Below are positions 1 to 64,000 of a stretch of 64,000 bases of DNA, piece by piece. The notes beneath the pieces were generated by a model. That model was not told the origin of the DNA, searched no databases, and saw only the letters and a program-made list of their open reading frames with translations. Every line of letters starts with the position of its first letter. Positions within the stretch are counted from its first letter, which is position 1. Made by a program: the position numbers and the translations under genes. The stretch lies in the sequence record PQ471516.1; one strand, 5' to 3'.

Positions 1-282
1 CCATTCCTAAGCACTCTAAGTGAAGAAGAATTAGACGCTCTAAGCACCGAAGATCTTAAAACTGCAAAAGCAGCAGAGATCATCAAAGACCTAATCAACA
101 ATTCACTAAAAGGTGACGGTACTAATTCAATTGAGAATGAAGAAATCACTGTACAGAAAACTGTTCAACGTGTTAATAACGCATTGGATCGTACCAATGT
201 TGACTTCGTTGAACTACAGAACGTGTATCTAAACGTTCCTTCTGTTACTGATGCAAGTACTGTAGCTTACATCAAACTATAA
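1..282 (+). CDS. 5'-truncated hypothetical protein
   Basis: Frame 1 open from window start (PFLSTLSEEELDALS...) to TAA at 280-282. Confidence 0.7.
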   Translation, partial: PFLSTLSEEELDALSTEDLKTAKAAEIIKDLINNSLKGDGTNSIENEEITVQKTVQRVNNALDRTNVDFVELQNVYLNVPSVTDASTVAYIKL

Positions 283-305
283 TTTTTTTACATGGAGTTC
301 TTGAC

Positions 306-500
306 ATGACTGACAAAACCTTTTATGATCGTATTATTGAAGACAAGGGTGTGTTTGATAAAGTAATCTATGATTTAGAACTAATGATCAAAGATTCCCC
401 TAACCCACGAATGCGTACACAGGCTGAGTTTGCAAAAACTTACTTGGTTCAAGTTCAAGCAATTTGTGAAGCGATTAAAAAACATAACGATGGTGCTTGA
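306..500 (+). CDS. hypothetical protein
   Basis: 64-aa ORF with GGAG SD upstream. Confidence 0.7.
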   Translation: MTDKTFYDRIIEDKGVFDKVIYDLELMIKDSPNPRMRTQAEFAKTYLVQVQAICEAIKKHNDGA

Positions 501-525
501 CATTACCACCATCAAAATATATAAT
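497..525 (+). promoter_or_regulatory. sigma70 promoter
   Basis: TTGACA-17 nt-TATAAT. Confidence 0.8.
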
Positions 526-569
526 TATTACCGTAACGAACATTATAAAACATTGGAGCTTTTTATTAC

Positions 570-1629
<1,060 letters not shown>

Positions 1630-1642
1630 AAAATAATTTACT

Positions 1643-3808
<2,166 letters not shown>

Positions 3809-3809
<1 letters not shown>

Positions 3810-4597
3810 TGCCAAGTAAGAGCAAAAGTCAAGCTAAATTCATGGCGGCAGCCGCCCACAATCCTGAGTTTGCAAAGAAAGCTGGGATTTCCCAGGATGC
3901 AGCAAAGGAGTGGAACAATGCCGACGAGAAAGAAGGTAATTTGAAGAAAGGTTCTAAGTTGCCTAACAAGGTAAAAGAATCCAGTATGCGTGGTTTGGTT
4001 GATATCATCCAAGATGCAGAAATTTCTCAAGACATTGAAGAAACCTGTGATACAATGGTTGAACCTGAAGATAAAGAAACATTAGAAGAAATGCCACAAC
4101 GTTTTGATAGTTTCCAAGGACAAGACCGTGATGAGTTCGTTGATAAAACTGCTGAACTCACTGGTAAACACAACATGGTTCCATTTGCAAAGCATAAAGA
4201 TTTTGATGTTATGATGAGTAAAAATGGAACAGGCTTTATTGCTTATGATAAGCAAGGTAAGCAGTTGGGTATTGTTAGTGGTCATCTATCTAATGATGCA
4301 GTGGTTGGTGTTCAACAAGTGTTTGAGATTGCAGCAACAGCATCTAAAACAGGAACAAAAGGTATCATCTACAATATCTTTATGGATATGGTAGCAAATG
4401 GTATTGCAGTACTAAGCGACAGCTTACATACTGATGACGCAATTAAATTCTGGACACGTCTAATCGGGTCACATCAGGTTTATATTGTGGGTGGTGGTGA
4501 AGTCCTCGCCAAAGCAACTCCAGAGAAAGTACACAAGTACTGGAGTGATGATGAAAACAGCCCAAGTGCTGAACTACAATTACTATTAGTAAAATAA
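3809..4597 (+). CDS. hypothetical protein, possible C-terminal GNAT-like domain
   Basis: N-terminal MPSKSKSQAKFMAAAAHNP module; C-terminal GIIYNIF...VLSDSLHTDDAIKFW. Confidence 0.4.
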
Positions 4598-4600
4598 ATT

Positions 4601-4633
4601 ATATCGGGGTATTATATGCCTCGATATTTTTTT
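4601..4633 (+). terminator. rho-independent terminator
   Basis: ATATCGGGG/CCTCGATAT stem plus T tract. Confidence 0.7.
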
Positions 4634-4698
4634 GGAACAATAAAAACGTCAATGATATAATTTGATGAGACAAAGAGACATTGAAAAAAGGAATTATA

Positions 4699-6663
4699 AT
4701 GGCTAAGAAAGAAAGTGCAGTTCTTCAAGAACATGACGTACAACGATTGAATGACTACCAACATGCTCGACTACGTACAGAGATGTATCTTGGCTCTCGC
4801 TCTATCCACGAAAGTCAAGTACTGATTTTTGGTGAAAACGGATATGCTGTTAAAAACGTAGAATGGGTTCCTGCTATTCTTACTGCAACACGTGAAATCA
4901 TTGATAATAGCCTTGACGAATTCAAGAAAGCTGGTACTAAAGAACCAGTTCTTCGTGTCGAGTTTGATGAAGAAAACCTGTCATTCGAAATTAGTGATAA
5001 TGGTCGTGGTATTCCTATTGACTACGTTCCTGAGTATCAGAAAAACCTTTGCACGATGGTAATGACTGAAACGAAAACTGGTCGTAACTTTGACGATTCT
5101 AAGCGTGATGAAACTATCGGGCAGAACGGTCTAGGTGGTTCAGTTGCGATGATTGTAAGTTCTAAAGCTGAACTGGAAATTCATCGTCAGGGTCGCCCTT
5201 ATAAAACACAGACCAGCAATGACCAATATGATGGTTTCTATAAGTACAACCAGAAGTTTGAAGAAGGAACTATTATGTTCCCTGAGCTTCATGTACATGA
5301 ACCAACCATTCGTAAGGTACAAACTGACAAAACTGGTACTACTATTCGATTCACTCTAAGTACTGAAGTATTCCCGAATCGTGTATTACCAACAGAATTA
5401 CTTTTTAGTATTCTAAAAGAAATGGCAGCAGCTAACCCTACATACAAGATTTTCCTTAATGGTAAACGTATGACTATCAAGGGTAGTACTGAAAAAGCAC
5501 TGTTCAACGCATCTAAGCTAATGACCCTTAATGTTAAGGATGAGTCATTCAACTTTAACAGTACTTTCTACATTGTACCGAATGCTGTTTCCGACATGAA
5601 CACAAACTTCCATATGCATGGTCTTGTGAACAACGCCCCTGCATTTGATGGTGGTACACATCTTGACACGTTCAAGAAGTTCTTCTCGTTGGGTGTTGGT
5701 TCTGCTCTAGAGAAAGAAGCCAAGAAGCGTCGTATGAAGCCTAACCGTTCTGACATTGAAGAAGGTTTGCTAATCTATAACGTAACAACAATGAAAGCAC
5801 CATCATTCAACTCACAGATTAAATCTAAACTAACAAACGAAAACGTTATTCGTCCAATTCAACAAGCGATGAGTACTGAATGGTTTGATGAATTAGTTAA
5901 GAAGAACAAAGAATGGGTTGATGAAATCTTTGAACGTTGTGCAGCCCGTACCAACAAGAAAGATGCAGAAGAAGATCGCCGTCTTGCCAAGAAACTACTA
6001 AAAGGTAAAGTTGCAAAACTACTTGATAGTACTGGTGTTGACCGTAGTACCTGTATTCTGTTGATCGCTGAGGGTGATTCTGCTATTTCAAACATGGCAA
6101 GTGCTCGTGATCCTAAAGTTCATGGTATTCTACCTTTGCGTGGTAAAATCATGAACGTAAGTGGTTCTGAGAAAACTAAAGAACTTATGGATTCTATGGC
6201 ATTGCATGATATAATGGCGAGCATCAACTTGATCCCTGGTGTGAAAGCTGAACGTGCAGACCTTAACTACGGTAAGCTTTATATCTGTGCGGACGAAGAT
6301 GAGGATGGTAAAAACATTGGTGCATTGGTTTGTAACTTCCTATATAAGTTCTGGCCTGAACTGTTCCAAGATCCAGAGAACCCATTTGTTTATGTGTTCA
6401 AAACACCATTCATCATTCTAGAGAAAGGTAAAGAATCCAAGTACTTCTATGGTCATGATGTTGACCAGTACAATCCAGATGACTGGAAAGGCTGGAAAGC
6501 AACGCGTGCGAAAGGTCTTGGAACACTAGAGAAAGCAAACTTCCGTGATGCTTTCACAAACAGTGTTGCTGTAGCAATCACCGATGATGGACGCTTAGGT
6601 GAAACACTGGATTTGATTTTCAACAAGAAACGTGCAGACGACCGCAAATCTTGGATGGAATAA
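4699..6663 (+). CDS. DNA topoisomerase II large subunit (GyrB/ParE-like, gp39+gp60 fused)
   Basis: EIIDNSLDE, DNGRGIP, GQNGLGG, TOPRIM AEGDSA, PLRGKIMN, DEDEDG; ATG 4699 chosen. Confidence 0.95.
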   Translation: MAKKESAVLQEHDVQRLNDYQHARLRTEMYLGSRSIHESQVLIFGENGYAVKNVEWVPAILTATREIIDNSLDEFKKAGTKEPVLRVEFDEENLSFEISDNGRGIPIDYVPEYQKNLCTMVMTETKTGRNFDDSKRDETIGQNGLGGSVAMIVSSKAELEIHRQGRPYKTQTSNDQYDGFYKYNQKFEEGTIMFPELHVHEPTIRKVQTDKTGTTIRFTLSTEVFPNRVLPTELLFSILKEMAAANPTYKIFLNGKRMTIKGSTEKALFNASKLMTLNVKDESFNFNSTFYIVPNAVSDMNTNFHMHGLVNNAPAFDGGTHLDTFKKFFSLGVGSALEKEAKKRRMKPNRSDIEEGLLIYNVTTMKAPSFNSQIKSKLTNENVIRPIQQAMSTEWFDELVKKNKEWVDEIFERCAARTNKKDAEEDRRLAKKLLKGKVAKLLDSTGVDRSTCILLIAEGDSAISNMASARDPKVHGILPLRGKIMNVSGSEKTKELMDSMALHDIMASINLIPGVKAERADLNYGKLYICADEDEDGKNIGALVCNFLYKFWPELFQDPENPFVYVFKTPFIILEKGKESKYFYGHDVDQYNPDDWKGWKATRAKGLGTLEKANFRDAFTNSVAVAITDDGRLGETLDLIFNKKRADDRKSWME

Positions 6664-6716
6664 TATAGATTTTAGGGAGTGCATTGTGTACTCCCTCATT
6701 ACAAAGAGACAATGGA

Positions 6717-8129
6717 ATGGCTAAAAGTAAAAAGACCGACGATCAACAAATTGTAAACACTAATCTAACACTACTAGACTATAATAGTTCAGACTATGTA
6801 AACACTACATCTCTTGAGTACTCAATGTACACATTAGACCGTGCAATCCCTGGTATTGATGGCCTTAAAAGTTCTCAACGTAAAGCAATCTTTACTTTAT
6901 CTAAGGTCAGTGGTGAAATCAAAACCGTATCCTGTGCTGGTAAGATGATTAGTGATGGTATCTATCTACATGGTGATACTTCCGCATCTGGTACATTACA
7001 GAACCTAGCATCACCTGTAGCAAACAACTACCCTCTCATTGGGAAACGTGGTGGCTTTGGCACTCAAGTTAACAGTACTCCTGCATCTGCTCGTTATACC
7101 TATGTGAAAAAGAATAAAAGTACTGAAATGCTTGTTCTCCGTGATATGGATATTATTCCTATGAAAGAGAACTATGACGGTACAACAATGGAACCTATGT
7201 ATTTCCTACCAATCATCCCACTATCTTTATTTGGTAACGATAGTATGTCAGTAGGTTATAAGAGTACAATTATGCCTCATAAGATTGAGGATGTAATTGA
7301 TAACTGTATCCGTGCTATTGAGAAGAAGAAACTTAAAGAGATGACTCCTTATTATGTTTCTTGTGGAGCAAGTGATATCGTAACTAAGCTAGATGAGAAC
7401 AAATATGAGTTCTATGGAAAAGCTGAAATCATTGATGCAAGCACAGTAAAAGTAACAGGTCTACCACCAAACTACGGAATTGAGAAGTTCATTGAGAAAC
7501 TAATCAAGATGAGCGATGATGGTGATATCCGTGATTATGACAATGACAGTACTGATGTTATTGACATTACAATCAAGCTACCACGTGGTACATCGCAGAA
7601 GTGGGTTGAAAAGGATGCTATTGAGTATTTTGGATTGCACAAGAAACTAACCCAGCACTTAACCGTACTAGGTGAAAATGGTAAAGTTAAGGTGTATGAT
7701 GATACATTGGAGTTGATTAAAGACTTCGTAAACTTCCGTTTCCAGTACTACGTTAAGCGTTATGAGCGTAAACTACAGGAATGTGACGCTGAAGTTCGTT
7801 ATAAAATCCTTATCAAAGAGTGTTTTGATAATGATATGATTGGTAAAGTTAAATCCTTTGCTAACAGAGCCGAGATGGTAAACTTTGTTACATCAATGAA
7901 TGGTGAAATTGAAGCAACTCCTGAAAACATTCAGAGTATTGTGAACTTCCCATCGTATCGTTGGACACAGGACAACTACGCAGCAGTACTGGAAGATATC
8001 CAAACCAATCTAGATCTCATGGATAAGTACAATGCTCTATTGGCTAATCATGATGCCATCTGGGATATCTATAAAGAAGAGTTAAAAGAACTACGTAAAG
8101 TCGATTTCACTCCTAAATCAGACGGTTAA
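6717..8129 (+). CDS. DNA topoisomerase II medium subunit (GyrA/ParC-like, gp52)
   Basis: RAIPGIDGLKSSQRK, YLHGDTS, ASARYT catalytic Tyr; ATG 6717 chosen. Confidence 0.95.
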   Translation: MAKSKKTDDQQIVNTNLTLLDYNSSDYVNTTSLEYSMYTLDRAIPGIDGLKSSQRKAIFTLSKVSGEIKTVSCAGKMISDGIYLHGDTSASGTLQNLASPVANNYPLIGKRGGFGTQVNSTPASARYTYVKKNKSTEMLVLRDMDIIPMKENYDGTTMEPMYFLPIIPLSLFGNDSMSVGYKSTIMPHKIEDVIDNCIRAIEKKKLKEMTPYYVSCGASDIVTKLDENKYEFYGKAEIIDASTVKVTGLPPNYGIEKFIEKLIKMSDDGDIRDYDNDSTDVIDITIKLPRGTSQKWVEKDAIEYFGLHKKLTQHLTVLGENGKVKVYDDTLELIKDFVNFRFQYYVKRYERKLQECDAEVRYKILIKECFDNDMIGKVKSFANRAEMVNFVTSMNGEIEATPENIQSIVNFPSYRWTQDNYAAVLEDIQTNLDLMDKYNALLANHDAIWDIYKEELKELRKVDFTPKSDG

Positions 8130-8141
8130 CATATAATAGCG

Positions 8142-8170
8142 AGAAGACCTTATGGGTCTTCTTGTTTCTT
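8142..8170 (+). terminator. rho-independent terminator
   Basis: AGAAGACC/GGTCTTCT stem, T-rich tail. Confidence 0.6.
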
Positions 8171-8172
8171 TA

Positions 8173-8180
8173 TATAAATA
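8173..8180 (+). promoter_or_regulatory. T4-type late promoter
   Basis: TATAAATA ~38 nt upstream of a structural gene. Confidence 0.7.
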
Positions 8181-8217
8181 ATCTATAGATAATCGTAGCG
8201 AGCTATGGAGAAATGAA

Positions 8218-10611
8218 ATGGCAATTTTTACCCCTCAATGGGATATAAAAGCTGATGCACGATACATACAAGAAGGACAGGATATTCTTGTACGCCTAAG
8301 TATCAATAAAGAAAGCACAACTAATGATAGCTATACTCTAAATGCTGATGAATACTTAGAAATGATTCTGAATATTCAATGCTTAGATAGTTCAGGTGCA
8401 GTATTTTCAGCGGAATCACATTATACTATTAATGTTGGTGATGATTTAAACAATTTACAACCTTTATCAACTGGTATCACAGGGAACAAACTAATCAATG
8501 GTAAACATAAATGTAAGATTGCCAAGACTAGTTTTGAACTATCCAGTACAGAACAATCACAAGATGTATATTACATAAAACTACACTGTATTGATGATGG
8601 TACATTTAACAGTACTGAACAAATAAACTTCTTTTTACAATCAGTGAATGTAATGTATTTTGGTAATATTTCACCTAGTGGTGAATTGCGTAATACAGAA
8701 GTAACAGTTACATATGATAGTCAAGAAGTATGGGTAACACCAGGTGTAGAGATTGGTGATGACAAGCAGCTATATTGCATTGGGGATGTTGAATACGGCT
8801 CTAACAGTACTTTATTCGTTCAGGGCTTTGGACGCCGCAGACCGTTTATTATCGGAACTGACACAAGTGATGACATTACCCCTAGAGTGTATTTTCCTGC
8901 ATATCGTTTATTGGATATGGATATTTCTGAAGTTCCATCAAGACACATTACTAATGATTATGCTATATTGCGACCATTACCTGCCACATGGCCTTTGAAT
9001 GGTATCAATAAAGAAGTTAAAGTTAATATCGAAGACAAACAACGTAATGTTACAAACACTGGGATGGTCTTTAACCCGAATGGTCAATTCCTACAAACTT
9101 TCTTGTATGAATCTGATGCATGTGACTTGTACTTTAAAGTTGAAATCGTAGATATTCTTTCTATGTACACTGATGATAGTGAACGATTTGCAATTAACCA
9201 ACGTTATAAAGCCTATCAGATGTGGGTATGTCCAGAAGACATTGATGGTATATATGCAACTTCTGATAAACCATTACCGAATCATTTGTACCAATTAAAA
9301 GATAACGTAGTTTATCCATACGTAATCGTCGGTGAATATGACCTTGGTGAAACTAAACCAGTCTTTAATAGTTCTGACTGGAATGACTTAGGGTACTATG
9401 ATGCAACATTAGGTGAAAATATTATTGGTGAAACCAAAATGTTCAGAGTACTAATGAACGCAGAAGAAGGAAGTACAATCAACTTCATTACTGATAGTGA
9501 TTTAGGTACAGTTCACGTTGGTGAATACTTTGGTCATACAAACGTTGCACAAATTCAAACTAACAGTACTAATCAGGTGTCTTATATACTTGATGGTGGT
9601 GATAGTATTCAGAAGTATGGTTTATATCTAACTCCTGATGGTTATATAGCAGGCACAGCTTATGCTAAGAGTATGGACTTTAGTGCAAATGATGATATAA
9701 AATTAGAATTCAAAGTGAAAGCATATGACACCACTGGTGCATCAGCTACACAAACATTCAAGCTGTCAATCGTTCGTGGTTTTGGTCAGAACTATATAAG
9801 TGCACATATTGTTCCTTCAGTATCTTTGGAACGAGATTGGTTTAAATGTATCAGTACTGCATCGTTTACTAACCAAGCGTACCATCGTCAATCGGATGAT
9901 AGATATGGGTTACAGAAAGTGCCTCGTATGCTATTGAAAGAAAACTTCTTAAACCAGAACTATATCTATACAACATTAGGTAATCTAAAGAAAGTTCTAA
10001 GAGATAATATTGTAAATCCTGATGGTTCAACTATCCCTGATGGGAAGTTCAAGATGGTTTTAGGTAACTACAAAATCATGTCAGCACTTGACAACCAAGG
10101 TAACTTACAGTATGATTTATTATATCGTGAAGTGTTACCAGAAGGTTCATTAGTTTCTGTGTCTAGAAAGCCACGCTCTTATACCGATATACCTAACGGT
10201 TCATTGGGTGAGTTGTTTGGATTGAGACAGAACATATATGATGTTATTGGTGAAGATACTACAAACTTACTGAAAGACCCAACGGATCTCCAAAACCGTG
10301 GTTTGTATGTAGATGCTATATCTGGGTTAAGTGAAGAAATGTTGGATACTGTACCACGCTTCATGAATCACCCATACCAAGAAGATGGTATTGTTAAACG
10401 CTTTATGCCTATAATTCCAGTAGCGTACTGTGCACCTGGGAAGGCAGAAGCATTCTTTAACACTTTACTTATGAACAATGAACATGCTAACATGGTCGGT
10501 GTGGAATTTGAAATTACCTCTGTTGAGTTCGGATACTGGACTAATGACGACAATAATTATCTACATGATACATTCTTGATATCATTACAAAACAACAATT
10601 TAGGAGGCTAA
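8218..10611 (+). CDS. structural protein, putative baseplate/tail component with Ig-like repeat
   Basis: 797 aa, beta-rich; GLYLTPDGYIAGT...FKVKAYD...TQTFKLSI Ig-like pattern; late promoter. Confidence 0.55.
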   Translation: MAIFTPQWDIKADARYIQEGQDILVRLSINKESTTNDSYTLNADEYLEMILNIQCLDSSGAVFSAESHYTINVGDDLNNLQPLSTGITGNKLINGKHKCKIAKTSFELSSTEQSQDVYYIKLHCIDDGTFNSTEQINFFLQSVNVMYFGNISPSGELRNTEVTVTYDSQEVWVTPGVEIGDDKQLYCIGDVEYGSNSTLFVQGFGRRRPFIIGTDTSDDITPRVYFPAYRLLDMDISEVPSRHITNDYAILRPLPATWPLNGINKEVKVNIEDKQRNVTNTGMVFNPNGQFLQTFLYESDACDLYFKVEIVDILSMYTDDSERFAINQRYKAYQMWVCPEDIDGIYATSDKPLPNHLYQLKDNVVYPYVIVGEYDLGETKPVFNSSDWNDLGYYDATLGENIIGETKMFRVLMNAEEGSTINFITDSDLGTVHVGEYFGHTNVAQIQTNSTNQVSYILDGGDSIQKYGLYLTPDGYIAGTAYAKSMDFSANDDIKLEFKVKAYDTTGASATQTFKLSIVRGFGQNYISAHIVPSVSLERDWFKCISTASFTNQAYHRQSDDRYGLQKVPRMLLKENFLNQNYIYTTLGNLKKVLRDNIVNPDGSTIPDGKFKMVLGNYKIMSALDNQGNLQYDLLYREVLPEGSLVSVSRKPRSYTDIPNGSLGELFGLRQNIYDVIGEDTTNLLKDPTDLQNRGLYVDAISGLSEEMLDTVPRFMNHPYQEDGIVKRFMPIIPVAYCAPGKAEAFFNTLLMNNEHANMVGVEFEITSVEFGYWTNDDNNYLHDTFLISLQNNNLGG

Positions 10612-10612
10612 T

Positions 10613-10924
10613 ATGTTCAATCCATTTTTTGACCCATCAACCTTTACTGACAAAGAACTTCAGTTGAAGATTAACGAACAATCTATGCGTATTGCATCAG
10701 CCAGAGCAGCAGGGATGGGTGATGCTATTGTATCTAATATGCAAGTAGTACTAAATCAGTGCTATGATGAAATTGAACTACGTCAAGGTACTAAAGAGAA
10801 AAGTACATATGATGACGCAGATCCTTGTGTGTTTGATATGGAATCGTACTTAACTGATAACGATGAGGATAGTAAGAAGAAAAATGAAAGTTCAAGGAAA
10901 CAGATTTATAAGTCCCAATGGTGA
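10613..10924 (+). CDS. hypothetical protein
   Basis: ORF with GGAGG SD. Confidence 0.75.
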   Translation: MFNPFFDPSTFTDKELQLKINEQSMRIASARAAGMGDAIVSNMQVVLNQCYDEIELRQGTKEKSTYDDADPCVFDMESYLTDNDEDSKKKNESSRKQIYKSQW

Positions 10925-11402
10925 TGTAAAATGTAACCTTAACTCTGTTGTGTATGCAATCAACTGTGGTGCTGATATTCAGTACTTGCAGTTGGTTGAC
11001 ATTGATGAACCAGAACGACAGAAATTCAATGATAACTGTAGAAAATTCGGGTTAGAGCAGCGTATGCTGGATTACGAAATTGAGCATGATAAGAATCATG
11101 AACTTTGGCGTTATGATGCGGTATACGATAAGATTAACCTACGTGATTTTTTCCTGGAAAAGTGTACATCTGACGCAGCACGTGAACGTGTTATGTATGA
11201 AATTGATTTATTCGAACACTACAATATGACCAAATTATTGCGTTGTATGATTTGGCTAGTGGACTACATGGAAGAACATGAAATCTTCTGGGGCTTAGGT
11301 CGTGGTAGTTCAGTAGCTTCATATTGTTTGTTCCTGATTGATTTGCATATGGTTGACTCATTGAAGTATAACCTAGATGTGAATGAATTTTTGAAATGGT
11401 AG
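10884..11402 (+). CDS. DNA polymerase III alpha (DnaE) internal-fragment homolog
   Basis: RERVMYEI..F....L....LVD......WGLGRGSSVAS..LFLI....VD..KYNL...EFL. Confidence 0.8.
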   Translation: MKVQGNRFISPNGDVKCNLNSVVYAINCGADIQYLQLVDIDEPERQKFNDNCRKFGLEQRMLDYEIEHDKNHELWRYDAVYDKINLRDFFLEKCTSDAARERVMYEIDLFEHYNMTKLLRCMIWLVDYMEEHEIFWGLGRGSSVASYCLFLIDLHMVDSLKYNLDVNEFLKW

Positions 11403-11462
11403 AGAAACATGTGATATAATGTTCGATGTGATGTTATATCTCAATTAAAAAAGGATTTTTAT

Positions 11463-11807
11463 ATGTCTAAACATACAACTTATCGCGGTACTATTATTGA
11501 TATGGATATGCTTAAGTATCAGAACCAACATCAAGTTGCATTAGGTAATGCAAACCTAAATGCTCGTGGTGATAAAATCGGTTCTGGTGGTACAGTGATT
11601 AAAACACGTGAAGAACTCATTCAAGAGAAAGAACGTGAAATGCAAATTCCTGACTTTGTTCCTGAGCACCAACTTCACAGTACTGAAATCGGTACAGACG
11701 ATGGTTGGGATGATTCTAGCTTTGAAGTAGAACCATACGAACAGGTAGAACAAGTTTCTGAAGAGAAAAAAGCACCACGTCGTGCAAAAACTAAAGATCA
11801 GGAGTAA
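11463..11807 (+). CDS. hypothetical protein (AxGNxxxNARGD motif)
   Basis: ORF with SD; acidic C-terminus. Confidence 0.75.
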   Translation: MSKHTTYRGTIIDMDMLKYQNQHQVALGNANLNARGDKIGSGGTVIKTREELIQEKEREMQIPDFVPEHQLHSTEIGTDDGWDDSSFEVEPYEQVEQVSEEKKAPRRAKTKDQE

Positions 11808-11810
11808 TCA

Positions 11811-12137
11811 ATGGCTGATAAAGTTATGGTAGCATGTAAAGGTAAAGTACTGGTTACTGAGCTTGAGCATGGTGAACGTAAAACTGCTGGCGGCATTGTA
11901 CTAACCAGTGATGATGGTAAAATTCGCGGCATCCGTTGTCGTTGGGCGAAAGTCTATTCTGTTGGTGAAGACATTACTGACATTAAAGAAGGTCAATGGA
12001 TTCTAATTGACCACGGTCGTTGGTCACGTACAATTGAGATTGATGGTATTCAACTAAACCTAGTTGATTATCCAGCAGCAGTAAGCCTGGTATCTGATGA
12101 AGACCCACGTACCAAAGCACAAACCTTTGGTCGTTAA
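11811..12137 (+). CDS. groES: co-chaperonin GroES
   Basis: KVLV....E.KTAGGIVL.....V.SVG......IKEG..IL. Confidence 0.85.
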   Translation: MADKVMVACKGKVLVTELEHGERKTAGGIVLTSDDGKIRGIRCRWAKVYSVGEDITDIKEGQWILIDHGRWSRTIEIDGIQLNLVDYPAAVSLVSDEDPRTKAQTFGR

Positions 12138-12151
12138 TACAATATAAAGAT

Positions 12152-12178
12152 AGCTCTGAACTATGTTCAGGGCTTTTT
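12152..12178 (+). terminator. rho-independent terminator
   Basis: AGCTCTGAAC/GTTCAGGGCT plus T tract. Confidence 0.75.
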
Positions 12179-12193
12179 ATTTGAGGTGTAAAA

Positions 12194-12463
12194 ATGATAA
12201 CAGATGATGATAAATTCAGTTTCTGTGATGTGCAGTTAGTATCCAAAACTGGACGATTTATGTTCGAAGACCGAAAGAACAATAAGTATGTTTATGAAGT
12301 TTCACATGATATGTTTCGTGCATTATTAGTGATTGCAGCAAATTCACAAGCTACTGGACACAAGACCAAATACAATTCGTTTGATTTTCTTTTTAATCAA
12401 CTAGAAATAACTGAAGATTTGTTTACTGCCCTTCTTTATGACCATAAAGATTGGGTTCAATAA
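12194..12463 (+). CDS. hypothetical protein
   Basis: ORF with GAGGT SD. Confidence 0.7.
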   Translation: MITDDDKFSFCDVQLVSKTGRFMFEDRKNNKYVYEVSHDMFRALLVIAANSQATGHKTKYNSFDFLFNQLEITEDLFTALLYDHKDWVQ

Positions 12464-12492
12464 CCTGTTTATATACAAAAAGGAAAAACACT

Positions 12493-13446
12493 ATGACTAC
12501 ATTATGGACTGAAAAATACCGCCCAGCTACAATGGAAGATTACGTATCCAAGAATGATGCTCTACGTCAAAAACTAGAAGAGTGGATTCGCACTGGTGAT
12601 ATTCCACACATTGGGTTCTTTGGTCCCGCTGGTACTGGTAAAACCTCTGCTATTAAGGTTCTACTAAATGGTCTAGAAGCAAATGGTCATCTTGATCCAA
12701 GTGACGTTACTATCCTGAACATGTCCGATGAAGGTATCGATGCAGTTCGTGATAAAATCGATGCAGCAGCAAAACTGTCATGTTTCGGTCGTTACCGTAT
12801 CTTCGTACTAGAAGAAATGGAGCAGATGAACCACAAAGCACAAGGTAGCTTGAAACGTGTAATGGAAGATTATCATGAGAATGCTCGCTTTATTCTTACT
12901 TCCAATGAACCACATAAAATCCAAAAACCTATCATTTCTCGTGTACAGGTAATTACCATTGAGAAACATGATATGGAACAGTTCATGACTCGTATCATCA
13001 ATATTTTGCTTGCTGAAGGTGTTGACCTGAGTTCCGAAGAAAGTATTGACCAAGTTCAACAGTACATCAACGCTTCATATCCAGACTTCCGTAAAACACT
13101 AAACGTATTGCAGAGTTCGGTAGTTGATGGTAAACTTGTAAAACTTGAAGACAGTATTGAAAACTCTGCTGGTTATCGTACTGCAATTGTAGATGCACTA
13201 AAAGCTGGTAACATTCGTCAGATGCGTGAACAAATCGTTCAGAACATCCCTGATGATGATATGGATGCGTTTTTCTCTTATCTATATCGTAATGCAGAAA
13301 TGTTCAGTACTGATGAAATTACCCTGATGAAAATCAAGGTTAAGATTCGTGATGCAGTAGTTAAGCAAGCAACAGTATCTGACCGTGAGATGAACCTTAG
13401 TGCATTGCTGTGTGAAATTGACCTAATCTGTTCAGGGAACATGTAA
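12493..13446 (+). CDS. sliding clamp loader AAA+ subunit (gp44/RFC-like)
   Basis: LWTEKYRP, GPAGTGKTS, Walker B LEEMEQ, SRV, PDFRK. Confidence 0.92.
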   Translation: MTTLWTEKYRPATMEDYVSKNDALRQKLEEWIRTGDIPHIGFFGPAGTGKTSAIKVLLNGLEANGHLDPSDVTILNMSDEGIDAVRDKIDAAAKLSCFGRYRIFVLEEMEQMNHKAQGSLKRVMEDYHENARFILTSNEPHKIQKPIISRVQVITIEKHDMEQFMTRIINILLAEGVDLSSEESIDQVQQYINASYPDFRKTLNVLQSSVVDGKLVKLEDSIENSAGYRTAIVDALKAGNIRQMREQIVQNIPDDDMDAFFSYLYRNAEMFSTDEITLMKIKVKIRDAVVKQATVSDREMNLSALLCEIDLICSGNM

Positions 13447-14063
13447 TGAAAAAGAAATGTGCCGTTTGGGATTGTGACGAAGTATTACTTGACCATATCG
13501 GTGGGTTGTATTGGTTTGTTAAAGACCATTATGATATTCACCCAACTTCACAATATCCCGTTAGTTACGATTTGCGAGCGTGGTTAGGTGGTATTACATC
13601 TGCTGAAGTGCAAGAGATTATCAAGCACTTCAATCAAAACTCATATGAGTTTGGACTGCTTGAACCGTTAGAGCACAATACGGTTCAAATTATGCAAGAA
13701 TTACGTGATAAGTTTCCTGATGTTCATTTTGTAGTACTGACTAAATCGGGAACACGTGGTCATGGTGAGGTTCTTCGCAAAGTAAACCTAATGAATACCT
13801 TTGGTAGTTTGTTTGATGATATTATCATCGTTGAAATGCAAGAATCCAAGAAAGCTGCTTTACAGAAACTACAGAACCAGTACGATGTAAAATTCCTTGT
13901 GGATGATTACATTAAGAATATTGAAACTGCGATGGATTTGGATATTCCTGCCGTTATGATGCGTTCAAGTCATAACTTGGATTATAAAAACAATCACGAA
14001 GGCTTCAAATATTGCAATAACTGGGCTGACTTACGTCTAGAAATTTATTCAATGATGAAGTAA
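13446..14063 (+). CDS. HAD-family 5'(3')-deoxyribonucleotidase-like
   Basis: WDCDEVLLD motif I, LTKS, LVDD motif IV. Confidence 0.75.
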   Translation: MKKKCAVWDCDEVLLDHIGGLYWFVKDHYDIHPTSQYPVSYDLRAWLGGITSAEVQEIIKHFNQNSYEFGLLEPLEHNTVQIMQELRDKFPDVHFVVLTKSGTRGHGEVLRKVNLMNTFGSLFDDIIIVEMQESKKAALQKLQNQYDVKFLVDDYIKNIETAMDLDIPAVMMRSSHNLDYKNNHEGFKYCNNWADLRLEIYSMMK

Positions 14064-14067
14064 GAAT

Positions 14068-14113
14068 AAGGGGAACTATGTTCCCCTTTCATTGTTTTTT
14101 AAAGTAGTAAATA
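14068..14113 (+). terminator. terminator followed by late-promoter-like TAAATA (14108-14113)
   Basis: AAGGGGAAC/GTTCCCCTT stem. Confidence 0.65.
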
Positions 14114-14150
14114 GTATTATATGTGCTAGTTTTTAAGGATAATATAAAAC

Positions 14151-14726
14151 ATGGATGATTTAAATTATACAGATAATGCAATCCAACAGCTATATGATAA
14201 CACTGGTATGTTAGATATACTATTGGCTGTAGAGAAATACTTTGATGATAATGATTTGTATGCATATCATGGAATCATTGAAGGTGAATTAGTTGAGGGT
14301 CCGATTGTAAGTAAGTACTGGTGTACTGTTACTTTCAAATACTACAGAGAGAATTTCCCTGATCCAACTGCTTTCTCAATTTTGGAAAAGCACGGAACAA
14401 AAGTCTACGTTAAAGCAGACTATGAAATCACTCCTATTAAAGCACCTAACCGTCAGCAAGATATGGAAAGTGTACCTACACAATCTGGTAGTGTTCGTAT
14501 TCCAAAGAACGAAAGAATCCCTGTACTATTAGTTCGTGTACAAATTCCACGTAACCTAATAAATCCAGAAAGTTTTGATGAATATAAATTGATGGCTGCT
14601 GAATTCAATAGCAATCCAATGAATGCACCAGAGCCGGATGTTACTGCTGATGGTGGTGAAGACATTGATTTAGATGTTGATGTACAAGAGCAGGAACAGC
14701 CAAATCAACAAGAGGGTAATATGTAA
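14151..14726 (+). CDS. hypothetical (probably late) protein
   Basis: ORF with SD, downstream of TAAATA. Confidence 0.75.
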   Translation: MDDLNYTDNAIQQLYDNTGMLDILLAVEKYFDDNDLYAYHGIIEGELVEGPIVSKYWCTVTFKYYRENFPDPTAFSILEKHGTKVYVKADYEITPIKAPNRQQDMESVPTQSGSVRIPKNERIPVLLVRVQIPRNLINPESFDEYKLMAAEFNSNPMNAPEPDVTADGGEDIDLDVDVQEQEQPNQQEGNM

Positions 14727-15406
14727 TGAAAAAGAAACTAAATGAACAGGGTCTACGCCCTAAAGTACTTAAAGACTTAATTCATCCTATTATCAGTGTT
14801 GATGAGTATACACCTAAGATTGAAGATGCAAACATTGTTGTTATGTTTCAAGTATTGAATAACTTCGATGCTGCATATGATTTATCCTCCTTTATTGAGA
14901 AGTCACCAATCGACGCAGTGGATACTGAAGCTTCTGAAACTCCAAACCTTGATGGTCGTTATCAGGTGTTTGTTGAGATGGAACGCAGTGGTGAGTTTCC
15001 AGAAAAACTTCTAACATTAATTAAGACAATTGAAAACATTTGTCCAGACCCAGGCTGGAAGATTCAATTATACGGTGTAAACGATCCTATTGATGTAGAC
15101 TTTGATGAAGTTCAGGAACGTATCGATTTGGGTATGCCTGAAAAGATTAGCGAGTTCTTAGACTTTGCTGGTGTATCAGTAATCAAAGAAGGTTCTATGA
15201 TAACACTACAAACCGCGTATGGTGATTTACATTATAGTACTGGTAGTGGTTTCGTAAGTGAATCTTATGTACAATCAAAACTAGCTCAAGATACTAAAGT
15301 GGATACATCCCGTCTAAGTTCTATCTTAGGTGAAAGCTATAGTGTTCTTCGTAGTGGTAATCAATACATTGTTGGTAAAGAAGGGAAATACTTGGTGCTG
15401 CGATGA
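14726..15406 (+). CDS. hypothetical protein
   Basis: Translationally coupled ORF. Confidence 0.75.
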   Translation: MKKKLNEQGLRPKVLKDLIHPIISVDEYTPKIEDANIVVMFQVLNNFDAAYDLSSFIEKSPIDAVDTEASETPNLDGRYQVFVEMERSGEFPEKLLTLIKTIENICPDPGWKIQLYGVNDPIDVDFDEVQERIDLGMPEKISEFLDFAGVSVIKEGSMITLQTAYGDLHYSTGSGFVSESYVQSKLAQDTKVDTSRLSSILGESYSVLRSGNQYIVGKEGKYLVLR

Positions 15407-16221
15407 GAATTTTAAACATGTTAAAATCTCTTCACGAAAGTACCAAACTTCACCAGGATGAGAAGTACAGAAGAAGTACTACAAAAGATTTAGCATGTAG
15501 GATGTATATGCGTAGATTTGAAATATCCAGAATTGGGAAGGGATGGGATGACATAAAGCGTGAAGACATAGATCCAGATGCCATATTCAAAGCTTATATG
15601 GCACGAAAGGTTTTCATAAACGAAAAGACATTTTATATTGACAGTGATAAAGAACTTGAGATAAAATTCACTAAAGGGCTATGGAAGATTTGGAGTTTGG
15701 AGACATTTGGGGAATTGCTCCCTGAACCACCAATCCCTGAAACTTACAGAGAACTGAAAAATATATTTGACAATGGACACATCCATAGTACATACTCTCT
15801 ATATGACACGGTTTCTGAAGCTGTGTTTCATGGAGAGTTGAATGGACATAACCAGTACTTTAAGAGTATGGTTGAATTTGATTTATTCTGTCACTTGCCA
15901 GGTATCTCCAGTTGGACTTCTGACCAGTACAGAGCCAGTAAAATAGACAAGCGTAAGTTCTCTGCACAGCGTTTTATGCAAGCTGCAATGGGTATGTATA
16001 AGCTAGACTATTTGGGCTGTAGTGAGCCATACAAGCACTTCTGGAAGGAACGTGCACAACAGTGTTTGAACTATTGTATAGTACGACTCATGGATGCTTA
16101 CATCCTTAAGTTCAGAAACGCAACAGTGTATGACATGTCTGAGCCACCAAAGAATGAAAAGTACCCTCCTGTGAAGAATTTCGCATGGTACAAGGAAAAG
16201 AGTAACAAAAGGACGCACTAA
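15403..16221 (+). CDS. hypothetical protein
   Basis: Coupled ORF (ATGA overlap). Confidence 0.7.
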   Translation: MRILNMLKSLHESTKLHQDEKYRRSTTKDLACRMYMRRFEISRIGKGWDDIKREDIDPDAIFKAYMARKVFINEKTFYIDSDKELEIKFTKGLWKIWSLETFGELLPEPPIPETYRELKNIFDNGHIHSTYSLYDTVSEAVFHGELNGHNQYFKSMVEFDLFCHLPGISSWTSDQYRASKIDKRKFSAQRFMQAAMGMYKLDYLGCSEPYKHFWKERAQQCLNYCIVRLMDAYILKFRNATVYDMSEPPKNEKYPPVKNFAWYKEKSNKRTH

Positions 16222-16275
16222 TGTGCGTCTTTTTTTCATTTCAGGGTTGACATACAAATGAGTAGTATGTATACT
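16211..16275 (+). promoter_or_regulatory. terminator plus sigma70 promoter
   Basis: GGACGCAC/GTGCGTCT plus T tract; TTGACA (16247)-17 nt-TATACT. Confidence 0.75.
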
Positions 16276-16313
16276 CTTTTATATCGAAAAACATTTAATC
16301 TATAAGAGGTCTG

Positions 16314-17438
16314 GTGATGAAAGGTAAATTCTTCTTCATTGAAAATGGCAGAGAAATTGAGATTCAAGAGTTTGATTATGACTATGTTCTGAATAGCTTA
16401 CTTGCTAATTATAAATGGTCAGGTACTAATACTTACACTTATAATGTAATTGTAAGTCGTACCTATGATTCATTGGGTAATCCACATTATGATACAAGGA
16501 ATCTCCCGTTAAATCAGATTTACTTTAACAATCGCAATCTATCTATTTTTGATATTATGCGAGATGAAATCCATTTCAAAAAACTTACAATTCGCAATCT
16601 CCCTTTACCGCCACTAGAGAAAGAATATCGTGAGTGGAAAGAAGGTCGTATTGTAAGGAAAAAAGTGGACAACACTCAAGTGGCTGTACCTGCACCTGTA
16701 GTGTTACAGAAAAAGAAATTAGATCCTGCTGACCCACGCCTTGCGGATATTGATTCTTGGATTAACTATCCAGATTCAGTGAAGCCGGATTCTACCAAAG
16801 TACTGGACTGGTTTGTAAACCTACCAGTGTGTGCACAAGAAGTTGGTACAAAGATTCAAAAACTGTCAGAACGCCAGATGGATTTGAACTCTGCATTGCA
16901 TCAACACAGTGATTATATTCGTTTACTCATGAATAACCTCACTACTGCACTGGAGAAGTTGTTCCCATTGAAGCCGTCTTTCACCCAAAAGCTTTTTGGT
17001 AAAACGGATATCAAAGTATCATCCGACGATCTACCAAAAGTTATGAAAGCACTAAACGAAGCAGTGAAGTACGATACTAATAAGTTTAGTGGTTTAGAAA
17101 AGCTGTTCGATGAAATTAAAACTGAAGCAGCAAGTGTTAAAGAAGAACTGGAATATGGTAAACTCGGATGTGAGTATGCTTTGCGTCGTGTTGACGACCC
17201 ATTCGAGTATGAATTAACACAAGAACGAATCATGAAGATGAGCATCATCTCGTCCATGACAGAAACGAGTATCCTTACTGATAGTAAACAATATCAGATT
17301 GATATGAACCGTATGATTGATATTCAAACGACCACAATTCCTTTGATTATCATGCGTTTACGTTCACAGTTAGGCAAAGCAGTAGATGAGAATACTGCTG
17401 ATATTATTCGTAACTTAGCTTACGGTAATAAAGAATAA
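16314..17438 (+). CDS. coiled-coil protein, possible TelA-like paralog
   Basis: Helical C-terminal half with FTQKLFG motif; adjacent to telA. Confidence 0.4.
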   Translation: MMKGKFFFIENGREIEIQEFDYDYVLNSLLANYKWSGTNTYTYNVIVSRTYDSLGNPHYDTRNLPLNQIYFNNRNLSIFDIMRDEIHFKKLTIRNLPLPPLEKEYREWKEGRIVRKKVDNTQVAVPAPVVLQKKKLDPADPRLADIDSWINYPDSVKPDSTKVLDWFVNLPVCAQEVGTKIQKLSERQMDLNSALHQHSDYIRLLMNNLTTALEKLFPLKPSFTQKLFGKTDIKVSSDDLPKVMKALNEAVKYDTNKFSGLEKLFDEIKTEAASVKEELEYGKLGCEYALRRVDDPFEYELTQERIMKMSIISSMTETSILTDSKQYQIDMNRMIDIQTTTIPLIIMRLRSQLGKAVDENTADIIRNLAYGNKE

Positions 17439-17446
17439 AATAACTG

Positions 17447-17475
17447 TTGACAACCCTAGGTGCTGTGCGTATAAT
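17447..17475 (+). promoter_or_regulatory. sigma70 promoter
   Basis: TTGACA-17 nt-TATAAT. Confidence 0.8.
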
Positions 17476-17522
17476 GTTTATCACTGAGCAGCACTTATCT
17501 TAACTTAAATGAGGAATACATA

Positions 17523-18656
17523 ATGTCCGAGAAAGAAATCAACCCTAAAAAATCAACTGCTAAAGCCGCTAAAACTGTACGTCGCACGACCAAAGCAAAA
17601 GGTAATACTTTTGATTCGAGTGATATCTTTGAACAGACAACTAAATCTCTACCAGTACTGAAAGATGCCAAAGGCAACAGCATGTCTCTTACCGTTGAGA
17701 ACATCAATACCATCGGTACTTCTGCTGGTGCAAACGTTGGTCGCTTGGCAGACCAGATTATGTCTAAAGTGAACGTAACTGATGACAACTCTGAGTTTGG
17801 TCAGTCCATTACTACTATTCTGTCTCTGACCCGTGCTGTTGATATTGACAGTCTTCAGGATGATAAGTCCATCGTTGGTTGGGTACGTAAACTCTTTGTT
17901 AATGCTAAACAGAAAGTTGGCGACCAGTACAAAAACAGTAAAGAGCAGATTGATGAAATCATGAACACTCTCCAGACTGGCATTAACCGTCAACATGGTG
18001 AATGTGAGTGGCTTGATACTGCTTACAATGAAAACAAAAACTACCTTTTCGAACTGCGTGATACCTTAGCAGAACTGGAAGTAGTAACCAAGTCACAAGA
18101 TGAACGACTAACTGAAATGCAAGCAGATAGCGAAACTGATACCTTCGCAATCCAAGAGCAGAAGATGATCTGTGAAGCACTGTCTAAGCAGGAAGATAAG
18201 ATTCGTCGTCTGATTATCATGTGTGAGCTAAGTGCTCCACGTCTGATGAGCATGAAGAAAGTAAACCTGAACACTGTTTCTAAGTTTGAAGATCTGAAAT
18301 CTGTTGTTATTCCAGCATGGAAATCCCAACTGGCAGAGCAGTTGATTTCTGAACGTCAACGTAAAGACAATGAATTGGGTAATTTGATTGATAACGAAAC
18401 TAACCGTTTGTTGGAAGTCAACTCTAAGATGGTAGCAACTAACATGCTAGATGCTGCTAAAGCAAATAACCGTGGTATTGTGGATATCAAAACATTGCGT
18501 AACGTACATAAAACTACAATCGACGGCATCGAAGCTGTACTGATTGAAGAGAAGAAAGGCAAAGAAGAACGTGAGCGTGCTAAAGTTGAGCTACTACAGC
18601 TTTCTCATGACCTCGAAAACACTCTGCGTGAAATTGCAGATAAATCTAACAAATAA
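17523..18656 (+). CDS. telA: toxic anion (tellurite) resistance protein TelA family
   Basis: WVRKLF....KV..QY.....QID.I...L, VIPAWKSQL, NRGIVDIKTL. Confidence 0.8.
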   Translation: MSEKEINPKKSTAKAAKTVRRTTKAKGNTFDSSDIFEQTTKSLPVLKDAKGNSMSLTVENINTIGTSAGANVGRLADQIMSKVNVTDDNSEFGQSITTILSLTRAVDIDSLQDDKSIVGWVRKLFVNAKQKVGDQYKNSKEQIDEIMNTLQTGINRQHGECEWLDTAYNENKNYLFELRDTLAELEVVTKSQDERLTEMQADSETDTFAIQEQKMICEALSKQEDKIRRLIIMCELSAPRLMSMKKVNLNTVSKFEDLKSVVIPAWKSQLAEQLISERQRKDNELGNLIDNETNRLLEVNSKMVATNMLDAAKANNRGIVDIKTLRNVHKTTIDGIEAVLIEEKKGKEERERAKVELLQLSHDLENTLREIADKSNK

Positions 18657-18659
18657 TAG

Positions 18660-18716
18660 TTGACACTAAGGTGCGTTTCAAATATAATACTCTTATTGAA
18701 ACGCACCTTCTTTTTT
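18660..18716 (+). promoter_or_regulatory. sigma70 promoter inside a 14-bp inverted repeat/terminator
   Basis: TTGACA-17 nt-TATAAT; AAGGTGCGTTTCAA/TTGAAACGCACCTT then T tract. Confidence 0.8.
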
Positions 18717-18738
18717 AAATTAATGAAAGGATAAAATA

Positions 18739-19425
18739 ATGAAACGTCGTCATGTTGCAGTTGATATCGAATGTTTAGGCACACCAGAAAACTCCGGTTA
18801 TGACATTATTATTCCTAACTATGCAGTTGTTATGGTTCCATCCAAACCAACTCACAACATCACTAATTTTTTCTATGTTAAACAGCCTTACCACGCACAG
18901 GTAAATGCTGGTTTGAAATCCGATGCTTCCGCTATGAGCTTTTGGATGAACAAATGTGCTAAAGAGTATCCAGGTGCTTATGAAGAAGTAGCCAGTACTA
19001 TGGATTTGGCAACTGCTGAAATCTACACCTCAAATGGTAAAGCGAAGAAAATCTTTCCAAATGATTTGATTGCAGAATTTTGGGATGAATTGCGTTATCA
19101 TTATGGTGAAGAAGTTCCACATTCGGTATGGGGTAATGGTTGCCACTTCGATTGTAGTATCCTTGAAGCTAACCATCGCAAACTGTACGGCAAAACCGGA
19201 ATGTGGAGTTACGATGCACCAGATAATGCTCGCACTATTAAACGCTTACTGAATGATGCAGCACGTCAGGAAATGGATGAAATTGTGGCAGTACAGTTAC
19301 CTAAATTTGTACAGTTCGCAGAATCCTGTGATGTTAAGGGTTTAGAGCTACATCATCCACTGTTTGATGCTGCACGTGAAGCAATTCAGATTTCTTACTG
19401 TCTCAATAAATTGAAATTGGATTAA
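18739..19425 (+). CDS. DEDDh 3'-5' exonuclease
   Basis: VDIECLG, WGNGCHFDCSIL, HHPLFDA. Confidence 0.8.
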   Translation: MKRRHVAVDIECLGTPENSGYDIIIPNYAVVMVPSKPTHNITNFFYVKQPYHAQVNAGLKSDASAMSFWMNKCAKEYPGAYEEVASTMDLATAEIYTSNGKAKKIFPNDLIAEFWDELRYHYGEEVPHSVWGNGCHFDCSILEANHRKLYGKTGMWSYDAPDNARTIKRLLNDAARQEMDEIVAVQLPKFVQFAESCDVKGLELHHPLFDAAREAIQISYCLNKLKLD

Positions 19426-19429
19426 TACG

Positions 19430-20524
19430 ATGAATTTTGTTATCTTACTGATTCCGTCTTTGATTGTTGTTCTGGTTATGAAGTACATGTACGACCACAC
19501 TATCAGTACTAAAGAGTTTTTCATTCATCTTGGTTCTTGTGTCGTGGGTGCATTATTGGTTCTTTGTGTTTCATATGCCATCAACTACAGTCAGCTTCAT
19601 GATGTTGAAATCCTTAATGGACATGTAACATCAAAATACAACCACACTGAGTTCTGCACACCTAGTAGTTCATGTAAGCACTATACTTGGCATAAGAAGT
19701 GTCATACCAGTTATGATAGTAAGGGTAGAACACATCGTGAGTGTGAATCATATAAGGTCTTTGATTATTCATACGAAGTTGATTGGTACGTTGACAGTAC
19801 TGTAGGTAAGTTTGAAATTGAACGCGTGAACCGTCAAGGAACAATGACTCCACCAAGATGGAGTGTAGTTAAGATTGGTGATTATGCCGCCGCAGAGCAT
19901 AACTACATCAACTATCTATTTGCTGATGAGCATTCATTGTTTAGCGAAAAACAAATTACTGAAGTATACGACCCTGAATACTTAGAACGTATTCCGACCT
20001 ATCCATCGATTAGTAATTATTATAAAACATACCATGTTATTAATAAAACTAATTATGATGTATCTGGTTTGAATGAGTATTTGATTGAAGAACTCAAAAC
20101 AATGGGGGAACGTAAACAAGTAAACATTCAAGTACTAGTGTATCCTTACCTTGATGTGAACTTTGTTGATGCTACATTATCTGCATGGCGTGGTGGTAAG
20201 AAGAACGATGTGATTATGTTCTTTGGTATTGATGGTGATGGTACAGTGAAGAAATTTGATAGTACTTCATTCGCTAAAGGTATGAATAACGAAGACCTGC
20301 ATTCTCAAATGCGTATGGATTCGTTAAATGAGAAATTATCGCTTGACTTGTTGAAGGTTCAGGTGCATAATATTGATACAAAGTTCCAGAGACTATCCAA
20401 TCAAGAATTTGAATATCTCTCTGTAAAAATGGAACCACGTAAGGATGTTATGATTATCGCTTCATTCATCCTAATGCTACTGTCAATCGTAATTGGTAAT
20501 TACATGAGGAAAGTTGATTTATGA
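19430..20524 (+). CDS. membrane protein (2 N-terminal and 1 C-terminal TM)
   Basis: Hydrophobic segments; AWRGGKKNDVI motif. Confidence 0.7.
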   Translation: MNFVILLIPSLIVVLVMKYMYDHTISTKEFFIHLGSCVVGALLVLCVSYAINYSQLHDVEILNGHVTSKYNHTEFCTPSSSCKHYTWHKKCHTSYDSKGRTHRECESYKVFDYSYEVDWYVDSTVGKFEIERVNRQGTMTPPRWSVVKIGDYAAAEHNYINYLFADEHSLFSEKQITEVYDPEYLERIPTYPSISNYYKTYHVINKTNYDVSGLNEYLIEELKTMGERKQVNIQVLVYPYLDVNFVDATLSAWRGGKKNDVIMFFGIDGDGTVKKFDSTSFAKGMNNEDLHSQMRMDSLNEKLSLDLLKVQVHNIDTKFQRLSNQEFEYLSVKMEPRKDVMIIASFILMLLSIVIGNYMRKVDL

Positions 20525-21075
20525 ATACTAAAGTAATGGTACTGCTGGGCTTCTTGGTTGTTGTTATGATTGGTTGTTTTGGCGTAGTAAGTATGTTTAC
20601 TGGTGCTCATGACCGTGCCGTTGAGTTTGAAGGAAACATTAAGAAATACTATGATGCTTCCGAAAGTCAACTAAGTAATTACACACTGAAAATCCAAGAG
20701 AAAAACCAAATTGCTGATAAGTACAAAAACGCACTAAAAGATACTATTGAAGCATATTTCCGTGGACGTGAAGGTGTTGACCAGAAATTTGTAATGTCAC
20801 AGATTCAGCAACAGATTCCAAATCTTGATCCTAAGATTTATCAAGAAATGATGGTTACAATTGATGCAGGTCGTGATAAATTCAACAACCTCCAGAAAAT
20901 GAAAATTGACCAGTGTACCGATTATGAAAAATTCCGTAAAGGGTTCTGGAACTCCAAACTTCTAGATACCGCTGTGTTCCCTGGAAAAGACATTGAGCAT
21001 CTATGTACTGTAGTTTCTGATGTACGAACTAAGAAAGCAATGCAAACTGGTATTCAAGAAGTAATTAAACTGTAA
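20521..21075 (+). CDS. membrane-anchored coiled-coil protein (LemA-like architecture)
   Basis: N-terminal TM then helical domain; coupled to the previous gene. Confidence 0.55.
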   Translation: MNTKVMVLLGFLVVVMIGCFGVVSMFTGAHDRAVEFEGNIKKYYDASESQLSNYTLKIQEKNQIADKYKNALKDTIEAYFRGREGVDQKFVMSQIQQQIPNLDPKIYQEMMVTIDAGRDKFNNLQKMKIDQCTDYEKFRKGFWNSKLLDTAVFPGKDIEHLCTVVSDVRTKKAMQTGIQEVIKL

Positions 21076-21083
21076 CTAATGTT

Positions 21084-21108
21084 GGGAGTTCATTGTGAAC
21101 TCCCTTTA
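21084..21108 (+). terminator. rho-independent terminator
   Basis: GGGAGTTCA/TGAACTCCC. Confidence 0.65.
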
Positions 21109-21122
21109 CTATAGGTGAATGT

Positions 21123-21716
21123 ATGTTTTTTAAAGAAACTCTAGAAGTGTTTGATATTGTCAAAGCATTGTATTACAGTAATAATATGGTAGAATGTATC
21201 TTACCATATGAATATAGTAATGATGCTGGACACAGTTTACGCATTGAATCGGTTAATGGTTTTCACGGATACTATCAGTTTACCAAAAAACTTTCAGTAC
21301 CGGAACATACCGTTCAAAAGCCACTAGGCCAGCATGTACACTCTATTCCCAATCCAATTACCAATACCAATAACATATCAATATCAGGTGGAATCGCGTT
21401 TAATACAGTGACTACACCACAACGCTATACTATTAAAGTTAAAGTTGATAGAAATTTACGAACTTTATTAAGTGTTGATTGGTATGAATTAAAAGGTACG
21501 GGTTATTATATTAATAGTAATGGAACGGCTGTTGCAACTGATGGTAACTTAATCGCATCTGCATTATATCTAGGTGAATCAACTATAGTTGATGGTGTAT
21601 TATATGGTAATGATTCAGCCGAAGCATTTTTGAAAGATGTAGCCAGTGATGATAAAATAAGTATTCTTTCACTTATTAATCTACGTAAGGATGCAGATGA
21701 AATATTTAAAAAATGA
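21123..21716 (+). CDS. hypothetical protein
   Basis: ORF with SD. Confidence 0.7.
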   Translation: MFFKETLEVFDIVKALYYSNNMVECILPYEYSNDAGHSLRIESVNGFHGYYQFTKKLSVPEHTVQKPLGQHVHSIPNPITNTNNISISGGIAFNTVTTPQRYTIKVKVDRNLRTLLSVDWYELKGTGYYINSNGTAVATDGNLIASALYLGESTIVDGVLYGNDSAEAFLKDVASDDKISILSLINLRKDADEIFKK

Positions 21717-22296
21717 ATATAAGCATCAAGAAATACTAAAAACAGTAGAACAACAAGTTAATGCGGATTTAATGAAACTTAGTAATTTTGATCTTACTAT
21801 ATTTCATTATCTTGAATTGGAAAATCAGTACGATTCATTTAATATTACCGTACATCCTAATAAGATTGTTGCAAAAAGCAAATTATATTACCCAGTAAAA
21901 GTTACTGAACTGAAATATAATAGTCCTTATATTAATCATATAGGTGCTATTGCTAATGCAAAATCTTATAATACTAATTCTTGGATATCCAACACAATAC
22001 AACAATCAATGCAATCTAAAAGCCAACAGACTTTCGATACAACTGTAAAAATAAAATACGAATACATTTTTGATACAGATGGTGTTTTTATGGGGTATAG
22101 TGTATTTGAAAATGTCGATGAGATGATACACCAGATCGTACTTGGTAAACATAAAGTTTTCGTAGATGCAGAGTGGTATCAGTACGAGGATTTCCGAGCA
22201 GTTGCATTTCAGAAAACATTAGTGCAAGATGAAGCATTCTCTCTATTATTTGTTTGTGATATTATTTCCACACTAAGAGGTGACTTATGTATTTGA
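21697..22296 (+). CDS. hypothetical protein (possible diverged EExFFQxS member)
   Basis: AFQKTLVQDE near the C-terminus. Confidence 0.6.
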   Translation: MKYLKNEYKHQEILKTVEQQVNADLMKLSNFDLTIFHYLELENQYDSFNITVHPNKIVAKSKLYYPVKVTELKYNSPYINHIGAIANAKSYNTNSWISNTIQQSMQSKSQQTFDTTVKIKYEYIFDTDGVFMGYSVFENVDEMIHQIVLGKHKVFVDAEWYQYEDFRAVAFQKTLVQDEAFSLLFVCDIISTLRGDLCI

Positions 22297-22634
22297 TTGT
22301 TGTAGGAATTTTTTTAGTACTTTCTATCATTGCAGTTAAATTGGCTGCTGTAGTTCGTTCTAAGTTAGTTGTAGGTGAAGATGGTTCAGTACTGGATTTT
22401 GTTATGGACTATCCAAAAACGTGTGCTATAATTGTACTTGTATTCCAGTTGTTTGGTGCATTTACAGTACGCCATCATCTATACAATTTATATGATTGTA
22501 GTGTTCGCTCTGCATCACAAGGTGTAGAAACAGATTACAGTTGGTACTATGAGAAGTGCCGATTCAAAAACCAACATGGTATTTGGGTTGACTTTGATAA
22601 ATTACGAGGAACACCATCTGGTGAAGAAGAATAA
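22287..22634 (+). CDS. membrane protein
   Basis: Two hydrophobic helices. Confidence 0.7.
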   Translation: MYLIVVGIFLVLSIIAVKLAAVVRSKLVVGEDGSVLDFVMDYPKTCAIIVLVFQLFGAFTVRHHLYNLYDCSVRSASQGVETDYSWYYEKCRFKNQHGIWVDFDKLRGTPSGEEE

Positions 22635-23116
22635 TGTTTGAATTCCCTGAAGAAGAAAAGAATTACATCGATGCTACTGATGACGGTTATCGTCACATTA
22701 ACATCTATAGTAAAGCGAAAACTAAACTTGGAAGGGATCTATCAAACTTTTCTAATCATAGCTTTAGACTAGAACCTTATGGTTGGTTCCCTTCAGTAGA
22801 GACATTCTACTTCTGGTTCTTAACAGGACAGAAGCATGATGACCTACGTAAAGTATCAGGAGCATCGGCAAAAGCTGCTGCTAACAAGTACATGCATGAC
22901 CGCATTGAGATGACAGATGAATGTATATCTATCATCCAGGATGCTATTTGTGCAAAGATAATGCAAAATCCAGAATTAGCTGAACGCTTAAGTAAGAGTA
23001 AATTACCATTTTGTCATTACTATGTGTACGCTGGGAAAGTTGTAGATGTTTCTGGTGAGCACTCATGGTTTGTTCAGACGTTCGAAGACATTAGAACCGC
23101 ATTGAGGGAATTATGA
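22634..23116 (+). CDS. NADAR-like protein
   Basis: LSNFS....F......FPSVETFY...D+R..SG..AK pattern resembles NADAR. Confidence 0.5.
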   Translation: MFEFPEEEKNYIDATDDGYRHINIYSKAKTKLGRDLSNFSNHSFRLEPYGWFPSVETFYFWFLTGQKHDDLRKVSGASAKAAANKYMHDRIEMTDECISIIQDAICAKIMQNPELAERLSKSKLPFCHYYVYAGKVVDVSGEHSWFVQTFEDIRTALREL

Positions 23117-23382
23117 GTAAATTATTCAGTAAACGAGGATGCTGGTGTTGTTATGCATCCGATGTTCACTATGAAATTGTCTTAGAAGTTATTAAGAGAA
23201 ATGTATACATTGCGACGAACAAGAGACTCTTATTTCCTGTATTAAAATACCAATGTTTATGTGAGGAATGTTTTGCTGATGGGGTCATGAATGAAGTTGT
23301 AAGTATTACTAATGAATGGGTTGACGTTTACTTTGAAGATTATCTATCAGATATCCACGATTATATTTTAAGGAACAAGTGA
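23113..23382 (+). CDS. hypothetical protein (CxxC pairs)
   Basis: CWCC and CEEC. Confidence 0.65.
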   Translation: MSKLFSKRGCWCCYASDVHYEIVLEVIKRNVYIATNKRLLFPVLKYQCLCEECFADGVMNEVVSITNEWVDVYFEDYLSDIHDYILRNK

Positions 23383-23621
23383 TGCCAGAAAAACTATTCA
23401 ACACTTACGACTATGAAAACCTACTGAATCCAAGCAATGACAGTACTGTTAAGATGAACATGTATTGGATTGTTAAAAATGGAAAAGTATTTCAGCACAA
23501 GATTACCAAAGTATGGCAATGTAATGCCAATAAAATTATTGTGCAATGCATTTCTAATGAATTCCCAGGCACTGAAGTGGTTTTCATGCCGTATGCATAT
23601 GTACCAAAGGAAAAATTATGA
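23379..23621 (+). CDS. hypothetical protein
   Basis: Coupled ORF. Confidence 0.65.
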   Translation: MMPEKLFNTYDYENLLNPSNDSTVKMNMYWIVKNGKVFQHKITKVWQCNANKIIVQCISNEFPGTEVVFMPYAYVPKEKL

Positions 23622-23776
23622 AAACGATGTTGACATTATTCTTATTACCACTTATAATGATTGTATTGGCGATTGGTGTTCCACAAACGTATGTGGTACA
23701 ATTAAATATAATTGAGATTATATTGTTCGTGGTGCATTGTTTATTATGCCGTAGTTATGTCAAGAAGAGGGCTTAA
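23618..23776 (+). CDS. 52-aa two-TM microprotein (not in ORF track)
   Basis: MKTMLTLFLLPLIMIVLAIG...; ATGA and TAATG coupling on both sides. Confidence 0.65.
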   Translation: MKTMLTLFLLPLIMIVLAIGVPQTYVVQLNIIEIILFVVHCLLCRSYVKKRA

Positions 23777-24198
23777 TGAAATACTTTAAAACACAATTGG
23801 TTGTCAGTTCAGGAAAATCGCCGTGGGAGTTCTATGAAGTTCCAGACGATTGGGACGAAGAATATTTAAAAGATTATGTACTTGAAGTAAATCAATGGGT
23901 TTACAACGCTGAATGTTTCACGTATAATGCAGTTGAAATCACAGAAACAGATTATCGTTTCGGTGTACAGGCGATACAGTACTACGCTTCTGATAGCAAG
24001 ATGCTACAAGAGAACGTATTCCCTGTAAGAGAATGGGCGATTCTGCTTGCAAATCCGAATAAACCTGTTAGAATAGGTTATCCAAATATGCATCAGGTAT
24101 ATCGTATGAATGACAAACGTGAATTAAGTTATCAGTACGATTACAATGCTGCTAAATTTGGAATTCTTAAACAATTTCAAAAGGCATACCCAGTATGA
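23776..24198 (+). CDS. hypothetical protein
   Basis: Coupled ORF with SD. Confidence 0.7.
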   Translation: MKYFKTQLVVSSGKSPWEFYEVPDDWDEEYLKDYVLEVNQWVYNAECFTYNAVEITETDYRFGVQAIQYYASDSKMLQENVFPVREWAILLANPNKPVRIGYPNMHQVYRMNDKRELSYQYDYNAAKFGILKQFQKAYPV

Positions 24199-24533
24199 AA
24201 GAAGTAGAAAGTAAAGAGTGGATTGTTCGTTGCCACTGCCATGACAAATCTGACCATGTTATTCATATTGCACAATATGACTTGACAGATGAGCACGGTG
24301 ATGATAAAATGGGTCAATGTGTTATCACAACTCGTTTAGACCCACGAGCAGGATTATTTAAAAGAGCATGGATTGCGTTGAAGTATATGTTTGGTGTTGG
24401 GTGTTATCAGTACGTTGAAACAATAATTGATGTTGACATTCTGAAAGAAGTCGTGTTACAATTAGAAGATAAACGAACTGATGACGAAAAAAAGGATGAC
24501 CGCAGTTGTCGAACTGAAGTGAAAGTTTTATGA
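24195..24533 (+). CDS. hypothetical protein
   Basis: Coupled ORF. Confidence 0.7.
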   Translation: MKEVESKEWIVRCHCHDKSDHVIHIAQYDLTDEHGDDKMGQCVITTRLDPRAGLFKRAWIALKYMFGVGCYQYVETIIDVDILKEVVLQLEDKRTDDEKKDDRSCRTEVKVL

Positions 24534-24724
24534 GTACTGAACTTTATGAAAAAAAGTACTGTACAAGTTGTCTAACAGAGTATACAATACAAGGTATGGT
24601 GATTTGCACAAAGTGTCAGTCATCAAAATCATCAACGTTTTTAGTCGATGACCGATTTAGTGATTTGAAACAGTTCAAAGCAAATCGTGTTCTTCGTGAA
24701 TTTAGCAAACTAAATAAGGAATAA
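24530..24724 (+). CDS. small zinc-ribbon protein
   Basis: CTSC...CTKC. Confidence 0.6.
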   Translation: MSTELYEKKYCTSCLTEYTIQGMVICTKCQSSKSSTFLVDDRFSDLKQFKANRVLREFSKLNKE

Positions 24725-24727
24725 TCA

Positions 24728-25156
24728 ATGAATATCGAACAAGTAATCCGCTCTAACGCTTTCTTCTCTGCTGAATCTGGTCGTGTTATCGAAGATATCA
24801 AAATCGAAGAACTGATGATCAACGTTAAGTACAAAGAACAGAACGAAGAAATGTCCAGCAGCATCTGTGCTCTACGTGCTCCATTCCGTAGTGAAAAAGC
24901 TAAGAAGCCAGCATATGTTCTAGCGATTGCTCTTGGTTGTGTAGTGAAGAAAGCTATTGACTCCAACCAACTAAATATCAAAGTTGCTCCAATGAACGAT
25001 GAAGAGAACATCAACCTGGACTTCGACGGTCAACTGTCTGAAGAAGAATTCTTCCAGCTTTCTCTGATTCATGACTTCCGTAGCATCAACTTTGACCACA
25101 TTCACTTCATCGACGAAATGGTTGAATTGGTTTCTCAGTACGAAGCTGAACTGTAA
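24728..25156 (+). CDS. EExFFQxS-motif family protein
   Basis: LSEEEFFQLSLIHDF. Confidence 0.8.
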   Translation: MNIEQVIRSNAFFSAESGRVIEDIKIEELMINVKYKEQNEEMSSSICALRAPFRSEKAKKPAYVLAIALGCVVKKAIDSNQLNIKVAPMNDEENINLDFDGQLSEEEFFQLSLIHDFRSINFDHIHFIDEMVELVSQYEAEL

Positions 25157-25169
25157 TAAGTAATAAAAC

Positions 25170-25193
25170 AAGCCTCCTTGAAAGGAGGCTTTT
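25170..25193 (+). terminator. rho-independent terminator
   Basis: AAGCCTCCT/AGGAGGCTT plus T. Confidence 0.75.
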
Positions 25194-25210
25194 GTCATAA
25201 GGATATGTAA

Positions 25211-25768
25211 ATGAAGTTAATAGAACAAATTCAAACCCTATCTAATCAGATTGCAGAGTTCTTGTCTGATAAAGAAGGATTTAAAGTAGAAATCACCCAT
25301 CACGGCGTAGGTATTGTCGTAACTTACCCAAGTGGTGATACAATGGATTATGATGTGTATGAGCTATTGTTATACACCCTAGCAGTACGTAAGCTCGGTA
25401 GTGATATCGAACTTAAAATCAACAAAGATGAAAATGGTAATGAAGTTTTTGCAGTAAACACTGATGCTAAACTTGACATTCCTGCTGGATTCACTAAAAT
25501 CAATGAATCATTTATTGGTTTTAAACATGATTCTATTCAGAGTGTTTTTATTGGTCGTCAGATTGCAAACACCCAATTCCCATATACTGTCATGACATTG
25601 TATAAAAATGGTAACTGGATGCGTCAGGATTTGGTAATGGCTGAAGTACTGTATGCACTAACCCATGACCTAAGCCTTGAACTCGTTGATAGTGCATTCT
25701 GCTTTAAACGTATTCGCAAACTATCTGCTGACATTCAAGCAGAACTAAAAGAACTAAATGATAAATAA
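25211..25768 (+). CDS. hypothetical protein
   Basis: ORF with SD. Confidence 0.75.
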   Translation: MKLIEQIQTLSNQIAEFLSDKEGFKVEITHHGVGIVVTYPSGDTMDYDVYELLLYTLAVRKLGSDIELKINKDENGNEVFAVNTDAKLDIPAGFTKINESFIGFKHDSIQSVFIGRQIANTQFPYTVMTLYKNGNWMRQDLVMAEVLYALTHDLSLELVDSAFCFKRIRKLSADIQAELKELNDK

Positions 25769-25884
25769 ATGTACCAGAAATGGTTAACATAATCATGTTA
25801 CTTTCCTCCCTTATACAATAATGATTTGTTATTCCGCATTTTATTTTTTCATTTCTCTTTTTTCGTACAAATTCTTTTTCGTAC

Positions 25885-25953
25885 TGCCCCTACTTAGGGG
25901 CATTTTTATTGCCTAAAATAAAGTTTTGACATTTGATGATTAGGTGATATAAT
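25885..25953 (+). promoter_or_regulatory. terminator plus sigma70 promoter
   Basis: TGCCCCTA/TAGGGGCA plus T; TTGACA (25926)-16 nt-TATAAT with extended -10 TG. Confidence 0.75.
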
Positions 25954-25980
25954 GTTCATATACATCTTAGAGGATACATT

Positions 25981-26409
25981 ATGATTATCGATTTGCATTC
26001 ATTTTTTAATAAATTCAACGAAGCGGATATCCCTACGTGGGACGTGAAAATCAACCACACTAATAAATCATTGTGGCTACATAAAGGTAATGAATCAATC
26101 CAGATGATGATTAATGATGATTATGATATCACCCGCTTCTACCACATGGAAGAAAACAAAACCTTCGTTAAGGTTGCTTTCGACATATCTGATGATAATC
26201 TGTTCATCAACGTTCTGTCAGAAGGTTCTCATGTCCTGGTTGATGCTAAAATCAAAGAGATTAGTACTATCAAAAGTGAGGAAGGATTGTTTCAACGTTC
26301 AGTTATTGAAGACCTGTACAATGTAGAATACTCTGATCTTGTGAAGCTGAAGACAATCGTAGATAGTCTTAAAGCAAAAGCAAAAGAACTCATCAAAGAG
26401 GTATACTAA
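25981..26409 (+). CDS. EExFFQxS-motif family protein
   Basis: KSEEGLFQRSVIEDL. Confidence 0.8.
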   Translation: MIIDLHSFFNKFNEADIPTWDVKINHTNKSLWLHKGNESIQMMINDDYDITRFYHMEENKTFVKVAFDISDDNLFINVLSEGSHVLVDAKIKEISTIKSEEGLFQRSVIEDLYNVEYSDLVKLKTIVDSLKAKAKELIKEVY

Positions 26410-26873
26410 TGAAAAGCATTATTCAAAACTGGAATCCAGACACAATCAGTACTGAAAGTAAATTGTCTTTTGCGTTCTCTATTATTAACATTGACGTTAT
26501 AGATTATCTATCTATTGATTCGATGGACGCAAAGGAATGCACACATCGTGTGTGGTATGATTATGACCAAGGTGTAGAACTGACACTTACGTATAACACA
26601 GAAGATTTGGTTCAAAGTGAACAATACAGTGTGTGCCTTGATGGTACTATTGGTATTCGAAAGCATTACTTAGATGATGGGAAAGTTATTTCCGAAACAA
26701 TCAATATCACAGATCATGGTTTTAATGAAGAATCTTTCTTCATGGAAAGTACTATGCAGAATTTTGGTACAATGACTTTTGAAGAGTATGTACATCTTAA
26801 AATTCTATATCGCAAAGTACTGGAAGTTGTTACCGAACTGGAAAAGGTGAACCAAAATGATCAACATTCATAA
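26409..26873 (+). CDS. EExFFQxS-motif family protein
   Basis: FNEESFFMESTMQNF. Confidence 0.8.
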   Translation: MKSIIQNWNPDTISTESKLSFAFSIINIDVIDYLSIDSMDAKECTHRVWYDYDQGVELTLTYNTEDLVQSEQYSVCLDGTIGIRKHYLDDGKVISETINITDHGFNEESFFMESTMQNFGTMTFEEYVHLKILYRKVLEVVTELEKVNQNDQHS

Positions 26874-27234
26874 AGAATTGGCATTATTAAAAAAAGATTT
26901 CGATGAAAATACATTAACACTATCATTAAATGCTGGTGTAATTAAAGTTGGTGTTTCCACGTCATACCTTGTTTACCGTAAGAACAGTAAAGAGGTCTTA
27001 TATCATAATGAATCTGGTATAATTTGGGTGTATGATATGGAAAAGAATGTCATCAATTACGTTACTGATTTTTATGCACATAAAACAGTTAATTTTGATG
27101 TTACTGAAGAGGAACTATTCCAGCAATCTCTGATAGAAGCTGATGTACTAATGCCAGAGGAAATTAAAATAATCACAGATGCGGTGCAGTATGTATTTGA
27201 TAGTGTTCAAGAACATGAAGGTACTGAAGGATAG
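26857..27234 (+). CDS. EExFFQxS-motif family protein
   Basis: VTEEELFQQSLIEAD. Confidence 0.8.
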   Translation: MINIHKELALLKKDFDENTLTLSLNAGVIKVGVSTSYLVYRKNSKEVLYHNESGIIWVYDMEKNVINYVTDFYAHKTVNFDVTEEELFQQSLIEADVLMPEEIKIITDAVQYVFDSVQEHEGTEG

Positions 27235-27237
27235 TCC

Positions 27238-27693
27238 ATGAATAAATTACAGGTTTTTGAATATCTAACACGTACATCAATGATGGATTTACCAGAAGTA
27301 ACATGTAAGAACCCAAAAGAATTAATCCGAATCTATCATATTGTTGAGGATTTACAATACAGAATCAATACTGAATATGATTATGTTACCGTGTCTGTAC
27401 AAAACTTAAACTGGAGTGGTTCAGCAGCGGAAATGTTCAACATTTCATACGATACAGCTAATGATTGTTTAAGGGTATTCATTCGAGAAAGTTCTTATTC
27501 CCATATGGATTTTACTGAAGTTCGTGAGGTTAGTAATTGCCTAACTGAAGAAGGGTTTTTCCAAGAATCATTGGTACAGAATTTAGTGTTCACTCAAGAT
27601 GAATTAAAATCTGTTATTGATATTTTGGAGTATATACAGCTAAAAGCCAGAGCGAAATACAAAATAACAGAACAGATTCCGAGAGGTATATAA
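27238..27693 (+). CDS. EExFFQxS-motif family protein
   Basis: LTEEGFFQESLVQNL. Confidence 0.8.
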   Translation: MNKLQVFEYLTRTSMMDLPEVTCKNPKELIRIYHIVEDLQYRINTEYDYVTVSVQNLNWSGSAAEMFNISYDTANDCLRVFIRESSYSHMDFTEVREVSNCLTEEGFFQESLVQNLVFTQDELKSVIDILEYIQLKARAKYKITEQIPRGI

Positions 27694-28140
27694 ATGTTTT
27701 TTAATCCAGTACCTTTTTTTAATTTGTTAAGTGTAACATCAATCCCCGATTTAAAGATTGGTGAAGATTATTCTAATAATTACATACTTGCCCTGGAAAT
27801 TGAATCGGATGATTTCAACTGCTATGTAACATACGATGCAAATGAACATTCTGTAGCTGAACTGGTATTTGTATACATATATAACGTTTATTGTGGTGAT
27901 GGTACAGGGGTTAAATCAGTTGAGGTTGAAACATTTGGCATCAAAGGTTCATTGGTATTGAATGAAAACAACGTAGAATTCAACCTAGATGATTACAGTA
28001 CTGAAGAAGCATTGTTTCAACTTAGTACTATTCAAGATTGCTGCTTAACTTTGAAAGATATAAAAGAATTCAAAGAACAGGTTGACAGTGTGTATGAGAT
28101 GTTATACAATGCTTATCCTGAATTTGAGATTAGAAGATAA
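27694..28140 (+). CDS. EExFFQxS-motif family protein
   Basis: STEEALFQLSTIQDC. Confidence 0.8.
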   Translation: MFFNPVPFFNLLSVTSIPDLKIGEDYSNNYILALEIESDDFNCYVTYDANEHSVAELVFVYIYNVYCGDGTGVKSVEVETFGIKGSLVLNENNVEFNLDDYSTEEALFQLSTIQDCCLTLKDIKEFKEQVDSVYEMLYNAYPEFEIRR

Positions 28141-28149
28141 GGTATAAAA

Positions 28150-28410
28150 ATGACTAAAGTAGTTCGCAAACGCCACATGATGAACATGGATGAATTTCGT
28201 ACTTTTGACAAATATCGTACAATGTTCCGTATGCTGTCTAAGGGACACCCTATTGTTATTGTAACTGAAAGTTACATGTCACCAGAGATGATGTTTGGGA
28301 ACTATGAAAAGGTCTTTATGCTTTATGTGAAACGTGAACTGCTAACTATTAAAACATTAGCAGAAGCCACTGATGAAGATATGGATGGTGATAATACATT
28401 CACCATGTGA
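28150..28410 (+). CDS. hypothetical protein
   Basis: ORF with SD. Confidence 0.7.
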   Translation: MTKVVRKRHMMNMDEFRTFDKYRTMFRMLSKGHPIVIVTESYMSPEMMFGNYEKVFMLYVKRELLTIKTLAEATDEDMDGDNTFTM

Positions 28411-28417
28411 GGATGTT

Positions 28418-28495
28418 ATGCAAGATAAACCGAAAGAACCACTTGACCGTGACGATGATTTCTATGATGAACGATACGGAGAGAAAGATGAATGA
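28418..28495 (+). CDS. 25-aa acidic microprotein (not in ORF track)
   Basis: MQDKPKEPLDRDDDFYDERYGEKDE; GAGGA SD. Confidence 0.5.
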   Translation: MQDKPKEPLDRDDDFYDERYGEKDE

Positions 28496-28745
28496 ACATA
28501 ATGCAGTACTGAAAAAGATTATGTCAGAACTTGGCAGTGAGCTTGCTGTAACCGAAGAAGAATACCAATCATGGAAGAACGATTTCGAACAACTTCCTGA
28601 ACATGATAAAGTGTTTAATCTTCTTGGTGTAATCAGCCAGTACTTGCTAAGTGCAGGTGAAAGTAAAGCAGCATCTTCAATCCTTGCATCTGCAATCATT
28701 TGTACTTCACGTTGGTGTGACGAAAAATCTCTGGATGATTTCTAA
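28488..28745 (+). CDS. hypothetical protein
   Basis: Start moved to ATG 28488 (GGAGAG SD). Confidence 0.65.
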   Translation: MNEHNAVLKKIMSELGSELAVTEEEYQSWKNDFEQLPEHDKVFNLLGVISQYLLSAGESKAASSILASAIICTSRWCDEKSLDDF

Positions 28746-28795
28746 ATACTGTGCTATAATGAATTTATAGTACAACAATATAAAAAGGATTTTAT

Positions 28796-29656
28796 ATGAA
28801 ACCAATCAGAGTACTGTCACTTTTTAATGGAATGAGTGTGGGATACATGGCACTACAAGATGCTGGTATCCCAGTTGAAACGTATTACTCTTCCGAAATT
28901 GATAAGTATGCTATTGCCGAATCCCAAGAGAATTTCCCTGATATTATCCAACTAGGTGACGTTACCAAGTGGAAGGATTGGGATATTGAATGGGATAAGA
29001 TTGACCTCCTTATGGGAGGGTTTCCATGTCAAGCATGGAGCGTAGCAGGTAAACAAGGCGGTTTAAATGACATTCGTGGACAACTGTTCCTTGTTATGGT
29101 TGATATTTTCGAACACATTAAAAGTCTAAATCCAGACTTGAAAGTACTGTTCGAGAATGTTAAAATGAAAGACGATTTCAAGCAATACATCAACAGTATT
29201 CTTGATATGACACCAGTACTGATAAATTCCCATAATTACACGCCTCACTTCAGGCAACGTTATTATTGGTACAGTTCTGATAAATTACTAACTCCACCTG
29301 CATTAATGAATGCACCTGTGCTTCAGGACATTCTGGATGATGGTTGGTATACTGACCGTACCGCTTCGTACTGTATAGATGCCAACTACTTCAAGGGTGG
29401 TGATTGTAATCAATACTTCAATAAGTCCAGGCGTCAATTGGTGTTCAAGAACCCTGATATCAATCGTCAGTACTTACTTGAGAATGGTAAAAGAAACATT
29501 GACTACCGTCACTTAAGTGTAGTAGAATGTTGTAAATTGCAAGGCGTACCAACTGATTATTTCAAGTTATCTAGTAATACACAGGCATATAAAATGCTAG
29601 GAAACGGTTGGACAATGCCAGTCATTTCACATTTGCTTAAAGAGATATTCTTTTAA
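28796..29656 (+). CDS. C5-cytosine DNA methyltransferase
   Basis: VLSLFNG (I), GGFPCQ (IV), ENV (VI), RQRYYW (VIII), KMLGNGW (X). Confidence 0.92.
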   Translation: MKPIRVLSLFNGMSVGYMALQDAGIPVETYYSSEIDKYAIAESQENFPDIIQLGDVTKWKDWDIEWDKIDLLMGGFPCQAWSVAGKQGGLNDIRGQLFLVMVDIFEHIKSLNPDLKVLFENVKMKDDFKQYINSILDMTPVLINSHNYTPHFRQRYYWYSSDKLLTPPALMNAPVLQDILDDGWYTDRTASYCIDANYFKGGDCNQYFNKSRRQLVFKNPDINRQYLLENGKRNIDYRHLSVVECCKLQGVPTDYFKLSSNTQAYKMLGNGWTMPVISHLLKEIFF

Positions 29657-29657
29657 T

Positions 29658-30137
29658 ATGAACTATTTCCAAGACCGTAATAAAATACAAATTGCTCGTA
29701 ATCACAGAGCGAAGAAGGAGACTTTACGTTTCAATACACATTACCCTTTCGTCGGTGACACAGTACTGTATGAATGTTATACAAAAAAGAAAGTATTTGT
29801 TGGCTCTGGTATTGGTACGGTCTTGGATATTAAACAATATTATTCGGATAAGATGCGTGTCAAATACACCGTACAGGATAATACAACAAACGAAGTATAC
29901 GAGGTTATGTACAACGTTCATGTTTATCCATTGGATACGGTTGTTCTACTTACAAGAAGAGAAAAAACTATGTTTTACAGTGGCTATGATAAACTAACTA
30001 ATCAAATAGTTCCTAATACTTTAGGAAAATTTAAAACTGACACAGAACAAGCACTTGTTAGTAAACTGGGTGTGGACTGGAAAAAAGAAAATTCTTTTAT
30101 TGAAATTCGTCTAGTTGAAGTTACACTAAAAGACTGA
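29658..30137 (+). CDS. hypothetical protein
   Basis: ORF following the MTase. Confidence 0.7.
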   Translation: MNYFQDRNKIQIARNHRAKKETLRFNTHYPFVGDTVLYECYTKKKVFVGSGIGTVLDIKQYYSDKMRVKYTVQDNTTNEVYEVMYNVHVYPLDTVVLLTRREKTMFYSGYDKLTNQIVPNTLGKFKTDTEQALVSKLGVDWKKENSFIEIRLVEVTLKD

Positions 30138-30199
30138 TATAATACTATCCACGTATACAATGCGTGGATTTTTTATACCCCCAAAAAAGGTCAAATTAA

Positions 30200-30652
30200 A
30201 TGAAAATTGATGAGTTGGTACATTTGCTTCCAAATGTTTACAAAAATGTTTTATTCACTAAAGAACTACATAAGCAAGGTTTCTCTGTTCGCCCAGCATT
30301 ACTTGCATCATCGTATCAATATGTAACAACATATGGAACGAAAGAATTAATTTCATATGACTATGAATCAGACCCAGACTGTTATACATTATCTATTAGT
30401 ATATACAGTGATGAGGAAGAACCTGGTCATGATATTAAAAATATTTCATATGATACAGATGGTCAGTTCAGTATTGAGTACTGTGATGATAGTATAGAAG
30501 AATTCTATTTAGAAGATGTAAATCGTTTGTGTGATGATGATTTTGTGTTCCAACAGTCAACACTAACACCATTGGGTAATACAAATGGTAAATCATGGGA
30601 AACGTGTTTATATTATATGCAAGCAATTTGCACAGCTTTTAAGGGGATTTAA
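30200..30652 (+). CDS. EExFFQxS-motif family protein
   Basis: CDDDFVFQQSTLTPL. Confidence 0.7.
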   Translation: MKIDELVHLLPNVYKNVLFTKELHKQGFSVRPALLASSYQYVTTYGTKELISYDYESDPDCYTLSISIYSDEEEPGHDIKNISYDTDGQFSIEYCDDSIEEFYLEDVNRLCDDDFVFQQSTLTPLGNTNGKSWETCLYYMQAICTAFKGI

Positions 30653-31054
30653 ATGAGTAAGTATACAATAAAAGTAATCTATGAGACGGGTGATACCAGC
30701 AGCAGTAGCATTATCGAAGAAAACATTGACTTACAATGGGAAACCATTGAAGGTGCACGTAATGCATTGCAGGTTCTTAAAGAACACTGGGAATACACTA
30801 TTAGACGAGATAAGTGCCGTACTCGTGATGAAGTCACTGGCCTTGATAGTGAGATGCATACCAAGACTTGGTACTCACCAAGTGGAGGTGAATATCTTTT
30901 TCGAGTGGATGTGAATGGTACAATGTGTGCATGTCATGCACCCTGGGTTGGGTACTTTGAAGTATTGAATAGTGCCGAAGTGGTTCCGGTCGTTGAAGAA
31001 GTAGAGAATCCCGATAAGATCAATTTTGATGCTCTGCGTTGGAATATAAAATGA
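30653..31054 (+). CDS. hypothetical protein
   Basis: ORF with SD. Confidence 0.7.
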   Translation: MSKYTIKVIYETGDTSSSSIIEENIDLQWETIEGARNALQVLKEHWEYTIRRDKCRTRDEVTGLDSEMHTKTWYSPSGGEYLFRVDVNGTMCACHAPWVGYFEVLNSAEVVPVVEEVENPDKINFDALRWNIK

Positions 31055-31479
31055 CAGTACTGAAAAATCTTGCTAAAATAAAGCACCCTGTTGTCTATGG
31101 ATTGTGGAAAAAAGTAGCAACTGATGTTCCAGACAAAACTTGGCGTGGATTAAGTCGTGTTTTAAGTAATGTTAATGACATGACATATTCAACAAAAGAT
31201 GAACTAGTCATTGACATGCGTTTCCACCCAAAACCCAAACTGAGAATCAAGTACATAATCAAGATTCGTGCAACTTCGTTTGACATTAGTATTGAAAAGT
31301 ATTATGATGGCAATTGGTGGGATGACCCAGTTACAGTAATGTCTATGCTTGAAATGAAGTATGAAAATTTCGAAGAAATGATCTTTCAGCACTTGACAAC
31401 CCAACAATATATGGGTATGATAGGTACTCAAGAGTTAGAGATGATTAACGAAATTCGTGACATTTACTTCAAGGAGTAA
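31051..31479 (+). CDS. EExFFQxS-motif family protein
   Basis: NFEEMIFQHLTTQQY; ATGA-coupled start. Confidence 0.7.
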   Translation: MTVLKNLAKIKHPVVYGLWKKVATDVPDKTWRGLSRVLSNVNDMTYSTKDELVIDMRFHPKPKLRIKYIIKIRATSFDISIEKYYDGNWWDDPVTVMSMLEMKYENFEEMIFQHLTTQQYMGMIGTQELEMINEIRDIYFKE

Positions 31480-31481
31480 TA

Positions 31482-31625
31482 ATGCCAATACGTAACAGTA
31501 CTTCACGATTTACACTACAACAGAAAGCAGATCTTCTGAATATGGTAAACAAAGACTCCGACTATCATTATCTGGTAATTGGTGGACGTGTTGAGAAGAT
31601 CAATCTTAAAGAATGTTTAAAGTAA
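31482..31625 (+). CDS. 47-aa microprotein (not in ORF track)
   Basis: MPIRNSTSRFTLQQK...; AGGAG SD. Confidence 0.7.
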   Translation: MPIRNSTSRFTLQQKADLLNMVNKDSDYHYLVIGGRVEKINLKECLK

Positions 31626-31635
31626 GGGGTTAACA

Positions 31636-31809
31636 ATGAGCTTGTCTGAATCATGGAATCAATTTAAAGAAGAAATCGGTTATTCACCAGTTAAGATTGA
31701 AGAAATCAATCGTACTGAAAGTATCAAAGCAAGTACTAATGGTACTACGTATGACCGTTATGACCCAAAATATGGTCTTCATGAAGAAATCACCAAGGAC
31801 AAAAACTAA
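31636..31809 (+). CDS. 57-aa microprotein (not in ORF track)
   Basis: MSLSESWNQF...KASTNGTTY; GGGG SD. Confidence 0.7.
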   Translation: MSLSESWNQFKEEIGYSPVKIEEINRTESIKASTNGTTYDRYDPKYGLHEEITKDKN

Positions 31810-31952
31810 TGGTTTACACTAACATCTTTAGTGGTTTAAAACGTAAATTCGAAAATGGTGTTGGTTATGCTTCAAGTGATGGTGGTGTAACCTGGGTTAA
31901 GAACAATACACCTGAAGGTCTGATTAAGAATCTTCCTTACTATAAAGCTTGA
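31809..31952 (+). CDS. 47-aa microprotein with Asp-box motif (not in ORF track)
   Basis: SSDGGVTW; TAATG coupling. Confidence 0.7.
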   Translation: MVYTNIFSGLKRKFENGVGYASSDGGVTWVKNNTPEGLIKNLPYYKA

Positions 31953-31983
31953 CATGTAAATCGGGAGTCCGTATAATACTCCC
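31949..31983 (+). promoter_or_regulatory. sigma70 promoter with -10 in a hairpin loop
   Basis: TTGACA-17 nt-TATAAT; GGGAGT/ACTCCC. Confidence 0.8.
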
Positions 31984-32009
31984 ATATTAATCCAAATGAG
32001 GTATATAGA

Positions 32010-32567
32010 ATGGCTGGTATCGATAAAATTTGTGAATTCAGTGGTGATTATGAACCAATGGAAATGTACGAAGCAAAGCGTAACCATATTCAAGTACTGT
32101 CAAAGTACCGCAAAGAATTTCGTGGAGCAGAAGCTACTCTGTACATTTTTGAAGGTGATTTACATGAGGTAAGTTCGGGCGGTTCATATTGGAAAGCTGA
32201 ACTGGATTCTATCGTTTCGCAACCAACCGAAGCGGATTGGGATAGTGGCAACGGATACCGTTATGGTCTTTATGAATATGGTCGCCGTAACATTTATCAG
32301 GTATTCTTCGATAACTTAGCTGGATATAAGAAATTTGCTAAAAAACAACGCAATTTGCGTGTTATTCCAGAATACACATATGTTCTATCCGTTCCGTCAG
32401 TCCCTGGTAAAGTGGGTGGTATTTATATTAACAATACCTTTGCAATTAGCGATGTTAAACGCCGAATGAAACGCTTAATCGGCAAAAAATTGAAGATTAA
32501 AAAAGTACAAGGTGATGCATACGATTATGCACGTAACTATCTCCAACATGTTATGGTAACAGAATGA
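32010..32567 (+). CDS. hypothetical protein
   Basis: ORF with GAGG SD. Confidence 0.8.
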   Translation: MAGIDKICEFSGDYEPMEMYEAKRNHIQVLSKYRKEFRGAEATLYIFEGDLHEVSSGGSYWKAELDSIVSQPTEADWDSGNGYRYGLYEYGRRNIYQVFFDNLAGYKKFAKKQRNLRVIPEYTYVLSVPSVPGKVGGIYINNTFAISDVKRRMKRLIGKKLKIKKVQGDAYDYARNYLQHVMVTE

Positions 32568-32758
32568 ATACACTAATCTTTATTAAAGATGTAGTACTTG
32601 CATTTTTGTTAGCAATCGGTCTAGTTTTGATTGGTCTTATTCCACTGATTGTATATCTATTGATGGGTGGTACAGATCCAGTAATTGATTACGGTATGCG
32701 AATTTTAGGATTTCTTATCTGTGTTTTATTGGTTAGTTACGTGTGTAACAGGAAATAA
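32564..32758 (+). CDS. two-TM membrane protein
   Basis: Hydrophobic helices. Confidence 0.7.
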   Translation: MNTLIFIKDVVLAFLLAIGLVLIGLIPLIVYLLMGGTDPVIDYGMRILGFLICVLLVSYVCNRK

Positions 32759-32759
32759 T

Positions 32760-33566
32760 ATGGATATAGAAGAACTAGTTCTCAGTGAGTTCCGAAAATA
32801 CATTGCATCTTGTGACCGAAGTGTGATTCGTTCATTCAACGAATACTTATTAAAATACAATGTATTAATGTTTGTTCCTATGTTTTTAGATGACAAAAGT
32901 ACAGAGGAAGATGTTCCAAAGACTTTGTATATAGCCTTCTGTCATCGTAAATTGAATATGGATGAGTACGAGCACGCCGACATATGGACGGAAACAGATG
33001 CGAACGAAACGAATACATTTTATTTGTATTCACCTTTAGCGAATATTGTATACACTACTGAAACAAAGGCACTCTTTATCGAATCATCTAAGATAGAACC
33101 CGTTTATCTTGAGCCAGTACCATTCAGTACTGTTGATAAGTTTCCTAAAGTGGGTGAATCACCAGACGGCTTAATGGAGTATCTAGTACTGGATTATATG
33201 GAGTGCGATAGTATAACTTCAGAAGTAGAGGGACTAATTACATCTGCCATTAATGTATTAATGACTAAATCATTAGAAGTGTATGATATATATCAAGATA
33301 TTCATGTAACATCAAAATGTATACCTACAGGTGAATGTACATCAGTGATTAAGTTCAATGCAGAGATCTTAGGATTCGTTCGATGTAAAGGTTATGATTT
33401 GTACAATCGTGAAATCTATGTCTTTGATAAGACTAAATGGAATGATTTGATGCAATTAATTGTAGACAACAGTGGTGTACGTGATATAATTCATTCATCA
33501 GTTAATGTAATAGATGTTACTAAAGACTGTGATGTATATTTCAAAATCCCACTTTCAAAGAAATAG
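32760..33566 (+). CDS. hypothetical protein
   Basis: Start moved to ATG 32760. Confidence 0.7.
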   Translation: MDIEELVLSEFRKYIASCDRSVIRSFNEYLLKYNVLMFVPMFLDDKSTEEDVPKTLYIAFCHRKLNMDEYEHADIWTETDANETNTFYLYSPLANIVYTTETKALFIESSKIEPVYLEPVPFSTVDKFPKVGESPDGLMEYLVLDYMECDSITSEVEGLITSAINVLMTKSLEVYDIYQDIHVTSKCIPTGECTSVIKFNAEILGFVRCKGYDLYNREIYVFDKTKWNDLMQLIVDNSGVRDIIHSSVNVIDVTKDCDVYFKIPLSKK

Positions 33567-33574
33567 GCAAACAT

Positions 33575-33847
33575 ATGAAGATTCTTGAAGTTTTACATAC
33601 TTACATGGCACAGAGTACTCTTTACATTGGTAATGAGTTCAGTCCAGATCCACTTGACATGTTAGAACGTGTCAAAGCAATTTACCCTAAAATTGCGTTG
33701 AAAGAAGCATTCGAGCGTGAGATTGTACTGGAAACTGACAATAAGGCACTTGATGACCAAGTTCAACAAGATGTGATTAATCTCTTGACAAAGAACGGAT
33801 ATGTAGAGTATAATCCTTGTACTGTAATCATTGACTGTGAGTTATAA
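33575..33847 (+). CDS. hypothetical protein
   Basis: ORF with SD. Confidence 0.7.
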   Translation: MKILEVLHTYMAQSTLYIGNEFSPDPLDMLERVKAIYPKIALKEAFEREIVLETDNKALDDQVQQDVINLLTKNGYVEYNPCTVIIDCEL

Positions 33848-33848
33848 T

Positions 33849-34115
33849 ATGAGCACTAAAGCTGAAATGAAAGAACGTTTGGTTCAACTAAAAGAAGAAC
33901 GTCGCATTGTACGTCTGGATTGGGATATTCTCAATGCTAAAGATGATCAGTCCTATGCAACATGGAGCAATGAGAAGGTTCGTAACGAGCGTTCTAAAGA
34001 AGATAACAAACAGTTCATGGCATTGTCCAAACGTCTATCTTCATTGAACAGTGAGATTCGTGGCCTTCAGCGTAACATCATTGATATTCTTCTAGATGAA
34101 ATGAGGGATCTCTAA
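33849..34115 (+). CDS. coiled-coil hypothetical protein
   Basis: Start moved to ATG 33849. Confidence 0.7.
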   Translation: MSTKAEMKERLVQLKEERRIVRLDWDILNAKDDQSYATWSNEKVRNERSKEDNKQFMALSKRLSSLNSEIRGLQRNIIDILLDEMRDL

Positions 34116-34411
34116 TGAATAAACATGAAGTATTAGTACTGGATGGGACATTCTTTGTCCCTACCGAAAATGCACTGAACTGTTATGACCTAATCAATAA
34201 AATGATGGCAGCAACTAAAACGTGTTGCCGTCAGACACCAGGTGAATACGAGTTCAGTCAGATGAATGGTTTTATTCGTTACCAAGAAAAAGAACATTTT
34301 GAAATTGATAAGCAAAAAGTTATTGACATTCTGAAAAAGAACGGATATAATGAATGTATAAATAACGATACGGATTTACCAGTTGTTCGAGTTCTTTTGA
34401 AAAATACATAA
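34115..34411 (+). CDS. hypothetical protein
   Basis: Coupled ORF; VIDILKKNGY resembles 33575..33847. Confidence 0.7.
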   Translation: MNKHEVLVLDGTFFVPTENALNCYDLINKMMAATKTCCRQTPGEYEFSQMNGFIRYQEKEHFEIDKQKVIDILKKNGYNECINNDTDLPVVRVLLKNT

Positions 34412-34418
34412 AAAACTC

Positions 34419-34446
34419 TGGACAAAACCGTAAGTACTGATATAAT
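34419..34446 (+). promoter_or_regulatory. sigma70 promoter with AGTACT in the spacer
   Basis: TGGACA-16 nt-TATAAT, extended -10. Confidence 0.7.
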
Positions 34447-34530
34447 GTATGTCATCGGCAGATACAAAAATGCAATCCATTCCTCAATGATGAGGACTTT
34501 CATAAAAAAGAAATAAAAGGGTATTATAAA

Positions 34531-34734
34531 ATGGCTAAAGAAACTAACGCACAAGTACTAGACGTAACTGACTTCGACCGCACTGTGAACTACATCAAGT
34601 TCCAGATTTCTCAAGCTGAAGAAGCTCTGGCTGAATTCCACGGTACTGGTGCAAGGCCAATCCGCTTTGCTCATCTAATCTCTTGGAAAAAATCTCTCCA
34701 AGAAGAACTAAAACGCCTAACTCACGGCGAGTAA
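34531..34734 (+). CDS. small hypothetical protein, highly-expressed codon usage
   Basis: Own promoter and terminator. Confidence 0.8.
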   Translation: MAKETNAQVLDVTDFDRTVNYIKFQISQAEEALAEFHGTGARPIRFAHLISWKKSLQEELKRLTHGE

Positions 34735-34746
34735 GTATTAACCGTC

Positions 34747-34771
34747 GCCCTGTCATTTGACGGGGCTTTTT
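34747..34771 (+). terminator. rho-independent terminator
   Basis: GCCCTGTCA/TGACGGGGC plus T. Confidence 0.75.
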
Positions 34772-34802
34772 AATCACAATCAAATCCTAAAGGTAAAAAT
34801 CA

Positions 34803-35279
34803 ATGGGTATCGAATATATGTTTCTCTTCTTCTGCTTAGGTACACTGGCAGTGATTACATCAGGGTTGGTACTGAACACTTTAATCAGCGGTTCAAAGTA
34901 CTTTGTTACATTCCAATTGCTCATGTCTGCGACACAATATAACAAAACATCTGAAGAAACTATTTCTTTACTACTCGAAAAGGTTTCAGCAAATTTAGTG
35001 GTTGCGAGTTTGTCATCGACTGAATCCAGAATTGAGTTCATGGATATAAATACAAACGAAGTAGTTGCGGAGATTTTTATTGGTAACAAATATTATTTCT
35101 ATGGTACATTACAAAAATACTATGGAAAAACAATGACTGAATTATCAAGAAAACGTCCATCAATCAAAACGCTTAAACGCATTATCAAGTTGGAAAAACA
35201 ACTACTCGGTGACCGCACCGAAAATAAAGAACCACCAGTACAAAATAATAAAAAGAAAAATGTTGTGGAGCTACAATAA
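34803..35279 (+). CDS. membrane-anchored hypothetical protein
   Basis: N-terminal TM. Confidence 0.7.
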   Translation: MGIEYMFLFFCLGTLAVITSGLVLNTLISGSKYFVTFQLLMSATQYNKTSEETISLLLEKVSANLVVASLSSTESRIEFMDINTNEVVAEIFIGNKYYFYGTLQKYYGKTMTELSRKRPSIKTLKRIIKLEKQLLGDRTENKEPPVQNNKKKNVVELQ

Positions 35280-35572
35280 TGACACCAGAAGAATCCAAAC
35301 GAATATTGATTAATGTCCAAGAAGGTCTACTCAATATTATGGGATTAGTAAAAGATTTACCTCAAGGTTATCAGTTTAAAGTTCGTGAAATGTTATCATG
35401 TGCAGAGACAGTAGTTTCAATGTATAATGATATTCAGCATGGTACTATCCCTGATATCCTAACTGAAAAATCAGAGAAGATTGAAGTTTTAGAAGTACCC
35501 GCTGAAGTTAAACAAGAAGAACTACCACCACGAACCGTATTAAAAATCGAAGACTTCGATTTAGACGACTAA
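35279..35572 (+). CDS. hypothetical protein
   Basis: Coupled ORF. Confidence 0.7.
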   Translation: MTPEESKRILINVQEGLLNIMGLVKDLPQGYQFKVREMLSCAETVVSMYNDIQHGTIPDILTEKSEKIEVLEVPAEVKQEELPPRTVLKIEDFDLDD

Positions 35573-35583
35573 CAGGAGAAATA

Positions 35584-35727
35584 ATGAGTAATCAAACGTG
35601 TGATTTAGTACAAAAACTTTTAGATATTCAAGCACAAGGAAAGCAGCTTGACGAAAAACGAGCCAAGATGATTGATGACCTATGTGCTTCTATCCTAGCA
35701 GTATTTGCTGATAGCAAGAAAGATTAA
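35584..35727 (+). CDS. 47-aa microprotein (not in ORF track)
   Basis: MSNQTCDLVQKLLDIQ...; AGGAG SD. Confidence 0.7.
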   Translation: MSNQTCDLVQKLLDIQAQGKQLDEKRAKMIDDLCASILAVFADSKKD

Positions 35728-35742
35728 TCATTATTTTAAATA

Positions 35743-35770
35743 GCCCAGTCTTAGTACTGGGTATTTTTTT
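35743..35770 (+). terminator. rho-independent terminator
   Basis: GCCCAGT/ACTGGGT plus T tract. Confidence 0.7.
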
Positions 35771-35782
35771 AGGTAAATTATC

Positions 35783-36169
35783 ATGAACAAAGAAGAGATC
35801 ACGAACCTTATTAATTCAATATATGAAGAGGTACAGGACGCAAAGAATATTTGTCAACACAGAACAGGTTACTCAACTGTAGGTGAAGTAGAAACTTTGA
35901 AACTTGCGTTATGGACACCTGACCATCTTAACTACGTGGATTGTATAATCCATAGACAAGACACGGGTGGTTATTACTTTATATCCAATTATAACGCAGA
36001 CAAACAATCTCATTTTTATGTGGAGTTTTATCCACATGCGTTTCATATGGTACAATCCGAAGAGGATGAATTTCAAAAACTCACCACTATAGGAACTGAT
36101 GAGAAATGCATTCCCTTTGAACTCTATGAAAAGATGCAGTTCATTACTAGTGCCATGATGTCATATTGA
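35783..36169 (+). CDS. EExFFQxS-motif family protein
   Basis: QSEEDEFQKLTTIGT. Confidence 0.7.
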   Translation: MNKEEITNLINSIYEEVQDAKNICQHRTGYSTVGEVETLKLALWTPDHLNYVDCIIHRQDTGGYYFISNYNADKQSHFYVEFYPHAFHMVQSEEDEFQKLTTIGTDEKCIPFELYEKMQFITSAMMSY

Positions 36170-36215
36170 CTAGTACTGAAAACTGTGCTATTCTTGTGTT
36201 TTAAATAGGAGATAT

Positions 36216-36722
36216 TTGATGCTCATTACACATGTACCTGAAAGTATTACTGAAATTCTAAACAAAGTTAATGTTAATGAATTTGAACGAACGGTAAGAA
36301 AACAGGATACTTACCACTATAAGCACAAAGATGGCGATCACCAAATAAACATAGATCTTAGTTATCAAACACTAACAATTAAAATGGTAACACGTTGGGA
36401 CTTTGTTCGCAAAGACAGTATTATGCTTAATTTGGATAAAGGTATTATTAGAAAATTCTTCTCTGAATCAAATGGTATCTATCCAAACAATAATAGAATT
36501 TTAACATATCAGTACTTAACTGATGAAGCTGTACATTTCCAGGAGAGCTTAATTTGTGATAACAAGTACTTTCCTAGTATGTCTGATGTTTTGAAATTAA
36601 AAGAACTATATGACTATTACTATAATGATACTAACCTTTGGGATGATGAAATGGAAAAACGTCAAAGGGAACGTAACAAAAATAAAGTCTGGACTGGTTC
36701 ACATTGGATGACACGAAAATGA
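36216..36722 (+). CDS. EExFFQxS-motif family protein
   Basis: TDEAVHFQESLICDN. Confidence 0.75.
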   Translation: MMLITHVPESITEILNKVNVNEFERTVRKQDTYHYKHKDGDHQINIDLSYQTLTIKMVTRWDFVRKDSIMLNLDKGIIRKFFSESNGIYPNNNRILTYQYLTDEAVHFQESLICDNKYFPSMSDVLKLKELYDYYYNDTNLWDDEMEKRQRERNKNKVWTGSHWMTRK

Positions 36723-37132
36723 ATCAATGCTACGAAATTGATGTAACAAAACCTGAAACAAGCACTTTGGAAGCGTTGGAAGACACATTAACAGTACTAC
36801 AATCTCCTGACAAAGAAACAACATTAGTAACCATTGAATACAAGGATTGTACTGTTGATGCTGGAAAACATCCAGAGTGGAAAGCACACCAATATTACTC
36901 AATATACATTCGCTATGAAAATTTCATAACTGATATGGCCTACGCAGAGGACTATCTGTTACTGGAGAATCATTTTGTATTCAAACAAAAAGAATACATG
37001 TATTGTACTCCTGAATATCTCGAAGAAGAAGAATTTCAGTATTCTTTGGTACAGGATGAAGTTGAGTACAACAAAGTATTAGTACTGTCAAAAATACATA
37101 AAATACTAAAGGATAAATATGTCACACAGTGA
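36719..37132 (+). CDS. EExFFQxS-motif family protein
   Basis: LEEEEFQYSLVQDE. Confidence 0.75.
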   Translation: MNQCYEIDVTKPETSTLEALEDTLTVLQSPDKETTLVTIEYKDCTVDAGKHPEWKAHQYYSIYIRYENFITDMAYAEDYLLLENHFVFKQKEYMYCTPEYLEEEEFQYSLVQDEVEYNKVLVLSKIHKILKDKYVTQ

Positions 37133-37289
37133 ATGGATGTACTTTATGAAACAAAAATATGCACCTCCTTTAAACGAAAGTATTAGCTACATTCACTGGA
37201 ATGTAATCAAAAACCCTTCGTTATATAAACGATATTTCGTAGAACCAAATACTGGTTGGTTTTTAATGGAACTTATTTTTAGGGATTAA
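37119..37289 (+). CDS. MTHEEW-family microprotein 1 (56 aa)
   Basis: MSHSEWMYFMKQKY...WFLMELIFRD. Confidence 0.75.
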   Translation: MSHSEWMYFMKQKYAPPLNESISYIHWNVIKNPSLYKRYFVEPNTGWFLMELIFRD

Positions 37290-37291
37290 TC

Positions 37292-37453
37292 ATGACACAT
37301 GAAATTTGGTTAAACTTAATGGCACACGATTTAAAACGAAGTATTAAACACTGGGATCTATATCTGATGATGACTATCAATTCACCTGTGTACTATAAAT
37401 CAGTACTAGATGCTTCGGCCCTTACTTTCATTGCAATTTCTATGAGTAGATAA
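37292..37453 (+). CDS. MTHEEW-family microprotein 2 (53 aa)
   Basis: MTHEIWLNLMAHDL... Confidence 0.75.
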   Translation: MTHEIWLNLMAHDLKRSIKHWDLYLMMTINSPVYYKSVLDASALTFIAISMSR

Positions 37454-37454
37454 T

Positions 37455-37619
37455 ATGTCATACGATGAATGGTTTGGTATGTGTCTCAAGAGATATTACG
37501 GAGACATATACTATTTTGAGAATTTCATTTATAATTGTTTACGCAATAAAGATGAATACTATTCTAATATAGTTGTAAATGACGATTTCAGTACTTACAT
37601 AGGTATATGTTTATCATGA
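37455..37619 (+). CDS. MTHEEW-family microprotein 3 (54 aa)
   Basis: MSYDEWFGMCLKRYY... Confidence 0.75.
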   Translation: MSYDEWFGMCLKRYYGDIYYFENFIYNCLRNKDEYYSNIVVNDDFSTYIGICLS

Positions 37620-37627
37620 GGTAACTA

Positions 37628-37813
37628 ATGACATATCTAGACTGGGTTGAACGCATGGATAGAATATTTGCCAATGACGTTTTTTATTTCAGAACAGGGG
37701 GTCTGGATAAAAGCATCAAAGACGATACTCTGTTTACCAGATGTATCATTGACTATCTGAATTGTTATGGTACAATGTATGGAATAGCCCGTACTACGGA
37801 TAAAGATGAATGA
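37628..37813 (+). CDS. MTHEEW-family microprotein 4 (61 aa)
   Basis: MTYLDWVERMDRIF... Confidence 0.75.
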   Translation: MTYLDWVERMDRIFANDVFYFRTGGLDKSIKDDTLFTRCIIDYLNCYGTMYGIARTTDKDE

Positions 37814-37983
37814 CACATAACGAATGGTTGGTACAAACTGAACACTCGGTTATTCCAGGTATGAAATTTTGGAATGAACAGTTGATGCACTTCGTAAGTA
37901 ATAAAGTGTATTATGATGCATTCTTTGGAAAACATGCTACAATTGAGGTTCATGTGTATTATGCTATTGCATTTGGTGATTAA
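37810..37983 (+). CDS. MTHEEW-family microprotein 5 (57 aa)
   Basis: MTHNEWLVQTEHSV... Confidence 0.75.
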   Translation: MTHNEWLVQTEHSVIPGMKFWNEQLMHFVSNKVYYDAFFGKHATIEVHVYYAIAFGD

Positions 37984-37986
37984 TTT

Positions 37987-38151
37987 ATGAAATATGACCA
38001 TTTAAAATACTATGCTGATAGAATAAATTATTATCCCTTTTATATAAGAAGCTTAGATGCATTAATATCAAAAAAAGTTGTATATAAACGATCTCAAGCT
38101 GATCTAACCAATATAGCATTCATTCTTGCAGTACTGTCTAAAATGGGATAA
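37987..38151 (+). CDS. MTHEEW-family microprotein 6 (54 aa, diverged)
   Basis: MKYDHLKYYADRI...FILAVLSKMG. Confidence 0.6.
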   Translation: MKYDHLKYYADRINYYPFYIRSLDALISKKVVYKRSQADLTNIAFILAVLSKMG

Positions 38152-38176
38152 TGTTAAATTAGGATGAATACAAAAT

Positions 38177-38368
38177 ATGACACATGAACAATGGATGAAA
38201 CAATTCAGTGAGGATTATAAAGCTGCCATATCCTTTTATGGAAAAAGATTCAACTATCTTTTTTGTAGTGAATATCATTATAGAAGTATAGTTCTTTATG
38301 AACAAATGGACGGTGAAAAACCTGCTGCTCATTGGGTTGTAATGTACATACTTGCTATGTCAAAATAA
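38177..38368 (+). CDS. MTHEEW-family microprotein 7 (63 aa)
   Basis: MTHEQWMKQFSEDY... Confidence 0.8.
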   Translation: MTHEQWMKQFSEDYKAAISFYGKRFNYLFCSEYHYRSIVLYEQMDGEKPAAHWVVMYILAMSK

Positions 38369-38393
38369 CACAAAAAATATTTTAATAAATATA

Positions 38394-38421
38394 TAGACAA
38401 CAACGTTATGTGTGATATAAT
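38394..38421 (+). promoter_or_regulatory. sigma70 promoter of the tRNA cluster
   Basis: TAGACA-16 nt-TATAAT with extended -10. Confidence 0.7.
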
Positions 38422-38479
38422 GTTTGTCCTGAAGGAGAAAAGCATGAACGATGAATTCGACGGCTTTTAAATAATACAT

Positions 38480-38643
<164 letters not shown>

Positions 38644-38658
38644 ATAAAGGTTTATTTT

Positions 38659-39048
38659 ATGCATAGTACTGATGTGATATTACACGGAGTGAGATGTACA
38701 AATTTACTTTTGGTATCATATATACCAGCACGTGTAAATCGTCAAGACATGGTATATCCAACTTCTAATACAGCAGTGCTAAAAGATGATACACAACTCG
38801 CCTACCGTTATACATTCGCTTATTCACCATATAGTGCTTTGCATGTTATCTTCAAAGAAGATGGTACAGTACAAGTGAAATATGTTGATAATGATAAGTT
38901 TAACGATGCTATCATCTCCAACTTCACTATACATGATACTGAAGAAGAGTTATTCATGAAAAGTACTATACAAAATGATTTCGGTATAGGCTCTAAAGAA
39001 ATTGAAACATTTCGCTTGATCTGGGATGAGTATTTTGGTACAATTTAG
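38659..39048 (+). CDS. EExFFQxS-motif family protein
   Basis: DTEEELFMKSTIQND; start moved to ATG 38659 (the track start lies in tRNA genes). Confidence 0.75.
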   Translation: MHSTDVILHGVRCTNLLLVSYIPARVNRQDMVYPTSNTAVLKDDTQLAYRYTFAYSPYSALHVIFKEDGTVQVKYVDNDKFNDAIISNFTIHDTEEELFMKSTIQNDFGIGSKEIETFRLIWDEYFGTI

Positions 39049-39080
39049 TACTGATAAATATTAATGAAAGGTATAGAGAA

Positions 39081-39278
39081 ATGACTAAATCCGAACTTCT
39101 GGCTTTATTAGAAAATTATCCAGATGATGCATGTATTGAAGTTGTGCATACTGCACAACATTTTGACATTGAAGATGTTGTACGATACAATGACAAAGGT
39201 GTGATGATTATGGAACTATGCATCGGTGCTTTGAAAACTGTACCAGAATCAACTAAACGAAACTCCCTAAAGGAATAA
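39081..39278 (+). CDS. hypothetical protein
   Basis: MTKSELLALLENYPDD... Confidence 0.75.
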   Translation: MTKSELLALLENYPDDACIEVVHTAQHFDIEDVVRYNDKGVMIMELCIGALKTVPESTKRNSLKE

Positions 39279-39284
39279 AATATT

Positions 39285-39518
39285 ATGGAAACTAATACAA
39301 TTTTAGATGTAGTAAACAGTGTTAATACTGGTGACTTTGTTCACATTCTTTTATCCAACATCCGTGTTAAGGGTATTGTTGAAAGTGTTGATTCTGAAGT
39401 TCTAACTATTGTTGAAGTTGATCCATACGACAATAATAAATCAGTTCGTCTGTGCATTGATGTTTCCAAAATTGTAGCACTCGGTACAGAAATTATTACT
39501 GAAGAAACTAATCTATAA
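39285..39518 (+). CDS. small beta-barrel (Sm/SH3-like pattern) protein
   Basis: VHILL..IRVKGIVESVDSEVLTI...LCIDVSKIVAL. Confidence 0.5.
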   Translation: METNTILDVVNSVNTGDFVHILLSNIRVKGIVESVDSEVLTIVEVDPYDNNKSVRLCIDVSKIVALGTEIITEETNL

Positions 39519-39527
39519 AACGACAAT

Positions 39528-39606
<79 letters not shown>

Positions 39607-39660
39607 CTTAAGAGGATTTAATATGTTTAAAGATGAACGTCCAGATTTGTAAAATAATCA

Positions 39661-39689
39661 TTGACTAAATAATCCAGTACTGATAAAAT
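39661..39689 (+). promoter_or_regulatory. sigma70 promoter with AGTACT in the spacer
   Basis: TTGACT-17 nt-TAAAAT. Confidence 0.75.
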
Positions 39690-39695
39690 AAATTT

Positions 39696-39785
<90 letters not shown>

Positions 39786-39789
39786 ATAT

Positions 39790-39871
<82 letters not shown>

Positions 39872-39892
39872 ATTTTAATTTAAGGTGTATCC

Positions 39893-40057
39893 ATGACGCA
39901 TGAAGAATGGATGAATGATATTAATTTTAGATATTCGGGTATCGGTAGTTGGCGAAAATATCATTGGGAAATTATATCAGACCCAGCAGAATACGATAAA
40001 CTTATAAACCATGAAGTATATCCGTGGTTCTTTATTGAAATAATGGTACGAATATGA
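39893..40057 (+). CDS. MTHEEW-family microprotein 8 (54 aa)
   Basis: MTHEEWMNDINFRYSGIGSW... Confidence 0.8.
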   Translation: MTHEEWMNDINFRYSGIGSWRKYHWEIISDPAEYDKLINHEVYPWFFIEIMVRI

Positions 40058-40218
40058 CGCATGAAGAATGGATGAATGATATTAATTTTAGATATTCGGG
40101 TTTCGGTAAATGGCTAAAGTATCATTGGGAATTTATTACTGATCCTCAAATGTACGATAAACTTATAAATGATCAAGCATATGAAATTTACTTATTTGAA
40201 ATACTGGTCAGAACATGA
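40054..40218 (+). CDS. MTHEEW-family microprotein 9 (54 aa)
   Basis: MTHEEWMNDINFRYSGFGKW...; ATGA coupled. Confidence 0.8.
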   Translation: MTHEEWMNDINFRYSGFGKWLKYHWEFITDPQMYDKLINDQAYEIYLFEILVRT

Positions 40219-40379
40219 CGCATGAAGAATGGATGAGAAAACAAAAGCTAACATGGAATCCTTATTGTTACCAGTTAGACCCAAGAATGTGGGATGTGAT
40301 ACGTATTAAATGTATGTACAAATCATTTCTTGGTGATATAATGGATGTTGAAGTACTGATGAATTTAGTACATCGATAA
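40215..40379 (+). CDS. MTHEEW-family microprotein 10 (54 aa)
   Basis: MTHEEWMRKQKLTW...; ATGA coupled. Confidence 0.8.
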   Translation: MTHEEWMRKQKLTWNPYCYQLDPRMWDVIRIKCMYKSFLGDIMDVEVLMNLVHR

Positions 40380-40409
40380 TAAAAATCTTATTTAAATGGG
40401 ATTGATATC

Positions 40410-41043
<634 letters not shown>

Positions 41044-41049
41044 CAAATC

Positions 41050-41354
41050 GGGCCATTAGCTCACGGTGGTTAGAGCAAACGACTCATCGACAATGGTGAC
41101 TTTCATCAGTAATGGTGATTGAAAAACTGGATGAATTCAGGGAAATCTTAACACGTAATGGTGATGACAATCCTGAGCCAAGCCCAATAAGCGTATTGGG
41201 AAGGTGCAGAGACTAGATGGTACAGTACGTTCTTACTGTGTAATACATCATTAGCGTCCGGCATCCCTATGGGATGATGATATAGTCCGTACTATTGTGA
41301 AAACTATAGATTATACGAATCGTTAGGTACTGTGTTCGACTCACAGATGGCTCA
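41050..41354 (+). tRNA. trnI: intron-containing tRNA-Ile2(CAU): exons 41050-41087 and 41318-41354
   Basis: Spliced cloverleaf GGGCCAT/ATGGCTC, GCTC/GAGC, AACGA-CTCATAA-TCGTT, CTGTG-TTCGACT-CACAG; C4-G69 and C5-G68 as in Ile2. Confidence 0.9.
41088..41317 (+). mobile_element. group I self-splicing intron (230 nt, no ORF)
   Basis: P AATTCAGGGAAA, Q AATCCTGAGC, R GTGCAGAGACTAGA, S ATGATATAGTCC; P1 U-G at the 5' splice site; terminal G41317. Confidence 0.92.
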
Positions 41355-41373
41355 CAAACTTTGAAATAAAATA

Positions 41374-42078
41374 ATGAAAATAAAATTAGAATATCCATAC
41401 AGTAATGATTGGAAGAATGGGTATATACAGATAAACCCTGAAGGTAGAAGAACTGTAATACTTTATAATTCTCCAACTGATAGAAGCAGTACTCAATATG
41501 CTAGATATCTATTAGCAGTAAAAGAAGGTAGATATTTAACTGAGTCTGAAGAAGCAGACCACATTGATAATGATTTCACAAATGATGATTTGTCTAATTT
41601 ACAAATACTTCATGTTGATGAACATCGTTATAAAACACATAAGAATGGAGTACAAGCACGATATGATTCATTTGTATGTGCTTGTTGTAATACGGAATTT
41701 TCCCGTAGACATACTAAAGTGAAATCATATACAAAATATTGTAGTGTTGAGTGTTCACAAAAAATGGTCAAGCCTCCGTCAAATACAAAGGGTGGTGAAA
41801 CATCAGTTGATTATGAAAAGGTAAAAGAATATATTAACCAAGGTTTGTTAGATACTGAAATTGCTAAAATAATGAATATTAGCAAAGGTTCCGTACTAAA
41901 TTATAGAACCAAAAATAATATACCATCAAAACATTTTGAGAAAGTAAGGATATTAGAAGATAATATTACTGAGATCAGAAAACGTTTGACAGATGGTGAG
42001 AAGAAGGTTAAGATATATGAAAGTTATGGTGTTTCGAAGAATGTATTTGCTAGGTTTTTAAAACGCCATAATATGTAA
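41374..42078 (+). CDS. free-standing HNH homing endonuclease
   Basis: ADHIDNDFTNDDLSNLQIL..H; CxxC...YCSxxC zinc module; two C-terminal HTH-like repeats. Confidence 0.85.
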   Translation: MKIKLEYPYSNDWKNGYIQINPEGRRTVILYNSPTDRSSTQYARYLLAVKEGRYLTESEEADHIDNDFTNDDLSNLQILHVDEHRYKTHKNGVQARYDSFVCACCNTEFSRRHTKVKSYTKYCSVECSQKMVKPPSNTKGGETSVDYEKVKEYINQGLLDTEIAKIMNISKGSVLNYRTKNNIPSKHFEKVRILEDNITEIRKRLTDGEKKVKIYESYGVSKNVFARFLKRHNM

Positions 42079-42085
42079 TAAATAA

Positions 42086-42159
42086 GACTCTGTAGCACAA
42101 TTCGGTGGTGCGAACGACTGTTAATCGTTAGGTTGGGGATTCGAGTTCCTCCAGAGTCG
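42086..42159 (+). tRNA. trnN: tRNA-Asn(GUU)
   Basis: GACTCTG/CAGAGTC, AACGA-CTGTTAA-TCGTT, G73. Confidence 0.92.
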
Positions 42160-42165
42160 CAAATC

Positions 42166-42294
42166 ATTGGACACATTAATCTTCGATGGTAATGCTGGTT
42201 AATATCTTACGGCTGTAAAATGCAATACATTACATATTGCTTCAGGTACAGAGATATAAAGATTAATTAATAAGGTATCCTTATTTTGTCCAAT
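42166..42294 (+). ncRNA. putative pseudoknotted structured RNA
   Basis: Six perfect helices plus a 6-bp pseudoknot (see findings). Confidence 0.65.
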
Positions 42295-42323
42295 CCTTAA
42301 TAACTAGAAATGGTGGAACAAAA

Positions 42324-42770
42324 ATGAAAGGTGTTTCAATTTTTTACGATTACCATGAACAAGGTTTACCACATCAGATTGCTGGAATCTATTCTACGTC
42401 TGATAAAACAGAAGAAGAGATGCGTACTGAATTATTGTCTCTAATCGGTTCTCAAAGTTTCCATGAACGTGATCAACCAATTTTCATTAACCACACACAT
42501 TTGTATGCAAAAAGTTTGCTAGGTGAAGAACTTGATAAAAAGGTGGAATACACGTTAAAACAGTTCTTCCCATTTGCACTTGATTTAGTTGGCTTCCAGT
42601 CATCCGAATTCAAGTTCATGTACTATGATGGTGATGCATATGAGTTTATTTGGAACAATCGTTATCATAAACAATTGCACCAACATCGTTTAGATCTTCA
42701 ACACGAAGCGGCTGAAGCATATAAAGCAAAACGAGAAGCACAGAGGCGTGAAGGTAAAGTACAGAAATGA
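42324..42770 (+). CDS. hypothetical protein
   Basis: ORF with GGTGG SD. Confidence 0.75.
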   Translation: MKGVSIFYDYHEQGLPHQIAGIYSTSDKTEEEMRTELLSLIGSQSFHERDQPIFINHTHLYAKSLLGEELDKKVEYTLKQFFPFALDLVGFQSSEFKFMYYDGDAYEFIWNNRYHKQLHQHRLDLQHEAAEAYKAKREAQRREGKVQK

Positions 42771-43069
42771 TAGAATCTATCTTATGTGTACTGTTGCCAA
42801 TTTTAGTAGTTGCTTTGATATGTCTTTATTATGGTTACAGTACTGTAATTGATAAAAAGCAAGTTTACGTCATTACATTCAGTACTACGCATATTGAGTT
42901 TGGTAATGTACACCCTGGTATCAGTTATATTGCATATCGTTGTAAGTACTTCCATAAGTTCAAATCTTATGATATGATCTATTACTGTGATGAATCCAAC
43001 GTGAATCGTTATATTGACATAAACGATGAATCGAAAAAATCGTTTTATAGTTTTAAAGAATTAAAATAA
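42767..43069 (+). CDS. membrane-anchored hypothetical protein
   Basis: N-terminal TM. Confidence 0.7.
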   Translation: MIESILCVLLPILVVALICLYYGYSTVIDKKQVYVITFSTTHIEFGNVHPGISYIAYRCKYFHKFKSYDMIYYCDESNVNRYIDINDESKKSFYSFKELK

Positions 43070-43081
43070 ATGGAGACGGAT

Positions 43082-43330
<249 letters not shown>

Positions 43331-43409
43331 TTTTTAATTGACACAACTTTGAATGAGGTGTATTATGTTCCAAGAAGAAAACTGGGGTTTTTAACATAAA
43401 GGGGAATGT

Positions 43410-43517
<108 letters not shown>

Positions 43518-43600
43518 AAATGATAAATAATACAGTAAGATGACCTCCCCTCAATACGAAAGAGTATGGAGACTTGTTGGTTATCTTACTTCTTAAATTA

Positions 43601-43673
43601 GCCTTCTTAACTCAGTTGGTAGAGTAATCGCCTTGTAAGCGATAAGTCATCCGTTCAAGTCGGATAGAGGGCA
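43601..43673 (+). tRNA. trnT: tRNA-Thr(UGU) copy 1
   Basis: GCCTTCT/AGAGGGC, ATCGC-CTTGTAA-GCGAT. Confidence 0.92.
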
Positions 43674-43675
43674 CA

Positions 43676-43757
<82 letters not shown>

Positions 43758-43769
43758 TAAAGGTGAACA

Positions 43770-44210
43770 ATGAAAATGAACATTGTAAAATTTGTTGATT
43801 ATGTATTACAAAACAAAACATGGTCACTACACGATGTACAAGTAGAAGACGTTGGTGAAGTGCGTGTTTTTTGCTATGATCCAGAATTAGAAGAAACCAC
43901 TGATTTGAGTAAATGTTTTAATATTTTTATGGCTTATGAACTCAATAAGAAGTTTTATTCAATTGATATGTATTTGGAACGTTTTACATTTAGAATTTCT
44001 GAATATGATAATTTTAATGATAATTTTAATGATAATTATTACGATATCAGCATTGAATTTAATGTAGATGATATAAACACTGAAGAAAAATTCTTTCAGT
44101 ACTCACTAGTTAATGACACATTGGGCTTGACATTTGATGACGTTAAAGCTATACTTAAAGTTCAGAAATTGATTCCTGAAGATGTGCAAAATCCCTTACG
44201 TGAAGAATAA
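43770..44210 (+). CDS. EExFFQxS-motif family protein
   Basis: NTEEKFFQYSLVNDT. Confidence 0.8.
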   Translation: MKMNIVKFVDYVLQNKTWSLHDVQVEDVGEVRVFCYDPELEETTDLSKCFNIFMAYELNKKFYSIDMYLERFTFRISEYDNFNDNFNDNYYDISIEFNVDDINTEEKFFQYSLVNDTLGLTFDDVKAILKVQKLIPEDVQNPLREE

Positions 44211-44223
44211 TCTGGAGATATAA

Positions 44224-44418
44224 ATGTTTTTGAATTTACTAACTGTGTTTGGACGTACCTTACTATTAGCAGTAATTCATACACCTGGTATCACGAAGTT
44301 AGTTTCTTATAAGTTCAAAGAAGATTTACATAATGGTACTGAAAAGTATCTTCGTAAATTGAATAAAGATTTAGGTGTTAAAGAAACAACACCATTCAAG
44401 AAGTATAGTGACGATTAA
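44224..44418 (+). CDS. hypothetical protein
   Basis: GGAG SD. Confidence 0.7.
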   Translation: MFLNLLTVFGRTLLLAVIHTPGITKLVSYKFKEDLHNGTEKYLRKLNKDLGVKETTPFKKYSDD

Positions 44419-44457
44419 AATATATTACCGAATAATTCAGTACTGGATATGCTGTAC

Positions 44458-44589
44458 TGATAGCTTCTAGCCAGTACTGGATTCCTCCTTTTTCACTAGA
44501 AGCTGTCACTTATTCATACGTTTGTTACCCTCATAGCACTCGTTGTTTCAAAAGGTATCTTATTACCCCCCTCTCGTAAGATACTTGAA
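44458..44589 (+). ncRNA. putative sRNA with three C-rich hairpin loops
   Basis: Promoter-like TTACCG-17 nt-TATGCT (44425-44453), three hairpins, no ORF. Confidence 0.6.
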
Positions 44590-44597
44590 TTTAGTAG

Positions 44598-44627
44598 TTG
44601 ACTTTTCAACTTCTTATATGTTATACT
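44598..44627 (+). promoter_or_regulatory. sigma70 promoter
   Basis: TTGACT-18 nt-TATACT with extended -10. Confidence 0.65.
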
Positions 44628-44676
44628 TAGGCTGAATCAAATGATTCGGCCTTTTTCTTTTTTAGGAGTGCTTTTA

Positions 44677-45099
44677 ATGAATTTCAGTACTACAAAAGAA
44701 GCGATAGCACATGCAACAGTTTCTATGTGTAAAGCCATTGAGGATGGAAATTTTAACAAGGATATATACTACCAATTAAACGAACAGCAAGTTGATATTA
44801 ATTGTTATAATGAAAACGGTATGTGTACTTCATACGATAAAGCCAGTAATATCTTCTTTATGATCCGAGAGCTACCAAATGAACAATTATGTAAGTTCTA
44901 TGCCGAAATTGATATGTATAAGAACTATATTAATTTCCAATTCTTGGATATAGATCTATTTCGATTTGACATTACTTCTGATATGTTAAACCTAACAGAA
45001 GAAATGTTTTTCCAAATGAGCTTAGTTTTCGATTTTAAGTACTTCGAATATGAAACATTACGTAAGATATTTCACGTAGCGGGGACTCTACATGAATAA
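44677..45099 (+). CDS. EExFFQxS-motif family protein
   Basis: LTEEMFFQMSLVFDF; ATG 44677 with AGGAG SD. Confidence 0.8.
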   Translation: MNFSTTKEAIAHATVSMCKAIEDGNFNKDIYYQLNEQQVDINCYNENGMCTSYDKASNIFFMIRELPNEQLCKFYAEIDMYKNYINFQFLDIDLFRFDITSDMLNLTEEMFFQMSLVFDFKYFEYETLRKIFHVAGTLHE

Positions 45100-45511
45100 T
45101 AAGATTCTCAAGAAAATTTTAGATAGGACTGATATCTTCATTAAAGGTAGTGATGAAAATTACAACGTTCTGCATGATGGTGATATCGATACTCACATCT
45201 CATCTTATCTAAACAACTACCGTTGTAGTGTAAGTCATTGCAATAATATAGTTTTCGTAACATCATCTGAAACATTAGGATCTGTTGGTTGGATTGACAT
45301 TTTGGAGGATGGATTCACTTATGAAAATGAAGTTCGAGATTACACACTTGAATTTTACGACATTCAGGACTATAATTTAACAGAAGATGTGTACTTCCAG
45401 ATGAGTACTGTCTATGATTTTGATATCATCGAATTTGAAGATTTGAAGAGAATCTTTAAGATTTGTGATTTTTTAAAAGGGAACCGAAATGAATCGACAA
45501 TCTTTGCCTAA
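45092..45511 (+). CDS. EExFFQxS-motif family protein
   Basis: LTEDVYFQMSTVYDF. Confidence 0.8.
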   Translation: MNNKILKKILDRTDIFIKGSDENYNVLHDGDIDTHISSYLNNYRCSVSHCNNIVFVTSSETLGSVGWIDILEDGFTYENEVRDYTLEFYDIQDYNLTEDVYFQMSTVYDFDIIEFEDLKRIFKICDFLKGNRNESTIFA

Positions 45512-45932
45512 AGAGCATGAGGACAACATCCTAAAGCGTTTGGATGAAATCACCAACACCCCATTAAGTGTTCTGGAAGCTAACTACGATGCCAAATTCA
45601 AGCAGTTCTTGGTCAACAATAGTGAATGGTGGTACAGTACTCCAGCATTGGTTTGTGCTGTTAATGTAGGCGTAGGTGATTATGAGTATGCTATTCACTA
45701 TAACCAGAAGAATATAAGCATCATTGTTGATGAAATTGCAGAGTCTGATAAATGGCGAGATGATAACAGTATCTTAAGTATGGCATTGAATTACAAAAAT
45801 GATTCTGAATACTTTCAAGATAGTACTATCAAAGAGATTGAAGTATCTTATAAAGTAATAGAAAAGATGCGTGAATTTTGTTTGTACATACTAAAAGTGA
45901 CAGAGGATCTCCAATGCAAGCATCCGAGATGA
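45489..45932 (+). CDS. EExFFQxS-motif family protein
   Basis: KNDSEYFQDSTIKEI. Confidence 0.75.
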   Translation: MNRQSLPKEHEDNILKRLDEITNTPLSVLEANYDAKFKQFLVNNSEWWYSTPALVCAVNVGVGDYEYAIHYNQKNISIIVDEIAESDKWRDDNSILSMALNYKNDSEYFQDSTIKEIEVSYKVIEKMREFCLYILKVTEDLQCKHPR

Positions 45933-46348
45933 GAAAACTGATTGAGAAAGAACATGGTAGTGTTGATAATTTGGCTACAAAGATCATTGAAAGCCTTAAA
46001 TTTGATGAATACCATAAGAGACTTGCACACAATGTTATTGGTGTTTCAAAAAGAGCCACCATTCTATATTTTCCTCGTTTACAAGAATATAACTTAGAAT
46101 CAAACACAGATGGAACATTCTTTCAGGTGTACCGAAAAGAAGGTGAAGACCGTGTAAGAATGTCATTACAACTTCCCGCCTCTTACACATACAGAGTTAA
46201 TGATATTGAAGAGTCATACAAGACTGAAGAAGAATTCTTTCAGGTTAGTTTGTTTCATGACTTGATCTTTTCTTATGAGTTCTTTAAAGAAGTCGAGTAC
46301 TTGTTTAACTTGGCTGCCGAAAAACTGAAAAAAGATATGGAAAATTGA
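45914..46348 (+). CDS. EExFFQxS-motif family protein
   Basis: KTEEEFFQVSLFHDL; ATG 45914 with GAGGA SD. Confidence 0.8.
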   Translation: MQASEMRKLIEKEHGSVDNLATKIIESLKFDEYHKRLAHNVIGVSKRATILYFPRLQEYNLESNTDGTFFQVYRKEGEDRVRMSLQLPASYTYRVNDIEESYKTEEEFFQVSLFHDLIFSYEFFKEVEYLFNLAAEKLKKDMEN

Positions 46349-46349
46349 G

Positions 46350-46757
46350 ATGTTTTGTCTAACTGATGATATAATTAAAGAAGTTGTAGATATACTGAAG
46401 AACCCTGGTACATTCACTAAATCCACTGAATTGATTACTGAATTTCGTGATGGGTGCTCTTATTACACAAACAATAACAGTACATGCGTGAGTCTTAACC
46501 TATCGGATGGTACTGGAGCGTTAATGCACCGTTACAGTACTCCGTTAGATGGTGTACAATTTTCTTTTTCATTGATTGATAAAGAGTACAGTCTATTCTG
46601 TGATGATTATGAGAGTCTCAATGACCTGTATCTTGATTCTAAAATGTACTTCTCCGAAGAAGAACACTTCATGGATAGTACAGTAGAAAATCTAACAATT
46701 CCTTACACTATTATGGAAGAATTCAATACATTTTGCAGGAACTACGCAAATGCATGA
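46350..46757 (+). CDS. EExFFQxS-motif family protein
   Basis: FSEEEHFMDSTVENL. Confidence 0.8.
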   Translation: MFCLTDDIIKEVVDILKNPGTFTKSTELITEFRDGCSYYTNNNSTCVSLNLSDGTGALMHRYSTPLDGVQFSFSLIDKEYSLFCDDYESLNDLYLDSKMYFSEEEHFMDSTVENLTIPYTIMEEFNTFCRNYANA

Positions 46758-47217
46758 TTTATATGAAGATATTAATGATGTTATTGATGTAGCACTATGG
46801 ACTGTTTTCGAATACAGAACAGAAAACAAACACTGGTCTAATTGGTATACTAATGATAACCAAAAACTACTGCTAGGTCATGGTAATACCGTTGAGTGTC
46901 TTGCATTCACTCGTCATGGGGCAAGTGATGATATAAGGGATTGTTTTAATATACAAATATCACTACTTGGTCAAGGTGTGTTGTATAAGATTGATGTTTA
47001 TCATGATCGTTTATTTGTAGTGTCTGGTAGTGCTACCCGCATTGTATTAGGTTATGACATGAACCCAAGTGAAGCGGATTTGTTTATTGGTGATTTCGAT
47101 AAAGACATTGATTGTGCAAGATACTTTCAATTAAGTACTTTGTATAGTTTATGTAATATTAGTCATCGTGGATTAAAGAAGTTACAGAGTATTGCACGAA
47201 ATTTAAATTCTGAATAA
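46750..47217 (+). CDS. EExFFQxS-motif family protein
   Basis: DCARYFQLSTLYSL. Confidence 0.7.
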   Translation: MHDLYEDINDVIDVALWTVFEYRTENKHWSNWYTNDNQKLLLGHGNTVECLAFTRHGASDDIRDCFNIQISLLGQGVLYKIDVYHDRLFVVSGSATRIVLGYDMNPSEADLFIGDFDKDIDCARYFQLSTLYSLCNISHRGLKKLQSIARNLNSE

Positions 47218-47229
47218 CAGGAGAATATT

Positions 47230-47676
47230 ATGAGTTTTAATGGTAACATTGCAAAAGTACTTATTGTGTTTGAAAACTGTGAGTCCTTTTATGTTGAACA
47301 AAAAGACATTCTATGGATGCACATTGGTGATATTAAAACTAAAGTGTTTCGCTATTCTAATGTACTTAGTATCGAAAATGTAGCTGGACAGTTTGGAATT
47401 GCACTACGCAAAGAAATTGAAACCGAATTTTGGGGAAATCAAACATTACTTAATCGTTTGGATATGCGTGATGTTACTAACATTACTCTATATGACGTTA
47501 ACAATGAGAGCGTCTCTTATGTTGTTGAATGGGCTGATTATAGCGATCAACAAACGTCAATCAATCAACGTACTTTCGTGACCCCCGCTGGTAATGTTGT
47601 ATTCGTCAGTACTACATCTTCTTTAGTGGATGTTGATGTTGAACATATTGATTTAAACGCTAAGTACATGTCTTGA
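47230..47676 (+). CDS. hypothetical protein
   Basis: AGGAG SD. Confidence 0.75.
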   Translation: MSFNGNIAKVLIVFENCESFYVEQKDILWMHIGDIKTKVFRYSNVLSIENVAGQFGIALRKEIETEFWGNQTLLNRLDMRDVTNITLYDVNNESVSYVVEWADYSDQQTSINQRTFVTPAGNVVFVSTTSSLVDVDVEHIDLNAKYMS

Positions 47677-47712
47677 CAACAGTATGTGCACGCTGTATAA
47701 TGTGCACATATT
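47673..47712 (+). promoter_or_regulatory. sigma70 promoter with -10 in a hairpin loop
   Basis: TTGACA-17 nt-TATAAT; AGTATGTGCAC/GTGCACATATT. Confidence 0.8.
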
Positions 47713-47732
47713 AACTTAATGGGTATTTAAAA

Positions 47733-48161
47733 ATGAGTACAGTAAAAATCAATGTACACTTTCTTGATTCATGGAAAGATGTTTGTACTGGTGTTAGTGA
47801 AGTAGAATACAGTACTGAAACTATCCACGCCGAAGATACATGGCAAGCTGAATCACAGTTAGAAAAACTCAAAGAAACAGTAGGAACATCAGTTTCTGCT
47901 GGTACTGAACATACGCGTAAAATCATTGGTATTGATGAAATTGCACAGGTTCAGGTATTCTTGACGAACGAACAAATGATGAAGTTCATTCTTGACAACA
48001 ATGTGGAACTTGCATTGGATGGTTCAGTATGGCAGAAAACTGACGGTACAAAAGTACGAGTGAAGTACCGTGTTACCATCAATGGGACTGCGATGTGTGG
48101 CATGGATTTGGAAGATGCAATCAATTACTACGTAAACAACATAAGAGGGAAAAAATGCTAA
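47733..48161 (+). CDS. hypothetical protein
   Basis: ORF after promoter. Confidence 0.75.
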   Translation: MSTVKINVHFLDSWKDVCTGVSEVEYSTETIHAEDTWQAESQLEKLKETVGTSVSAGTEHTRKIIGIDEIAQVQVFLTNEQMMKFILDNNVELALDGSVWQKTDGTKVRVKYRVTINGTAMCGMDLEDAINYYVNNIRGKKC

Positions 48162-48517
48162 CAGTTATATTGTGTACCTTGATGTGTTGTGTTACAATTA
48201 TCATATGCCGATTGATCAATAACGCCTCTTTGGAAAAAGCATTTGAGCATGAGAGAAATCTTAAAGAGTTGGAGAATCCAACACCATTTAAGAAACAAAA
48301 GTCTCCATATTCATTACGTAGGGTGTTGCATTCCAAATCAAAAAAATGGGGATATTGTCTTTTGGAGGGTGGTGGCATCTACACATCAGTTGATGGATAC
48401 TACGAAGTGAATTATGATATCAAAGACGCAATTGAGCTTTTGTGGACTATGGAGGATTTAGGTAATTATGAGCGTACTAAGTTTGAATTCTTACAAGATG
48501 ATCCAGGAACTTCATGA
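48155..48517 (+). CDS. membrane-anchored hypothetical protein
   Basis: Start moved to ATG 48155 (GAGGG SD); N-terminal TM. Confidence 0.7.
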   Translation: MLTVILCTLMCCVTIIICRLINNASLEKAFEHERNLKELENPTPFKKQKSPYSLRRVLHSKSKKWGYCLLEGGGIYTSVDGYYEVNYDIKDAIELLWTMEDLGNYERTKFEFLQDDPGTS

Positions 48518-48668
48518 AAAACATGCTATAATTGTAGATGTAGAAAAGCAGGAAGTTGTGATGAAGAAGCAAGCCTATCAGATTCTGGATAACTTCCGCT
48601 CTAAAGCATTCATCATGAAGTTGTGTGCTGACGAGCATTTAGTAGGAAGATTTTTATACAAGGAGTAA
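48468..48668 (+). CDS. hypothetical protein
   Basis: Small ORF, start uncertain. Confidence 0.55.
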   Translation: MSVLSLNSYKMIQELHEKHAIIVDVEKQEVVMKKQAYQILDNFRSKAFIMKLCADEHLVGRFLYKE

Positions 48669-48674
48669 CACAAC

Positions 48675-49016
48675 ATGAACATGAGTAAAACTATTCAGTT
48701 CTTGAGTTCAAATTTCAGCAAAATTATCACCAGAGGTGGAATGATTGTCCACCCTGAAACTGATGAAATGTATATTATCCGTTTTGATGCAAGTTCTTAT
48801 GATCAAGTACTTGTGGTTTCTAAGATGGTAGGGTATAATGAAGTCATTCAATTCTGTTGTACAGAATTTGGAATCTACATTAAAGATTCGGATACTAACA
48901 CAATTTCACATTATTTTTATCACACGTTGATGGGTACTAAAGACTTTGGTCTTAAATTCGATGATTTAGTACAATGTCACTATATGTTCAAAACCTACCC
49001 AGCATCTGGGAACTAA
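48675..49016 (+). CDS. hypothetical protein (possible diverged EExFFQxS member)
   Basis: C-terminal DFGLKFDDL resembles the family tail DTLGLTFDDV. Confidence 0.6.
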   Translation: MNMSKTIQFLSSNFSKIITRGGMIVHPETDEMYIIRFDASSYDQVLVVSKMVGYNEVIQFCCTEFGIYIKDSDTNTISHYFYHTLMGTKDFGLKFDDLVQCHYMFKTYPASGN

Positions 49017-49028
49017 GGAGTTACAAAT

Positions 49029-49877
49029 ATGTCTAACATTTTCTTCAAATCCGTTTCTTTCAATAAAGCTGCTTACTCTTACTCTTATGTAGAAGGACGA
49101 GTACTGAACATTGTTGTTGATGGTGTACCACTATCTGTCCATTTTCAATCAAACGCTGAAGCCATTGACGGACTAAAAGAACTTACTGACCTTTTGAATG
49201 GCGAACGTGCGACCAATCAAGACACAGTGAAAACAAATCCACTTGACGACCTCGTTAACAAAATGAAAAGTGGTAAAGTACTGAATATCTTGAACGAATG
49301 CAATGAAAAACTAAGCGGTGTTCTGGAACGTACAAAAGACACTGTAAGTGATAAAGTAAGTGATGCAGCTTACCGTCACATTACCAGTGCAATTGAAGAA
49401 CGTGCACGTCAACTATTCACTGACGTTGAAGACCGTCTTAAAGATTTAAAAGATAATCTACCTGATATTGAAGACGTTCTTAACCAGGCATTCAGCACTG
49501 AAGAACAACCAAAACAAGAGCAGGAACAACCTAAACCAAAACCAACTGTTAAGACTAAACGTAGCTTCGGTACAGTTGAAGATGTATTTGGTTTTGAAGT
49601 AACTTCAACTAAAGAAGTTAAGAAAGAAGCAGTAGATACTTCTGAAGTTCTAATTGGTGATATGCGTCCATCTGAACTACGTGCAGCAATCGATGTATTT
49701 GTAAATGATATTACCAGTACTGAACGTGCACAATCCATGTTCAATAGTATCATTTCTAACTTCGATAAAGAAACTGCCGATGAAGCGATGCAAGCATTCA
49801 AAGAACTAATCTACAATGTTGCAATCCAACATGAAGATAAAACACTAGAACAAGTTCTACGTGAAAACTTCCAATAA
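49029..49877 (+). CDS. hypothetical helical protein
   Basis: AGGAG SD; 282 aa. Confidence 0.8.
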   Translation: MSNIFFKSVSFNKAAYSYSYVEGRVLNIVVDGVPLSVHFQSNAEAIDGLKELTDLLNGERATNQDTVKTNPLDDLVNKMKSGKVLNILNECNEKLSGVLERTKDTVSDKVSDAAYRHITSAIEERARQLFTDVEDRLKDLKDNLPDIEDVLNQAFSTEEQPKQEQEQPKPKPTVKTKRSFGTVEDVFGFEVTSTKEVKKEAVDTSEVLIGDMRPSELRAAIDVFVNDITSTERAQSMFNSIISNFDKETADEAMQAFKELIYNVAIQHEDKTLEQVLRENFQ

Positions 49878-49886
49878 TTGAAAAAG

Positions 49887-49914
49887 AAAAAGCCTCCATA
49901 TGGAGGCTTTTTTA
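49887..49914. terminator. bidirectional terminator
   Basis: AAAAAGCCTCCA/TGGAGGCTTTTT between convergent genes. Confidence 0.8.
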
Positions 49915-51072
49915 TTATGCAGTATAACCAACAATGACGATGGATGAATCAAACGGCTCTACAGATCGTACTGTAACGTTGTCATCAGCATCTAGTTCAA
50001 TCTCACATAGTACTGTATGATTCATATCATCATATACTTGTACTTGTGGATATAACTTACCATGTGTTGCTTTAGGTACACTTAGTGTGTACATCATTTC
50101 AGAATCAACTACCCAATCACTTGAAAGTATTTCATCGAAGTAAGGTGTAGTCTGGATTGTTTTACCAATTACGCTCAACGAGATTGGTTCATTATCACTT
50201 TGATATACAGTGATATTACCACTTGCATCTACATTGATATCAACACCAATGAGAAAATCATTTGCGTTGTAAGCTTGTAGTACTAGATGATCCCCACGGT
50301 CATGAACGACTTCAGGTAGTACCGCTTTATATAGCCCGTCACTTACGAAATCAAACTGTGAAAGTGCGATATTCGTCACAAATCCAATATCCTCACCTGA
50401 TTCCAACACGTCAAACTCAACTGTTTTAGTATTGTATATATCGGAAGTAAGTATTACAGTTCCCTTACCTTGTTGTGTAATAGCATCAACCGGAATGCTA
50501 AACACGTCATCGATAATTTCAGTAGTAAAGTATTCAGTACCGTCAGGTAGGATTACTGTGATTTTCATACCAGTAGTATCAATCACTTCACCTGCGTTAA
50601 ACAAGCGACCACCAACCAAATCGTCACCAACAAACACTGGGAACATAATAATGTTATCAATGTCATGGTCTACAATCCCACATTCAGGGACGTACATATC
50701 ATAAAGAGTGGTTGAGCTACCTAGAATTGTTTTATGTAAGAGGAACTTATACACGAACCCGTTTGGGTCAGTACTAAGATTTTGTTCAGTATGGCCTCGA
50801 ATGAAGAAAGAGTTTTTCTTAATTTCACTGAGTAGTTGATCATTGGTTTTATTGTAGTTAAGCTGATACCCATTCGTATCAGTTGTTGTTAGTTGTACTT
50901 TGCGATAGATAACGTTAGTTTTTGGATCTAGAATATCGTATAGTCTGTGGCTTCGTTGACGATAGATTCTCATGTTCTTGAGCTTCGTACCATCTTGTAA
51001 ATACACACCATCAACAATATACCCACATTCACCAAACTTATAACGTCCAGCAGCAGCAATTGACCTTGACAT
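49915..51072 (-). CDS. putative structural/tail-associated protein (minus strand)
   Basis: The track translation matches the reverse complement (TTA at 49915-49917, CAT at 51070-51072, GGAG SD); two C-terminal HG..L.VQVYD beta repeats; TAAATA on the minus strand at 51104-51109. Confidence 0.75.
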   Translation of the reverse strand: MSRSIAAAGRYKFGECGYIVDGVYLQDGTKLKNMRIYRQRSHRLYDILDPKTNVIYRKVQLTTTDTNGYQLNYNKTNDQLLSEIKKNSFFIRGHTEQNLSTDPNGFVYKFLLHKTILGSSTTLYDMYVPECGIVDHDIDNIIMFPVFVGDDLVGGRLFNAGEVIDTTGMKITVILPDGTEYFTTEIIDDVFSIPVDAITQQGKGTVILTSDIYNTKTVEFDVLESGEDIGFVTNIALSQFDFVSDGLYKAVLPEVVHDRGDHLVLQAYNANDFLIGVDINVDASGNITVYQSDNEPISLSVIGKTIQTTPYFDEILSSDWVVDSEMMYTLSVPKATHGKLYPQVQVYDDMNHTVLCEIELDADDNVTVRSVEPFDSSIVIVGYTA

Positions 51073-51188
51073 TACTCCCTCCATTGGTATAATAATTATA
51101 ACGTATTTATTCCAGTTCATAAAAAATAGCACTTGACCACTAGTGATATTTGTTGTATTATTACGTGGAATATTGATAAGGGGATACC

Positions 51189-51773
51189 ATGAGTGTTTTA
51201 GAAAAACGTCTAGTAATCAGAGACAACAAAATGATTGTTAAGCTAAACAAAGATGAGGCTGATTCTTTTCTGGCTAAGGCCATTGAGAAATCAGAGAGAT
51301 ACAAAGTACTAGCACCGGATAACAAATCTCCATATGGTTTTAACCACATACATGGTCACTTTGTTGGTATGGTATGTGAGCACGCGTCATTCGTTCTTTT
51401 TAATGAAATCGAAAATTCAACGGGTATCAAACTCAACATTGACCCTGCATTCCAAAGTGATGGTCGTGATGGTGAATGTGATATTCTTGTTAACAACCTA
51501 CGTATTGAAGTAAAAGGTATTAAGTACAAATCATGGAAAGACTTCGGTCCATGTGTTAGTACTCGACAATTGAAAAATATTCAGAAAAAAGCTGACGTGG
51601 TTCTATGGGTATTGTATAATGAGAAAAAGCAGGAGTTCTCATTTGAAGGGTTCAACTACGTCAAGGACATTAGTTCAGTACCCGTAGTATTGACAGGTGC
51701 ACCAGGCCGTGTTATGATTGAGAACCATCCAGTACTAAGTATCATTAAACCATTACAGGAGCTACCACTATGA
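51189..51773 (+). CDS. PD-(D/E)XK-like nuclease
   Basis: G..CEHA...CDIL...IEVKG. Confidence 0.55.
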   Translation: MSVLEKRLVIRDNKMIVKLNKDEADSFLAKAIEKSERYKVLAPDNKSPYGFNHIHGHFVGMVCEHASFVLFNEIENSTGIKLNIDPAFQSDGRDGECDILVNNLRIEVKGIKYKSWKDFGPCVSTRQLKNIQKKADVVLWVLYNEKKQEFSFEGFNYVKDISSVPVVLTGAPGRVMIENHPVLSIIKPLQELPL

Positions 51774-52000
51774 TTTGTGCAAACGTTTTTCAGGATACTG
51801 GTGACGAGTACAATACTAAACTTGGGTTTTTATCGTTCCCTGTTCTACCACCCATCGGTGCAACATTAAATCTCACGATTAACGGACATGAAACTTATTT
51901 TAAAGTTATTGATATTGAGTACTGTGCTAAGTTGTACGAACGTATTCACGAATTGGCAATCCCAGTAGATATTGATATCATTGTTAAAGAGGATATTTAA
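51770..52000 (+). CDS. hypothetical protein
   Basis: GGAG SD. Confidence 0.7.
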   Translation: MICANVFQDTGDEYNTKLGFLSFPVLPPIGATLNLTINGHETYFKVIDIEYCAKLYERIHELAIPVDIDIIVKEDI

Positions 52001-52510
52001 ATGTTTAAAAACTTTCTAGCTATTGCAGCAGTTGTTTTTCTGGTGAGTGCAGTTAGTAATCCTGTTTATGCTTCAGTTACTGAAGACACTACACCTACGC
52101 AGAAGATTAAAACTATCGGTACTGGAAAACAGCCACCTAAACGCAGTGCTGATGAGTATATCCCTGAGATGAGGGAGAACGCCAGACAGACTCGTGCTTT
52201 GCGTCAGAGCCGCGAAGATGCGTTATTCAGCCCTGAACAGCAACGTCTTCGTAAAAGCAAAGGTCATAAGTGGGATGTTGTGAAATCTCCATCATTCTGT
52301 GCGGGATATGCAAAAGTGAAGATGGAACAACACAATAACCAGTACTACCAGGATATGATTACATTCTATGATTCACGTATCTCTGATACAGATATGATGT
52401 CGGGGACTGTAGATCGTGAAGAGTTCCTTGCTGGCTATGACATGATTGATGATAACAAAATCATGGAATGCGTTGAAGTATATGAGAAGTACAGAGGATT
52501 TGACGAATGA
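52001..52510 (+). CDS. secreted hypothetical protein
   Basis: Signal peptide ending VYA. Confidence 0.7.
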   Translation: MFKNFLAIAAVVFLVSAVSNPVYASVTEDTTPTQKIKTIGTGKQPPKRSADEYIPEMRENARQTRALRQSREDALFSPEQQRLRKSKGHKWDVVKSPSFCAGYAKVKMEQHNNQYYQDMITFYDSRISDTDMMSGTVDREEFLAGYDMIDDNKIMECVEVYEKYRGFDE

Positions 52511-52971
52511 TTTATCTCGTATTACTATTTTCACCTTTAATATTCTTTGTTGTGTACAATATTATTATTGACACACGAAACTTCAAGTACACAGTAATTA
52601 TCTGTAAGAATGAGGGATGGTCTAACTTCCTTAGAGTTCTTTGGGAATCTTACTTCATTGATAAAAGATTCGTGAGGTGTCCTGAATTTGACAAGTGGGA
52701 GTATAGTAACGCTAAACTATCATCTATTGAGTACATACTTAGACATTACTTGAGTTCAACTAAAGGTGTTACATTCGAGAAAGCATACCCTTATGATAGG
52801 TCGTATGTAAAATATCGTTTGGAATATCAAGATAAACTTGTTAAACTAGAGATGTACCACAAGGGTGTGTTTTGCTATGTATTTGACTATCTGGTGATCC
52901 CACCTTACCATGCACGATTGATTGAAGCAGCAATTAAAAAGAATGATAAAAATATTCTTGACATACTTTGA
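52507..52971 (+). CDS. membrane-anchored hypothetical protein
   Basis: N-terminal TM. Confidence 0.7.
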   Translation: MIYLVLLFSPLIFFVVYNIIIDTRNFKYTVIICKNEGWSNFLRVLWESYFIDKRFVRCPEFDKWEYSNAKLSSIEYILRHYLSSTKGVTFEKAYPYDRSYVKYRLEYQDKLVKLEMYHKGVFCYVFDYLVIPPYHARLIEAAIKKNDKNILDIL

Positions 52972-53019
52972 ATAACCCAGTATACTAATCTCATAACGTA
53001 ATCACTAGAGGATATAAAG

Positions 53020-53511
53020 ATGGACGTATTAGCTACCCAATTCAAACGTAATGCAGAACTTCGTGAAGGTTACATGAGTATTAGTGAAGTTGTTGAGAAC
53101 AATTTTAAACAATACATCTTTAACTCGGCTATCAAGATTAAGCCTACTAAAGAATCACCAGACCGTAGCTTTACCAAATGGATCGCTTACTGGGAAGAAT
53201 CCCCGATTGCAATCGAGATGACTGTAATTACTACAGTACTAGAAACTGGTTACGTTAAAGCAACCATCGTTGATAAGAAGGTGCGTACATTAGAAGAAGT
53301 GGGTGAGTATCCTGCACGTAACTCTAAAGTATTTGGCTATCTGATTGATTCTAAGTTTAAACTAGAAAAAGATGCCCGTGCATATGTGATGGATAAAGTA
53401 CAGCAACTTTCTGAAACACAACAACAACAATCACCTGCACCTGTTTCAAAAAGCGAAGCTGTGGACCAAGCAGCGATTGAACAAATCAAAAAGGCATGGG
53501 GTCTGAAATAA
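53020..53511 (+). CDS. hypothetical protein
   Basis: Promoter TTGACA...TATACT upstream; GAGGA SD. Confidence 0.8.
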   Translation: MDVLATQFKRNAELREGYMSISEVVENNFKQYIFNSAIKIKPTKESPDRSFTKWIAYWEESPIAIEMTVITTVLETGYVKATIVDKKVRTLEEVGEYPARNSKVFGYLIDSKFKLEKDARAYVMDKVQQLSETQQQQSPAPVSKSEAVDQAAIEQIKKAWGLK

Positions 53512-53921
53512 TGTTCAGTTCACAAAACATTAAGTACATCTTCTTGTTTGGTATTCTGTCATGGGTTATTCTTCCAGTACTAGATGTACTGGGAGTACCA
53601 TCCGATAATAAAATTAATGAAATTTTAGGTTTATCATCTGCGTTTTTTGCCTTCGGTGTATTAGGTCTTGGTATATATATGGTTTTTGAGGGTTATGGTG
53701 ATAAAGATGATCGCCGCCGATTTTTCATGTTCATGTTTGGTAAGATGCATTATAATTTCATCTTTACATTTAGTCTGATTCCGTGTATCATATATGCAGT
53801 GTGTTATGAATACTACGACTACGCAGGTTGGGGTCTTGAAGTGTTCTTGATTTTAGAATACATCAGGACTAAACAAAATGAATATGCATATTTGTATGCT
53901 ATGATGAAAGTGAAGGAATGA
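53511..53921 (+). CDS. multi-TM membrane protein
   Basis: About 4 TM; TAATG coupling. Confidence 0.7.
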   Translation: MFSSQNIKYIFLFGILSWVILPVLDVLGVPSDNKINEILGLSSAFFAFGVLGLGIYMVFEGYGDKDDRRRFFMFMFGKMHYNFIFTFSLIPCIIYAVCYEYYDYAGWGLEVFLILEYIRTKQNEYAYLYAMMKVKE

Positions 53922-53925
53922 TAAA

Positions 53926-54369
53926 ATGTATTCAAAAAATAAAACATTGTTTATTGTTTATATTATTATTATCATTGATGCAATTAGTAATTACCTCACA
54001 CTCAATAACATTGAAACATTTATAAATCCGATATGGTTCTGTATCAATCTTGGAGCACTTGCAGTATTCTCAGCGATTGCATTACTGGGATTGATTGCAG
54101 TGTATCTGATTGGTTTAAACGAAAATGACAGAGTTGATTTTGTTAAGGAATACGGAACAAAATCATTATCAAAATTCGTTTGGGTTCTTCCATTATGTTT
54201 GCTTATAGTGTATGATGTTCAAATGCATTTATATGAATCAGCCGTAATTTTAACACCTATCATGCTTATATATAACGCTTTCGTTAATGAGCACAGGTTA
54301 GCCATTAAAGAACACTTTATACGAATGGCTAAGATGGGAACCACTCAATTGAATGAACAAGAGGATTGA
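53926..54369 (+). CDS. multi-TM membrane protein (probable paralog of previous)
   Basis: About 4 TM, similar layout. Confidence 0.7.
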   Translation: MYSKNKTLFIVYIIIIIDAISNYLTLNNIETFINPIWFCINLGALAVFSAIALLGLIAVYLIGLNENDRVDFVKEYGTKSLSKFVWVLPLCLLIVYDVQMHLYESAVILTPIMLIYNAFVNEHRLAIKEHFIRMAKMGTTQLNEQED

Positions 54370-54373
54370 ACTA

Positions 54374-54625
54374 ATGAACGTTGAACGTGTCCAAGAATTA
54401 GCAGCAGCATTACAGGCTAACGAAAACCAATGTCAAGAACTTCGTGATACTATTAAAGTCGAGTACGCACGCTTACAAGGTCTTCTCCAGGAATCTAACT
54501 GGGTAGTAACCAAAGGTATCGAAGCAATCTATAAAGATATTGAATCCCTTTTCAACAAGAAGTCTAAGTTTGAATCCGATTCTTACAACAAACGCAAAGA
54601 ACTAAATTCAGTACTAGGTGTCTAA
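54374..54625 (+). CDS. coiled-coil hypothetical protein
   Basis: ATG 54374 with GAGGA SD. Confidence 0.7.
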   Translation: MNVERVQELAAALQANENQCQELRDTIKVEYARLQGLLQESNWVVTKGIEAIYKDIESLFNKKSKFESDSYNKRKELNSVLGV

Positions 54626-54632
54626 AAAGTAC

Positions 54633-54668
54633 TTGACCAATTGAATATCATGGAGTACAATGTGCTCC
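54633..54668 (+). promoter_or_regulatory. sigma70 promoter with -10 in a hairpin
   Basis: TTGACC-17 nt-TACAAT; GGAGTAC/GTGCTCC. Confidence 0.7.
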
Positions 54669-54698
54669 TACTTTAATGAAAAGCCAAAAGGAAATAAA

Positions 54699-54959
54699 AT
54701 GAAATCTATTCTCGTTGCAGTTAACCTGGTTGCTTCCCCATCTTTCAACTTCAAAAAAGTTGTTGCTGACAATCTGAAGAACATCTGCCCTAATGCTGAA
54801 TTGACTTTCTGTGTATTCGATTCCGAGAAACTAACAACTGTTGATCTAAACTATCTCTTGAACGATGTACAAAGTATTTCTGGTGAAAGTAACTTCAATG
54901 TAGTTCAGGAAGTTGCAGACGAGTATGATGATACTTTGGTTATCTCGGAGAAATTCTAA
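54699..54959 (+). CDS. hypothetical protein
   Basis: ATG 54699 with AAGGA SD. Confidence 0.75.
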   Translation: MKSILVAVNLVASPSFNFKKVVADNLKNICPNAELTFCVFDSEKLTTVDLNYLLNDVQSISGESNFNVVQEVADEYDDTLVISEKF

Positions 54960-54964
54960 ATCCA

Positions 54965-55384
54965 ATGCGAAGAATCATACAGTACTTAATCAGGAAATTA
55001 TTTCGTTATGAAACGATAGAATATAAAGCTAATCTTGCATACCAAATTTACATAGCATTGTGTACTGGTGATTACGCTGTGTTGAATAAGTACTGTACTT
55101 CTAAAGCAACTATTGATATAATGGCACTTCGTCTGTACGAGTGCCAGTTCTTTAGATACAATCATTATCAGTACAGATATGATGAAAAAGATTTCAATAG
55201 CATTGATATGCTAACGAAATTATGTAATAATAAAAAGAATATTCACATATCAGAATTCACCGCATTGTATTTTTATCTCAAGAGTTCATTGTATATTAAC
55301 TCTATGAAGAGATTCGATACTCGTGTTAATGCATTTGAAGGTAAAGAATTTGAGATATATGATAAATTTTTAGATAAGGTGTAA
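54965..55384 (+). CDS. hypothetical protein
   Basis: ORF. Confidence 0.65.
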   Translation: MRRIIQYLIRKLFRYETIEYKANLAYQIYIALCTGDYAVLNKYCTSKATIDIMALRLYECQFFRYNHYQYRYDEKDFNSIDMLTKLCNNKKNIHISEFTALYFYLKSSLYINSMKRFDTRVNAFEGKEFEIYDKFLDKV

Positions 55385-55385
55385 T

Positions 55386-55883
55386 ATGACTACTGTTTAT
55401 ATTGATAAGCGTTTAGGCGTATTAATGACTGATTCAAGGGTGACTAGTACTCGCCCACGAAGTTTTTTGGGTATCTTCCCATTAAAAGAAAAAACCCACT
55501 ACGGTGTTGTTTCACAGAAAACCTTGTATGTTCATGACCGTCTCTTCAGTGCAGCAGGATCAGTTTCTGAAATTGATAAAGTACTGAATTATTTAATTAC
55601 TGGTGAAAAGCTAATTCCTTCCAAAAAGCTATCGTGCCATTGTGTGTTGTTATCTAAGGACTATTGTATTCATTTTGTCCTAGTAGACGGTAAGTTCGTT
55701 AAGAAGTTAGTTTTTCTACACAAGGACTACACGTTTTTTATGGGTAGTGGTGGTGAATATATGATTGACGCAGCTTGTCATGAGGACTATAGTACTCTCC
55801 AAGCTAAAGTACTGGATACTTTTATGAAAGTAAAAAATCATGATTGTTTCAGTGATGATAATATTAATGTATATCGTTTTTGA
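55386..55883 (+). CDS. Ntn-hydrolase / HslV-like protein
   Basis: MTT start, DSRVT, AGS, MGSGG. Confidence 0.65.
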   Translation: MTTVYIDKRLGVLMTDSRVTSTRPRSFLGIFPLKEKTHYGVVSQKTLYVHDRLFSAAGSVSEIDKVLNYLITGEKLIPSKKLSCHCVLLSKDYCIHFVLVDGKFVKKLVFLHKDYTFFMGSGGEYMIDAACHEDYSTLQAKVLDTFMKVKNHDCFSDDNINVYRF

Positions 55884-55904
55884 TTTTTTCATTAGGAGCC
55901 GTAA

Positions 55905-56867
55905 TTGAAAAAGCTAGATCTAAATGCAATTGCTGATGAAGTACTGGATGAATGTTTTGCTAGTGAAGAAGTCAACGTATTAGAGGCAATTGATGCCGTT
56001 GAAGAAGAACATGATGACCACAAGTTCGAGAAGCCTAACACTGGTATCAGTTTAACTCGTCCTAAAGGTGTAACGAATGAAATGCTCATCCAGGAAGTAC
56101 GTGATGGCATTAACGTTGAAAAGAACATTGACCTTCTAGTACGTTACAACTACCCAATGATTGTTAGTACTGCTCGTAAATGTACATGTTTCATCCCATT
56201 TGAAGATAAGATTTCATATGGTGTTGAAGGTTTAATGCGAGCGATTCATACATTTGATCCTACTAAGAACGTTAAGTTCATTACCTATGCAACATCAACT
56301 GTGTATATGACAATCTATAACGAAAGTGCAGACGCTAACTACTTAGTGCACTTCCCACGTTATATGAGTGTTAACAACATTTATGTGAAACGTTGTGTAG
56401 AAGCGTACCAAAAGAAATATGGTAGGTTCCCAACTCCAGAGATGGTCGCTGAAGAGACTGGTATTGAGATTCAACACGTTAAGAATTGTCTAACCTACAC
56501 CAATACTTATATGGCATTGGATATGAAATTGAGTACTGATTCAGAAAGTACCTTGTCTGACATTGTTACTACAGTTGATCCTGATTACAACTTAGGTGCA
56601 GAAACTATCAGTATTCCACTGGTACAAAGTATTGCAGATATGATGCATAATCTATCTGAAAAAGACCGTGAGTTGATTGAACGTGTACATGGTATTGGTT
56701 CTTGTGCTGAACCAGAAACGCTACGAGAAATCATTGAGAGCGGTTTTGAAGATGAGAAGGGTAAAGTCATTACTGCTCGTTCTTCCTTGCACCGTAAGTA
56801 CTCTGATGCAATGGAACGCCTACGTAAGATGGTTAAGTCCAGAGGTTATGAGTTCGAAGATTTTTAA
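55905..56867 (+). CDS. sigma70-family RNA polymerase sigma factor
   Basis: Region 2 (D.I..G..GL.RAI..FDP.K..KF.TYA), region 3 PTPE.VA, region 4 TL.EI. Confidence 0.9.
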   Translation: MKKLDLNAIADEVLDECFASEEVNVLEAIDAVEEEHDDHKFEKPNTGISLTRPKGVTNEMLIQEVRDGINVEKNIDLLVRYNYPMIVSTARKCTCFIPFEDKISYGVEGLMRAIHTFDPTKNVKFITYATSTVYMTIYNESADANYLVHFPRYMSVNNIYVKRCVEAYQKKYGRFPTPEMVAEETGIEIQHVKNCLTYTNTYMALDMKLSTDSESTLSDIVTTVDPDYNLGAETISIPLVQSIADMMHNLSEKDRELIERVHGIGSCAEPETLREIIESGFEDEKGKVITARSSLHRKYSDAMERLRKMVKSRGYEFEDF

Positions 56868-56871
56868 GATT

Positions 56872-56931
56872 AAAGGGTTGACTACGGTCAACCCTTTTTT
56901 TATGGGACAAATTCGTAAATGGTGATACAAT
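56872..56931 (+). promoter_or_regulatory. terminator plus promoter of the putative ncRNA
   Basis: AAAGGGTTGAC/GTCAACCCTTT plus T; GGGACA-16 nt-TACAAT with extended -10. Confidence 0.65.
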
Positions 56932-56937
56932 GATCTA

Positions 56938-57400
56938 TGCACAACCACAATGACAGTACTTGTACTGATAATCTTCCCTAATTCACTTGAAAACGTAAAG
57001 GATAGATGAGCTTTTCATTGTAGCGAACAGCAAAAGAAACCCGTTAGATGTGGGCATAGTTTGAACCCCTCACGGCAATGCGGCTGTATAAAGAACCACG
57101 TTAGGATGGCTGGTGGTTCCTCGATAGACATATAAGGATAACACCTTACGAATTATCTAAGGGAGAGTTATCAGATTTTGTACAATATAGTTGCGTCCAA
57201 AATTTGAGTACTCACATTAAGTATTTGATTGCATAGATACTTAATGAAGATACACTATGTTTAAAAGTGTAGACCGTCATATGAAACTGAAGTAGAGAGA
57301 ACCAGGATGACCCGCTTTCGTGCTCTTTAAGAGTAATCTTCAATGCAATAGCTCTGATACCATCAGCGTCAAATTCCCCTCGGTGTGGGGGGGGGAAGAA
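56938..57400 (+). ncRNA. putative large structured ncRNA (~460 nt)
   Basis: No ORF; at least 10 helices (see findings). Confidence 0.6.
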
Positions 57401-57437
57401 AAATCACCTCAACAAATCCCGTCAATATTAAAAGTCC

Positions 57438-57466
57438 TTGACAGTTATTATACATTCGCGTAAGAT
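57438..57466 (+). promoter_or_regulatory. sigma70 promoter
   Basis: TTGACA-17 nt-TAAGAT. Confidence 0.7.
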
Positions 57467-57529
57467 ACGTAGTATCAGAAGCGAACAGACATCTCGAAGA
57501 GATGGATGATTAACATTAAGGAACATCTA

Positions 57530-57739
57530 ATGAATTCAACAATCTTCTTAGTAGCAGCTCTTTCAATGCAAAGCGGTGTACAAATCACTCCAATGAATTC
57601 CATGAATCAATGTATTTCTGTTCGTGATAGTACCTACGAACAGGTCAATAAAAATATCTGGATGTCTATTGACAAAGAACAGATGTGGTGTTATAACAGT
57701 AATACAAAAGTTAAACTGTTTGTTGGTGAGAAAGAATAA
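57530..57739 (+). CDS. small exported protein
   Basis: Hydrophobic N-terminus, two Cys; ATG 57530 with AAGGA SD. Confidence 0.65.
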   Translation: MNSTIFLVAALSMQSGVQITPMNSMNQCISVRDSTYEQVNKNIWMSIDKEQMWCYNSNTKVKLFVGEKE

Positions 57740-57821
57740 TAGTTGACACGTAAGAAGTTCTAGAGTATAATTTCTACATTGAGTACTGAACTAAATCATT
57801 AATTAATCAAGAGGGTTTATC

Positions 57822-57998
57822 ATGCAAGTTATCGTTCTTATTGTTGGTATCGTACTGGGTGTTTATGGTCATTCCTGGATGCAGGAGAAGTTTCCTAATA
57901 CTCGTCCAGACTTCTGTAGCACTACTGTTAGTTCTGAACTATCTAAAGATAGCATTGGAACTAAACTGGATAAAGTACTGAACGTAATTAACGAGTGA
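57822..57998 (+). CDS. 58-aa membrane microprotein (not in ORF track)
   Basis: MQVIVLIVGIVLGVYG...; GAGGG SD; own promoter. Confidence 0.7.
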   Translation: MQVIVLIVGIVLGVYGHSWMQEKFPNTRPDFCSTTVSSELSKDSIGTKLDKVLNVINE

Positions 57999-58009
57999 GG
58001 TAAGTTATA

Positions 58010-58297
58010 ATGTTTATTCCTAATAATTCTAAAATTGGAACACAAGTACAACTTCTAGAAGATGTAAGTACTTGCAGTGGCACTTTCACTAAAGGTCACA
58101 TCTTAACTATCACAGGTGAAACCGAGCGTGGTTATGATTTGGAAGATGCTGATGGTAATCGTATCTTAGAAGCAGGGTTTAGTCGTTTTGTTGAAGTGGA
58201 TAGTACTGACCAGAAAGAAACAGAAGGTCATTGTTTTGATTACCAAGAAGTTAACTCAAAATGTATCTGTGGTGAAATTTATAGTAAATGGGATTGA
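58010..58297 (+). CDS. hypothetical protein
   Basis: GAGG SD. Confidence 0.7.
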   Translation: MFIPNNSKIGTQVQLLEDVSTCSGTFTKGHILTITGETERGYDLEDADGNRILEAGFSRFVEVDSTDQKETEGHCFDYQEVNSKCICGEIYSKWD

Positions 58298-58414
58298 CAT
58301 AGTATAGAAATACTATATAATGTTTATATCAAAGGGAATGCAGTGAAAGGAAAGACAGCATAATCGTACTCGTCACTGCGTTTCCACCCTTTTAAATTAA
58401 ATGAGGAATTAATT

Positions 58415-58723
58415 ATGTTTCAAACTAACACTCAAGGTTTTGTAATCATCGATCTGAATAAAAACAGCGGTCATTGGATGAAACCTACTGACGCATGTAT
58501 GCAGTTTGATTTCTTAGGTTATAAAATCAGTGTAAGCACTGGTGGTTCAGTACTGCGTGGTGGTTGTATCGTTGAACATCTCGTCACTGATCCTGAAGGC
58601 CGCGAATACGAAATCGCAGGTTCAGTACAAGATGCTATCATGTTCGTGTGTCAGCGTGAAATGAATGGCAGTAACAGCAACGCACTGACAAACGCATTAT
58701 CACAAGAAGTGGAGGTTCGTTAA
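58415..58723 (+). CDS. hypothetical protein
   Basis: GAGGA SD. Confidence 0.75.
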   Translation: MFQTNTQGFVIIDLNKNSGHWMKPTDACMQFDFLGYKISVSTGGSVLRGGCIVEHLVTDPEGREYEIAGSVQDAIMFVCQREMNGSNSNALTNALSQEVEVR

Positions 58724-58968
58724 TGAAATATATTGTTTTAGTAGTAATGGCGTTTTTACTGAGTGCTTGTGATGCAAGTACGAAAGACCGAACCAGTGAA
58801 TTCCTTCTTCCTACTGAGTTAAAGGATGCTGGGTGTAAGATTTACCGTATGCGTCAGGAAGGTGATGGTGCAACTTTGTACACAGTTTACTGCCCTCATG
58901 CTAATACCAGTACATCTTTCCGTACAGGAAAGACAACCGTACATGCATCTGTCATCAATGGTGAATAA
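58723..58968 (+). CDS. lipoprotein
   Basis: Lipobox LSAC. Confidence 0.75.
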   Translation: MKYIVLVVMAFLLSACDASTKDRTSEFLLPTELKDAGCKIYRMRQEGDGATLYTVYCPHANTSTSFRTGKTTVHASVINGE

Positions 58969-58969
58969 C

Positions 58970-59335
58970 ATGGGATTGGACACAACTAAAGCCCAAGAAC
59001 TACATAGGCGAGCAATGAATGAAGAGTTTTTAGCAAACATTCGCTATAAGATGGAGAAGCTATATCGTAGTGCTGAAATCTTAGAAGACAAAAAACCTTC
59101 CATGACTACAAAATATTTCAATATCACTAACGACATTTGTTATAGTCCAGGTGAAATTTGGATTGAGTGGGAGTCTTGGACAGGGGATATTCTTCGTGTA
59201 CAAGGTTACTGTGTTCAATACGCTTTCGACGGTAATTCTAAATCACTGAAGGTACTATGTACTAATACGAATGATGTAGTGGATGTCAACTTACATTGTA
59301 TTAAATGGGTTGACTTTGGAGATGTAGATGAATAA
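58970..59335 (+). CDS. hypothetical protein
   Basis: Start moved to ATG 58970. Confidence 0.65.
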   Translation: MGLDTTKAQELHRRAMNEEFLANIRYKMEKLYRSAEILEDKKPSMTTKYFNITNDICYSPGEIWIEWESWTGDILRVQGYCVQYAFDGNSKSLKVLCTNTNDVVDVNLHCIKWVDFGDVDE

Positions 59336-59588
59336 AATTAAATTCATTGTACTTATGGTTCTCATGTGTTTTTCACTCACTGGGTGTGATGAAGACCTTT
59401 CAGCTAAAACATTAGCTCGCTGGAACTGTAAGATGACTGGTGAGAAGTTCAAAACAGTCGAAAGTGTTTGTGTTGGTGAAGGTAGAAGCCGTTGTGATAA
59501 AATGGTTGACCACGAAGTGGAATTGTTTGTATATGATTGTCCAACAAAGGGTCGAGTACTGAGTAAAAGTGAGTTAATTTATAATTGA
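59328..59588 (+). CDS. lipoprotein
   Basis: Lipobox LTGC. Confidence 0.75.
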   Translation: MNKIKFIVLMVLMCFSLTGCDEDLSAKTLARWNCKMTGEKFKTVESVCVGEGRSRCDKMVDHEVELFVYDCPTKGRVLSKSELIYN

Positions 59589-59621
59589 CAGTACACCACA
59601 AAAGGGATACAATGTATCCCT
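59585..59621 (+). promoter_or_regulatory. sigma70 promoter with -10 in a hairpin
   Basis: TTGACA-17 nt-TACAAT; AGGGATAC/GTATCCCT. Confidence 0.75.
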
Positions 59622-59644
59622 ACTTTAATCGAAGAGGCAAATAA

Positions 59645-59854
59645 ATGACTACTAATGAAATGCTGAAAGCAATCTGGGATAAAGGTTATGAACTGAAAGT
59701 AACCAGTACTGAGATTCGTGTATTCAAGACTGAGTACTGTGAATATCTGGATTTAGATACTTATAACAGTATTGTCGTTGAGCAGCACAAAGGTAATGTT
59801 ACTGAAAGTATTGATTCAGTACTTAAACGTTCTTTAGCGATCATTGGTGCTTAA
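59645..59854 (+). CDS. hypothetical protein
   Basis: GAGG SD. Confidence 0.75.
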   Translation: MTTNEMLKAIWDKGYELKVTSTEIRVFKTEYCEYLDLDTYNSIVVEQHKGNVTESIDSVLKRSLAIIGA

Positions 59855-59961
59855 AATGAATTCAGATTTACAGAAGATGATTGGATTTGGTATTTCTGTG
59901 TTTTTTGTTGTGATTTCTTTTGCAATTTTCATCCCTAAACTATTTCATTAAGAGGTGTATT

Positions 59962-60156
59962 ATGATTTCTTTATATGTTGCTGTTATGCTCACTCATGGA
60001 CAAATCGACCGCACCGTAGGTAAAGGTGTTTACACTACAGCAGATGAATGTTACACTGCTACTGCTTGGCCTCAAGATGAAGGTTCAAGTAATGAATTCA
60101 AATGTCTCAAAGTTAAAGGTGACTTTGTTAATCTAAAGGTTGTTGAGGTTAAATAA
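59962..60156 (+). CDS. small exported protein
   Basis: ATG 59962 with GAGGTG SD; two Cys. Confidence 0.65.
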   Translation: MISLYVAVMLTHGQIDRTVGKGVYTTADECYTATAWPQDEGSSNEFKCLKVKGDFVNLKVVEVK

Positions 60157-60640
60157 TGGACATAAACAGATTACTATCGATCATTTCCAGTAAATGTAGT
60201 AACTCCTTTAATTATATGAACAAGGTTCAAGTAGTCTCCGAGGAATGTTATGGAGTAACAACTATACAGTTTTTGGATCTCGATAGTAATAGTTTATGTT
60301 ATATATACTTGACAACCCGTAGTGATGAACTTAAAAAACCGAAATTGTATTATTTGGCAAACAGTGTTCAGACACGCGTGATATTGAGATACTTTATTAT
60401 CCTGGAAAATCTACACGCGAAATTGTTTATGACATGTACGCACTAGATGATAACTTTGTTATTGATTACAGTACTGAAGAAAAGGTTTTTCAACAAAGTT
60501 TAGTGCACAACTTTGTGTTGGGTGATCCTGGCATTCCAAAGATTTTTAAAATTCTAGATTCAATTACAGTGGATTTTGAATTTCATATGTGCATACGTTC
60601 TGAATACTTGGATGATTTTGTGGAGATTTTTGGTTTATGA
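60156..60640 (+). pseudogene. frameshifted EExFFQxS-motif family gene
   Basis: ORFs 60156..60446 and 60434..60640 join at the A6 run 60333-60338; STEEKVFQQSLVHNF in the second frame. Confidence 0.65.
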
Positions 60641-60858
60641 AACGATTTTACATCAACTACGTATGTGTATCCGAATTCTGTAACGTAAGAGGTCACACAA
60701 TCGAAAAGCAAGCTATGGATGTGTATGTTCGTGCTGAAAGTCCTACACATGCATTGTTTAAACTTATCAGTGAAGTTACAAAGTACAATACACCCAAAAC
60801 CCAACGCTACATTGGTGCTTTGTATGATATCAATGAAGTTCCAGGGTGTGATATATAA
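60637..60858 (+). CDS. hypothetical protein
   Basis: ATGA coupled. Confidence 0.7.
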   Translation: MKRFYINYVCVSEFCNVRGHTIEKQAMDVYVRAESPTHALFKLISEVTKYNTPKTQRYIGALYDINEVPGCDI

Positions 60859-60926
60859 AAAATACTTGACTTGGATTAGAAATCTATATATAATGTATAC
60901 ATATTAATCGCAATGGAAAACAAATC

Positions 60927-61601
60927 ATGTTGGCTAATCTTAAGTACTTTGTAACTTCTCCGTGGGATGAACGTGGTGTTGAACTGAACCACAAAGAAAC
61001 AAGTTTTGATGACATTGGTGTAGGTACATACATCTCTGCTAATTTTGATCGTAACCATCCATTTTGGGAAAAGTTTAAAGATAATGAAAGTAATCGTGTT
61101 ATGTCATTATTTCAACTTAAACAACCAGGGATTGTAGCTGGTTATAATGAAGAAGACATGATCAATACATTCACTAACTATAAGGTAGTTGAAGAATTCC
61201 CGTGGATTAATAAAAACAACGGCAATGCTTATAGTTCAGAGGATTATCGTGAAATGGTCACAAATGATGATGTAATTACGTTACCAAGTGGACGTCCAAT
61301 GCCATCATCAACAAATTGTATGTCTTCTTATGGTACGGCTGATAATCTTCAGCAAATCCTGAAGAAGTATAAGCGTGTTCTGGATTCAGAAGACGAGTTA
61401 GTACTGTGTATTCATCCTGTGTACAAATCCGACCAACCAGAAAGTGGTGGCTGGCGTTGGCATAAGAATGGTACATATATTGGCAACAAACGAAGTAAAC
61501 GTGGATATGAATACCTGGCTGATGAACCTGATATTGATGTAGTAATCGGCTTTAAATTTATTAAAGTACAGAGGAAAGACAATGCTTTATCTAATTCTTA
61601 G
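60927..61601 (+). CDS. conserved phage hypothetical protein (GGWRWHKxG motif)
   Basis: YG.ADN..Q...K.Q...GGWRWHK.G.YIG...YEYL..E. Confidence 0.75.
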   Translation: MLANLKYFVTSPWDERGVELNHKETSFDDIGVGTYISANFDRNHPFWEKFKDNESNRVMSLFQLKQPGIVAGYNEEDMINTFTNYKVVEEFPWINKNNGNAYSSEDYREMVTNDDVITLPSGRPMPSSTNCMSSYGTADNLQQILKKYKRVLDSEDELVLCIHPVYKSDQPESGGWRWHKNGTYIGNKRSKRGYEYLADEPDIDVVIGFKFIKVQRKDNALSNS

Positions 61602-61824
61602 TTTTGTGGTTGCAATCGTTTTTATGTTTTACCCAACCTTCGTAGCACTGGTTGTACAGAAAAGCTACCGTACTATTGGCATCATCATGGTACTGAACAT
61701 TACACTTGCTCTAGTGTCTATGCTTGTAGTAGTATCATCTCTGGCGTGGATTGATATCATTACACTTTGGTTATTTGTGTTTTCTTATTTGATGATTGTT
61801 GAAGACAAACCTATTGACTTATAA
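61582..61824 (+). CDS. multi-TM protein (superinfection-immunity-like)
   Basis: FYPTFVA...I..LN..L pattern resembling the T4 Imm family; 3 TM. Confidence 0.5.
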   Translation: MLYLILSFVVAIVFMFYPTFVALVVQKSYRTIGIIMVLNITLALVSMLVVVSSLAWIDIITLWLFVFSYLMIVEDKPIDL

Positions 61825-61872
61825 GTTACTTATGATATAATAACTTTACATTAACTGATATGAGGTATTAAA

Positions 61873-62205
61873 ATGTTAGCACTTATTTCTTCTATTCCGG
61901 CTATGGTACTCGTTTGGATTATTGTTTTTTATATGTTTTCATCTGCTAAAACAAAAGAAAAGATGGAAGACTTGTTCTTGTTGGATACAACTGTAGTTGA
62001 AGTATTCTTCTGGGTAGTAGTCATCGGAACTGTTGTAATGATTCTGAACTTTGTATTACCACTTGGAATCGTTCACAACATTCTGTCACTTGTTGAATAT
62101 TTTATTGCAATCATTTGGTTCATGCAATGTCTGTTTGCTGGTAAGGTTGGAATCTGGATTACTTTGGTGAAAGAAAAGATTAGTACGCTTACTAAAACTA
62201 AGTAA
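61873..62205 (+). CDS. 3-TM membrane protein
   Basis: Own promoter TTGACT...TATAAT; GAGG SD. Confidence 0.75.
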   Translation: MLALISSIPAMVLVWIIVFYMFSSAKTKEKMEDLFLLDTTVVEVFFWVVVIGTVVMILNFVLPLGIVHNILSLVEYFIAIIWFMQCLFAGKVGIWITLVKEKISTLTKTK

Positions 62206-62277
62206 TATTCTCAAAAATGTTAAATACTTCTGTACAAAGTAATGTTCAGAAGTATTTTTACTTTTATTGAGGGTATC

Positions 62278-62640
62278 ATGAAATATGTAATAATAATTAT
62301 AACTTTTTTAATTGGATTGATTTCTAGTTCAGCCAATGCAGTAGTTGGTGAAGAACTAGATTGTATGGGGAATGATGGGATATGGCATGTACTTACAAAT
62401 GACCCACAAAATGGAACTAATATTGTAGTTGACGGTGATGTTTATAGGTTCAGAAACGAAAGTACAATAGGTAACAAAAAAGTCTCGACATATAAAAATG
62501 ATGCTGATATAATAGCTAACGTAATCTTGATTGTAGATCCAAAGACAAGGGATGGAGATATCTATATTGTAATATATAGAGATTCTTCGAATAAACGCGA
62601 TGAGGATATAGATAAGCTTAATCTACATTGCGAATTTTAA
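62278..62640 (+). CDS. secreted protein
   Basis: Signal peptide ending ANA; ATG 62278 with GAGGG SD. Confidence 0.7.
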   Translation: MKYVIIIITFLIGLISSSANAVVGEELDCMGNDGIWHVLTNDPQNGTNIVVDGDVYRFRNESTIGNKKVSTYKNDADIIANVILIVDPKTRDGDIYIVIYRDSSNKRDEDIDKLNLHCEF

Positions 62641-62651
62641 ACGAGGTTCTT

Positions 62652-63020
62652 ATGTTAAACACGGTTCTTCAGTACATCTTAAGCATTCCATTTATTCTTA
62701 GCAGTCTTGTATCTGTAGCATCAATACTTTTTAGTATCTTTTCAGTAATGTACTGTGTATATACTAAAAAATATACATTCATCAATAAAGTAAACTCCTT
62801 ATTTGAAACTGATAGTGTACCGTATTGTGTGTGGTCTTTTAGTGCAGCGGGAATTTTTGCAACATTCCTTCTTTACAACCTGGATATTATTGACAGAAGA
62901 TATGTTCTAATTAGCATTGGGGTAGGATTATATTCATCGTGTTGGTACTTGATCTATGTTGTAGACTCGTGGTATACTACATATCAACAGTACACGATTA
63001 ATAAACAATATTCCAAGTGA
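62652..63020 (+). CDS. multi-TM membrane protein
   Basis: ATG 62652 with GAGG SD. Confidence 0.7.
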   Translation: MLNTVLQYILSIPFILSSLVSVASILFSIFSVMYCVYTKKYTFINKVNSLFETDSVPYCVWSFSAAGIFATFLLYNLDIIDRRYVLISIGVGLYSSCWYLIYVVDSWYTTYQQYTINKQYSK

Positions 63021-63024
63021 GGAT

Positions 63025-63384
63025 ATGACCATGAAAGTATTTTTATTCTTTATCTGTATGATTTTTTGTGCTGTACAAGCTCATGCAGAACCACTGGCAA
63101 AGATGTTTTGTTCAGAGGGTGAAGTGCAACACGTTTATCAAGGTGATTCGGATGACCACGATATCATTTACATTGATGGATCGATTTATAACTTTGTAAA
63201 AGAACATACAGTTGGCGATGTAAGTTTTACAGAGTACGCATCAAATGTAGATAAGAATGAGTTAGCGTTTATCCAGGTTAACTTAGAAGAAGATGCTGAT
63301 GAAGTACAAGATGTTAAATTGGTTCTAATGCGTAAAGGTGCAGGTACTACAGAGTTTGGTGGCTCCTGTGTTTTTGATGGATAG
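63025..63384 (+). CDS. secreted protein (probable paralog of 62278..62640)
   Basis: Signal peptide ending AHA; IDGSIYNF versus VDGDVYRF. Confidence 0.7.
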   Translation: MTMKVFLFFICMIFCAVQAHAEPLAKMFCSEGEVQHVYQGDSDDHDIIYIDGSIYNFVKEHTVGDVSFTEYASNVDKNELAFIQVNLEEDADEVQDVKLVLMRKGAGTTEFGGSCVFDG

Positions 63385-63398
63385 TCTGGAGATAAAAT

Positions 63399-63590
63399 AT
63401 GTTGATTTATCAAGGTGATGGTATTCGTGTATTGCAGCATCCATTCCTTCAAGTCTTTGATGTACAGAAGTTTCAAGAAGGTGATGATCCAAGAACATAT
63501 GGACGTAAACATGATTACTTCACTGTAAAGCAATGTACAAGTATTGAAGAAGTTCGTTCATTGGTGAAAGAACTAGAAAATAATGGTTGA
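63399..63590 (+). CDS. hypothetical protein
   Basis: GGAG SD. Confidence 0.75.
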   Translation: MLIYQGDGIRVLQHPFLQVFDVQKFQEGDDPRTYGRKHDYFTVKQCTSIEEVRSLVKELENNG

Positions 63591-63609
63591 CTTCGGTCAA
63601 CCTTTTTTT
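63585..63609 (+). terminator. rho-independent terminator
   Basis: GGTTGAC-TTCG-GTCAACC plus T7. Confidence 0.8.
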
Positions 63610-63646
63610 GTATACTTAATTCATATTAATTGATGAGGGTATTGTG

Positions 63647-64000
63647 ATGCTGGTATATCGTTTTGAATTAGGCTTCAGTTATGTAGAAGAAAACTTATAT
63701 CCAGTGAGATCAATTGGGCCGTTCGCCCGTTACTATTCACGATACAGTACTGACAACGGGTTTGATCGTTTGCGTTTAGGTACACCACATGACTTACAAC
63801 CTGAACCAGAAAAGGATGGAATCCATTGCATCAAGCACGGTTGGTCTTTTGGCTGTGCATCAATTAAAGACCTTATTCGTTTCTTCGCTAATGACTTAGG
63901 TCGTTTGCATCGTTCTGGCTTTCAGGTTTTTGTATATGAAGTTCCTGATAATCATGTTGATGTTGGTGGACACCAGGTTCAGTACTACATAGGTAGTGCT
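63647..64000 (+). CDS. 3'-truncated phage hypothetical protein
   Basis: MLVYRFELG...FGCASIKDL..FF...GFQVFVYEV open to the window end; GAGGG SD. Confidence 0.7.
   Translation, partial: MLVYRFELGFSYVEENLYPVRSIGPFARYYSRYSTDNGFDRLRLGTPHDLQPEPEKDGIHCIKHGWSFGCASIKDLIRFFANDLGRLHRSGFQVFVYEVPDNHVDVGGHQVQYYIGSA

Follow-up and report, generated by a model that had tools for sequence, protein, structure and literature searches.

The 64-kb window analysed here (the whole stretch of DNA under study) derives from Escherichia phage Turkey5, a 351-kb Asteriusvirus-type jumbo phage, and contains 21 members of a protein family with a constant motif near the C-terminus and a highly variable N-terminal part. This multigene family is specific to one clade, the Rak2-like jumbo phages (Asteriusvirus, Alcyoneusvirus and relatives). 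On the basis of predicted structures, it looks like one fast-diverging domain family rather than a docking module shuffled onto unrelated domains.

Family membership and genomic organization

The members in the window comprise 18 genes with an intact motif, one frameshifted copy and two copies with a degenerate motif. The same 21 paralogs had been listed in the original prediction, and all of their open reading frames (ORFs) are present at the predicted starts. The annotated ATG of the ORF listed at 36216 is at 36219. Two additional ORFs had been suggested as diverged members; neither 21697 (best E-value 0.13, with no hit in one test) nor 48675 (best E-values 0.013–0.8) is retained. Turkey5 carries at least 24 copies in total. 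Three of these are located downstream of the window; they are longer, and each has an extra, basic N-terminal extension.

All members in the window are encoded on the + strand. The first (24728–25156, 142 residues) contains the canonical motif and has phrog_23322 as its best PHROG match. A terminator-like hairpin (25885–25902) precedes a perfect (12/12) sigma-70-type promoter-like site with an extended -10 element (25926–25953, + strand). This site heads a run of members (25981–28140) that starts with 25981–26409 (142 residues; phrog_24941) and continues with four genes identified by motif and HMM: 26409–26873 (154 residues, motif Gln replaced by Met), 26857–27234 (125 residues), 27238–27693 (151 residues) and 27694–28140 (148 residues). 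Further downstream are 30200–30652 (150 residues; phrog_21500), in which the acidic triplet is DDD, and the two copies with a degenerate motif, in both of which the Ser is replaced. The first of these, 31051–31479 (142 residues, near-neutral pI), is a diverged member that matches the family HMM with an E-value of 1.1e-4, and its PBECO4 ortholog does so with 1.2e-11. The second, 35783–36169 (128 residues), is a probable diverged member with a marginal E-value of 0.053 and a motif-like stretch that is directly visible. The member at 36219–36722 (167 residues) has a basic C-terminal tail, with 61 residues after the invariant Phe. It is followed by 36719–37132 (137 residues), 38659–39048 (129 residues) and 40410–40775 (121 residues), all assigned by motif and HMM, and by 43770–44210 (146 residues), for which a confident AlphaFold2 model was obtained.

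A second promoter-like site of the sigma-70 type (44598–44627, + strand; 10/12 matches, extended -10) is directly followed by a hairpin (44629–44652) and heads the run 44677–47217. Members assigned by motif and HMM in this run are 44677–45099 (140 residues), 45092–45511 (139 residues), 45914–46348 (144 residues) and 46350–46757 (135 residues). The run also includes 45489–45932 (147 residues), which was found only in the Turkey5/JNE01 lineage, and 46750–47217 (155 residues), whose N-terminal part alone matches the PHROG of the 43770 group (3.9e-4). The last member, 60156–60640, contains one frameshift and is annotated as two ORFs; its C-terminal piece matches the family HMM (1.8e-8), and an intact copy of 166 residues is found in phage JNE01. 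Relative to the JNE01 copy, the N-terminal part is 70% identical and the C-terminal part 100% identical. The genes for tRNAs and an HNH endonuclease are interleaved with the members.

The members had been described as tandem runs behind early promoters. The runs themselves are evident on the + strand, with several sigma-70-like sites just upstream, such as that at 25926–25953. With a threshold of at least 11 of 12 matches, there are 27 near-consensus sites on the + strand and none on the - strand. The related phage PA5oct relies on the RNA polymerase of its host and on sigma-70-type promoters (PMC7318152). Expression of the members is presumably early.

The members are acidic, as had been noted, with pI values of 4.05–5.3 for 18 of 20, whereas other ORFs in this size range have a median of 5.8. 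The members have a median pI of 4.75 and a median charge of -10 in about 140 residues, and a few are neutral or basic. Some contain acidic low-complexity loops that vary between orthologs.

A conserved C-terminal element and a divergent N-terminal part

The motif F[QM]xS[LTV] is present in all 18 intact members, 28–61 residues from the C-terminus. There are 15 occurrences of the extended motif, where shuffles predict 0.01, and + strand ORFs contain the short motif 19 times, compared with 0.8 after shuffling of residues within ORFs. The invariant Phe lies about 100 residues from the N-terminus of acidic proteins of 120–170 residues, with the three longer downstream proteins and two near-neutral members as exceptions. 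Its position is nearly fixed (median 105, interquartile range 99–110).

Profiles built from the C-terminal part recovered the member left out with E-values of 1e-5 to 5e-11 for 15 of the 18 members, with weaker scores for 30200, 36719 and 46750; the corresponding N-terminal profiles never scored better than 0.3. Pairwise, iterative and profile–profile tests restricted to the N-terminal part detected no homology between subfamilies over these approximately 100 residues. The claim of a constant C-terminal element joined to unalignable N-terminal parts was thus borne out. Since sequence methods do not link the N-terminal parts, some members may have different N-terminal folds.

Expansion of a small gene in tandem, with lineage-specific gain and loss, is a phenomenon of the same kind known from a very large phage genome. 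The window members are only 12–28% identical to one another, a level of sequence divergence that indicates old copies, in contrast to recent near-identical tandem repeats. Identity to PBECO4 has a median of 37% for members and 59% for neighbouring genes (p 5e-4), and six of 20 members have no PBECO4 ortholog. Judged by these identities, members diverge faster than their neighbours, which fits an arms-race arsenal.

Within the motif helix, variation is confined to positions i, i+4 and i+8. Three of the four helix faces are therefore under constraint, in contrast to a docking peptide, which is one-sided. The periodicity suggests that motif residues are buried. Polar residues of the helix are near-invariant across 122 clusters (Glu 94%, Ser 99% and Gln 88%). 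Almost half of the members have Thr directly after the Ser, and the residue at the last position is aliphatic. An amphipathic helix after the motif, also anticipated, is supported by both the conservation pattern and the AlphaFold2 model.

Predicted fold

The AlphaFold2 model of the 43770 product is a single compact α+β domain (pLDDT 87, pTM 0.80). It consists of an N-terminal helix (residues 5–15), six strands (residues 19–98) and three C-terminal helices (residues 99–102, 105–114 and 122–132). The motif forms the middle one of these three helices, after the six-stranded sheet, and is predicted with high confidence (pLDDT 93–96). An independent BFVD model of an ortholog agrees with this model (TM 0.90–0.95), and BFVD models of other members with 12–22% identity match over their full length (TM 0.43–0.61). 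Structural matches occur in GAP32, CBB and RaK2. The model of 45489 is of low confidence (pLDDT 62) and shows three strands and extra N-terminal helices. The proposal of a common fold rests on one confident model, that of 43770, together with the BFVD library models.

The original prediction envisaged a modular adaptor system with an F-box-like architecture, and held that one uniform fold with the motif as its buried core would speak against it. The predicted structures come close to such a fold. The modular architecture is not supported, given the fixed position of the Phe, the compact predicted domain, the constrained helix faces and the lack of a recognisable second domain.

A Foldseek search of the PDB with the 43770 model gave no significant fold match; the best matches were several p32/gC1qR entries (E-value 0.079, TM 0.28–0.33). 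A profile search of PDB sequences returned nothing relevant.

Distribution among jumbo phages

An HMM of the motif family, the check that had been proposed, matched 126 protein clusters (50% identity) among 1.84 billion, and the motif is present in 122 of 125 family clusters. The loci contain 20 members in PBECO4, 21 in phAPEC6 and at least 11 in a syntenic block of RaK2; the array is conserved between phage genera, as is its position. Every member in the window has a best-matching PHROG of its own, and the C-terminal element gives weaker cross-matches. The families matched are phrog_17453, 24941, 23322, 27549, 24510, 21500, 24321, 30548 and at least 13 more. PHROGs thus contains the same proteins, but splits them into at least 21 unannotated families in which the common motif or domain is not recorded.

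Searches of Pfam and NCBIfam, including the F-box and MAM33 models, gave no match for window members. Among the 125 cluster representatives, 124 have no Pfam domain and one has an unresolved Pfam match. The conserved module was never seen alone, nor was it found on recognisable foreign domains. No description of the family, the motif or the clade-wide syntenic array was found in the literature.

Mass spectrometry identified 62 proteins in the phAPEC6 virion (PMC7247149), and the approximately 21 phAPEC6 members are absent from the 62 listed in Table 1 of that report. The members compared were gp039c, 054c, 083c, 084c, 087c, 088c, 092c, 093c, 102c, 103c, 120c, 121c, 127c–132c and 134c, and two unannotated ORFs. 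No member is annotated as a virion protein in the 121Q or PBECO4 loci, where some neighbouring genes are.

Functional implications

Each member would be one small (~140 residues), strongly acidic, soluble domain with an N-terminal helix, an antiparallel β-meander and three C-terminal helices. The hydrophobic face of the motif helix, including the invariant Phe, is predicted to pack on the sheet as a structural keystone, and this role would explain why the helix persists while the sheet and loops have diverged too far for sequence methods to detect. Along the same helix, a conserved polar stripe (E105, S112 and D116 in the 43770 product) may add a shared oligomerization or partner site. The tandem genes, behind sigma-70-type promoters, would be read by host RNA polymerase, presumably early in infection. 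Their products would most likely bind or inhibit different host proteins stoichiometrically, in host takeover or counter-defence, with a common scaffold on which every paralog displays a different acidic surface. We tentatively place first this interpretation of a fast-diverging, single-domain acidic family, expressed from tandem early genes and probably binding or inhibiting different host proteins. The near-invariance of the polar residues in the motif helix counts against it, as it exceeds what a purely structural helix usually needs.

The same polar positions could instead reflect docking of the conserved helix to a single hub common to all members, which would be a host machine or a phage protein, with the variable part binding different targets and bringing them there. 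Proteins of the F-box type combine a separable hub-binding domain with recognisable, different interaction domains. The family resembles F-box/PRANC-type adaptors in having a short constant element near one end while the remainder differs among paralogs, and the undetectable homology of the N-terminal parts would suit such an arrangement. The basic extensions of the three downstream members further imply that the domain can combine with other segments. The family differs from these adaptors in the lack of an F-box match and of a second domain, in its constant size, and in having its element inside a single predicted fold. The absence of the module on its own or on foreign domains, the compactness of the predicted domain with its confidently placed helix, and the constraint on three helix faces also argue against docking, which is unlikely overall.

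The DNA sliding clamp is one concrete candidate for such a hub, because the Gln-x-Ser-(Leu/Thr)-aliphatic core overlaps in part with the clamp-binding consensus quoted in PMC6511837; Gln, Ser, Leu and a hydrophobic residue have the same spacing in the family and in the bacterial β-clamp-binding motif. However, about half of the members have Thr at the Leu position, the core ends in an aliphatic rather than an aromatic residue, and the clamp motif has no counterpart of the acidic pair and Phe that flank the family core. Clamp-binding motifs normally reside in accessible, flexible regions (PMC6511837), whereas the family element, with its partial consensus, is a predicted helix within a folded domain. 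That more than 20 hypervariable acidic scaffolds dock one hub, such as the sliding clamp or the transcription machinery, each recruiting or blocking another target, is decidedly improbable. If true, docking would make the family a bacterial-virus counterpart of the adaptor families of eukaryotic viruses.

The p32/MAM33 proteins are acidic, doughnut-shaped trimers in which an N-terminal helix is followed by an antiparallel sheet and C-terminal helices. The same apparent order of elements in the 43770 model, the strong acidity common to both and the p32/gC1qR entries at the top of the PDB matches suggest another alternative, in which the helices drive homo- or hetero-oligomers that act as nucleic-acid charge mimics or as sponges for basic DNA/RNA-binding host proteins. 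The extreme net charge, as in DNA-mimic proteins, and the variable acidic loops are consistent with this. The PDB matches are not significant (E-values of about 0.08 or above, TM at most 0.33), however, members match neither p32 sequences nor the Pfam MAM33 model and are 40–60 residues shorter, and a few are not acidic. Acidic decoys of this kind are quite unlikely.

The array could also be a recombination by-product of a hyperplastic region rich in tRNA and homing endonuclease genes, in which decaying duplicates are kept by chance and only the folding core is conserved. The interleaved tRNA and HNH endonuclease genes, the frameshifted copy and the members without a PBECO4 ortholog agree with this reading. 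Nevertheless, 20 of 21 copies are intact, the array has kept its position between genera, and retention of the motif across more than 120 clusters requires purifying selection, all of which makes chance retention very unlikely.

The internal proteins of phage T4 share a common targeting sequence. By the same logic of constant signal and variable cargo, the element could load varied proteins into the capsid for co-injection, and phAPEC6 capsids do contain an inner body (PMC7247149), but this reading is already disfavoured and barely conceivable, given the missing members in that virion proteome, the lack of virion annotation in 121Q and PBECO4 and the sigma-70-type promoters, which are atypical of structural genes.

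This one family accounts for about 4% of the genes of a 351-kb phage, and at least 21 "unknown" PHROGs are merged into a single target. The family is maintained in a syntenic array across genera and is represented in more than 120 clusters of public data, and neither a Pfam model nor a solved relative was found. An expression time course, together with one or two structures, would provide annotation for hundreds of jumbo-phage genes. Should the members indeed be binders of host proteins, they would constitute a natural library of many specificities on one scaffold, and would help to map the E. coli targets that a jumbo phage has to neutralise.

Membership and distribution of the family

The window corresponds exactly to positions 248001–312000 of the Escherichia phage Turkey5 record (PQ471516.1, 351,311 bp). 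The nearest relative of Turkey5 is vB_EcoM_JNE01, with 97.9% DNA identity; PBECO4, 121Q and phAPEC6 are more distant, as are further jumbo phages of the Asteriusvirus type from E. coli and Salmonella. All 21 ORFs listed in the original prediction as carrying the C-terminal motif are present in the window, and every gene named in the finding is annotated in GenBank as 'hypothetical protein'. The motif F[QM]xS[LTV] is placed alike in 18 intact members, 87–125 residues from the N-terminus and 29–61 residues from the C-terminus. Its occurrence is far above chance, with 15 instances of the extended pattern versus 0.01 expected from shuffles, and 19 instances of the short pattern in plus-strand ORFs versus 0.8 expected.

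Several members depart from the common pattern. The gene at 60156–60640 is split by one frameshift and annotated as two ORFs; its C-terminal piece, searched alone, matches the family profile at 1.8e-8, and JNE01 has an intact copy of 166 aa (44569–45069 of JNE01 locus L005). Recombination within this gene is suggested, because the N-terminal piece is 70% and the C-terminal piece 100% identical to the JNE01 copy while the genomes are otherwise ~98% identical. The motif is degenerate in both 31051 and 35783. For 31051, membership is supported by a profile E-value of 1.1e-4 and by the score of its PBECO4 ortholog (1.2e-11), whereas 35783 (E 0.053) is a marginal member. The ORFs at 21697 and 48675, proposed as diverged members, gave no significant profile match. 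Three ORFs of family-like size directly adjoin family runs, 47230 and 47733 (47230–48161) and 30653 (30653–31054). They lack the motif, match members weakly (E 0.002–0.05 when ~190 sequences are searched), and may be members stripped of the helix signature.

Searching 1.84 billion cluster representatives with a family profile built from 18 window paralogs gave 126 proteins with E ≤ 0.001, almost all of them 110–220 aa long. The PBECO4 and phAPEC6 loci contain 20 and 21 members respectively, and Klebsiella phage RaK2, which belongs to another genus, carries 11 or more in one block with the same flanking genes, in the shared order TelA-like gene, exonuclease, array, DNA methyltransferase and tRNA genes. 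Further carriers identified with tblastn and BFVD are K64-1, Muenster, Salmonella phages Munch and 7t3, Erwinia phage Hallingskeid, Cronobacter GAP32 and Pectobacterium CBB. Turkey5 itself has three extra members downstream of the window, each with a basic N-terminal extension of 70–85 residues. Among Asteriusvirus phages, Sharanji and slurp01 come from isolations on E. coli MG1655.

Neither Pfam nor NCBIfam has a model for the family, and PHROGs splits it across at least 21 groups, all of unassigned function. Pfam PF21220 (RecQ-1-like_HTH) matches one of 125 family representatives (alignment A5, P0088–P0212) at 3.7e-12; single scans of 33 likely candidates did not pinpoint the matching protein. 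Nearly all of the ten metagenomic representatives whose names were looked up have none. Published genome papers mention paralogs in general terms only; none of the papers found describes this family, its motif or the array shared across the clade, and there is no solved relative. Tandem paralog arrays of small accessory genes are themselves well known in jumbo phages.

A constant C-terminus and a variable N-terminus

In leave-one-out profile searches, the C-terminal ~45 residues recover the rest of the family at 1e-5 to 5e-11 for most members, while the best score for the first ~100 residues is no better than E 0.3. The N-terminal parts, originally described as barely alignable by eye, are so by sensitive methods too: all-against-all phmmer left 86 unconnected components among 121 representatives from public data, iterative profile growth did not merge the N-terminal groups, and hhalign comparison of 15 subfamily N-terminal alignments performed no better than reversed decoys. 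PHROGs scans with N-terminal parts only gave a single cross-hit, from 46750 to phrog_17453, the PHROG of the 43770 group (3.9e-4). Ortholog pairs usually show somewhat greater divergence in their N-terminal than in their C-terminal part. Paralogs inside the window share only 12–28% identity, and the duplications are therefore old.

Predicted fold

The 146-residue product of 43770 was modeled with AlphaFold2 from an alignment of 29 orthologs and 17 paralogs (pLDDT 87, pTM 0.80). The predicted structure consists of an N-terminal helix (residues 5–15), six strands between residues 19 and 98, a short helix (99–102), the motif helix (105–114) and a last helix (122–132), with the C-terminal block as the most confident region (pLDDT 93–96). 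An independently predicted ortholog in BFVD matches the model with a TM of 0.90–0.95. Uncharacterised proteins of GAP32, CBB, RaK2 and others align over their full length at 12–22% identity with a TM of 0.43–0.61, more than the C-terminal third alone could yield.

A single cluster was found for 45489, the member that deviates most. Its model is poor (pLDDT 62); the elements follow one another as in the 43770 model, but there are just three strands, and helices are added at the N-terminus; a BFVD search with it gave only weak matches, the top two again being family members. Homolog searches with the paralog alignment return almost solely orthologs of the first sequence. A fold search of the PDB with the 43770 model found nothing significant, the best matches being several p32/gC1qR entries (E ≥ 0.08, TM ≤ 0.33), and neither did a PDB sequence-profile search. 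A SUKH-type immunity protein and a type III chaperone-like fold were both rejected, with no Pfam or fold match to either. Across 122 clusters, the median position of the invariant Phe is 105 (interquartile range 99–110), which disfavors a set of unrelated N-terminal domains, since these would not hold such a constant length.

The motif helix

The strict motif is present in 122 of 125 matched representatives. Among these 122, anchored on the invariant Phe and numbered as in the 43770 product, the commonest residue of each column has a share of 1.00 at F109, 0.99 at S112, 0.94 at E105, 0.88 at Q110, 0.86 at E106, 0.73 at D116, 0.61 at T104 and 0.53 at L113, and hydrophobic residues occupy V114 in 1.00, F108 in 0.97 and T117 in 0.87; alignment by the motif inflates the shares of the four anchoring columns, a small bias because 122 of the 125 matches have those columns. 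The free positions of the helix, 107, 111 and 115 (i, i+4, i+8), form a single narrow stripe, and three of the four helix faces are therefore constrained. Such a pattern would suit a helix sandwiched between the sheet and some other element, rather than a peptide that docks by one side. The conserved polar residues 105, 112 and 116 align beside the hydrophobic face and may contribute to a hydrogen-bond network inside the protein, to contacts within an oligomer or to a binding site common to the members. The amphipathic helix predicted to follow the motif is evident, as hydrophobic positions recur there every 3–4 residues.

The original prediction regarded the conserved helix as a constant docking element and the variable remainder as target-binding domains, in the manner of F-box adaptors. 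The near-invariant polar residues of the helix and the unalignable N-terminal parts favor this model, which also has a concrete candidate partner in the sliding clamp, as the helix core partly overlaps the clamp-binding consensus (PMC6511837). However, the fit to that consensus is incomplete, and clamp-binding motifs are usually located in flexible segments (PMC6511837). The constant size of members, the compact domain predicted for 43770 and the three constrained helix faces also argue against adaptors, and we consider this model unlikely.

Genomic context and expression

The predicted acidity of members holds, with a median pI of 4.75 and a net charge of −10, compared to a pI of 5.8 for other window ORFs of similar size. 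That they act as acidic oligomers or decoys is nevertheless doubtful. Members are 37% identical to the PBECO4 locus (median), compared to 59% for neighboring genes (p 5e-4), and an ortholog-like match there is missing for 6 of 20; they diverge faster than their neighbors. An account in which they are decaying duplicates is very improbable. Packaged cargo is hardly credible and was rejected, as mass spectrometry of phAPEC6 found none of its members among 62 virion proteins, though products of neighboring genes are present (PMC7247149).

The coding strand has 27 near-consensus sigma-70-type promoter matches (at least 11 of 12), and the opposite strand has none; weaker matches, counted in total, are no more numerous than in shuffles. 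Members were predicted to lie in runs behind early promoters, and several such sites are found directly upstream of runs, for example at 25926–25953, following a terminator-like hairpin. PA5oct, a relative, relies on the RNA polymerase of its host and on sigma-70-type promoters (PMC7318152); by analogy, members would be expressed early. A phage-encoded sigma-70-family sigma factor, annotated as RpoS/RpoD-like, lies among small ORFs at 55905–56867 and is a candidate regulator of a switch away from the promoters preceding the family.

ARAGORN located seven tRNA genes (Leu-taa, Gly-tcc, Ser-tga, Ser-gct, Asn-gtt and two Thr-tgt) at 38480–43754, with family members and a gene for an HNH endonuclease (41374–42078) in between. 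The GenBank record has a 119-nt 'tRNA-Leu' at 38028–38146 and lacks the Leu (38480–38564) and Gly (39530–39605) genes. Three abutting 165-nt ORFs at 39893–40379, of 54 aa each, form another small tandem family, kept as a triplet in JNE01, 121Q (gp125–127) and phAPEC6 (gp094c–096c); PBECO4 has at least two of them. Where the window has its DNA cytosine methyltransferase gene (28796–29656, 861 nt), the JNE01 ORF is ~1 kb longer (1,890 nt; L005 9567–11456), possibly by insertion or fusion, and the DNA match of JNE01 to the window is therefore in two pieces there. Outside the window, a second paralog array on the minus strand (record positions 330035–345731; 18035–33731 of Turkey5 locus L004) contains 11–12 genes of ~380–450 aa annotated as RCC1, HERC1-like or Kelch (beta-propeller). 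Several ~40-kDa 'DNA condensation proteins' of the phAPEC6 virion proteome (gp003–gp010, gp549, gp551) may be their counterparts.

Implications

We favor one fast-diverging single-domain family, with the motif helix as the keystone of the predicted fold and perhaps a shared site as well; this structural and evolutionary half is probable. The whole reading, in which the genes would also be expressed by the host polymerase and members would serve together as soluble, acidic proteins that bind host proteins, is put forward tentatively, at slightly less than even confidence. No surprising mechanism is evident in the results here; the family is real and large, and is a good target for structural work.

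What the first reader, a model, noticed from the sequence alone, without database searches (positions are those of the whole stretch)
41050..41354. Group I intron interrupting a phage tRNA-Ile(CAU) anticodon loop
Seen: removing 41088-41317 restores a perfect tRNA. The core is complete: P1 UCAUCG/UGGUGA with U41087-G41096 at the splice site; P2 with a GUAA loop; P3 CUGGAU/GUCCGG; P4 UUCAGG/CCUGAG; P6a CCCAAUA/UAUUGGG; P7 GACUA/UAGUC; an extra helix after P7; P8 CAUCCC/GGGAUG; P9 with a GAAA loop; P9.0 GUA/UAC; terminal G. Established: P/Q/R/S resemble trnL-type tRNA introns, and insertion right after CAU matches the Azoarcus tRNA-Ile intron site. Characterised phage group I introns lie in protein genes. 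Inference: a self-splicing tRNA intron in a phage, to my knowledge essentially uncharacterised. It makes Ile2 tRNA supply splicing-dependent and hides the anticodon loop in both DNA and precursor RNA.
Basis: partly seen in the sequence, partly recalled or inferred. Interest (0 to 1): 0.93.

Follow-up and report, generated by a model that had tools for sequence, protein, structure and literature searches.

The report
Self-splicing intron inside a phage tRNA
A jumbo E. coli phage carries a tRNA gene (most likely the AUA-reading isoleucine tRNA) whose anticodon loop is split by a complete, evolutionarily conserved group I ribozyme intron, a combination that a 2014 review says had not been seen in phages and that genome annotators have missed.

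Summary
Window 41088-41317 is a 230-nt ORF-less group I intron (Rfam RF00028, 95 bits, E 3e-23). It sits between anticodon-loop positions 36 and 37 of a tRNA(CAU) gene (41050-41354) of Escherichia phage Turkey5, a 351-kb Asteriusvirus.

- **Exons:** joining them gives a canonical tRNA. Its junction, CTCAT|AATCG, is identical to intron-less alleles in sister phages.
- **Identity:** the closest E. coli gene in all 5426 complete genomes is the CAU tRNA-Ile (ileX type).
- **Structure:** Nine tRNA-resident copies give 98% paired cells and 31 of 71 pairs with compensatory changes.
- **Distribution:** the same intron is in 7 of 50,697 phage records (none of the 5 annotated ones marks it), in two further metagenomic tRNA(CAU) loci (one on a 349-kb contig), and at the same site in chromosomal tRNA(CAU) genes of two Gammaproteobacteria MAGs.

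The closest sequence relatives beyond the tRNA-resident copies are phage protein-gene introns (62-69%), not the Azoarcus intron (51%), and the intron has an extra P7.1/P7.1a hairpin.

One pair shows 91% intron identity against 62% exon identity, which indicates horizontal movement. Free-standing HNH genes directly follow three of the five phage exon contexts.

Splicing, lysidine modification and any defence role are untested. This is a new variant of a known kind, and I found no prior report.

The parts
41050..41087 (+). tRNA(CAU) 5' exon: acceptor 5' strand, D arm, anticodon stem 5' strand, and loop C32-U33-C34-A35-U36. It ends with the anticodon CAU.
   Evidence: ARAGORN on the joined exons. 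Identical to the intron-less WPEC5 allele except for one D-loop indel.
41088..41317 (+). ORF-less group I intron, 230 nt, with terminal G at 41317.
   Evidence: Rfam RF00028, 95.1 bits. Covariation. Boundaries fixed by the intron-less alleles.
41084..41099 (+). P1: exon UCAU plus intron CG (41084-41089) pairs with the internal guide UGGUGA (41094-41099). [quoted passage not shown]
   Evidence: U.G kept in 9 of 9 tRNA copies. The two intron-side pairs covary (CG, AU, GC).
41103..41118 (+). P2 hairpin UCAUCA / UGGUGA with a GUAA tetraloop (41109-41112).
   Evidence: 5 of 7 pairs show double changes.
41127..41133 (+). P3 5' strand CUGGAUG, which pairs with 41255-41261 (CGUCCGG).
   Evidence: 100% paired in 15 sequences.
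41137..41176 (+). P4 (41137-41142 / 41171-41176), P5 (41146-41149 / 41164-41167, with a conserved U.U) and P5a (41152-41154 / 41161-41163). The P5 internal loop resembles a tetraloop-receptor motif.
   Evidence: P5/P5a: 4 of 6 pairs with compensatory changes. The receptor resemblance is my own inference.
41177..41205 (+). P6 (41177-41179 / 41203-41205) and P6a (CCCAAUA 41183-41189 / UAUUGGG 41194-41200).
   Evidence: P6a: 5 of 7 pairs covary in the 15-sequence set, and 100% are paired.
41211..41215 (+). P7 5' strand GACUA. It pairs with UAGUC at 41283-41287 and forms a pseudoknot with P3.
   Evidence: Invariant in all 15 and all 9 sequences. This is uninformative for covariation but consistent with a catalytic core.
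41216..41249 (+). Extra bipartite hairpin between P7 and P3': P7.1 (41216-41219 / 41246-41249) and P7.1a (41223-41227 / 41234-41238), with a conserved GUAAUA internal loop.
   Evidence: 5 of 5 and 3 of 4 pairs have compensatory changes. It is an insertion relative to the Rfam consensus and to Azoarcus.
41262..41276 (+). P8 hairpin CAUCCC / GGGAUG.
   Evidence: It is lengthened by 7-14 nt in L028, L029, L032 and L033.
41289..41316 (+). P9.0 (GUA 41289-41291 / UAC 41314-41316) enclosing P9 (41292-41298 / 41303-41309) with a GAAA loop (41299-41302).
   Evidence: P9.0 GUA/UAC becomes UUU/AAA in the Klebsiella phage copies. P9 has 4 of 6 pairs with double changes. Turkey5 has one U.U mismatch in P9 that TH47 lacks.
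41318..41354 (+). tRNA 3' exon: A37, A38, anticodon stem 3' strand, variable loop, T arm, acceptor 3' strand and discriminator A. The following bases are CAA, so no CCA is encoded.
41374..42078 (+). Free-standing HNH homing endonuclease gene (234 aa, C-terminal helix-turn-helix), starting 19 nt after the tRNA.
   Evidence: ORF. Annotated 'HNH homing endonuclease' in PQ471516.1. 69% identical to the K64-1 HNH that follows an intron-less tRNA(CAU). Pfam gives only weak HTH hits. The H-N-H motif ADHIDND...N...H is read by eye.

Best explanation
The window is Escherichia phage Turkey5, a 351-kb Asteriusvirus. In its tRNA cluster, one tRNA(CAU) gene is interrupted between nucleotides 36 and 37 by a 230-nt ORF-less group I ribozyme. 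The gene is most likely tRNA-Ile2, whose C34 the host enzyme TilS converts to lysidine so that it reads AUA.

Proposed mechanism (inferred from the anatomy):
1. The precursor is transcribed as exon-intron-exon.
2. The intron folds into P1-P9 with the P3/P7 pseudoknot.
3. The guide sequence UGGUGA holds the exon end UCAU, with U41087.G41096 at the splice site.
4. An exogenous guanosine attacks after U41087.
5. The terminal G41317 then docks in P7, and the freed 3'-OH of U36 attacks after G41317. This step is helped by P9.0 and a short P10 between intron CGA and exon UCG.
6. The product is a 75-nt tRNA with the junction CAU|AA.
7. The tRNA is then end-processed, given CCA (not encoded here) and modified.

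The intron is best seen as a selfish, horizontally mobile element, not an adaptation. The family lives in phage protein genes, phage tRNA(CAU) genes, bacterial chromosomal tRNA(CAU) genes and a tmRNA gene. Its distribution among close relatives is patchy, and it has moved between different tRNA(CAU) bodies that share the 13-nt site CGACTCAT|AATCG.

Because it has no endonuclease gene of its own, spread most likely depends on homologous recombination in mixed infections. This may be stimulated in trans by the free-standing HNH endonucleases that follow the gene ('collaborative homing').

Shown: the structure, conservation, boundaries, distribution and allele relationships. Inferred: the splicing chemistry, the Ile2 identity and the mode of mobility.
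For: **Intron reality**
- Rfam gives 95 bits here and 77-104 bits in all related loci.
- Covariation supports every helix.
- The U.G pair and the terminal G are invariant.
- The minimum-free-energy fold alone recovers P3, P4, P5a, P6/P6a, P7.1/P7.1a, P8 and the tRNA acceptor and T arms.

**Boundaries and product**
- The joined exons fold as a tRNA.
- The junction is identical to the WPEC5 allele. PBECO4, A4, CRJP21 and Salmonella SD phages carry uninterrupted alleles 93.5% identical over the full 76 nt.

**Ile2 identity**
- The best hit in 5426 of 5426 E. coli genomes is a PGAP 'tRNA-Ile' with anticodon CAT.
- G1-C72 and an A/U-containing anticodon stem exclude an initiator tRNA.
- C4-G69 and C5-G68 are present. 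I recall these as TilS determinants (Ikeuchi et al. 2005); that is from memory, not tested.

**Mobility**
- The intron is present in only 7 of 50,697 phage records (2 Asteriusvirus, 5 Alcyoneusvirus). Many syntenic intron-less alleles exist, including K64-1.
- Muenster against OU509535 gives intron identity of 91.3% but exon identity of 62.3%.
- The Turkey5 exons look mosaic. Exon 1 matches the same-genus WPEC5 allele, while the T-stem base pair matches the Klebsiella phage allele.
- The same family sits at the same site in two chromosomal Gammaproteobacteria MAG tRNA(CAU) genes.

**Neighbouring endonucleases**
- HNH genes directly follow the intron-bearing tRNA in Turkey5/TH47/L027, and in OU509535 and L028 (the last two are 52% identical HNH_3 proteins).
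- There is precedent for free-standing endonucleases cutting in phage tRNA clusters (SegB, PMC13096335) and for collaborative homing (PMC3984707).
Against: - No RNA data exist, so splicing is untested.
- Turkey5 has a U.U mismatch in P9 and no encoded CCA. Both are mild signs of relaxed constraint.
- The HNH genes next to intron-bearing alleles belong to at least three unrelated families. One of them also sits next to an intron-less allele (K64-1), and the Muenster group has no HNH directly adjacent. There is therefore no dedicated partner endonuclease.
- The co-conversion signal rests on a single base pair.
- The phylogeny is too short to resolve direction of transfer. Phage tRNA introns form one clade with only 31/92 support.
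- ARAGORN and most GenBank records label such genes tRNA-Met, and the Ile2 call rests on similarity.
Confidence: 0.85

Rival explanations
1. Adaptive shield or regulator. The intron is kept because it benefits the phage. It might keep the anticodon loop out of reach of host anticodon nucleases in the precursor. It might delay or gate supply of the AUA-reading tRNA through splicing. Or it might interrupt, at the DNA level, the recognition site of homing endonucleases that cut the tRNA(CAU) gene, giving immunity in mixed infections.
For: - The intron lies exactly in the anticodon-loop DNA of a gene that is repeatedly flanked by HNH endonuclease genes.
- Endonucleases that cut phage tRNA clusters are known.
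- The ribozyme is under clear purifying selection.
- AUA makes up 12.8% of Ile codons in the window's long ORFs, so the tRNA plausibly matters to the phage.
Against: - Purifying selection on the ribozyme is equally expected for a selfish intron in a useful gene.
- Most close relatives do well without the intron.
- The mature tRNA is as exposed as any other.
- I know of no anticodon nuclease specific for tRNA-Ile2.
- The host supplies the same tRNA.
- The K64-1 HNH homologue coexists with an intron-less allele that carries the same 13-nt site. This argues against that enzyme cutting at the insertion site.
Confidence: 0.2
2. Dead intron, pseudogene. The intron no longer splices efficiently in Turkey5, and the interrupted tRNA gene is a decaying remnant tolerated because the host provides tRNA-Ile2.
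For: - Turkey5 has a U.U mismatch in P9.
- It has a G2.U71 wobble in the acceptor stem and CAA instead of CCA at the 3' end, whereas intron-less alleles have a perfect stem and CCA.
- Some relatives (Turkey3) have lost this tRNA at this site altogether.
Against: - All core helices, the U.G pair, the terminal G, P7 and J8/7 are intact and identical to the family consensus.
- TH47 and metagenomic L027 keep 99% identical copies.
- Differences from the Klebsiella phage copies are overwhelmingly compensatory.
- Conserved U.U pairs occur in the P9 of other members too.
Confidence: 0.07
3. Vertical relic. The intron was already in the tRNA(CAU) gene that an ancestor of these jumbo phages captured from a gammaproteobacterium. 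It has simply been lost many times, with no ongoing mobility in phages.
For: - Bacterial chromosomal tRNA(CAU) genes carry the same family at the same site.
- For most pairs, exon and intron identities are similar, for example Turkey5 against Muenster at 87% and 89%.
Against: - The Muenster/OU509535 pair (intron 91%, exons 62%) needs a transfer or an exon replacement.
- The intron occurs in only 2 of more than 20 Asteriusvirus records but is about 89% identical to the Alcyoneusvirus copies. Only the tRNA-intron segment of the 601-nt query aligns between the two genera, and the flanks do not.
- The tRNA-resident introns are AT-rich like the phages, while the bacterial copies are GC-rich.
Confidence: 0.15

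Closest known systems
[quoted passage not shown]
   Same: - Same host gene type (tRNA with CAU anticodon) and same insertion point directly after CAU in the anticodon loop.
- P1 built on exon CAU with a U.G wobble.
- ORF-less and compact, with tetraloops capping P2 and P9 (GUAA and GAAA here) and a P9.0 helix.
- Similar J6/7-P7 sequence (GGUGNAGAGACUAG).
   Different: - Bacterial chromosome rather than phage.
- 205 nt rather than 230 nt.
- No P7.1/P7.1a hairpin between P7 and P3'.
- Only 51% identity over 185 alignable positions, and a very long branch in the tree.
- The Azoarcus intron is biochemically proven to self-splice. This one is not.
ORF-less group I introns in phage protein-coding genes (Vibrio phage terminase large subunit, cyanophage psbA, Staphylococcus Twort-like phage introns, IMG/VR capsid-like genes)
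   Same: - Same RNA family by sequence: 62-69% identity over the whole intron, and BLAST hits in 148 phage records.
- Identical architecture, including the P7.1/P7.1a hairpin, the invariant P7 GACUA/UAGUC and the J8/7 sequence GAUAUAGUC.
- Phage-borne and without an endonuclease ORF.
   Different: - They interrupt reading frames, whereas this one interrupts a tRNA anticodon loop.
- P1 and the guide sequence are retargeted to UCAU.
- The 2014 review states that all phage introns known then were in protein genes.
Collaborative (trans) homing: ORF-less intron plus adjacent free-standing endonuclease (cyanophage psbA intron with F-CphI, Zeng et al. 2009; T3/T7-like DNA polymerase intron, Bonocora & Shub 2009; described in PMC3984707)
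   Same: - An ORF-less intron in a conserved gene, with a free-standing homing endonuclease gene immediately downstream in three of the five phage exon contexts.
- Patchy distribution of intron-bearing and intron-less alleles.
   Different: - No cleavage data.
- The neighbouring HNH genes belong to unrelated families, and one also accompanies an intron-less allele.
- The target is an RNA gene.
Cyanobacterial and plastid tRNA-Leu(UAA) and tRNA-fMet group I introns (IC3)
   Same: Self-splicing introns in bacterial tRNA anticodon loops, with a sporadic distribution that suggests lateral transfer.
   Different: - Different tRNA. For tRNA-Leu the insertion point also differs, lying within the anticodon (recalled from memory, not checked here).
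- No detectable sequence relationship in my searches.

Membership tests
Group I intron (Rfam RF00028) | Conserved core P3-P8 with the P3/P7 pseudoknot, scoring above the curated threshold | tested here: met
   95.1 bits against a gathering score of 50, E 3e-23. The helices are recovered by RNAalifold and supported by covariation.
Group I intron (Rfam RF00028) | P1 formed by the 5' exon end and an internal guide, with a U.G wobble at the splice site | tested here: met
   U41087.G41096. U.G is kept in 9 of 9 tRNA-resident and 14 of 15 family members, and the intron-side P1 pairs covary.
Group I intron (Rfam RF00028) | Terminal guanosine (omega G) at the 3' splice site, preceded by P9.0 | tested here: met
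   G41317 is invariant in 9 of 9 copies. P9.0 GUA/UAC becomes UUU/AAA in the Klebsiella phage copies, a compensatory change.
Group I intron (Rfam RF00028) | Guanosine-dependent self-splicing | not testable with these tools
   Needs in vitro transcription with GTP and Mg2+, or RNA from infected cells.
Group I intron (Rfam RF00028) | Exon ligation restores a functional gene | tested here: met
   The joined exons give a canonical tRNA. The junction is identical to WPEC5, and uninterrupted alleles 93.5% identical exist in other Asteriusviruses and Salmonella phages.
IC3 bacterial tRNA introns (Azoarcus / Anabaena type) | Located in a tRNA anticodon loop | tested here: met
   Between U36 and A37.
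IC3 bacterial tRNA introns (Azoarcus / Anabaena type) | Minimal core with P7 followed directly by P3' (no P7.1/P7.2) | tested here: not met
   A 34-nt bipartite hairpin at 41216-41249 lies between P7 and P3'. Azoarcus reads GACUAG-ACGGCAC with no insert.
IC3 bacterial tRNA introns (Azoarcus / Anabaena type) | Closest sequence relationship is to other IC3 tRNA introns | tested here: not met
   51% identity to Azoarcus, against 62-69% to phage protein-gene introns and 70-72% to gammaproteobacterial tRNA(CAU) introns that also carry P7.1/P7.1a. Only Azoarcus was available as an IC3 reference.
IA2 phage introns (T4 td, Twort, IStron ribozymes) | Two hairpins in domain 7 (P7.1 and P7.2), as defined in PMC4227781 | tested here: inconclusive
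   An extra element sits at the right place, but it is one hairpin made of two stacked helices with an internal loop (P7.1/P7.1a-like), not two hairpins.
IA2 phage introns (T4 td, Twort, IStron ribozymes) | Extended P9 domain (P9.0, P9.1, P9.2) | tested here: not met
   Only P9.0 and a single P9 hairpin lie between P7' and the terminal G.
IA2 phage introns (T4 td, Twort, IStron ribozymes) | Sequence similarity to Twort-type introns | tested here: met
   BLASTN gives 70-75% identity over intron positions 9-130 to Twort and 67 Staphylococcus phage records. The 3' half is not matched.
Mobile (homing) group I intron | Intron-encoded homing endonuclease | tested here: not met
   The 230 nt are fully taken up by ribozyme helices. 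On the tRNA strand no ORF of 40 aa or more overlaps 41088-41317. One 69-aa TTG ORF (41267-41476) overlaps its 3' end on the opposite strand.
Mobile (homing) group I intron | Intron-bearing and intron-less alleles among close relatives, with the intron more conserved than its exons across hosts | tested here: met
   7 intron-bearing phage records against many syntenic intron-less ones. Muenster against OU509535 gives 91.3% for the intron and 62.3% for the exons.
Mobile (homing) group I intron | An endonuclease that cleaves the intron-less allele at or near the insertion site | not testable with these tools
   Free-standing HNH genes are adjacent, but their specificity is unknown.
tRNA-Ile2 (CAU, lysidine-modified, reads AUA) | CAU anticodon in a non-initiator body | tested here: met
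   CAT anticodon, a G1-C72 pair, and anticodon stem AACGA/UCGUU without the three G-C pairs of initiator tRNAs. The initiator criteria are from textbook knowledge.
tRNA-Ile2 (CAU, lysidine-modified, reads AUA) | Closer to tRNA-Ile2 than to elongator tRNA-Met, with acceptor pairs C4-G69 and C5-G68 | tested here: met
   Every listed hit of a search that matched all 5426 E. coli genomes is an annotated tRNA-Ile, and the one inspected carries a CAT anticodon. C4-G69 and C5-G68 are present. Their role as TilS determinants is recalled from Ikeuchi et al. 2005 and not tested.
tRNA-Ile2 (CAU, lysidine-modified, reads AUA) | Lysidine at position 34 and charging with isoleucine | not testable with these tools
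   Needs mass spectrometry or an aminoacylation assay.

The most novel reading that the evidence does not exclude
Jumbo-phage tRNA clusters may be a previously unseen reservoir and vehicle for anticodon-loop group I introns. On this reading, the same ribozyme family shuttles between phage protein genes, phage tRNA(CAU) genes and bacterial chromosomal tRNA-Ile2 genes. In the phage the intron is retained because it breaks the DNA target of the HNH homing endonucleases that colonise the 3' flank of this tRNA gene. It would then be a three-way arms race of tRNA gene, endonuclease and intron, played out on an RNA gene. This would also give a concrete route for the long-puzzling sporadic distribution of tRNA introns among bacteria.
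Probability: 0.2. Interest if true: 0.8.

Novelty: new variant of a known kind. Interest (0 to 1): 0.62.

Why it matters
**Novelty.** Group I introns in bacterial tRNA genes and group I introns in phage protein genes are each textbook cases. An intron in a phage tRNA gene was explicitly noted as absent in the 2014 review of the field, and I found no later report.

**Annotation.** Standard pipelines miss such genes. The tRNA is unannotated in all five annotated phage records that carry it (the other two have no annotation), so phage tRNA repertoires and codon-usage arguments built on them are incomplete.

**Evolution.** The family links three habitats (phage mRNAs, phage tRNAs and bacterial chromosomal tRNAs) with one recognisable ribozyme. 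That makes the question of how tRNA introns spread between bacteria testable.

**Experimental system.** Natural intron-bearing and intron-less phage pairs exist in the same genus (Turkey5 or TH47 against PBECO4 or WPEC5), with free-standing HNH genes next door. This offers a ready system for studying trans-homing on an RNA gene.

**Tool value.** A compact 230-nt ribozyme that splices out of a tRNA scaffold may also interest people who engineer circular or scarless RNAs.

Tried and rejected
1. **Exon-intron junction scan of IMG/VR** (CGACTCATCGA..ATGGTGAC). It gave only one GC-rich chance match (L007), so it was dropped.
2. **Core-motif scan of IMG/VR**. It found 10 loci. Seven carry introns in protein genes, one (L021) is cut at the contig end in an unidentified context, and two (L023, L024) are chance matches inside ordinary coding sequence. 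ARAGORN with intron search found no tRNA halves in any of them.
3. **ARAGORN with the intron option** does detect the split gene but misplaces the intron and calls it tRNA-Arg(acg). I did not use it for boundaries.
4. **Maximum-likelihood tree of 21 introns**. It is too poorly resolved to decide whether tRNA-resident introns are one clade or which habitat is ancestral, and Azoarcus and the tmRNA intron attract each other as long branches. I used it only qualitatively.
5. **Promoter and terminator scan around the gene**. Results were no better than shuffles, so no transcription-unit claim is made.
6. **Pfam on the 234-aa neighbour** gave only sub-threshold HTH hits. The HNH call rests on the record's annotation, the visible motif and the annotated K64-1 homologue.
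7. **A single dedicated partner endonuclease.** Rejected, because the HNH genes beside intron-bearing alleles are of unrelated families.
8. **Intron presence in the host.** No match in 5426 E. coli genomes, and only two partial Bacillus hits in plasmids.
9. **Assembly artefact.** Rejected, because independent isolates from five countries and four metagenome contigs carry the intron.
10. **Subgroup assignment** (IA1, IA2 or IC3). This could not be settled, because no subgroup-specific models were available.
Full report
**Where the window comes from.** Window 40900-41500 is 100% identical to Escherichia phage Turkey5 (PQ471516.1, 351,311 bp, host E. coli) at record positions 288900-289500. Close relatives place the phage in the genus Asteriusvirus (TH47, EJP2). 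The finding lies in the phage's tRNA cluster. ARAGORN finds tRNA-Leu, Gly, Ser, Ser, Asn, Thr and Thr between 38.4 and 43.8 kb, but nothing at 41050-41354. The GenBank record has a gap there, between tRNA-Ser and an 'HNH homing endonuclease' CDS.

Rfam's group I intron model hits 40996-41309 with 95.1 bits (gathering score 50, E 3e-23). This is the only such hit in 64 kb. The model's 5' end is misplaced into the upstream spacer, so the real boundaries were fixed in other ways:
- Joining 41050-41087 to 41318-41355 gives a 76-nt cloverleaf tRNA with anticodon CAT.
- The sister phage WPEC5 carries an uninterrupted allele that reads ...AAACGACTCAT|AATCGTT... at the corresponding place, exactly the predicted ligation junction. 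Uninterrupted alleles 93.5% identical over the full 76 nt also occur in PBECO4, A4, CRJP21 and several Salmonella phages.
- A one-base shift of either boundary no longer reproduces these alleles.

**Anatomy.** I aligned the Turkey5 intron with the copies found elsewhere and mapped each helix.

| Element | Window coordinates | Notes |
|---|---|---|
| P1 | 41084-41089 / 41094-41099 | U41087.G41096 at the splice site |
| P2 | 41103-41108 / 41113-41118 | GUAA loop |
| P3 | 41127-41133 / 41255-41261 | |
| P4 | 41137-41142 / 41171-41176 | |
| P5 | 41146-41149 / 41164-41167 | conserved U.U |
| P5a | 41152-41154 / 41161-41163 | |
| P6 | 41177-41179 / 41203-41205 | |
| P6a | 41183-41189 / 41194-41200 | |
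| P7 | 41211-41215 / 41283-41287 | GACUA / UAGUC |
| P7.1 | 41216-41219 / 41246-41249 | extra hairpin, outer helix |
| P7.1a | 41223-41227 / 41234-41238 | extra hairpin, inner helix |
| P8 | 41262-41267 / 41271-41276 | |
| P9.0 | 41289-41291 / 41314-41316 | |
| P9 | 41292-41298 / 41303-41309 | GAAA loop |
| Terminal G | 41317 | |

A short P10 is possible between the first intron bases (CGA) and exon bases UCG. In OU509535 the intron starts GGUU, which can pair with exon AAUC. I read this by eye and did not score it.

**The structure is more than chance.**
- On 15 family members, 97.9% of cells form standard pairs. Column shuffles give 80.2% (0 of 500 reach the observed value), and sliding the 3' partners by 1-3 columns gives 29-42%. 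Thirty-one of 57 pairs show changes on both sides.
- On the nine tRNA-resident copies alone, 98.3% of cells pair, against 87.5% in shuffles (0 of 500) and 32-47% when slid. Thirty-one of 71 pairs have double changes, including P1's intron-side pairs, P2, P5/P5a, P6a, P7.1, P7.1a, P8, P9.0 and P9.
- P7 and much of P3, P4 and P6 never vary. That says nothing about pairing but is typical of the catalytic core.
- The single-sequence minimum-free-energy fold of the precursor recovers P3, P4, P5a, P6/P6a, P7.1/P7.1a, P8 and the tRNA acceptor and T arms, with a modest z-score of -1.8.

**Which tRNA.** ARAGORN calls every CAU tRNA 'Met', including E. coli ileX, so its label is uninformative.
- A BLAST of the spliced sequence matched all 5426 complete E. 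coli genomes, and every listed hit lies on a gene that PGAP annotates tRNA-Ile. The copy I inspected has anticodon CAT.
- The phage tRNA has G1-C72 and an anticodon stem AACGA/UCGUU, so it is not an initiator.
- It has C4-G69 and C5-G68. I recall these as the acceptor-stem determinants for TilS (Ikeuchi et al. 2005). That is a lead from memory, not a test.
- AUA makes up 12.8% of Ile codons (9 per 1000 codons) in the window's 45 long ORFs.
- I therefore take tRNA-Ile2 as likely (about 0.75) but unproven.
- The gene encodes ...GGCUCA-CAA rather than CCA, whereas intron-less and Klebsiella phage alleles encode CCA.

**Other copies of the intron.**
- In the 50,697-record phage collection the tRNA-resident form is present in seven records. 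These are Turkey5 and TH47 (Asteriusvirus), and Klebsiella phages Muenster, KP13-7, RCIP0023, phiKp_21 and OU509535 (the first four are annotated Alcyoneusvirus; OU509535 is syntenic with them). Five of the seven are annotated, and none of those marks the gene.
- One metagenome scan added a TH47-like contig (L027), an OU509535-like contig (L030), a 3-kb contig (L029) and a 349-kb contig (L028). L028 has a further tRNA(CAU) body and a 237-nt intron.
- One scan of GTDB genomes found the same family at the same site (CGACTCAT|...G|AATCGG) in tRNA(CAU) genes of two Gammaproteobacteria MAGs. Their neighbours are ordinary chromosomal genes: a 585-aa multi-pass membrane protein that resembles a KefB/C-type cation antiporter, a 371-aa protein that resembles alanine dehydrogenase, and a protein with DEAD-box helicase motifs. 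I assigned these by reading the translations and did not search them.
- The same scan found one copy interrupting the T-loop region of a tmRNA gene in a Bacteroidia MAG.
- Rfam scores all of these at 77-104 bits.
- No E. coli genome has the intron, although ileX carries the identical 13-nt site.

**Lineage.**
- Outside the tRNA context the nearest relatives are ORF-less introns in phage protein genes. These include Vibrio phage terminase genes (R16F has four introns), IMG/VR capsid-like genes, cyanophage psbA, Aeromonas terminase, Pseudoalteromonas and Ralstonia DNA polymerase, and 67 Twort-like Staphylococcus phage records.
- Identity to Turkey5 over the whole intron:

| Compared group | Identity to Turkey5 |
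|---|---|
| Other phage tRNA copies | 81-99% |
| Gammaproteobacterial tRNA copies | 70-72% |
| Phage protein-gene introns | 62-69% |
| tmRNA intron (L031) | 54% |
| Azoarcus ribozyme | 51% |

- The Azoarcus sequence was taken from the Methods of PMC8890501.
- Azoarcus runs straight from P7 into P3', whereas this family has the 34-nt P7.1/P7.1a hairpin there.
- IA2 introns are defined by two hairpins in domain 7 and an extended P9 (PMC4227781). This intron has one bipartite hairpin and a simple P9. I therefore call it IA-like and leave the subgroup open.
- The tree is too short to be decisive. The phage tRNA copies form one group with weak support, 31/92.

**Evidence for mobility.**
1. *Patchy distribution.* Within Asteriusvirus only Turkey5 and TH47 (plus metagenomic L027) have the intron. 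PBECO4, A4, CRJP21 and WPEC5 carry a 93.5% identical intron-less allele, six more Escherichia phages carry an 83-84% one, and EJP2 carries a more divergent one. Turkey3 and others lack the gene at this site. In Alcyoneusvirus, K64-1 has a syntenic intron-less allele.
2. *Intron more conserved than exons.* Muenster and OU509535 share the same locus, between tRNA-Ser(UGA) and tRNA-Asn. Their introns are 91.3% identical, but the surrounding tRNA bodies are only 62.3% identical, and P1 is retargeted by a compensatory C-G to G-C change. An intron better conserved than its tRNA exons needs a transfer or an exon swap.
3. *Mosaic exons.* In Turkey5, exon 1 equals the same-genus allele apart from one D-loop indel, while the T-stem pair 50-64 (U-A) equals the Klebsiella phage allele rather than WPEC5 (G-C). 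This is the pattern left by co-conversion, but it rests on one base pair.
4. *Island of similarity.* Between Turkey5 and Muenster, only the tRNA-plus-intron segment of the 601-nt query aligns, and the flanks do not.

**The neighbours.**
- A 234-aa HNH endonuclease gene starts 19 nt after the tRNA (41374-42078). Its homologue in K64-1 (69% identity) sits in the same place after an intron-less allele.
- In OU509535 and in L028, a different HNH_3 endonuclease follows the intron-bearing tRNA directly. The two proteins are 52% identical.
- The Muenster group has a NUMOD3-type protein, annotated HNH endonuclease, only after the next tRNA.
- Turkey3 has yet another HNH in place of the tRNA.
- The 3' flank of this tRNA gene is therefore a landing pad for unrelated homing endonuclease genes, but there is no single partner enzyme.
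- This resembles the collaborative or trans-homing situations reviewed by Hausner et al. and the SegB endonuclease in the T-even tRNA cluster. Nothing here shows that any of these enzymes cuts at the insertion site.

**What I conclude.** The feature is a real group I intron, intact by every sequence criterion, in a phage tRNA(CAU) gene that is most likely tRNA-Ile2. The best-supported account is a selfish, horizontally mobile ribozyme that splices itself out so the phage keeps a working AUA decoder. Its spread probably depends on recombination, possibly triggered by neighbouring free-standing endonucleases.

**Novelty.** The 2014 review states that all phage introns known then were in protein genes despite many phage tRNA genes. 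Six full-text searches, including the jumbo-phage genome papers for this clade, found no report of a phage tRNA group I intron. Subscription journals are not covered, so an earlier report cannot be excluded. I rate this a new variant of a known kind. The gene type and insertion site match Azoarcus and the ribozyme family matches phage mRNA introns. The combination, the phage setting and the bacterial cousins with P7.1/P7.1a are new as far as I can tell.

Noticed in passing
window 38028-38146: The GenBank record annotates a 119-nt 'tRNA-Leu' here. The stretch is AT-rich, and neither ARAGORN nor Rfam finds a tRNA in it. ARAGORN's real tRNA-Leu(UAA) is at 38480-38564. This is probably a false annotation, although the ends TTATCCC...GGGATAA are complementary.
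   Followed up: partly
window 39790-39868: Rfam reports a weak tRNA (33.3 bits) directly after tRNA-Ser(UGA), which ARAGORN does not report. By eye it has a good acceptor and T arm and an anticodon-like loop CUUCUAA (UCU), but no clear D arm and a long extra arm. It could be a degenerate or unusual tRNA.
   Followed up: no
window 41109-41119 and 41155-41165: An 11-nt direct repeat, GTAATGGTGAT, lies inside the intron (the P2 loop plus 3' strand, and the P5a loop plus 3' strand). In Turkey5 and TH47 only, the P2 5' strand UCAUCA mimics the exon/P1 strand UCAUCG, so the guide UGGUGA could mispair with it. This is not conserved in the other copies.
   Followed up: partly
window 41352-41358: The Turkey5/TH47 allele ends ...GGCTCA-CAA, so no CCA is encoded, and it has a G2.U71 wobble. 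Intron-less Asteriusvirus alleles and the Klebsiella phage alleles encode CCA and a fully Watson-Crick acceptor stem.
   Followed up: partly
window 43601-43674 and 43681-43754: Two tandem tRNA-Thr(UGU) genes, 6 nt apart, have clearly different sequences.
   Followed up: no
L031 6663-7225 (Bacteroidia MAG JAUIGE010000015.1): A group I intron of the same family (Rfam 83.6 bits) interrupts the T-loop region of a tmRNA gene (Rfam tmRNA 76.1 bits). The flanks read GGGTTCAAGATC|...|ATCCCCTCC.
   Followed up: partly
L004 770-2798 (Vibrio phage vB_VpaM_R16F): The terminase large subunit gene is broken into five annotated CDS pieces by four Rfam-scoring group I introns (72-94 bits).
   Followed up: partly
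L025 1163-1240 (Klebsiella phage K64-1): The intron-less tRNA(CAU) that precedes the HNH homologue has an unusual D stem (CTCT/AGAG instead of GCTC/GAGC). This could reflect escape from an endonuclease target, or a non-standard tRNA.
   Followed up: no
L003 2743-2827 and L002 2902-2985: ARAGORN gives the tRNA-Asn(GUU) next to the CAU tRNA in WPEC5 and Muenster as 84-85 nt, apparently with a long extra arm. The Turkey5 tRNA-Asn (42086-42160) is 75 nt.
   Followed up: no
L026 607-682 (Yersinia phage fHe-Yen9-04): A tRNA with anticodon CUA (annotated tRNA-Sup-CTA, an amber suppressor) lies about 560 nt upstream of an HNH gene related to the Turkey5 one.
   Followed up: no

What the first reader, a model, noticed from the sequence alone, without database searches (positions are those of the whole stretch)
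41374..42078. Free-standing HNH endonuclease beside the ORF-less tRNA intron: candidate collaborative homing pair
Seen: the HNH gene starts 20 nt after the interrupted tRNA and is bounded by tRNA-Asn; the intron itself has no ORF. Established: collaborative homing (an ORF-less intron protects the target of an adjacent free-standing nuclease) is known for cyanophage psbA, and T4 SegB spreads tRNA regions. Inference: this HNH cuts intron-less tRNA-Ile alleles of competing phages, and possibly the host Ile2 gene, while the intron gives self-immunity.
Basis: inference. Interest (0 to 1): 0.75.

Follow-up and report, generated by a model that had tools for sequence, protein, structure and literature searches.

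The report
Homing nuclease beside intron-split phage tRNA
A free-standing HNH homing-endonuclease gene sits between an intron-split tRNA-Ile(CAU) gene and a tRNA-Asn gene in a jumbo coliphage; its family nearly always lives next to tRNA(CAU) genes, and here nuclease and intron are inherited as one block, but whether the intron shields the phage from its own nuclease is still untested.

Summary
The window is Escherichia phage Turkey5, a RaK2-like jumbo phage. A tRNA(CAU) gene (exons 41050-41087 and 41318-41357) is split by a 230-nt ORF-less group I intron (41088-41317). A 234-aa HNH gene starts 16 nt after the tRNA and ends 7 nt before tRNA-Asn.

The protein is an I-HmuI-like HNH nuclease with a four-cysteine cluster and two C-terminal HTH modules.

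Relatives show four things:
- In 14 of 15 loci carrying relatives of at least 53% identity, a tRNA(CAU) gene lies within about 55 nt. In the fifteenth (L020), a tRNA(CAU)-like 3' fragment abuts the stop codon.
- Only the Turkey5 clade also has the intron.
- The same intron sits in four different tRNA(CAU) exon contexts, in genomes without this HNH.
- Fourteen close relatives have the empty site, with tRNA(CAU) abutting tRNA-Asn.

In the Escherichia phage lineage, intron, exon 2, HNH and a swapped tRNA-Asn allele form one co-inherited block. No HNH carrier keeps an uninterrupted native-type tRNA(CAU).

Best reading: a tRNA(CAU)-associated free-standing homing endonuclease that carries the intron along (trans homing). 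Strict collaborative homing, with the intron giving immunity, stays possible at about 0.25 and is unproven.

The parts
40772..40800 (+). sigma-70-like promoter (TTGACT-17-TATAAT) in front of tRNA-Ser(GCT); likely start of the transcript that runs through the tRNA(CAU)-HNH-tRNA-Asn block
   Evidence: 11 of 12 consensus matches, TG extension. Consensus match only; function inferred.
40807..40896 (+). tRNA-Ser(GCT), left neighbour. The block shared with TH47 and the metagenomic carriers starts here.
41050..41087 (+). exon 1 of tRNA(CAU), Ile2-like; ends with the anticodon CAT
   Evidence: sequence. Junction fixed by the intron-less WPEC5 allele. The best E. coli matches of the spliced tRNA are annotated tRNA-Ile.
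41088..41317 (+). ORF-less group I intron, 230 nt, inserted after anticodon position 36
   Evidence: Rfam RF00028 at 95.1 bits. The consensus fold has 66 pairs, 13 of them with compensatory changes; the U.G pair at the 5' splice site is invariant and the last base is G. No internal ORF.
41318..41357 (+). exon 2 of tRNA(CAU). Its T stem (CTGTG/CACAG) is that of the Klebsiella-phage intron carrier Muenster, not that of the intron-less Escherichia-phage alleles. CCA is not encoded.
41374..42078 (+). free-standing HNH homing endonuclease gene ('HNH-A'), 234 aa
41374..41775 (+). nuclease half (aa 1-134). It holds the N-terminal beta-sheet, the HNH motif (D62-H63 ... N75 ... H84; nt 41557-41625) and the four-cysteine cluster C102/C105/C123/C127 (nt 41677-41754).
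   Evidence: Invariant columns in 24-25 homologues. The AF2 model has strands 59-63 and 76-80 and helix 81-90. Best PDB fold match is I-HmuI, 1U3E. This half is 99.3% identical to TH47.
41812..42066 (+). C-terminal DNA-binding half: two helix-turn-helix modules (aa ~147-180 and ~186-231)
   Evidence: Weak Pfam HTH_7, HTH_17 and GerE hits. Relatives reach the HTH thresholds. AF2 predicts helices 147-231. Only about 84% identical to TH47, which puts a recombination breakpoint inside the gene.
42086..42160 (+). tRNA-Asn(GTT), an allele of the RaK2 type (GCACAAT D arm) that differs from the allele found at empty sites. It marks the right edge of the shared block.
42123..42144 (+). repeat of the start of exon 2 (AATCGTTAGGT exact). 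Together with AACGACT upstream, it makes the tRNA-Asn anticodon arm a copy of the tRNA(CAU) arm except for the anticodon itself.
   Evidence: family D1; sequence

Best explanation
The ORF at 41374-42078 encodes an I-HmuI-like HNH homing endonuclease that is free-standing. Its family's home is the DNA right next to tRNA(CAU) genes of RaK2-like jumbo phages.

Proposed mechanism (inferred): when Turkey5 co-infects a cell with a relative that has the empty site (tRNA(CAU) abutting tRNA-Asn), the enzyme nicks or cuts the rival's tRNA(CAU)/tRNA-Asn region. Repair from the Turkey5 copy then converts the whole interval.

The ORF-less group I intron lies 57 nt upstream of the gene, inside that interval. 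It would therefore be copied along with exon 2, the HNH gene and the linked tRNA-Asn allele. This is trans homing of a non-autonomous intron, as with T4 MobE and the nrdB intron.

The intron may also break the enzyme's recognition site in Turkey5's own tRNA gene. That would make the pair a true collaborative-homing pair, but this is a possible extra, not shown.

Shown here: the gene's family and fold, its linkage to tRNA(CAU), the empty site, the block structure, and the intron's integrity and past mobility.
Inferred: nuclease activity, target, direction of conversion, and immunity.
For: Protein:
- PHROG HNH family at E=1e-56.
- Invariant D62-H63, N75 and four Cys in 24-25 homologues.
- AF2 model at pLDDT 86.6, with I-HmuI as best PDB fold match at probability 1.0.
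- Relatives reach Pfam HNH_3 and HTH thresholds.

Linkage to tRNA(CAU):
- Turkey5, TH47 and the L011/L012/L029 contigs, RaK2 (K64-1 gives identical matches), P0002 (L038), P0005, P0006, P0007, P0008, P0009, P0010, CBB and Yersinia fHe-Yen9-03 all have a tRNA(CAU) gene within about 55 nt.
- These tRNA genes belong to at least four unrelated sequence classes.
- In P0004 (L020) the stop codon abuts a tRNA(CAU)-like 3' fragment.

Patchy presence, as expected of a homing endonuclease gene:
- Fourteen Escherichia/Salmonella jumbo phage genomes have the empty site, with tRNA(CAU) separated from tRNA-Asn by a few nucleotides (4-7 nt where I read the sequence).
- There is one copy per carrier genome.
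- One carrier (L029) has the gene broken by a stop codon.

Block structure:
- Turkey5 is 98-99% identical to intron-less, HNH-less phages up to 41044, 41077 or 41087. Exon 2 then drops to 85-88%.
- The right flank from 42167 is 97% identical to JNE01, which has neither element.
- The block from tRNA-Ser to tRNA-Asn is shared at 94-95% with TH47, L011 and L029, which have different flanks.
- The exon 2 T stem matches the intron carrier Muenster rather than the intron-less alleles, a co-conversion signature.

Intron:
- Functional-looking, with compensatory changes.
- Present at 86-92% identity in four exon contexts, so it has moved.

Precedent: trans homing by MobE (PMC2790892); SegB in the T4 tRNA cluster, which cuts a tRNA-Asn gene (PMC2330249).
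Against: - No cleavage or cross data exist. Activity and target are inferred from context only.
- The carriers of the block in Escherichia phages may all descend from one or two events, so their perfect intron-HNH linkage has little statistical weight.
- There is no obvious Shine-Dalgarno sequence before the ATG, so expression may be low.
- Conserved adjacency to tRNA(CAU) could partly reflect vertical inheritance of a two-gene cassette rather than repeated targeting.
- More distant family members (under 50% identity) are not always next to tRNA(CAU). O18-011 is next to tRNA-Arg and PA11 has no tRNA nearby.
Confidence: 0.5

Rival explanations
1. Strict collaborative homing. The HNH recognises the uninterrupted anticodon arm of the native E-type tRNA(CAU) gene and cuts at or next to the intron insertion site. 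The intron splits that site in Turkey5 and so gives self-immunity, while the nuclease gives the ORF-less intron its mobility.
For: - The only feature shared by the very different tRNA genes found next to this HNH family, and absent from other tRNAs, is the CTCATAA anticodon loop. That is where the intron sits.
- No HNH carrier has an uninterrupted E-type allele. It is intron-split in Turkey5, TH47, L011, L012 and L029. It is replaced by a long-arm tRNA(CAU) in L038. Only a 3' fragment starting about 8 nt past the insertion site remains in L020.
- In the Escherichia/Salmonella lineage, no genome seen has the intron without the HNH.
- Seven intron-less relatives carry a replaced anticodon stem (CCCCCTCATAAGGGG), a polymorphism centred on the insertion site.
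- Precedent: F-CphI and the psbA intron (PMC6083498).
Against: - RaK2/K64-1, P0009 and P0008 carry the HNH next to uninterrupted tRNA(CAU) genes that keep the CGACTCAT|AATCG core. P0008's neighbour even keeps ACGACTCATAATCGTT.
- Muenster, KP13-7, RCIP0023, phiKp_21 and OU509535 have the intron but no copy of this HNH anywhere in the record.
- The closest structural relative, I-HmuI, is by my own recollection a nicking enzyme that also acts on intron-containing DNA. If this enzyme behaves the same way, immunity may not be needed.
- The cut site is unknown.
Confidence: 0.25
2. Independent neighbours. The HNH and the intron are two unrelated selfish elements that happen to sit in the same hot spot. 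The HNH targets something other than tRNA(CAU), such as the tRNA-Asn gene or the intergenic junction, or is no longer active. The intron spreads with other nucleases or by reverse splicing.
For: - The tRNA cluster is crowded with at least four unrelated HNH genes at this spot in different relatives. HNH-B lies after tRNA-Asn in Muenster and WPEC5. HNH-C lies after the intron-split tRNA in OU509535 and L031. HNH-D lies upstream in Turkey3, JNE01 and L030.
- The intron occurs with each of them, so no single partner is required.
- The tRNA-Asn allele is swapped together with the HNH in Turkey5, TH47 and RaK2.
- SegB's preferred site is in a tRNA-Asn gene.
- The HNH in L029 is broken while its intron is intact.
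Against: - tRNA-Asn follows the HNH in only 3 of about 10 lineages, whereas tRNA(CAU) is adjacent in nearly all.
- The Turkey5 ORF is full length with all invariant residues.
- The intron-HNH block is shared between genomes with different flanks.
Confidence: 0.2
3. Non-homing role. The nuclease mainly serves the phage, for example by stimulating recombination or amplification of the tRNA locus under host tRNA-targeting defence, or by degrading host DNA including the host tRNA-Ile2 gene, rather than acting as a selfish element.
For: - A 2026 paper reports that T-even SegB promotes segmental amplification of anti-defence tRNA loci (PMC13096335, abstract seen).
- The spliced phage tRNA shares the CGACTCATAATCG core with an E. 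coli tRNA-Ile(CAU) gene.
Against: - Absence from most close relatives, with intact empty sites, and decay in L029 fit a dispensable selfish gene, not a needed function.
- Nothing here bears on host DNA cleavage.
Confidence: 0.05

Closest known systems
F-CphI and the ORF-less psbA group I intron of cyanophage S-PM2 (collaborative homing; Zeng, Bonocora and Shub 2009, as described in PMC6083498)
   Same: A free-standing nuclease gene lies immediately downstream of a gene split by an ORF-less self-splicing group I intron in a large myovirus. Intron-less alleles exist in relatives. The core of this intron is about 75% identical to a cyanophage psbA intron (S-CBWM1).
   Different: - The nuclease family differs: HNH of the I-HmuI type here, Endo VII-like in F-CphI.
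- The host gene is a tRNA, not a protein gene.
- Cleavage at the insertion site and protection by the intron were shown for F-CphI and are untested here.
- Orthologues of this HNH commonly live beside intron-less copies of the target gene.
T4 MobE and the nrdB intron carrying defunct I-TevIII (trans homing; PMC2790892)
   Same: A free-standing HNH endonuclease next to a gene carrying a non-autonomous intron. The intron is mobilised as a passenger of the conversion tract, with no need for a cut at the insertion site. This fits the block structure seen here.
   Different: MobE activity and marker inheritance were measured; here they are inferred. The T4 intron still carries a dead ORF, whereas this intron has none.
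[quoted passage not shown]
   Same: Free-standing homing endonucleases sitting between tRNA genes. SegB cuts a tRNA gene (tRNA-Asn of T2L) and drives preferential inheritance of the surrounding tRNA region. The RefSeq note on the PA11 homologue calls it similar to T5 TflI.
   Different: SegB belongs to another nuclease family and recognises the common T-psi-C motif. The family here is tied to one anticodon class (CAU). No intron is involved in T4 or T5. T5 itself was not among the tblastn hits.
I-HmuI of Bacillus phage SPO1 (PDB 1U3E)
   Same: Best structural match of the AF2 model: an elongated HNH enzyme with an N-terminal beta-sheet, an HNH core and a C-terminal helix-turn-helix.
   Different: I-HmuI is intron-encoded in a DNA polymerase gene. 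Sequence identity is only 15% and the TM-score is low (0.27-0.35) because the domains are arranged differently. This protein has an extra four-cysteine cluster and two HTH modules.
Bacterial tRNA group I introns, especially the Azoarcus pre-tRNA-Ile(CAU) intron (PMC13168695; insertion position from my own knowledge)
   Same: An ORF-less group I intron in the anticodon loop of a tRNA-Ile(CAU), with a 5' exon ending in CAU.
   Different: By BLAST the nearest relatives of this intron are phage introns from Vibrio, Staphylococcus Twort-like phages and cyanophage psbA. No exact core match was found in 185,579 bacterial and archaeal genomes. It sits in a phage-encoded tRNA.

Membership tests
HNH (beta-beta-alpha-metal) endonucleases, HNH_3 / I-HmuI-like | HNH motif: conserved Asp-His, Asn, and a final His or Asn | tested here: met
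   D62, H63 and N75 are invariant in 24-25 homologues. Position 84 is His in most, and Asn in several shorter relatives (P0016, P0018, P0020, P0019, P0021, P0033, P0036, P0061).
HNH (beta-beta-alpha-metal) endonucleases, HNH_3 / I-HmuI-like | beta-beta-alpha fold around the motif | tested here: met
   The AF2 model (pLDDT 86.6) has strands 59-63 and 76-80 followed by helix 81-90. The top PDB match is I-HmuI, 1U3E (probability 1.0, E=4e-3).
HNH (beta-beta-alpha-metal) endonucleases, HNH_3 / I-HmuI-like | score above the curated Pfam threshold | tested here: inconclusive
   The query itself gives no Pfam HNH hit. Its full-length relative P0012 (42% identity) scores 30.8 against a cut-off of 24.8 for HNH_3, and many hits carry PF13392. 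PHROG 14913 matches at E=1e-56.
HNH (beta-beta-alpha-metal) endonucleases, HNH_3 / I-HmuI-like | metal-dependent DNA nicking or cleavage | not testable with these tools
   Needs purified protein.
Free-standing homing endonuclease gene | intergenic, not inside an intron or intein | tested here: met
   The ORF starts 57 nt after the end of the intron and 16 nt after the tRNA; it ends 7 nt before tRNA-Asn.
Free-standing homing endonuclease gene | present or absent among close relatives, with an intact empty site | tested here: met
   Fourteen genomes have tRNA(CAU) directly abutting tRNA-Asn (sequences). The flanks are 97-99% identical to Turkey5.
Free-standing homing endonuclease gene | flanking markers co-converted with the gene | tested here: met
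   Exon 2, the tRNA 3' end and the tRNA-Asn allele all differ from the empty-site alleles and travel with the HNH.
Free-standing homing endonuclease gene | cuts the allele that lacks it, near the insertion point | not testable with these tools
   Needs a cleavage assay on A4- or PBECO4-type DNA.
Collaborative homing pair (F-CphI type) | ORF-less self-splicing intron in the gene next to a free-standing nuclease gene | tested here: met
Collaborative homing pair (F-CphI type) | nuclease cuts the intron-less allele at the intron insertion site | not testable with these tools
   There are only indirect hints: the breakpoint in L020 about 8 nt 3' of the site and the anticodon-stem polymorphism.
Collaborative homing pair (F-CphI type) | intron prevents cutting of the carrier's own gene | not testable with these tools
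Collaborative homing pair (F-CphI type) | intron and nuclease co-occur across relatives | tested here: inconclusive
   Linkage is perfect on the E-type allele: 5 carrier loci against 14 empty genomes. But the HNH occurs without the intron in at least 9 lineages, and the intron occurs without this HNH in 3 other exon contexts.
Trans homing (MobE / nrdB intron type) | non-autonomous intron within recombination distance of an intact free-standing nuclease gene, inherited as a block | tested here: met
   The distance is 57 nt. The block 40784-42163 is shared at 94-95% between genomes with different flanks.
Trans homing (MobE / nrdB intron type) | intron inheritance depends on the nuclease in crosses | not testable with these tools
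   Needs phage crosses.
Group I intron | conserved catalytic core and helices, U.G at the 5' splice site, terminal G | tested here: met
   RF00028 at 95.1 bits. The U.G pair is invariant, P1 shows a C:G to G:C swap, and 13 of 66 pairs have compensatory changes. The last base is G in all copies.
Group I intron | self-splicing | not testable with these tools
   Needs in vitro transcription or RT-PCR.
tRNA-Ile2 (CAU, lysidine-modified) | sequence resembles known tRNA-Ile(CAU) rather than tRNA-Met | tested here: inconclusive
   The listed best E. coli matches of the spliced tRNA are annotated tRNA-Ile (79.7% over 63 nt). GenBank annotators call the intron-less alleles tRNA-Met. TilS determinants were not tested.

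The most novel reading that the evidence does not exclude
This HNH family would be a tRNA(CAU)-gene-specific homing endonuclease family that reads the anticodon arm. Carriers would then escape self-cutting in three alternative ways: splitting the arm with a group I intron (Turkey5 clade), replacing the tRNA with a divergent tRNA(CAU) (L038, RaK2), or truncating it (L020). On that reading the Turkey5 pair would be the first collaborative-homing pair in a tRNA gene. It would also sit in a coliphage with natural empty-site relatives, so the 'nuclease meets intron' step in the origin of mobile introns could be tested directly by crosses.
Probability: 0.25. Interest if true: 0.7.

Novelty: new member of a known kind. 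Interest (0 to 1): 0.55.

Why it matters
Mobile group I introns are thought to arise when a free-standing homing endonuclease and an ORF-less intron that share a target site come together. Only a few natural intermediates are known, notably cyanophage psbA with F-CphI and T4 nrdB with MobE.

This locus offers another, in a tRNA gene of an E. coli phage. Sequenced relatives show every state:
- empty site;
- nuclease only;
- intron only;
- both elements;
- nuclease decayed.

That makes the model testable with ordinary phage crosses and cleavage assays.

I also found no paper in the searchable literature that reports a group I intron in a tRNA gene of a RaK2-like jumbo phage. Annotation pipelines miss the split tRNA: it is absent from the GenBank records of Turkey5 and Muenster.

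The comparison further shows that the tRNA cluster of these jumbo phages is a mosaic of tRNA alleles exchanged together with nuclease genes.

Tried and rejected
Searches that led nowhere:
- Pfam on the query gave only sub-threshold HTH hits and no HNH model. The family assignment rests on PHROGs, relatives, invariant residues and fold.
- A sequence search of the PDB gave nothing meaningful.
- IMG/VR scans for the protein and for an intron core motif found nothing.
- A scan of 185,579 bacterial and archaeal genomes for the intron core found no exact match. That is a narrow, exact-match test and does not rule out a host origin.
I re-ran it without that row.
- T5 TflI kinship: T5 did not appear in the tblastn hits. 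I cite only the RefSeq annotator's note on PA11.

Ideas considered and rejected:
- The HNH was once intron-encoded, or sits inside a tRNA intron in L020. Rfam finds no intron there even at E up to 1, and only a tRNA 3' fragment abuts the stop codon.
- tRNA-Asn is the consistent partner of the HNH. It follows the gene in only 3 of about 10 lineages.
- The Rfam intron coordinates (40996-41309) give the boundaries. The generic model mis-anchors P1/P2 upstream, so I took the boundaries from the exon comparison instead.
Full report
**Identity of the window.** The region 40800-42200 is 100% identical to Escherichia phage Turkey5 (PQ471516.1, 351 kb). Turkey5 is a RaK2/PBECO4-like jumbo myovirus of the Asteriusvirus group. 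The GenBank record annotates the ORF as 'HNH homing endonuclease' and lists tRNA-Ser and tRNA-Asn. It does not annotate the split tRNA or the intron.

**Checking the observation.**
- ARAGORN finds seven tRNAs in the window. They include tRNA-Ser(GCT) at 40807-40896 and tRNA-Asn(GTT) at 42086-42160, with nothing called between them.
- Rfam finds one group I intron in the whole window, at 95.1 bits against a gathering score of 50.
- The generic model mis-places the 5' end, so I took the boundaries from the exons.
- GGGCCATTAGCTCACGGTGGTTAGAGCAAACGACTCAT (41050-41087) and AATCGTTAGGTACTGTGTTCGACTCACAGATGGCTCA (41318-41357) join into a normal cloverleaf with anticodon CAT.
- The uninterrupted allele of phage WPEC5 reads ...GACTCAT|AATCGTT... 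at exactly this junction.
- The intron is 41088-41317, 230 nt, ends in G and holds no ORF.
- The HNH ORF (41374-42078, 234 aa) starts 16 nt after the discriminator base and stops 7 nt before tRNA-Asn.

**The protein.**
- PHROG 14913 (HNH endonuclease) matches residues 1-149 at E=1e-56. Pfam gives only weak C-terminal HTH hits.
- A search of 5.8 billion proteins returns 83 relatives. Ten are full-length (53-91% identity). Many shorter ones carry only the nuclease half and have Pfam HNH_3 on record.
- In an alignment of 24-25 of them, D62-H63, N75 and four cysteines (C102, C105, C123, C127) are invariant. The last motif position is His in most and Asn in several shorter relatives.
- An AlphaFold2 model (pLDDT 86.6) shows an N-terminal sheet, a beta-beta-alpha unit at 59-90, a small cysteine-cluster domain and two three-helix modules.
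- Its best PDB match is the HNH homing endonuclease I-HmuI, at probability 1.0 and E=4e-3.
- This is a credible, intact, modular HNH homing endonuclease. Activity itself is not shown.

**The intron.**
- Eight copies were collected: Turkey5, TH47, two metagenomic Escherichia-phage contigs, Klebsiella phages Muenster and OU509535, and contigs L030 and L031.
- They are 86-100% identical. The consensus fold has 66 pairs, 13 of them with compensatory changes. The U.G pair at the 5' splice site is invariant, and the adjoining P1 pair shows a C:G to G:C swap.
- The intron sits after CAT in four different tRNA(CAU) genes, with acceptor stems GGGCCAT, GGCCCCT, GGGACTG and GGCCCCG. All share only CGACTCAT|AATCG around the site.
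- The exons differ far more than the intron does, so the intron has moved between genes. Having no ORF, it needs help in trans or reverse splicing.
- Its nearest relatives by BLAST are phage introns from Vibrio, Staphylococcus Twort-like phages and a cyanophage psbA intron.
- The listed best E. coli matches of the spliced tRNA are annotated tRNA-Ile(CAU).

**Where the HNH family lives.** I looked at the DNA around every relative of at least 53% identity that I could reach.
- Turkey5, TH47 and the contigs L011, L012 and L029: intron-split tRNA(CAU) upstream.
- RaK2 (K64-1 gives identical matches): intron-less tRNA(CAU) 20 nt upstream.
- L038 (P0002), L013 (P0005) and L014 (P0006): a tRNA(CAU) with a long variable arm upstream.
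- L022 (P0009) and L023 (P0010): intron-less tRNA(CAU) upstream.
- L017 (P0008) and L021 (P0007): tRNA(CAU) 5-8 nt downstream.
- The nuclease-only forms in Pectobacterium phage CBB and Yersinia phage fHe-Yen9-03: tRNA(CAU) upstream.
- L020 (P0004): the stop codon is followed directly by the 3' part of a tRNA(CAU)-like gene that begins at the variable loop.
- Sources.
- tRNA-Asn follows the gene in only three lineages.
- Relatives under 50% identity are less consistent. O18-011 is next to tRNA-Arg, PA11 has no tRNA nearby, and Bestia lies between tRNA-Thr and tRNA-Met.
- So the closer clade is specifically tied to tRNA(CAU) genes of several unrelated sequence classes. That fits a nuclease whose home, and probably target, is that gene.

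**Empty sites and block structure.**
- Fourteen Escherichia and Salmonella jumbo phage genomes carry tRNA(CAU) separated from tRNA-Asn by a few nucleotides (4-7 nt where I read the sequence), with neither intron nor this HNH.
- On the left, Turkey5 is 98-99% identical to such phages up to 41044 (Turkey3, JNE01), 41077 (vB_Ec-M-J) or exactly the insertion site at 41087 (WPEC5).
- Exon 2 then drops to 85-88%. It lacks an encoded CCA, and its T stem (CTGTG/CACAG) is that of the Klebsiella-phage intron carrier Muenster, not the CGGTG/CACCG of every intron-less E-type allele.
- On the right, similarity to an HNH-less phage (JNE01, 97%) resumes at 42167, just after tRNA-Asn. That tRNA-Asn is itself a different allele, of the RaK2 type.
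- The stretch from tRNA-Ser to tRNA-Asn is shared at 94-95% with TH47, L011 and L029, whose outer flanks differ from Turkey5's.
- Intron, exon 2, HNH and tRNA-Asn thus behave as one block of about 1.1 kb, with conversion-tract-like edges.
- Within the block, Turkey5 and TH47 are 99% identical through the nuclease half of the gene. They are only about 84% identical in the HTH half and 88% in tRNA-Asn, so there is a breakpoint inside the gene.
- In L029 the gene is cut in two by a stop codon between the halves, while the intron is identical to TH47's. This is the expected decay of a homing endonuclease gene.

**Does the intron protect the carrier?**

Points for:
- The only thing the many HNH-linked tRNAs share, and other tRNAs lack, is the CAU anticodon loop, which the intron splits.
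- No HNH carrier has an uninterrupted E-type allele. It is split in the Turkey5 clade, replaced in L038 and truncated about 8 nt past the insertion site in L020.
- Seven intron-less relatives have a swapped anticodon stem centred on the site.

Points against:
- RaK2/K64-1, P0009 and P0008 keep the CGACTCAT|AATCG core uninterrupted beside their own HNH.
- Muenster, KP13-7, RCIP0023, phiKp_21 and OU509535 have the intron but no copy of this HNH in the record.
- The intron is found next to three other, unrelated HNH genes (HNH-B, HNH-C and HNH-D).
- The Escherichia-phage carriers may stem from very few events.

The data cannot decide between the two. They show that the pairing is not a general rule of the family. 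They leave intron-based immunity open for the Turkey5 enzyme, whose DNA-binding half is only 56-69% conserved in the counter-examples.

**Mechanism I consider most likely.**
- The gene is a free-standing HNH homing endonuclease, probably read from the tRNA transcript. An 11/12 sigma-70-like promoter lies at 40772-40800, and the ATG has no clear ribosome-binding site.
- In mixed infections it would nick or cut the tRNA(CAU)/tRNA-Asn interval of empty-site relatives. Repair would then copy the block, with the intron carried as a passenger.
- This is the trans-homing scheme shown for T4 MobE and the nrdB intron. There the cut need not be at the insertion site, only within recombination distance (PMC2790892).
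- Collaborative homing in the strict F-CphI sense (PMC6083498) is a special case that needs the cut at position 36/37 and protection by the intron.
- T4 SegB shows that nucleases in phage tRNA clusters do cut tRNA genes and drive inheritance of the region (PMC2330249).

**Novelty and verdict.**
- The HNH gene alone is ordinary and already annotated.
- The pair is a new, untested example of a known kind of arrangement, in a new type of host gene.
- Searches of the paper library found no report of a group I intron in a tRNA gene of RaK2-like phages.
- The value of the locus lies in the unusually complete set of natural states in E. coli and Klebsiella phages. Interest is moderate to good (0.55).

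Noticed in passing
window 41078-41087 + 41318-41328 versus 42113-42133: In Turkey5 the anticodon arm of tRNA-Asn (AACGACTgttAATCGTTAGGT) copies the arm of the split tRNA(CAU) (AACGACTcat|AATCGTTAGGT) except for the anticodon. The HNH gene is therefore flanked by an 11-nt exact direct repeat. TH47, RaK2 and A4 do not show this. It may be gene conversion between the two tRNA genes.
   Followed up: partly
window 41776-42160: There is a recombination breakpoint inside the HNH gene. Against TH47, the nuclease half is 99.3% identical, but the HTH half is 84.5% and tRNA-Asn 87.8%. This suggests the DNA-binding module and the tRNA-Asn allele were swapped together.
   Followed up: partly
window 39893-40379: Three tandem 54-aa paralogous ORFs (MTHEEWM...), each exactly 165 nt, with start codons overlapping the previous stop (ATGA). 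Relatives have two to three copies. Function unknown.
   Followed up: no
window 39790-39868: A weak tRNA-like match (33.3 bits, gathering score 29) lies directly after tRNA-Ser(TGA) and is not called by ARAGORN. It may be a degenerate or unusual tRNA.
   Followed up: no
window 43601-43754: Two tandem tRNA-Thr(TGT) genes lie 6 nt apart and have different sequences. Some relatives have only one.
   Followed up: no
L013 2894-2980, L014 2862-2953, L038 453-539: tRNA genes with anticodon CAT and a long variable arm (87-92 nt, class II-like) sit beside HNH-A orthologues. A long-arm tRNA reading AUG/AUA is unusual, and its amino-acid identity is unknown.
   Followed up: no
L009 2398-2474, L008 ~2400-2480, L023 ~825-900: The tRNA(CAU) genes beside the HNH in CBB, Yersinia phage fHe-Yen9-03 and contig L023 have an odd D arm and a T loop reading GGGTTAGACTCCC. 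ARAGORN misses two of the three.
   Followed up: no
L028 2251-2329 (vB_Ec-M-J); also six other Escherichia phages (H14-H19): An otherwise E-type intron-less tRNA(CAU) has its anticodon stem replaced (CCCCCTCATAAGGGG instead of ACGACTCATAATCGT). The polymorphism is centred on the intron insertion site.
   Followed up: partly
L029 5379-6083 (minus strand): A metagenomic Escherichia-phage contig (OEQX01000005.1) has the HNH gene split by a stop codon between the nuclease and HTH halves, while the neighbouring intron is intact.
   Followed up: yes
L020 1212-1960: The stop codon of an HNH-A orthologue (65% identity) abuts the 3' part of a tRNA(CAU)-like gene that starts at the variable loop. Upstream lies a 99-nt aberrant tRNA-like sequence. 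This may be a footprint of illegitimate insertion.
   Followed up: partly
L010 3313-3738; L030 1847-2371; L002 3492-4034: Three other HNH genes occupy the same hot spot in relatives. HNH-C (HNH_3) lies right after the intron-split tRNA in OU509535. HNH-D (NUMOD4 + HNH_3) lies upstream in L030, Turkey3 and JNE01. HNH-B (weak, sub-threshold HNH and NUMOD3 hits; annotated as FelixO1-like in Muenster) lies after an 84-nt tRNA-Asn in WPEC5 and Muenster.
   Followed up: partly
window 40772-40800; L003 2825-2850: tRNA genes in this cluster are preceded by a conserved promoter-like box, TTGAC(T/A)-N-GTTCAGTACTGA-TA(T/C)A(A/T)T, shared between Escherichia and Klebsiella phages.
   Followed up: no
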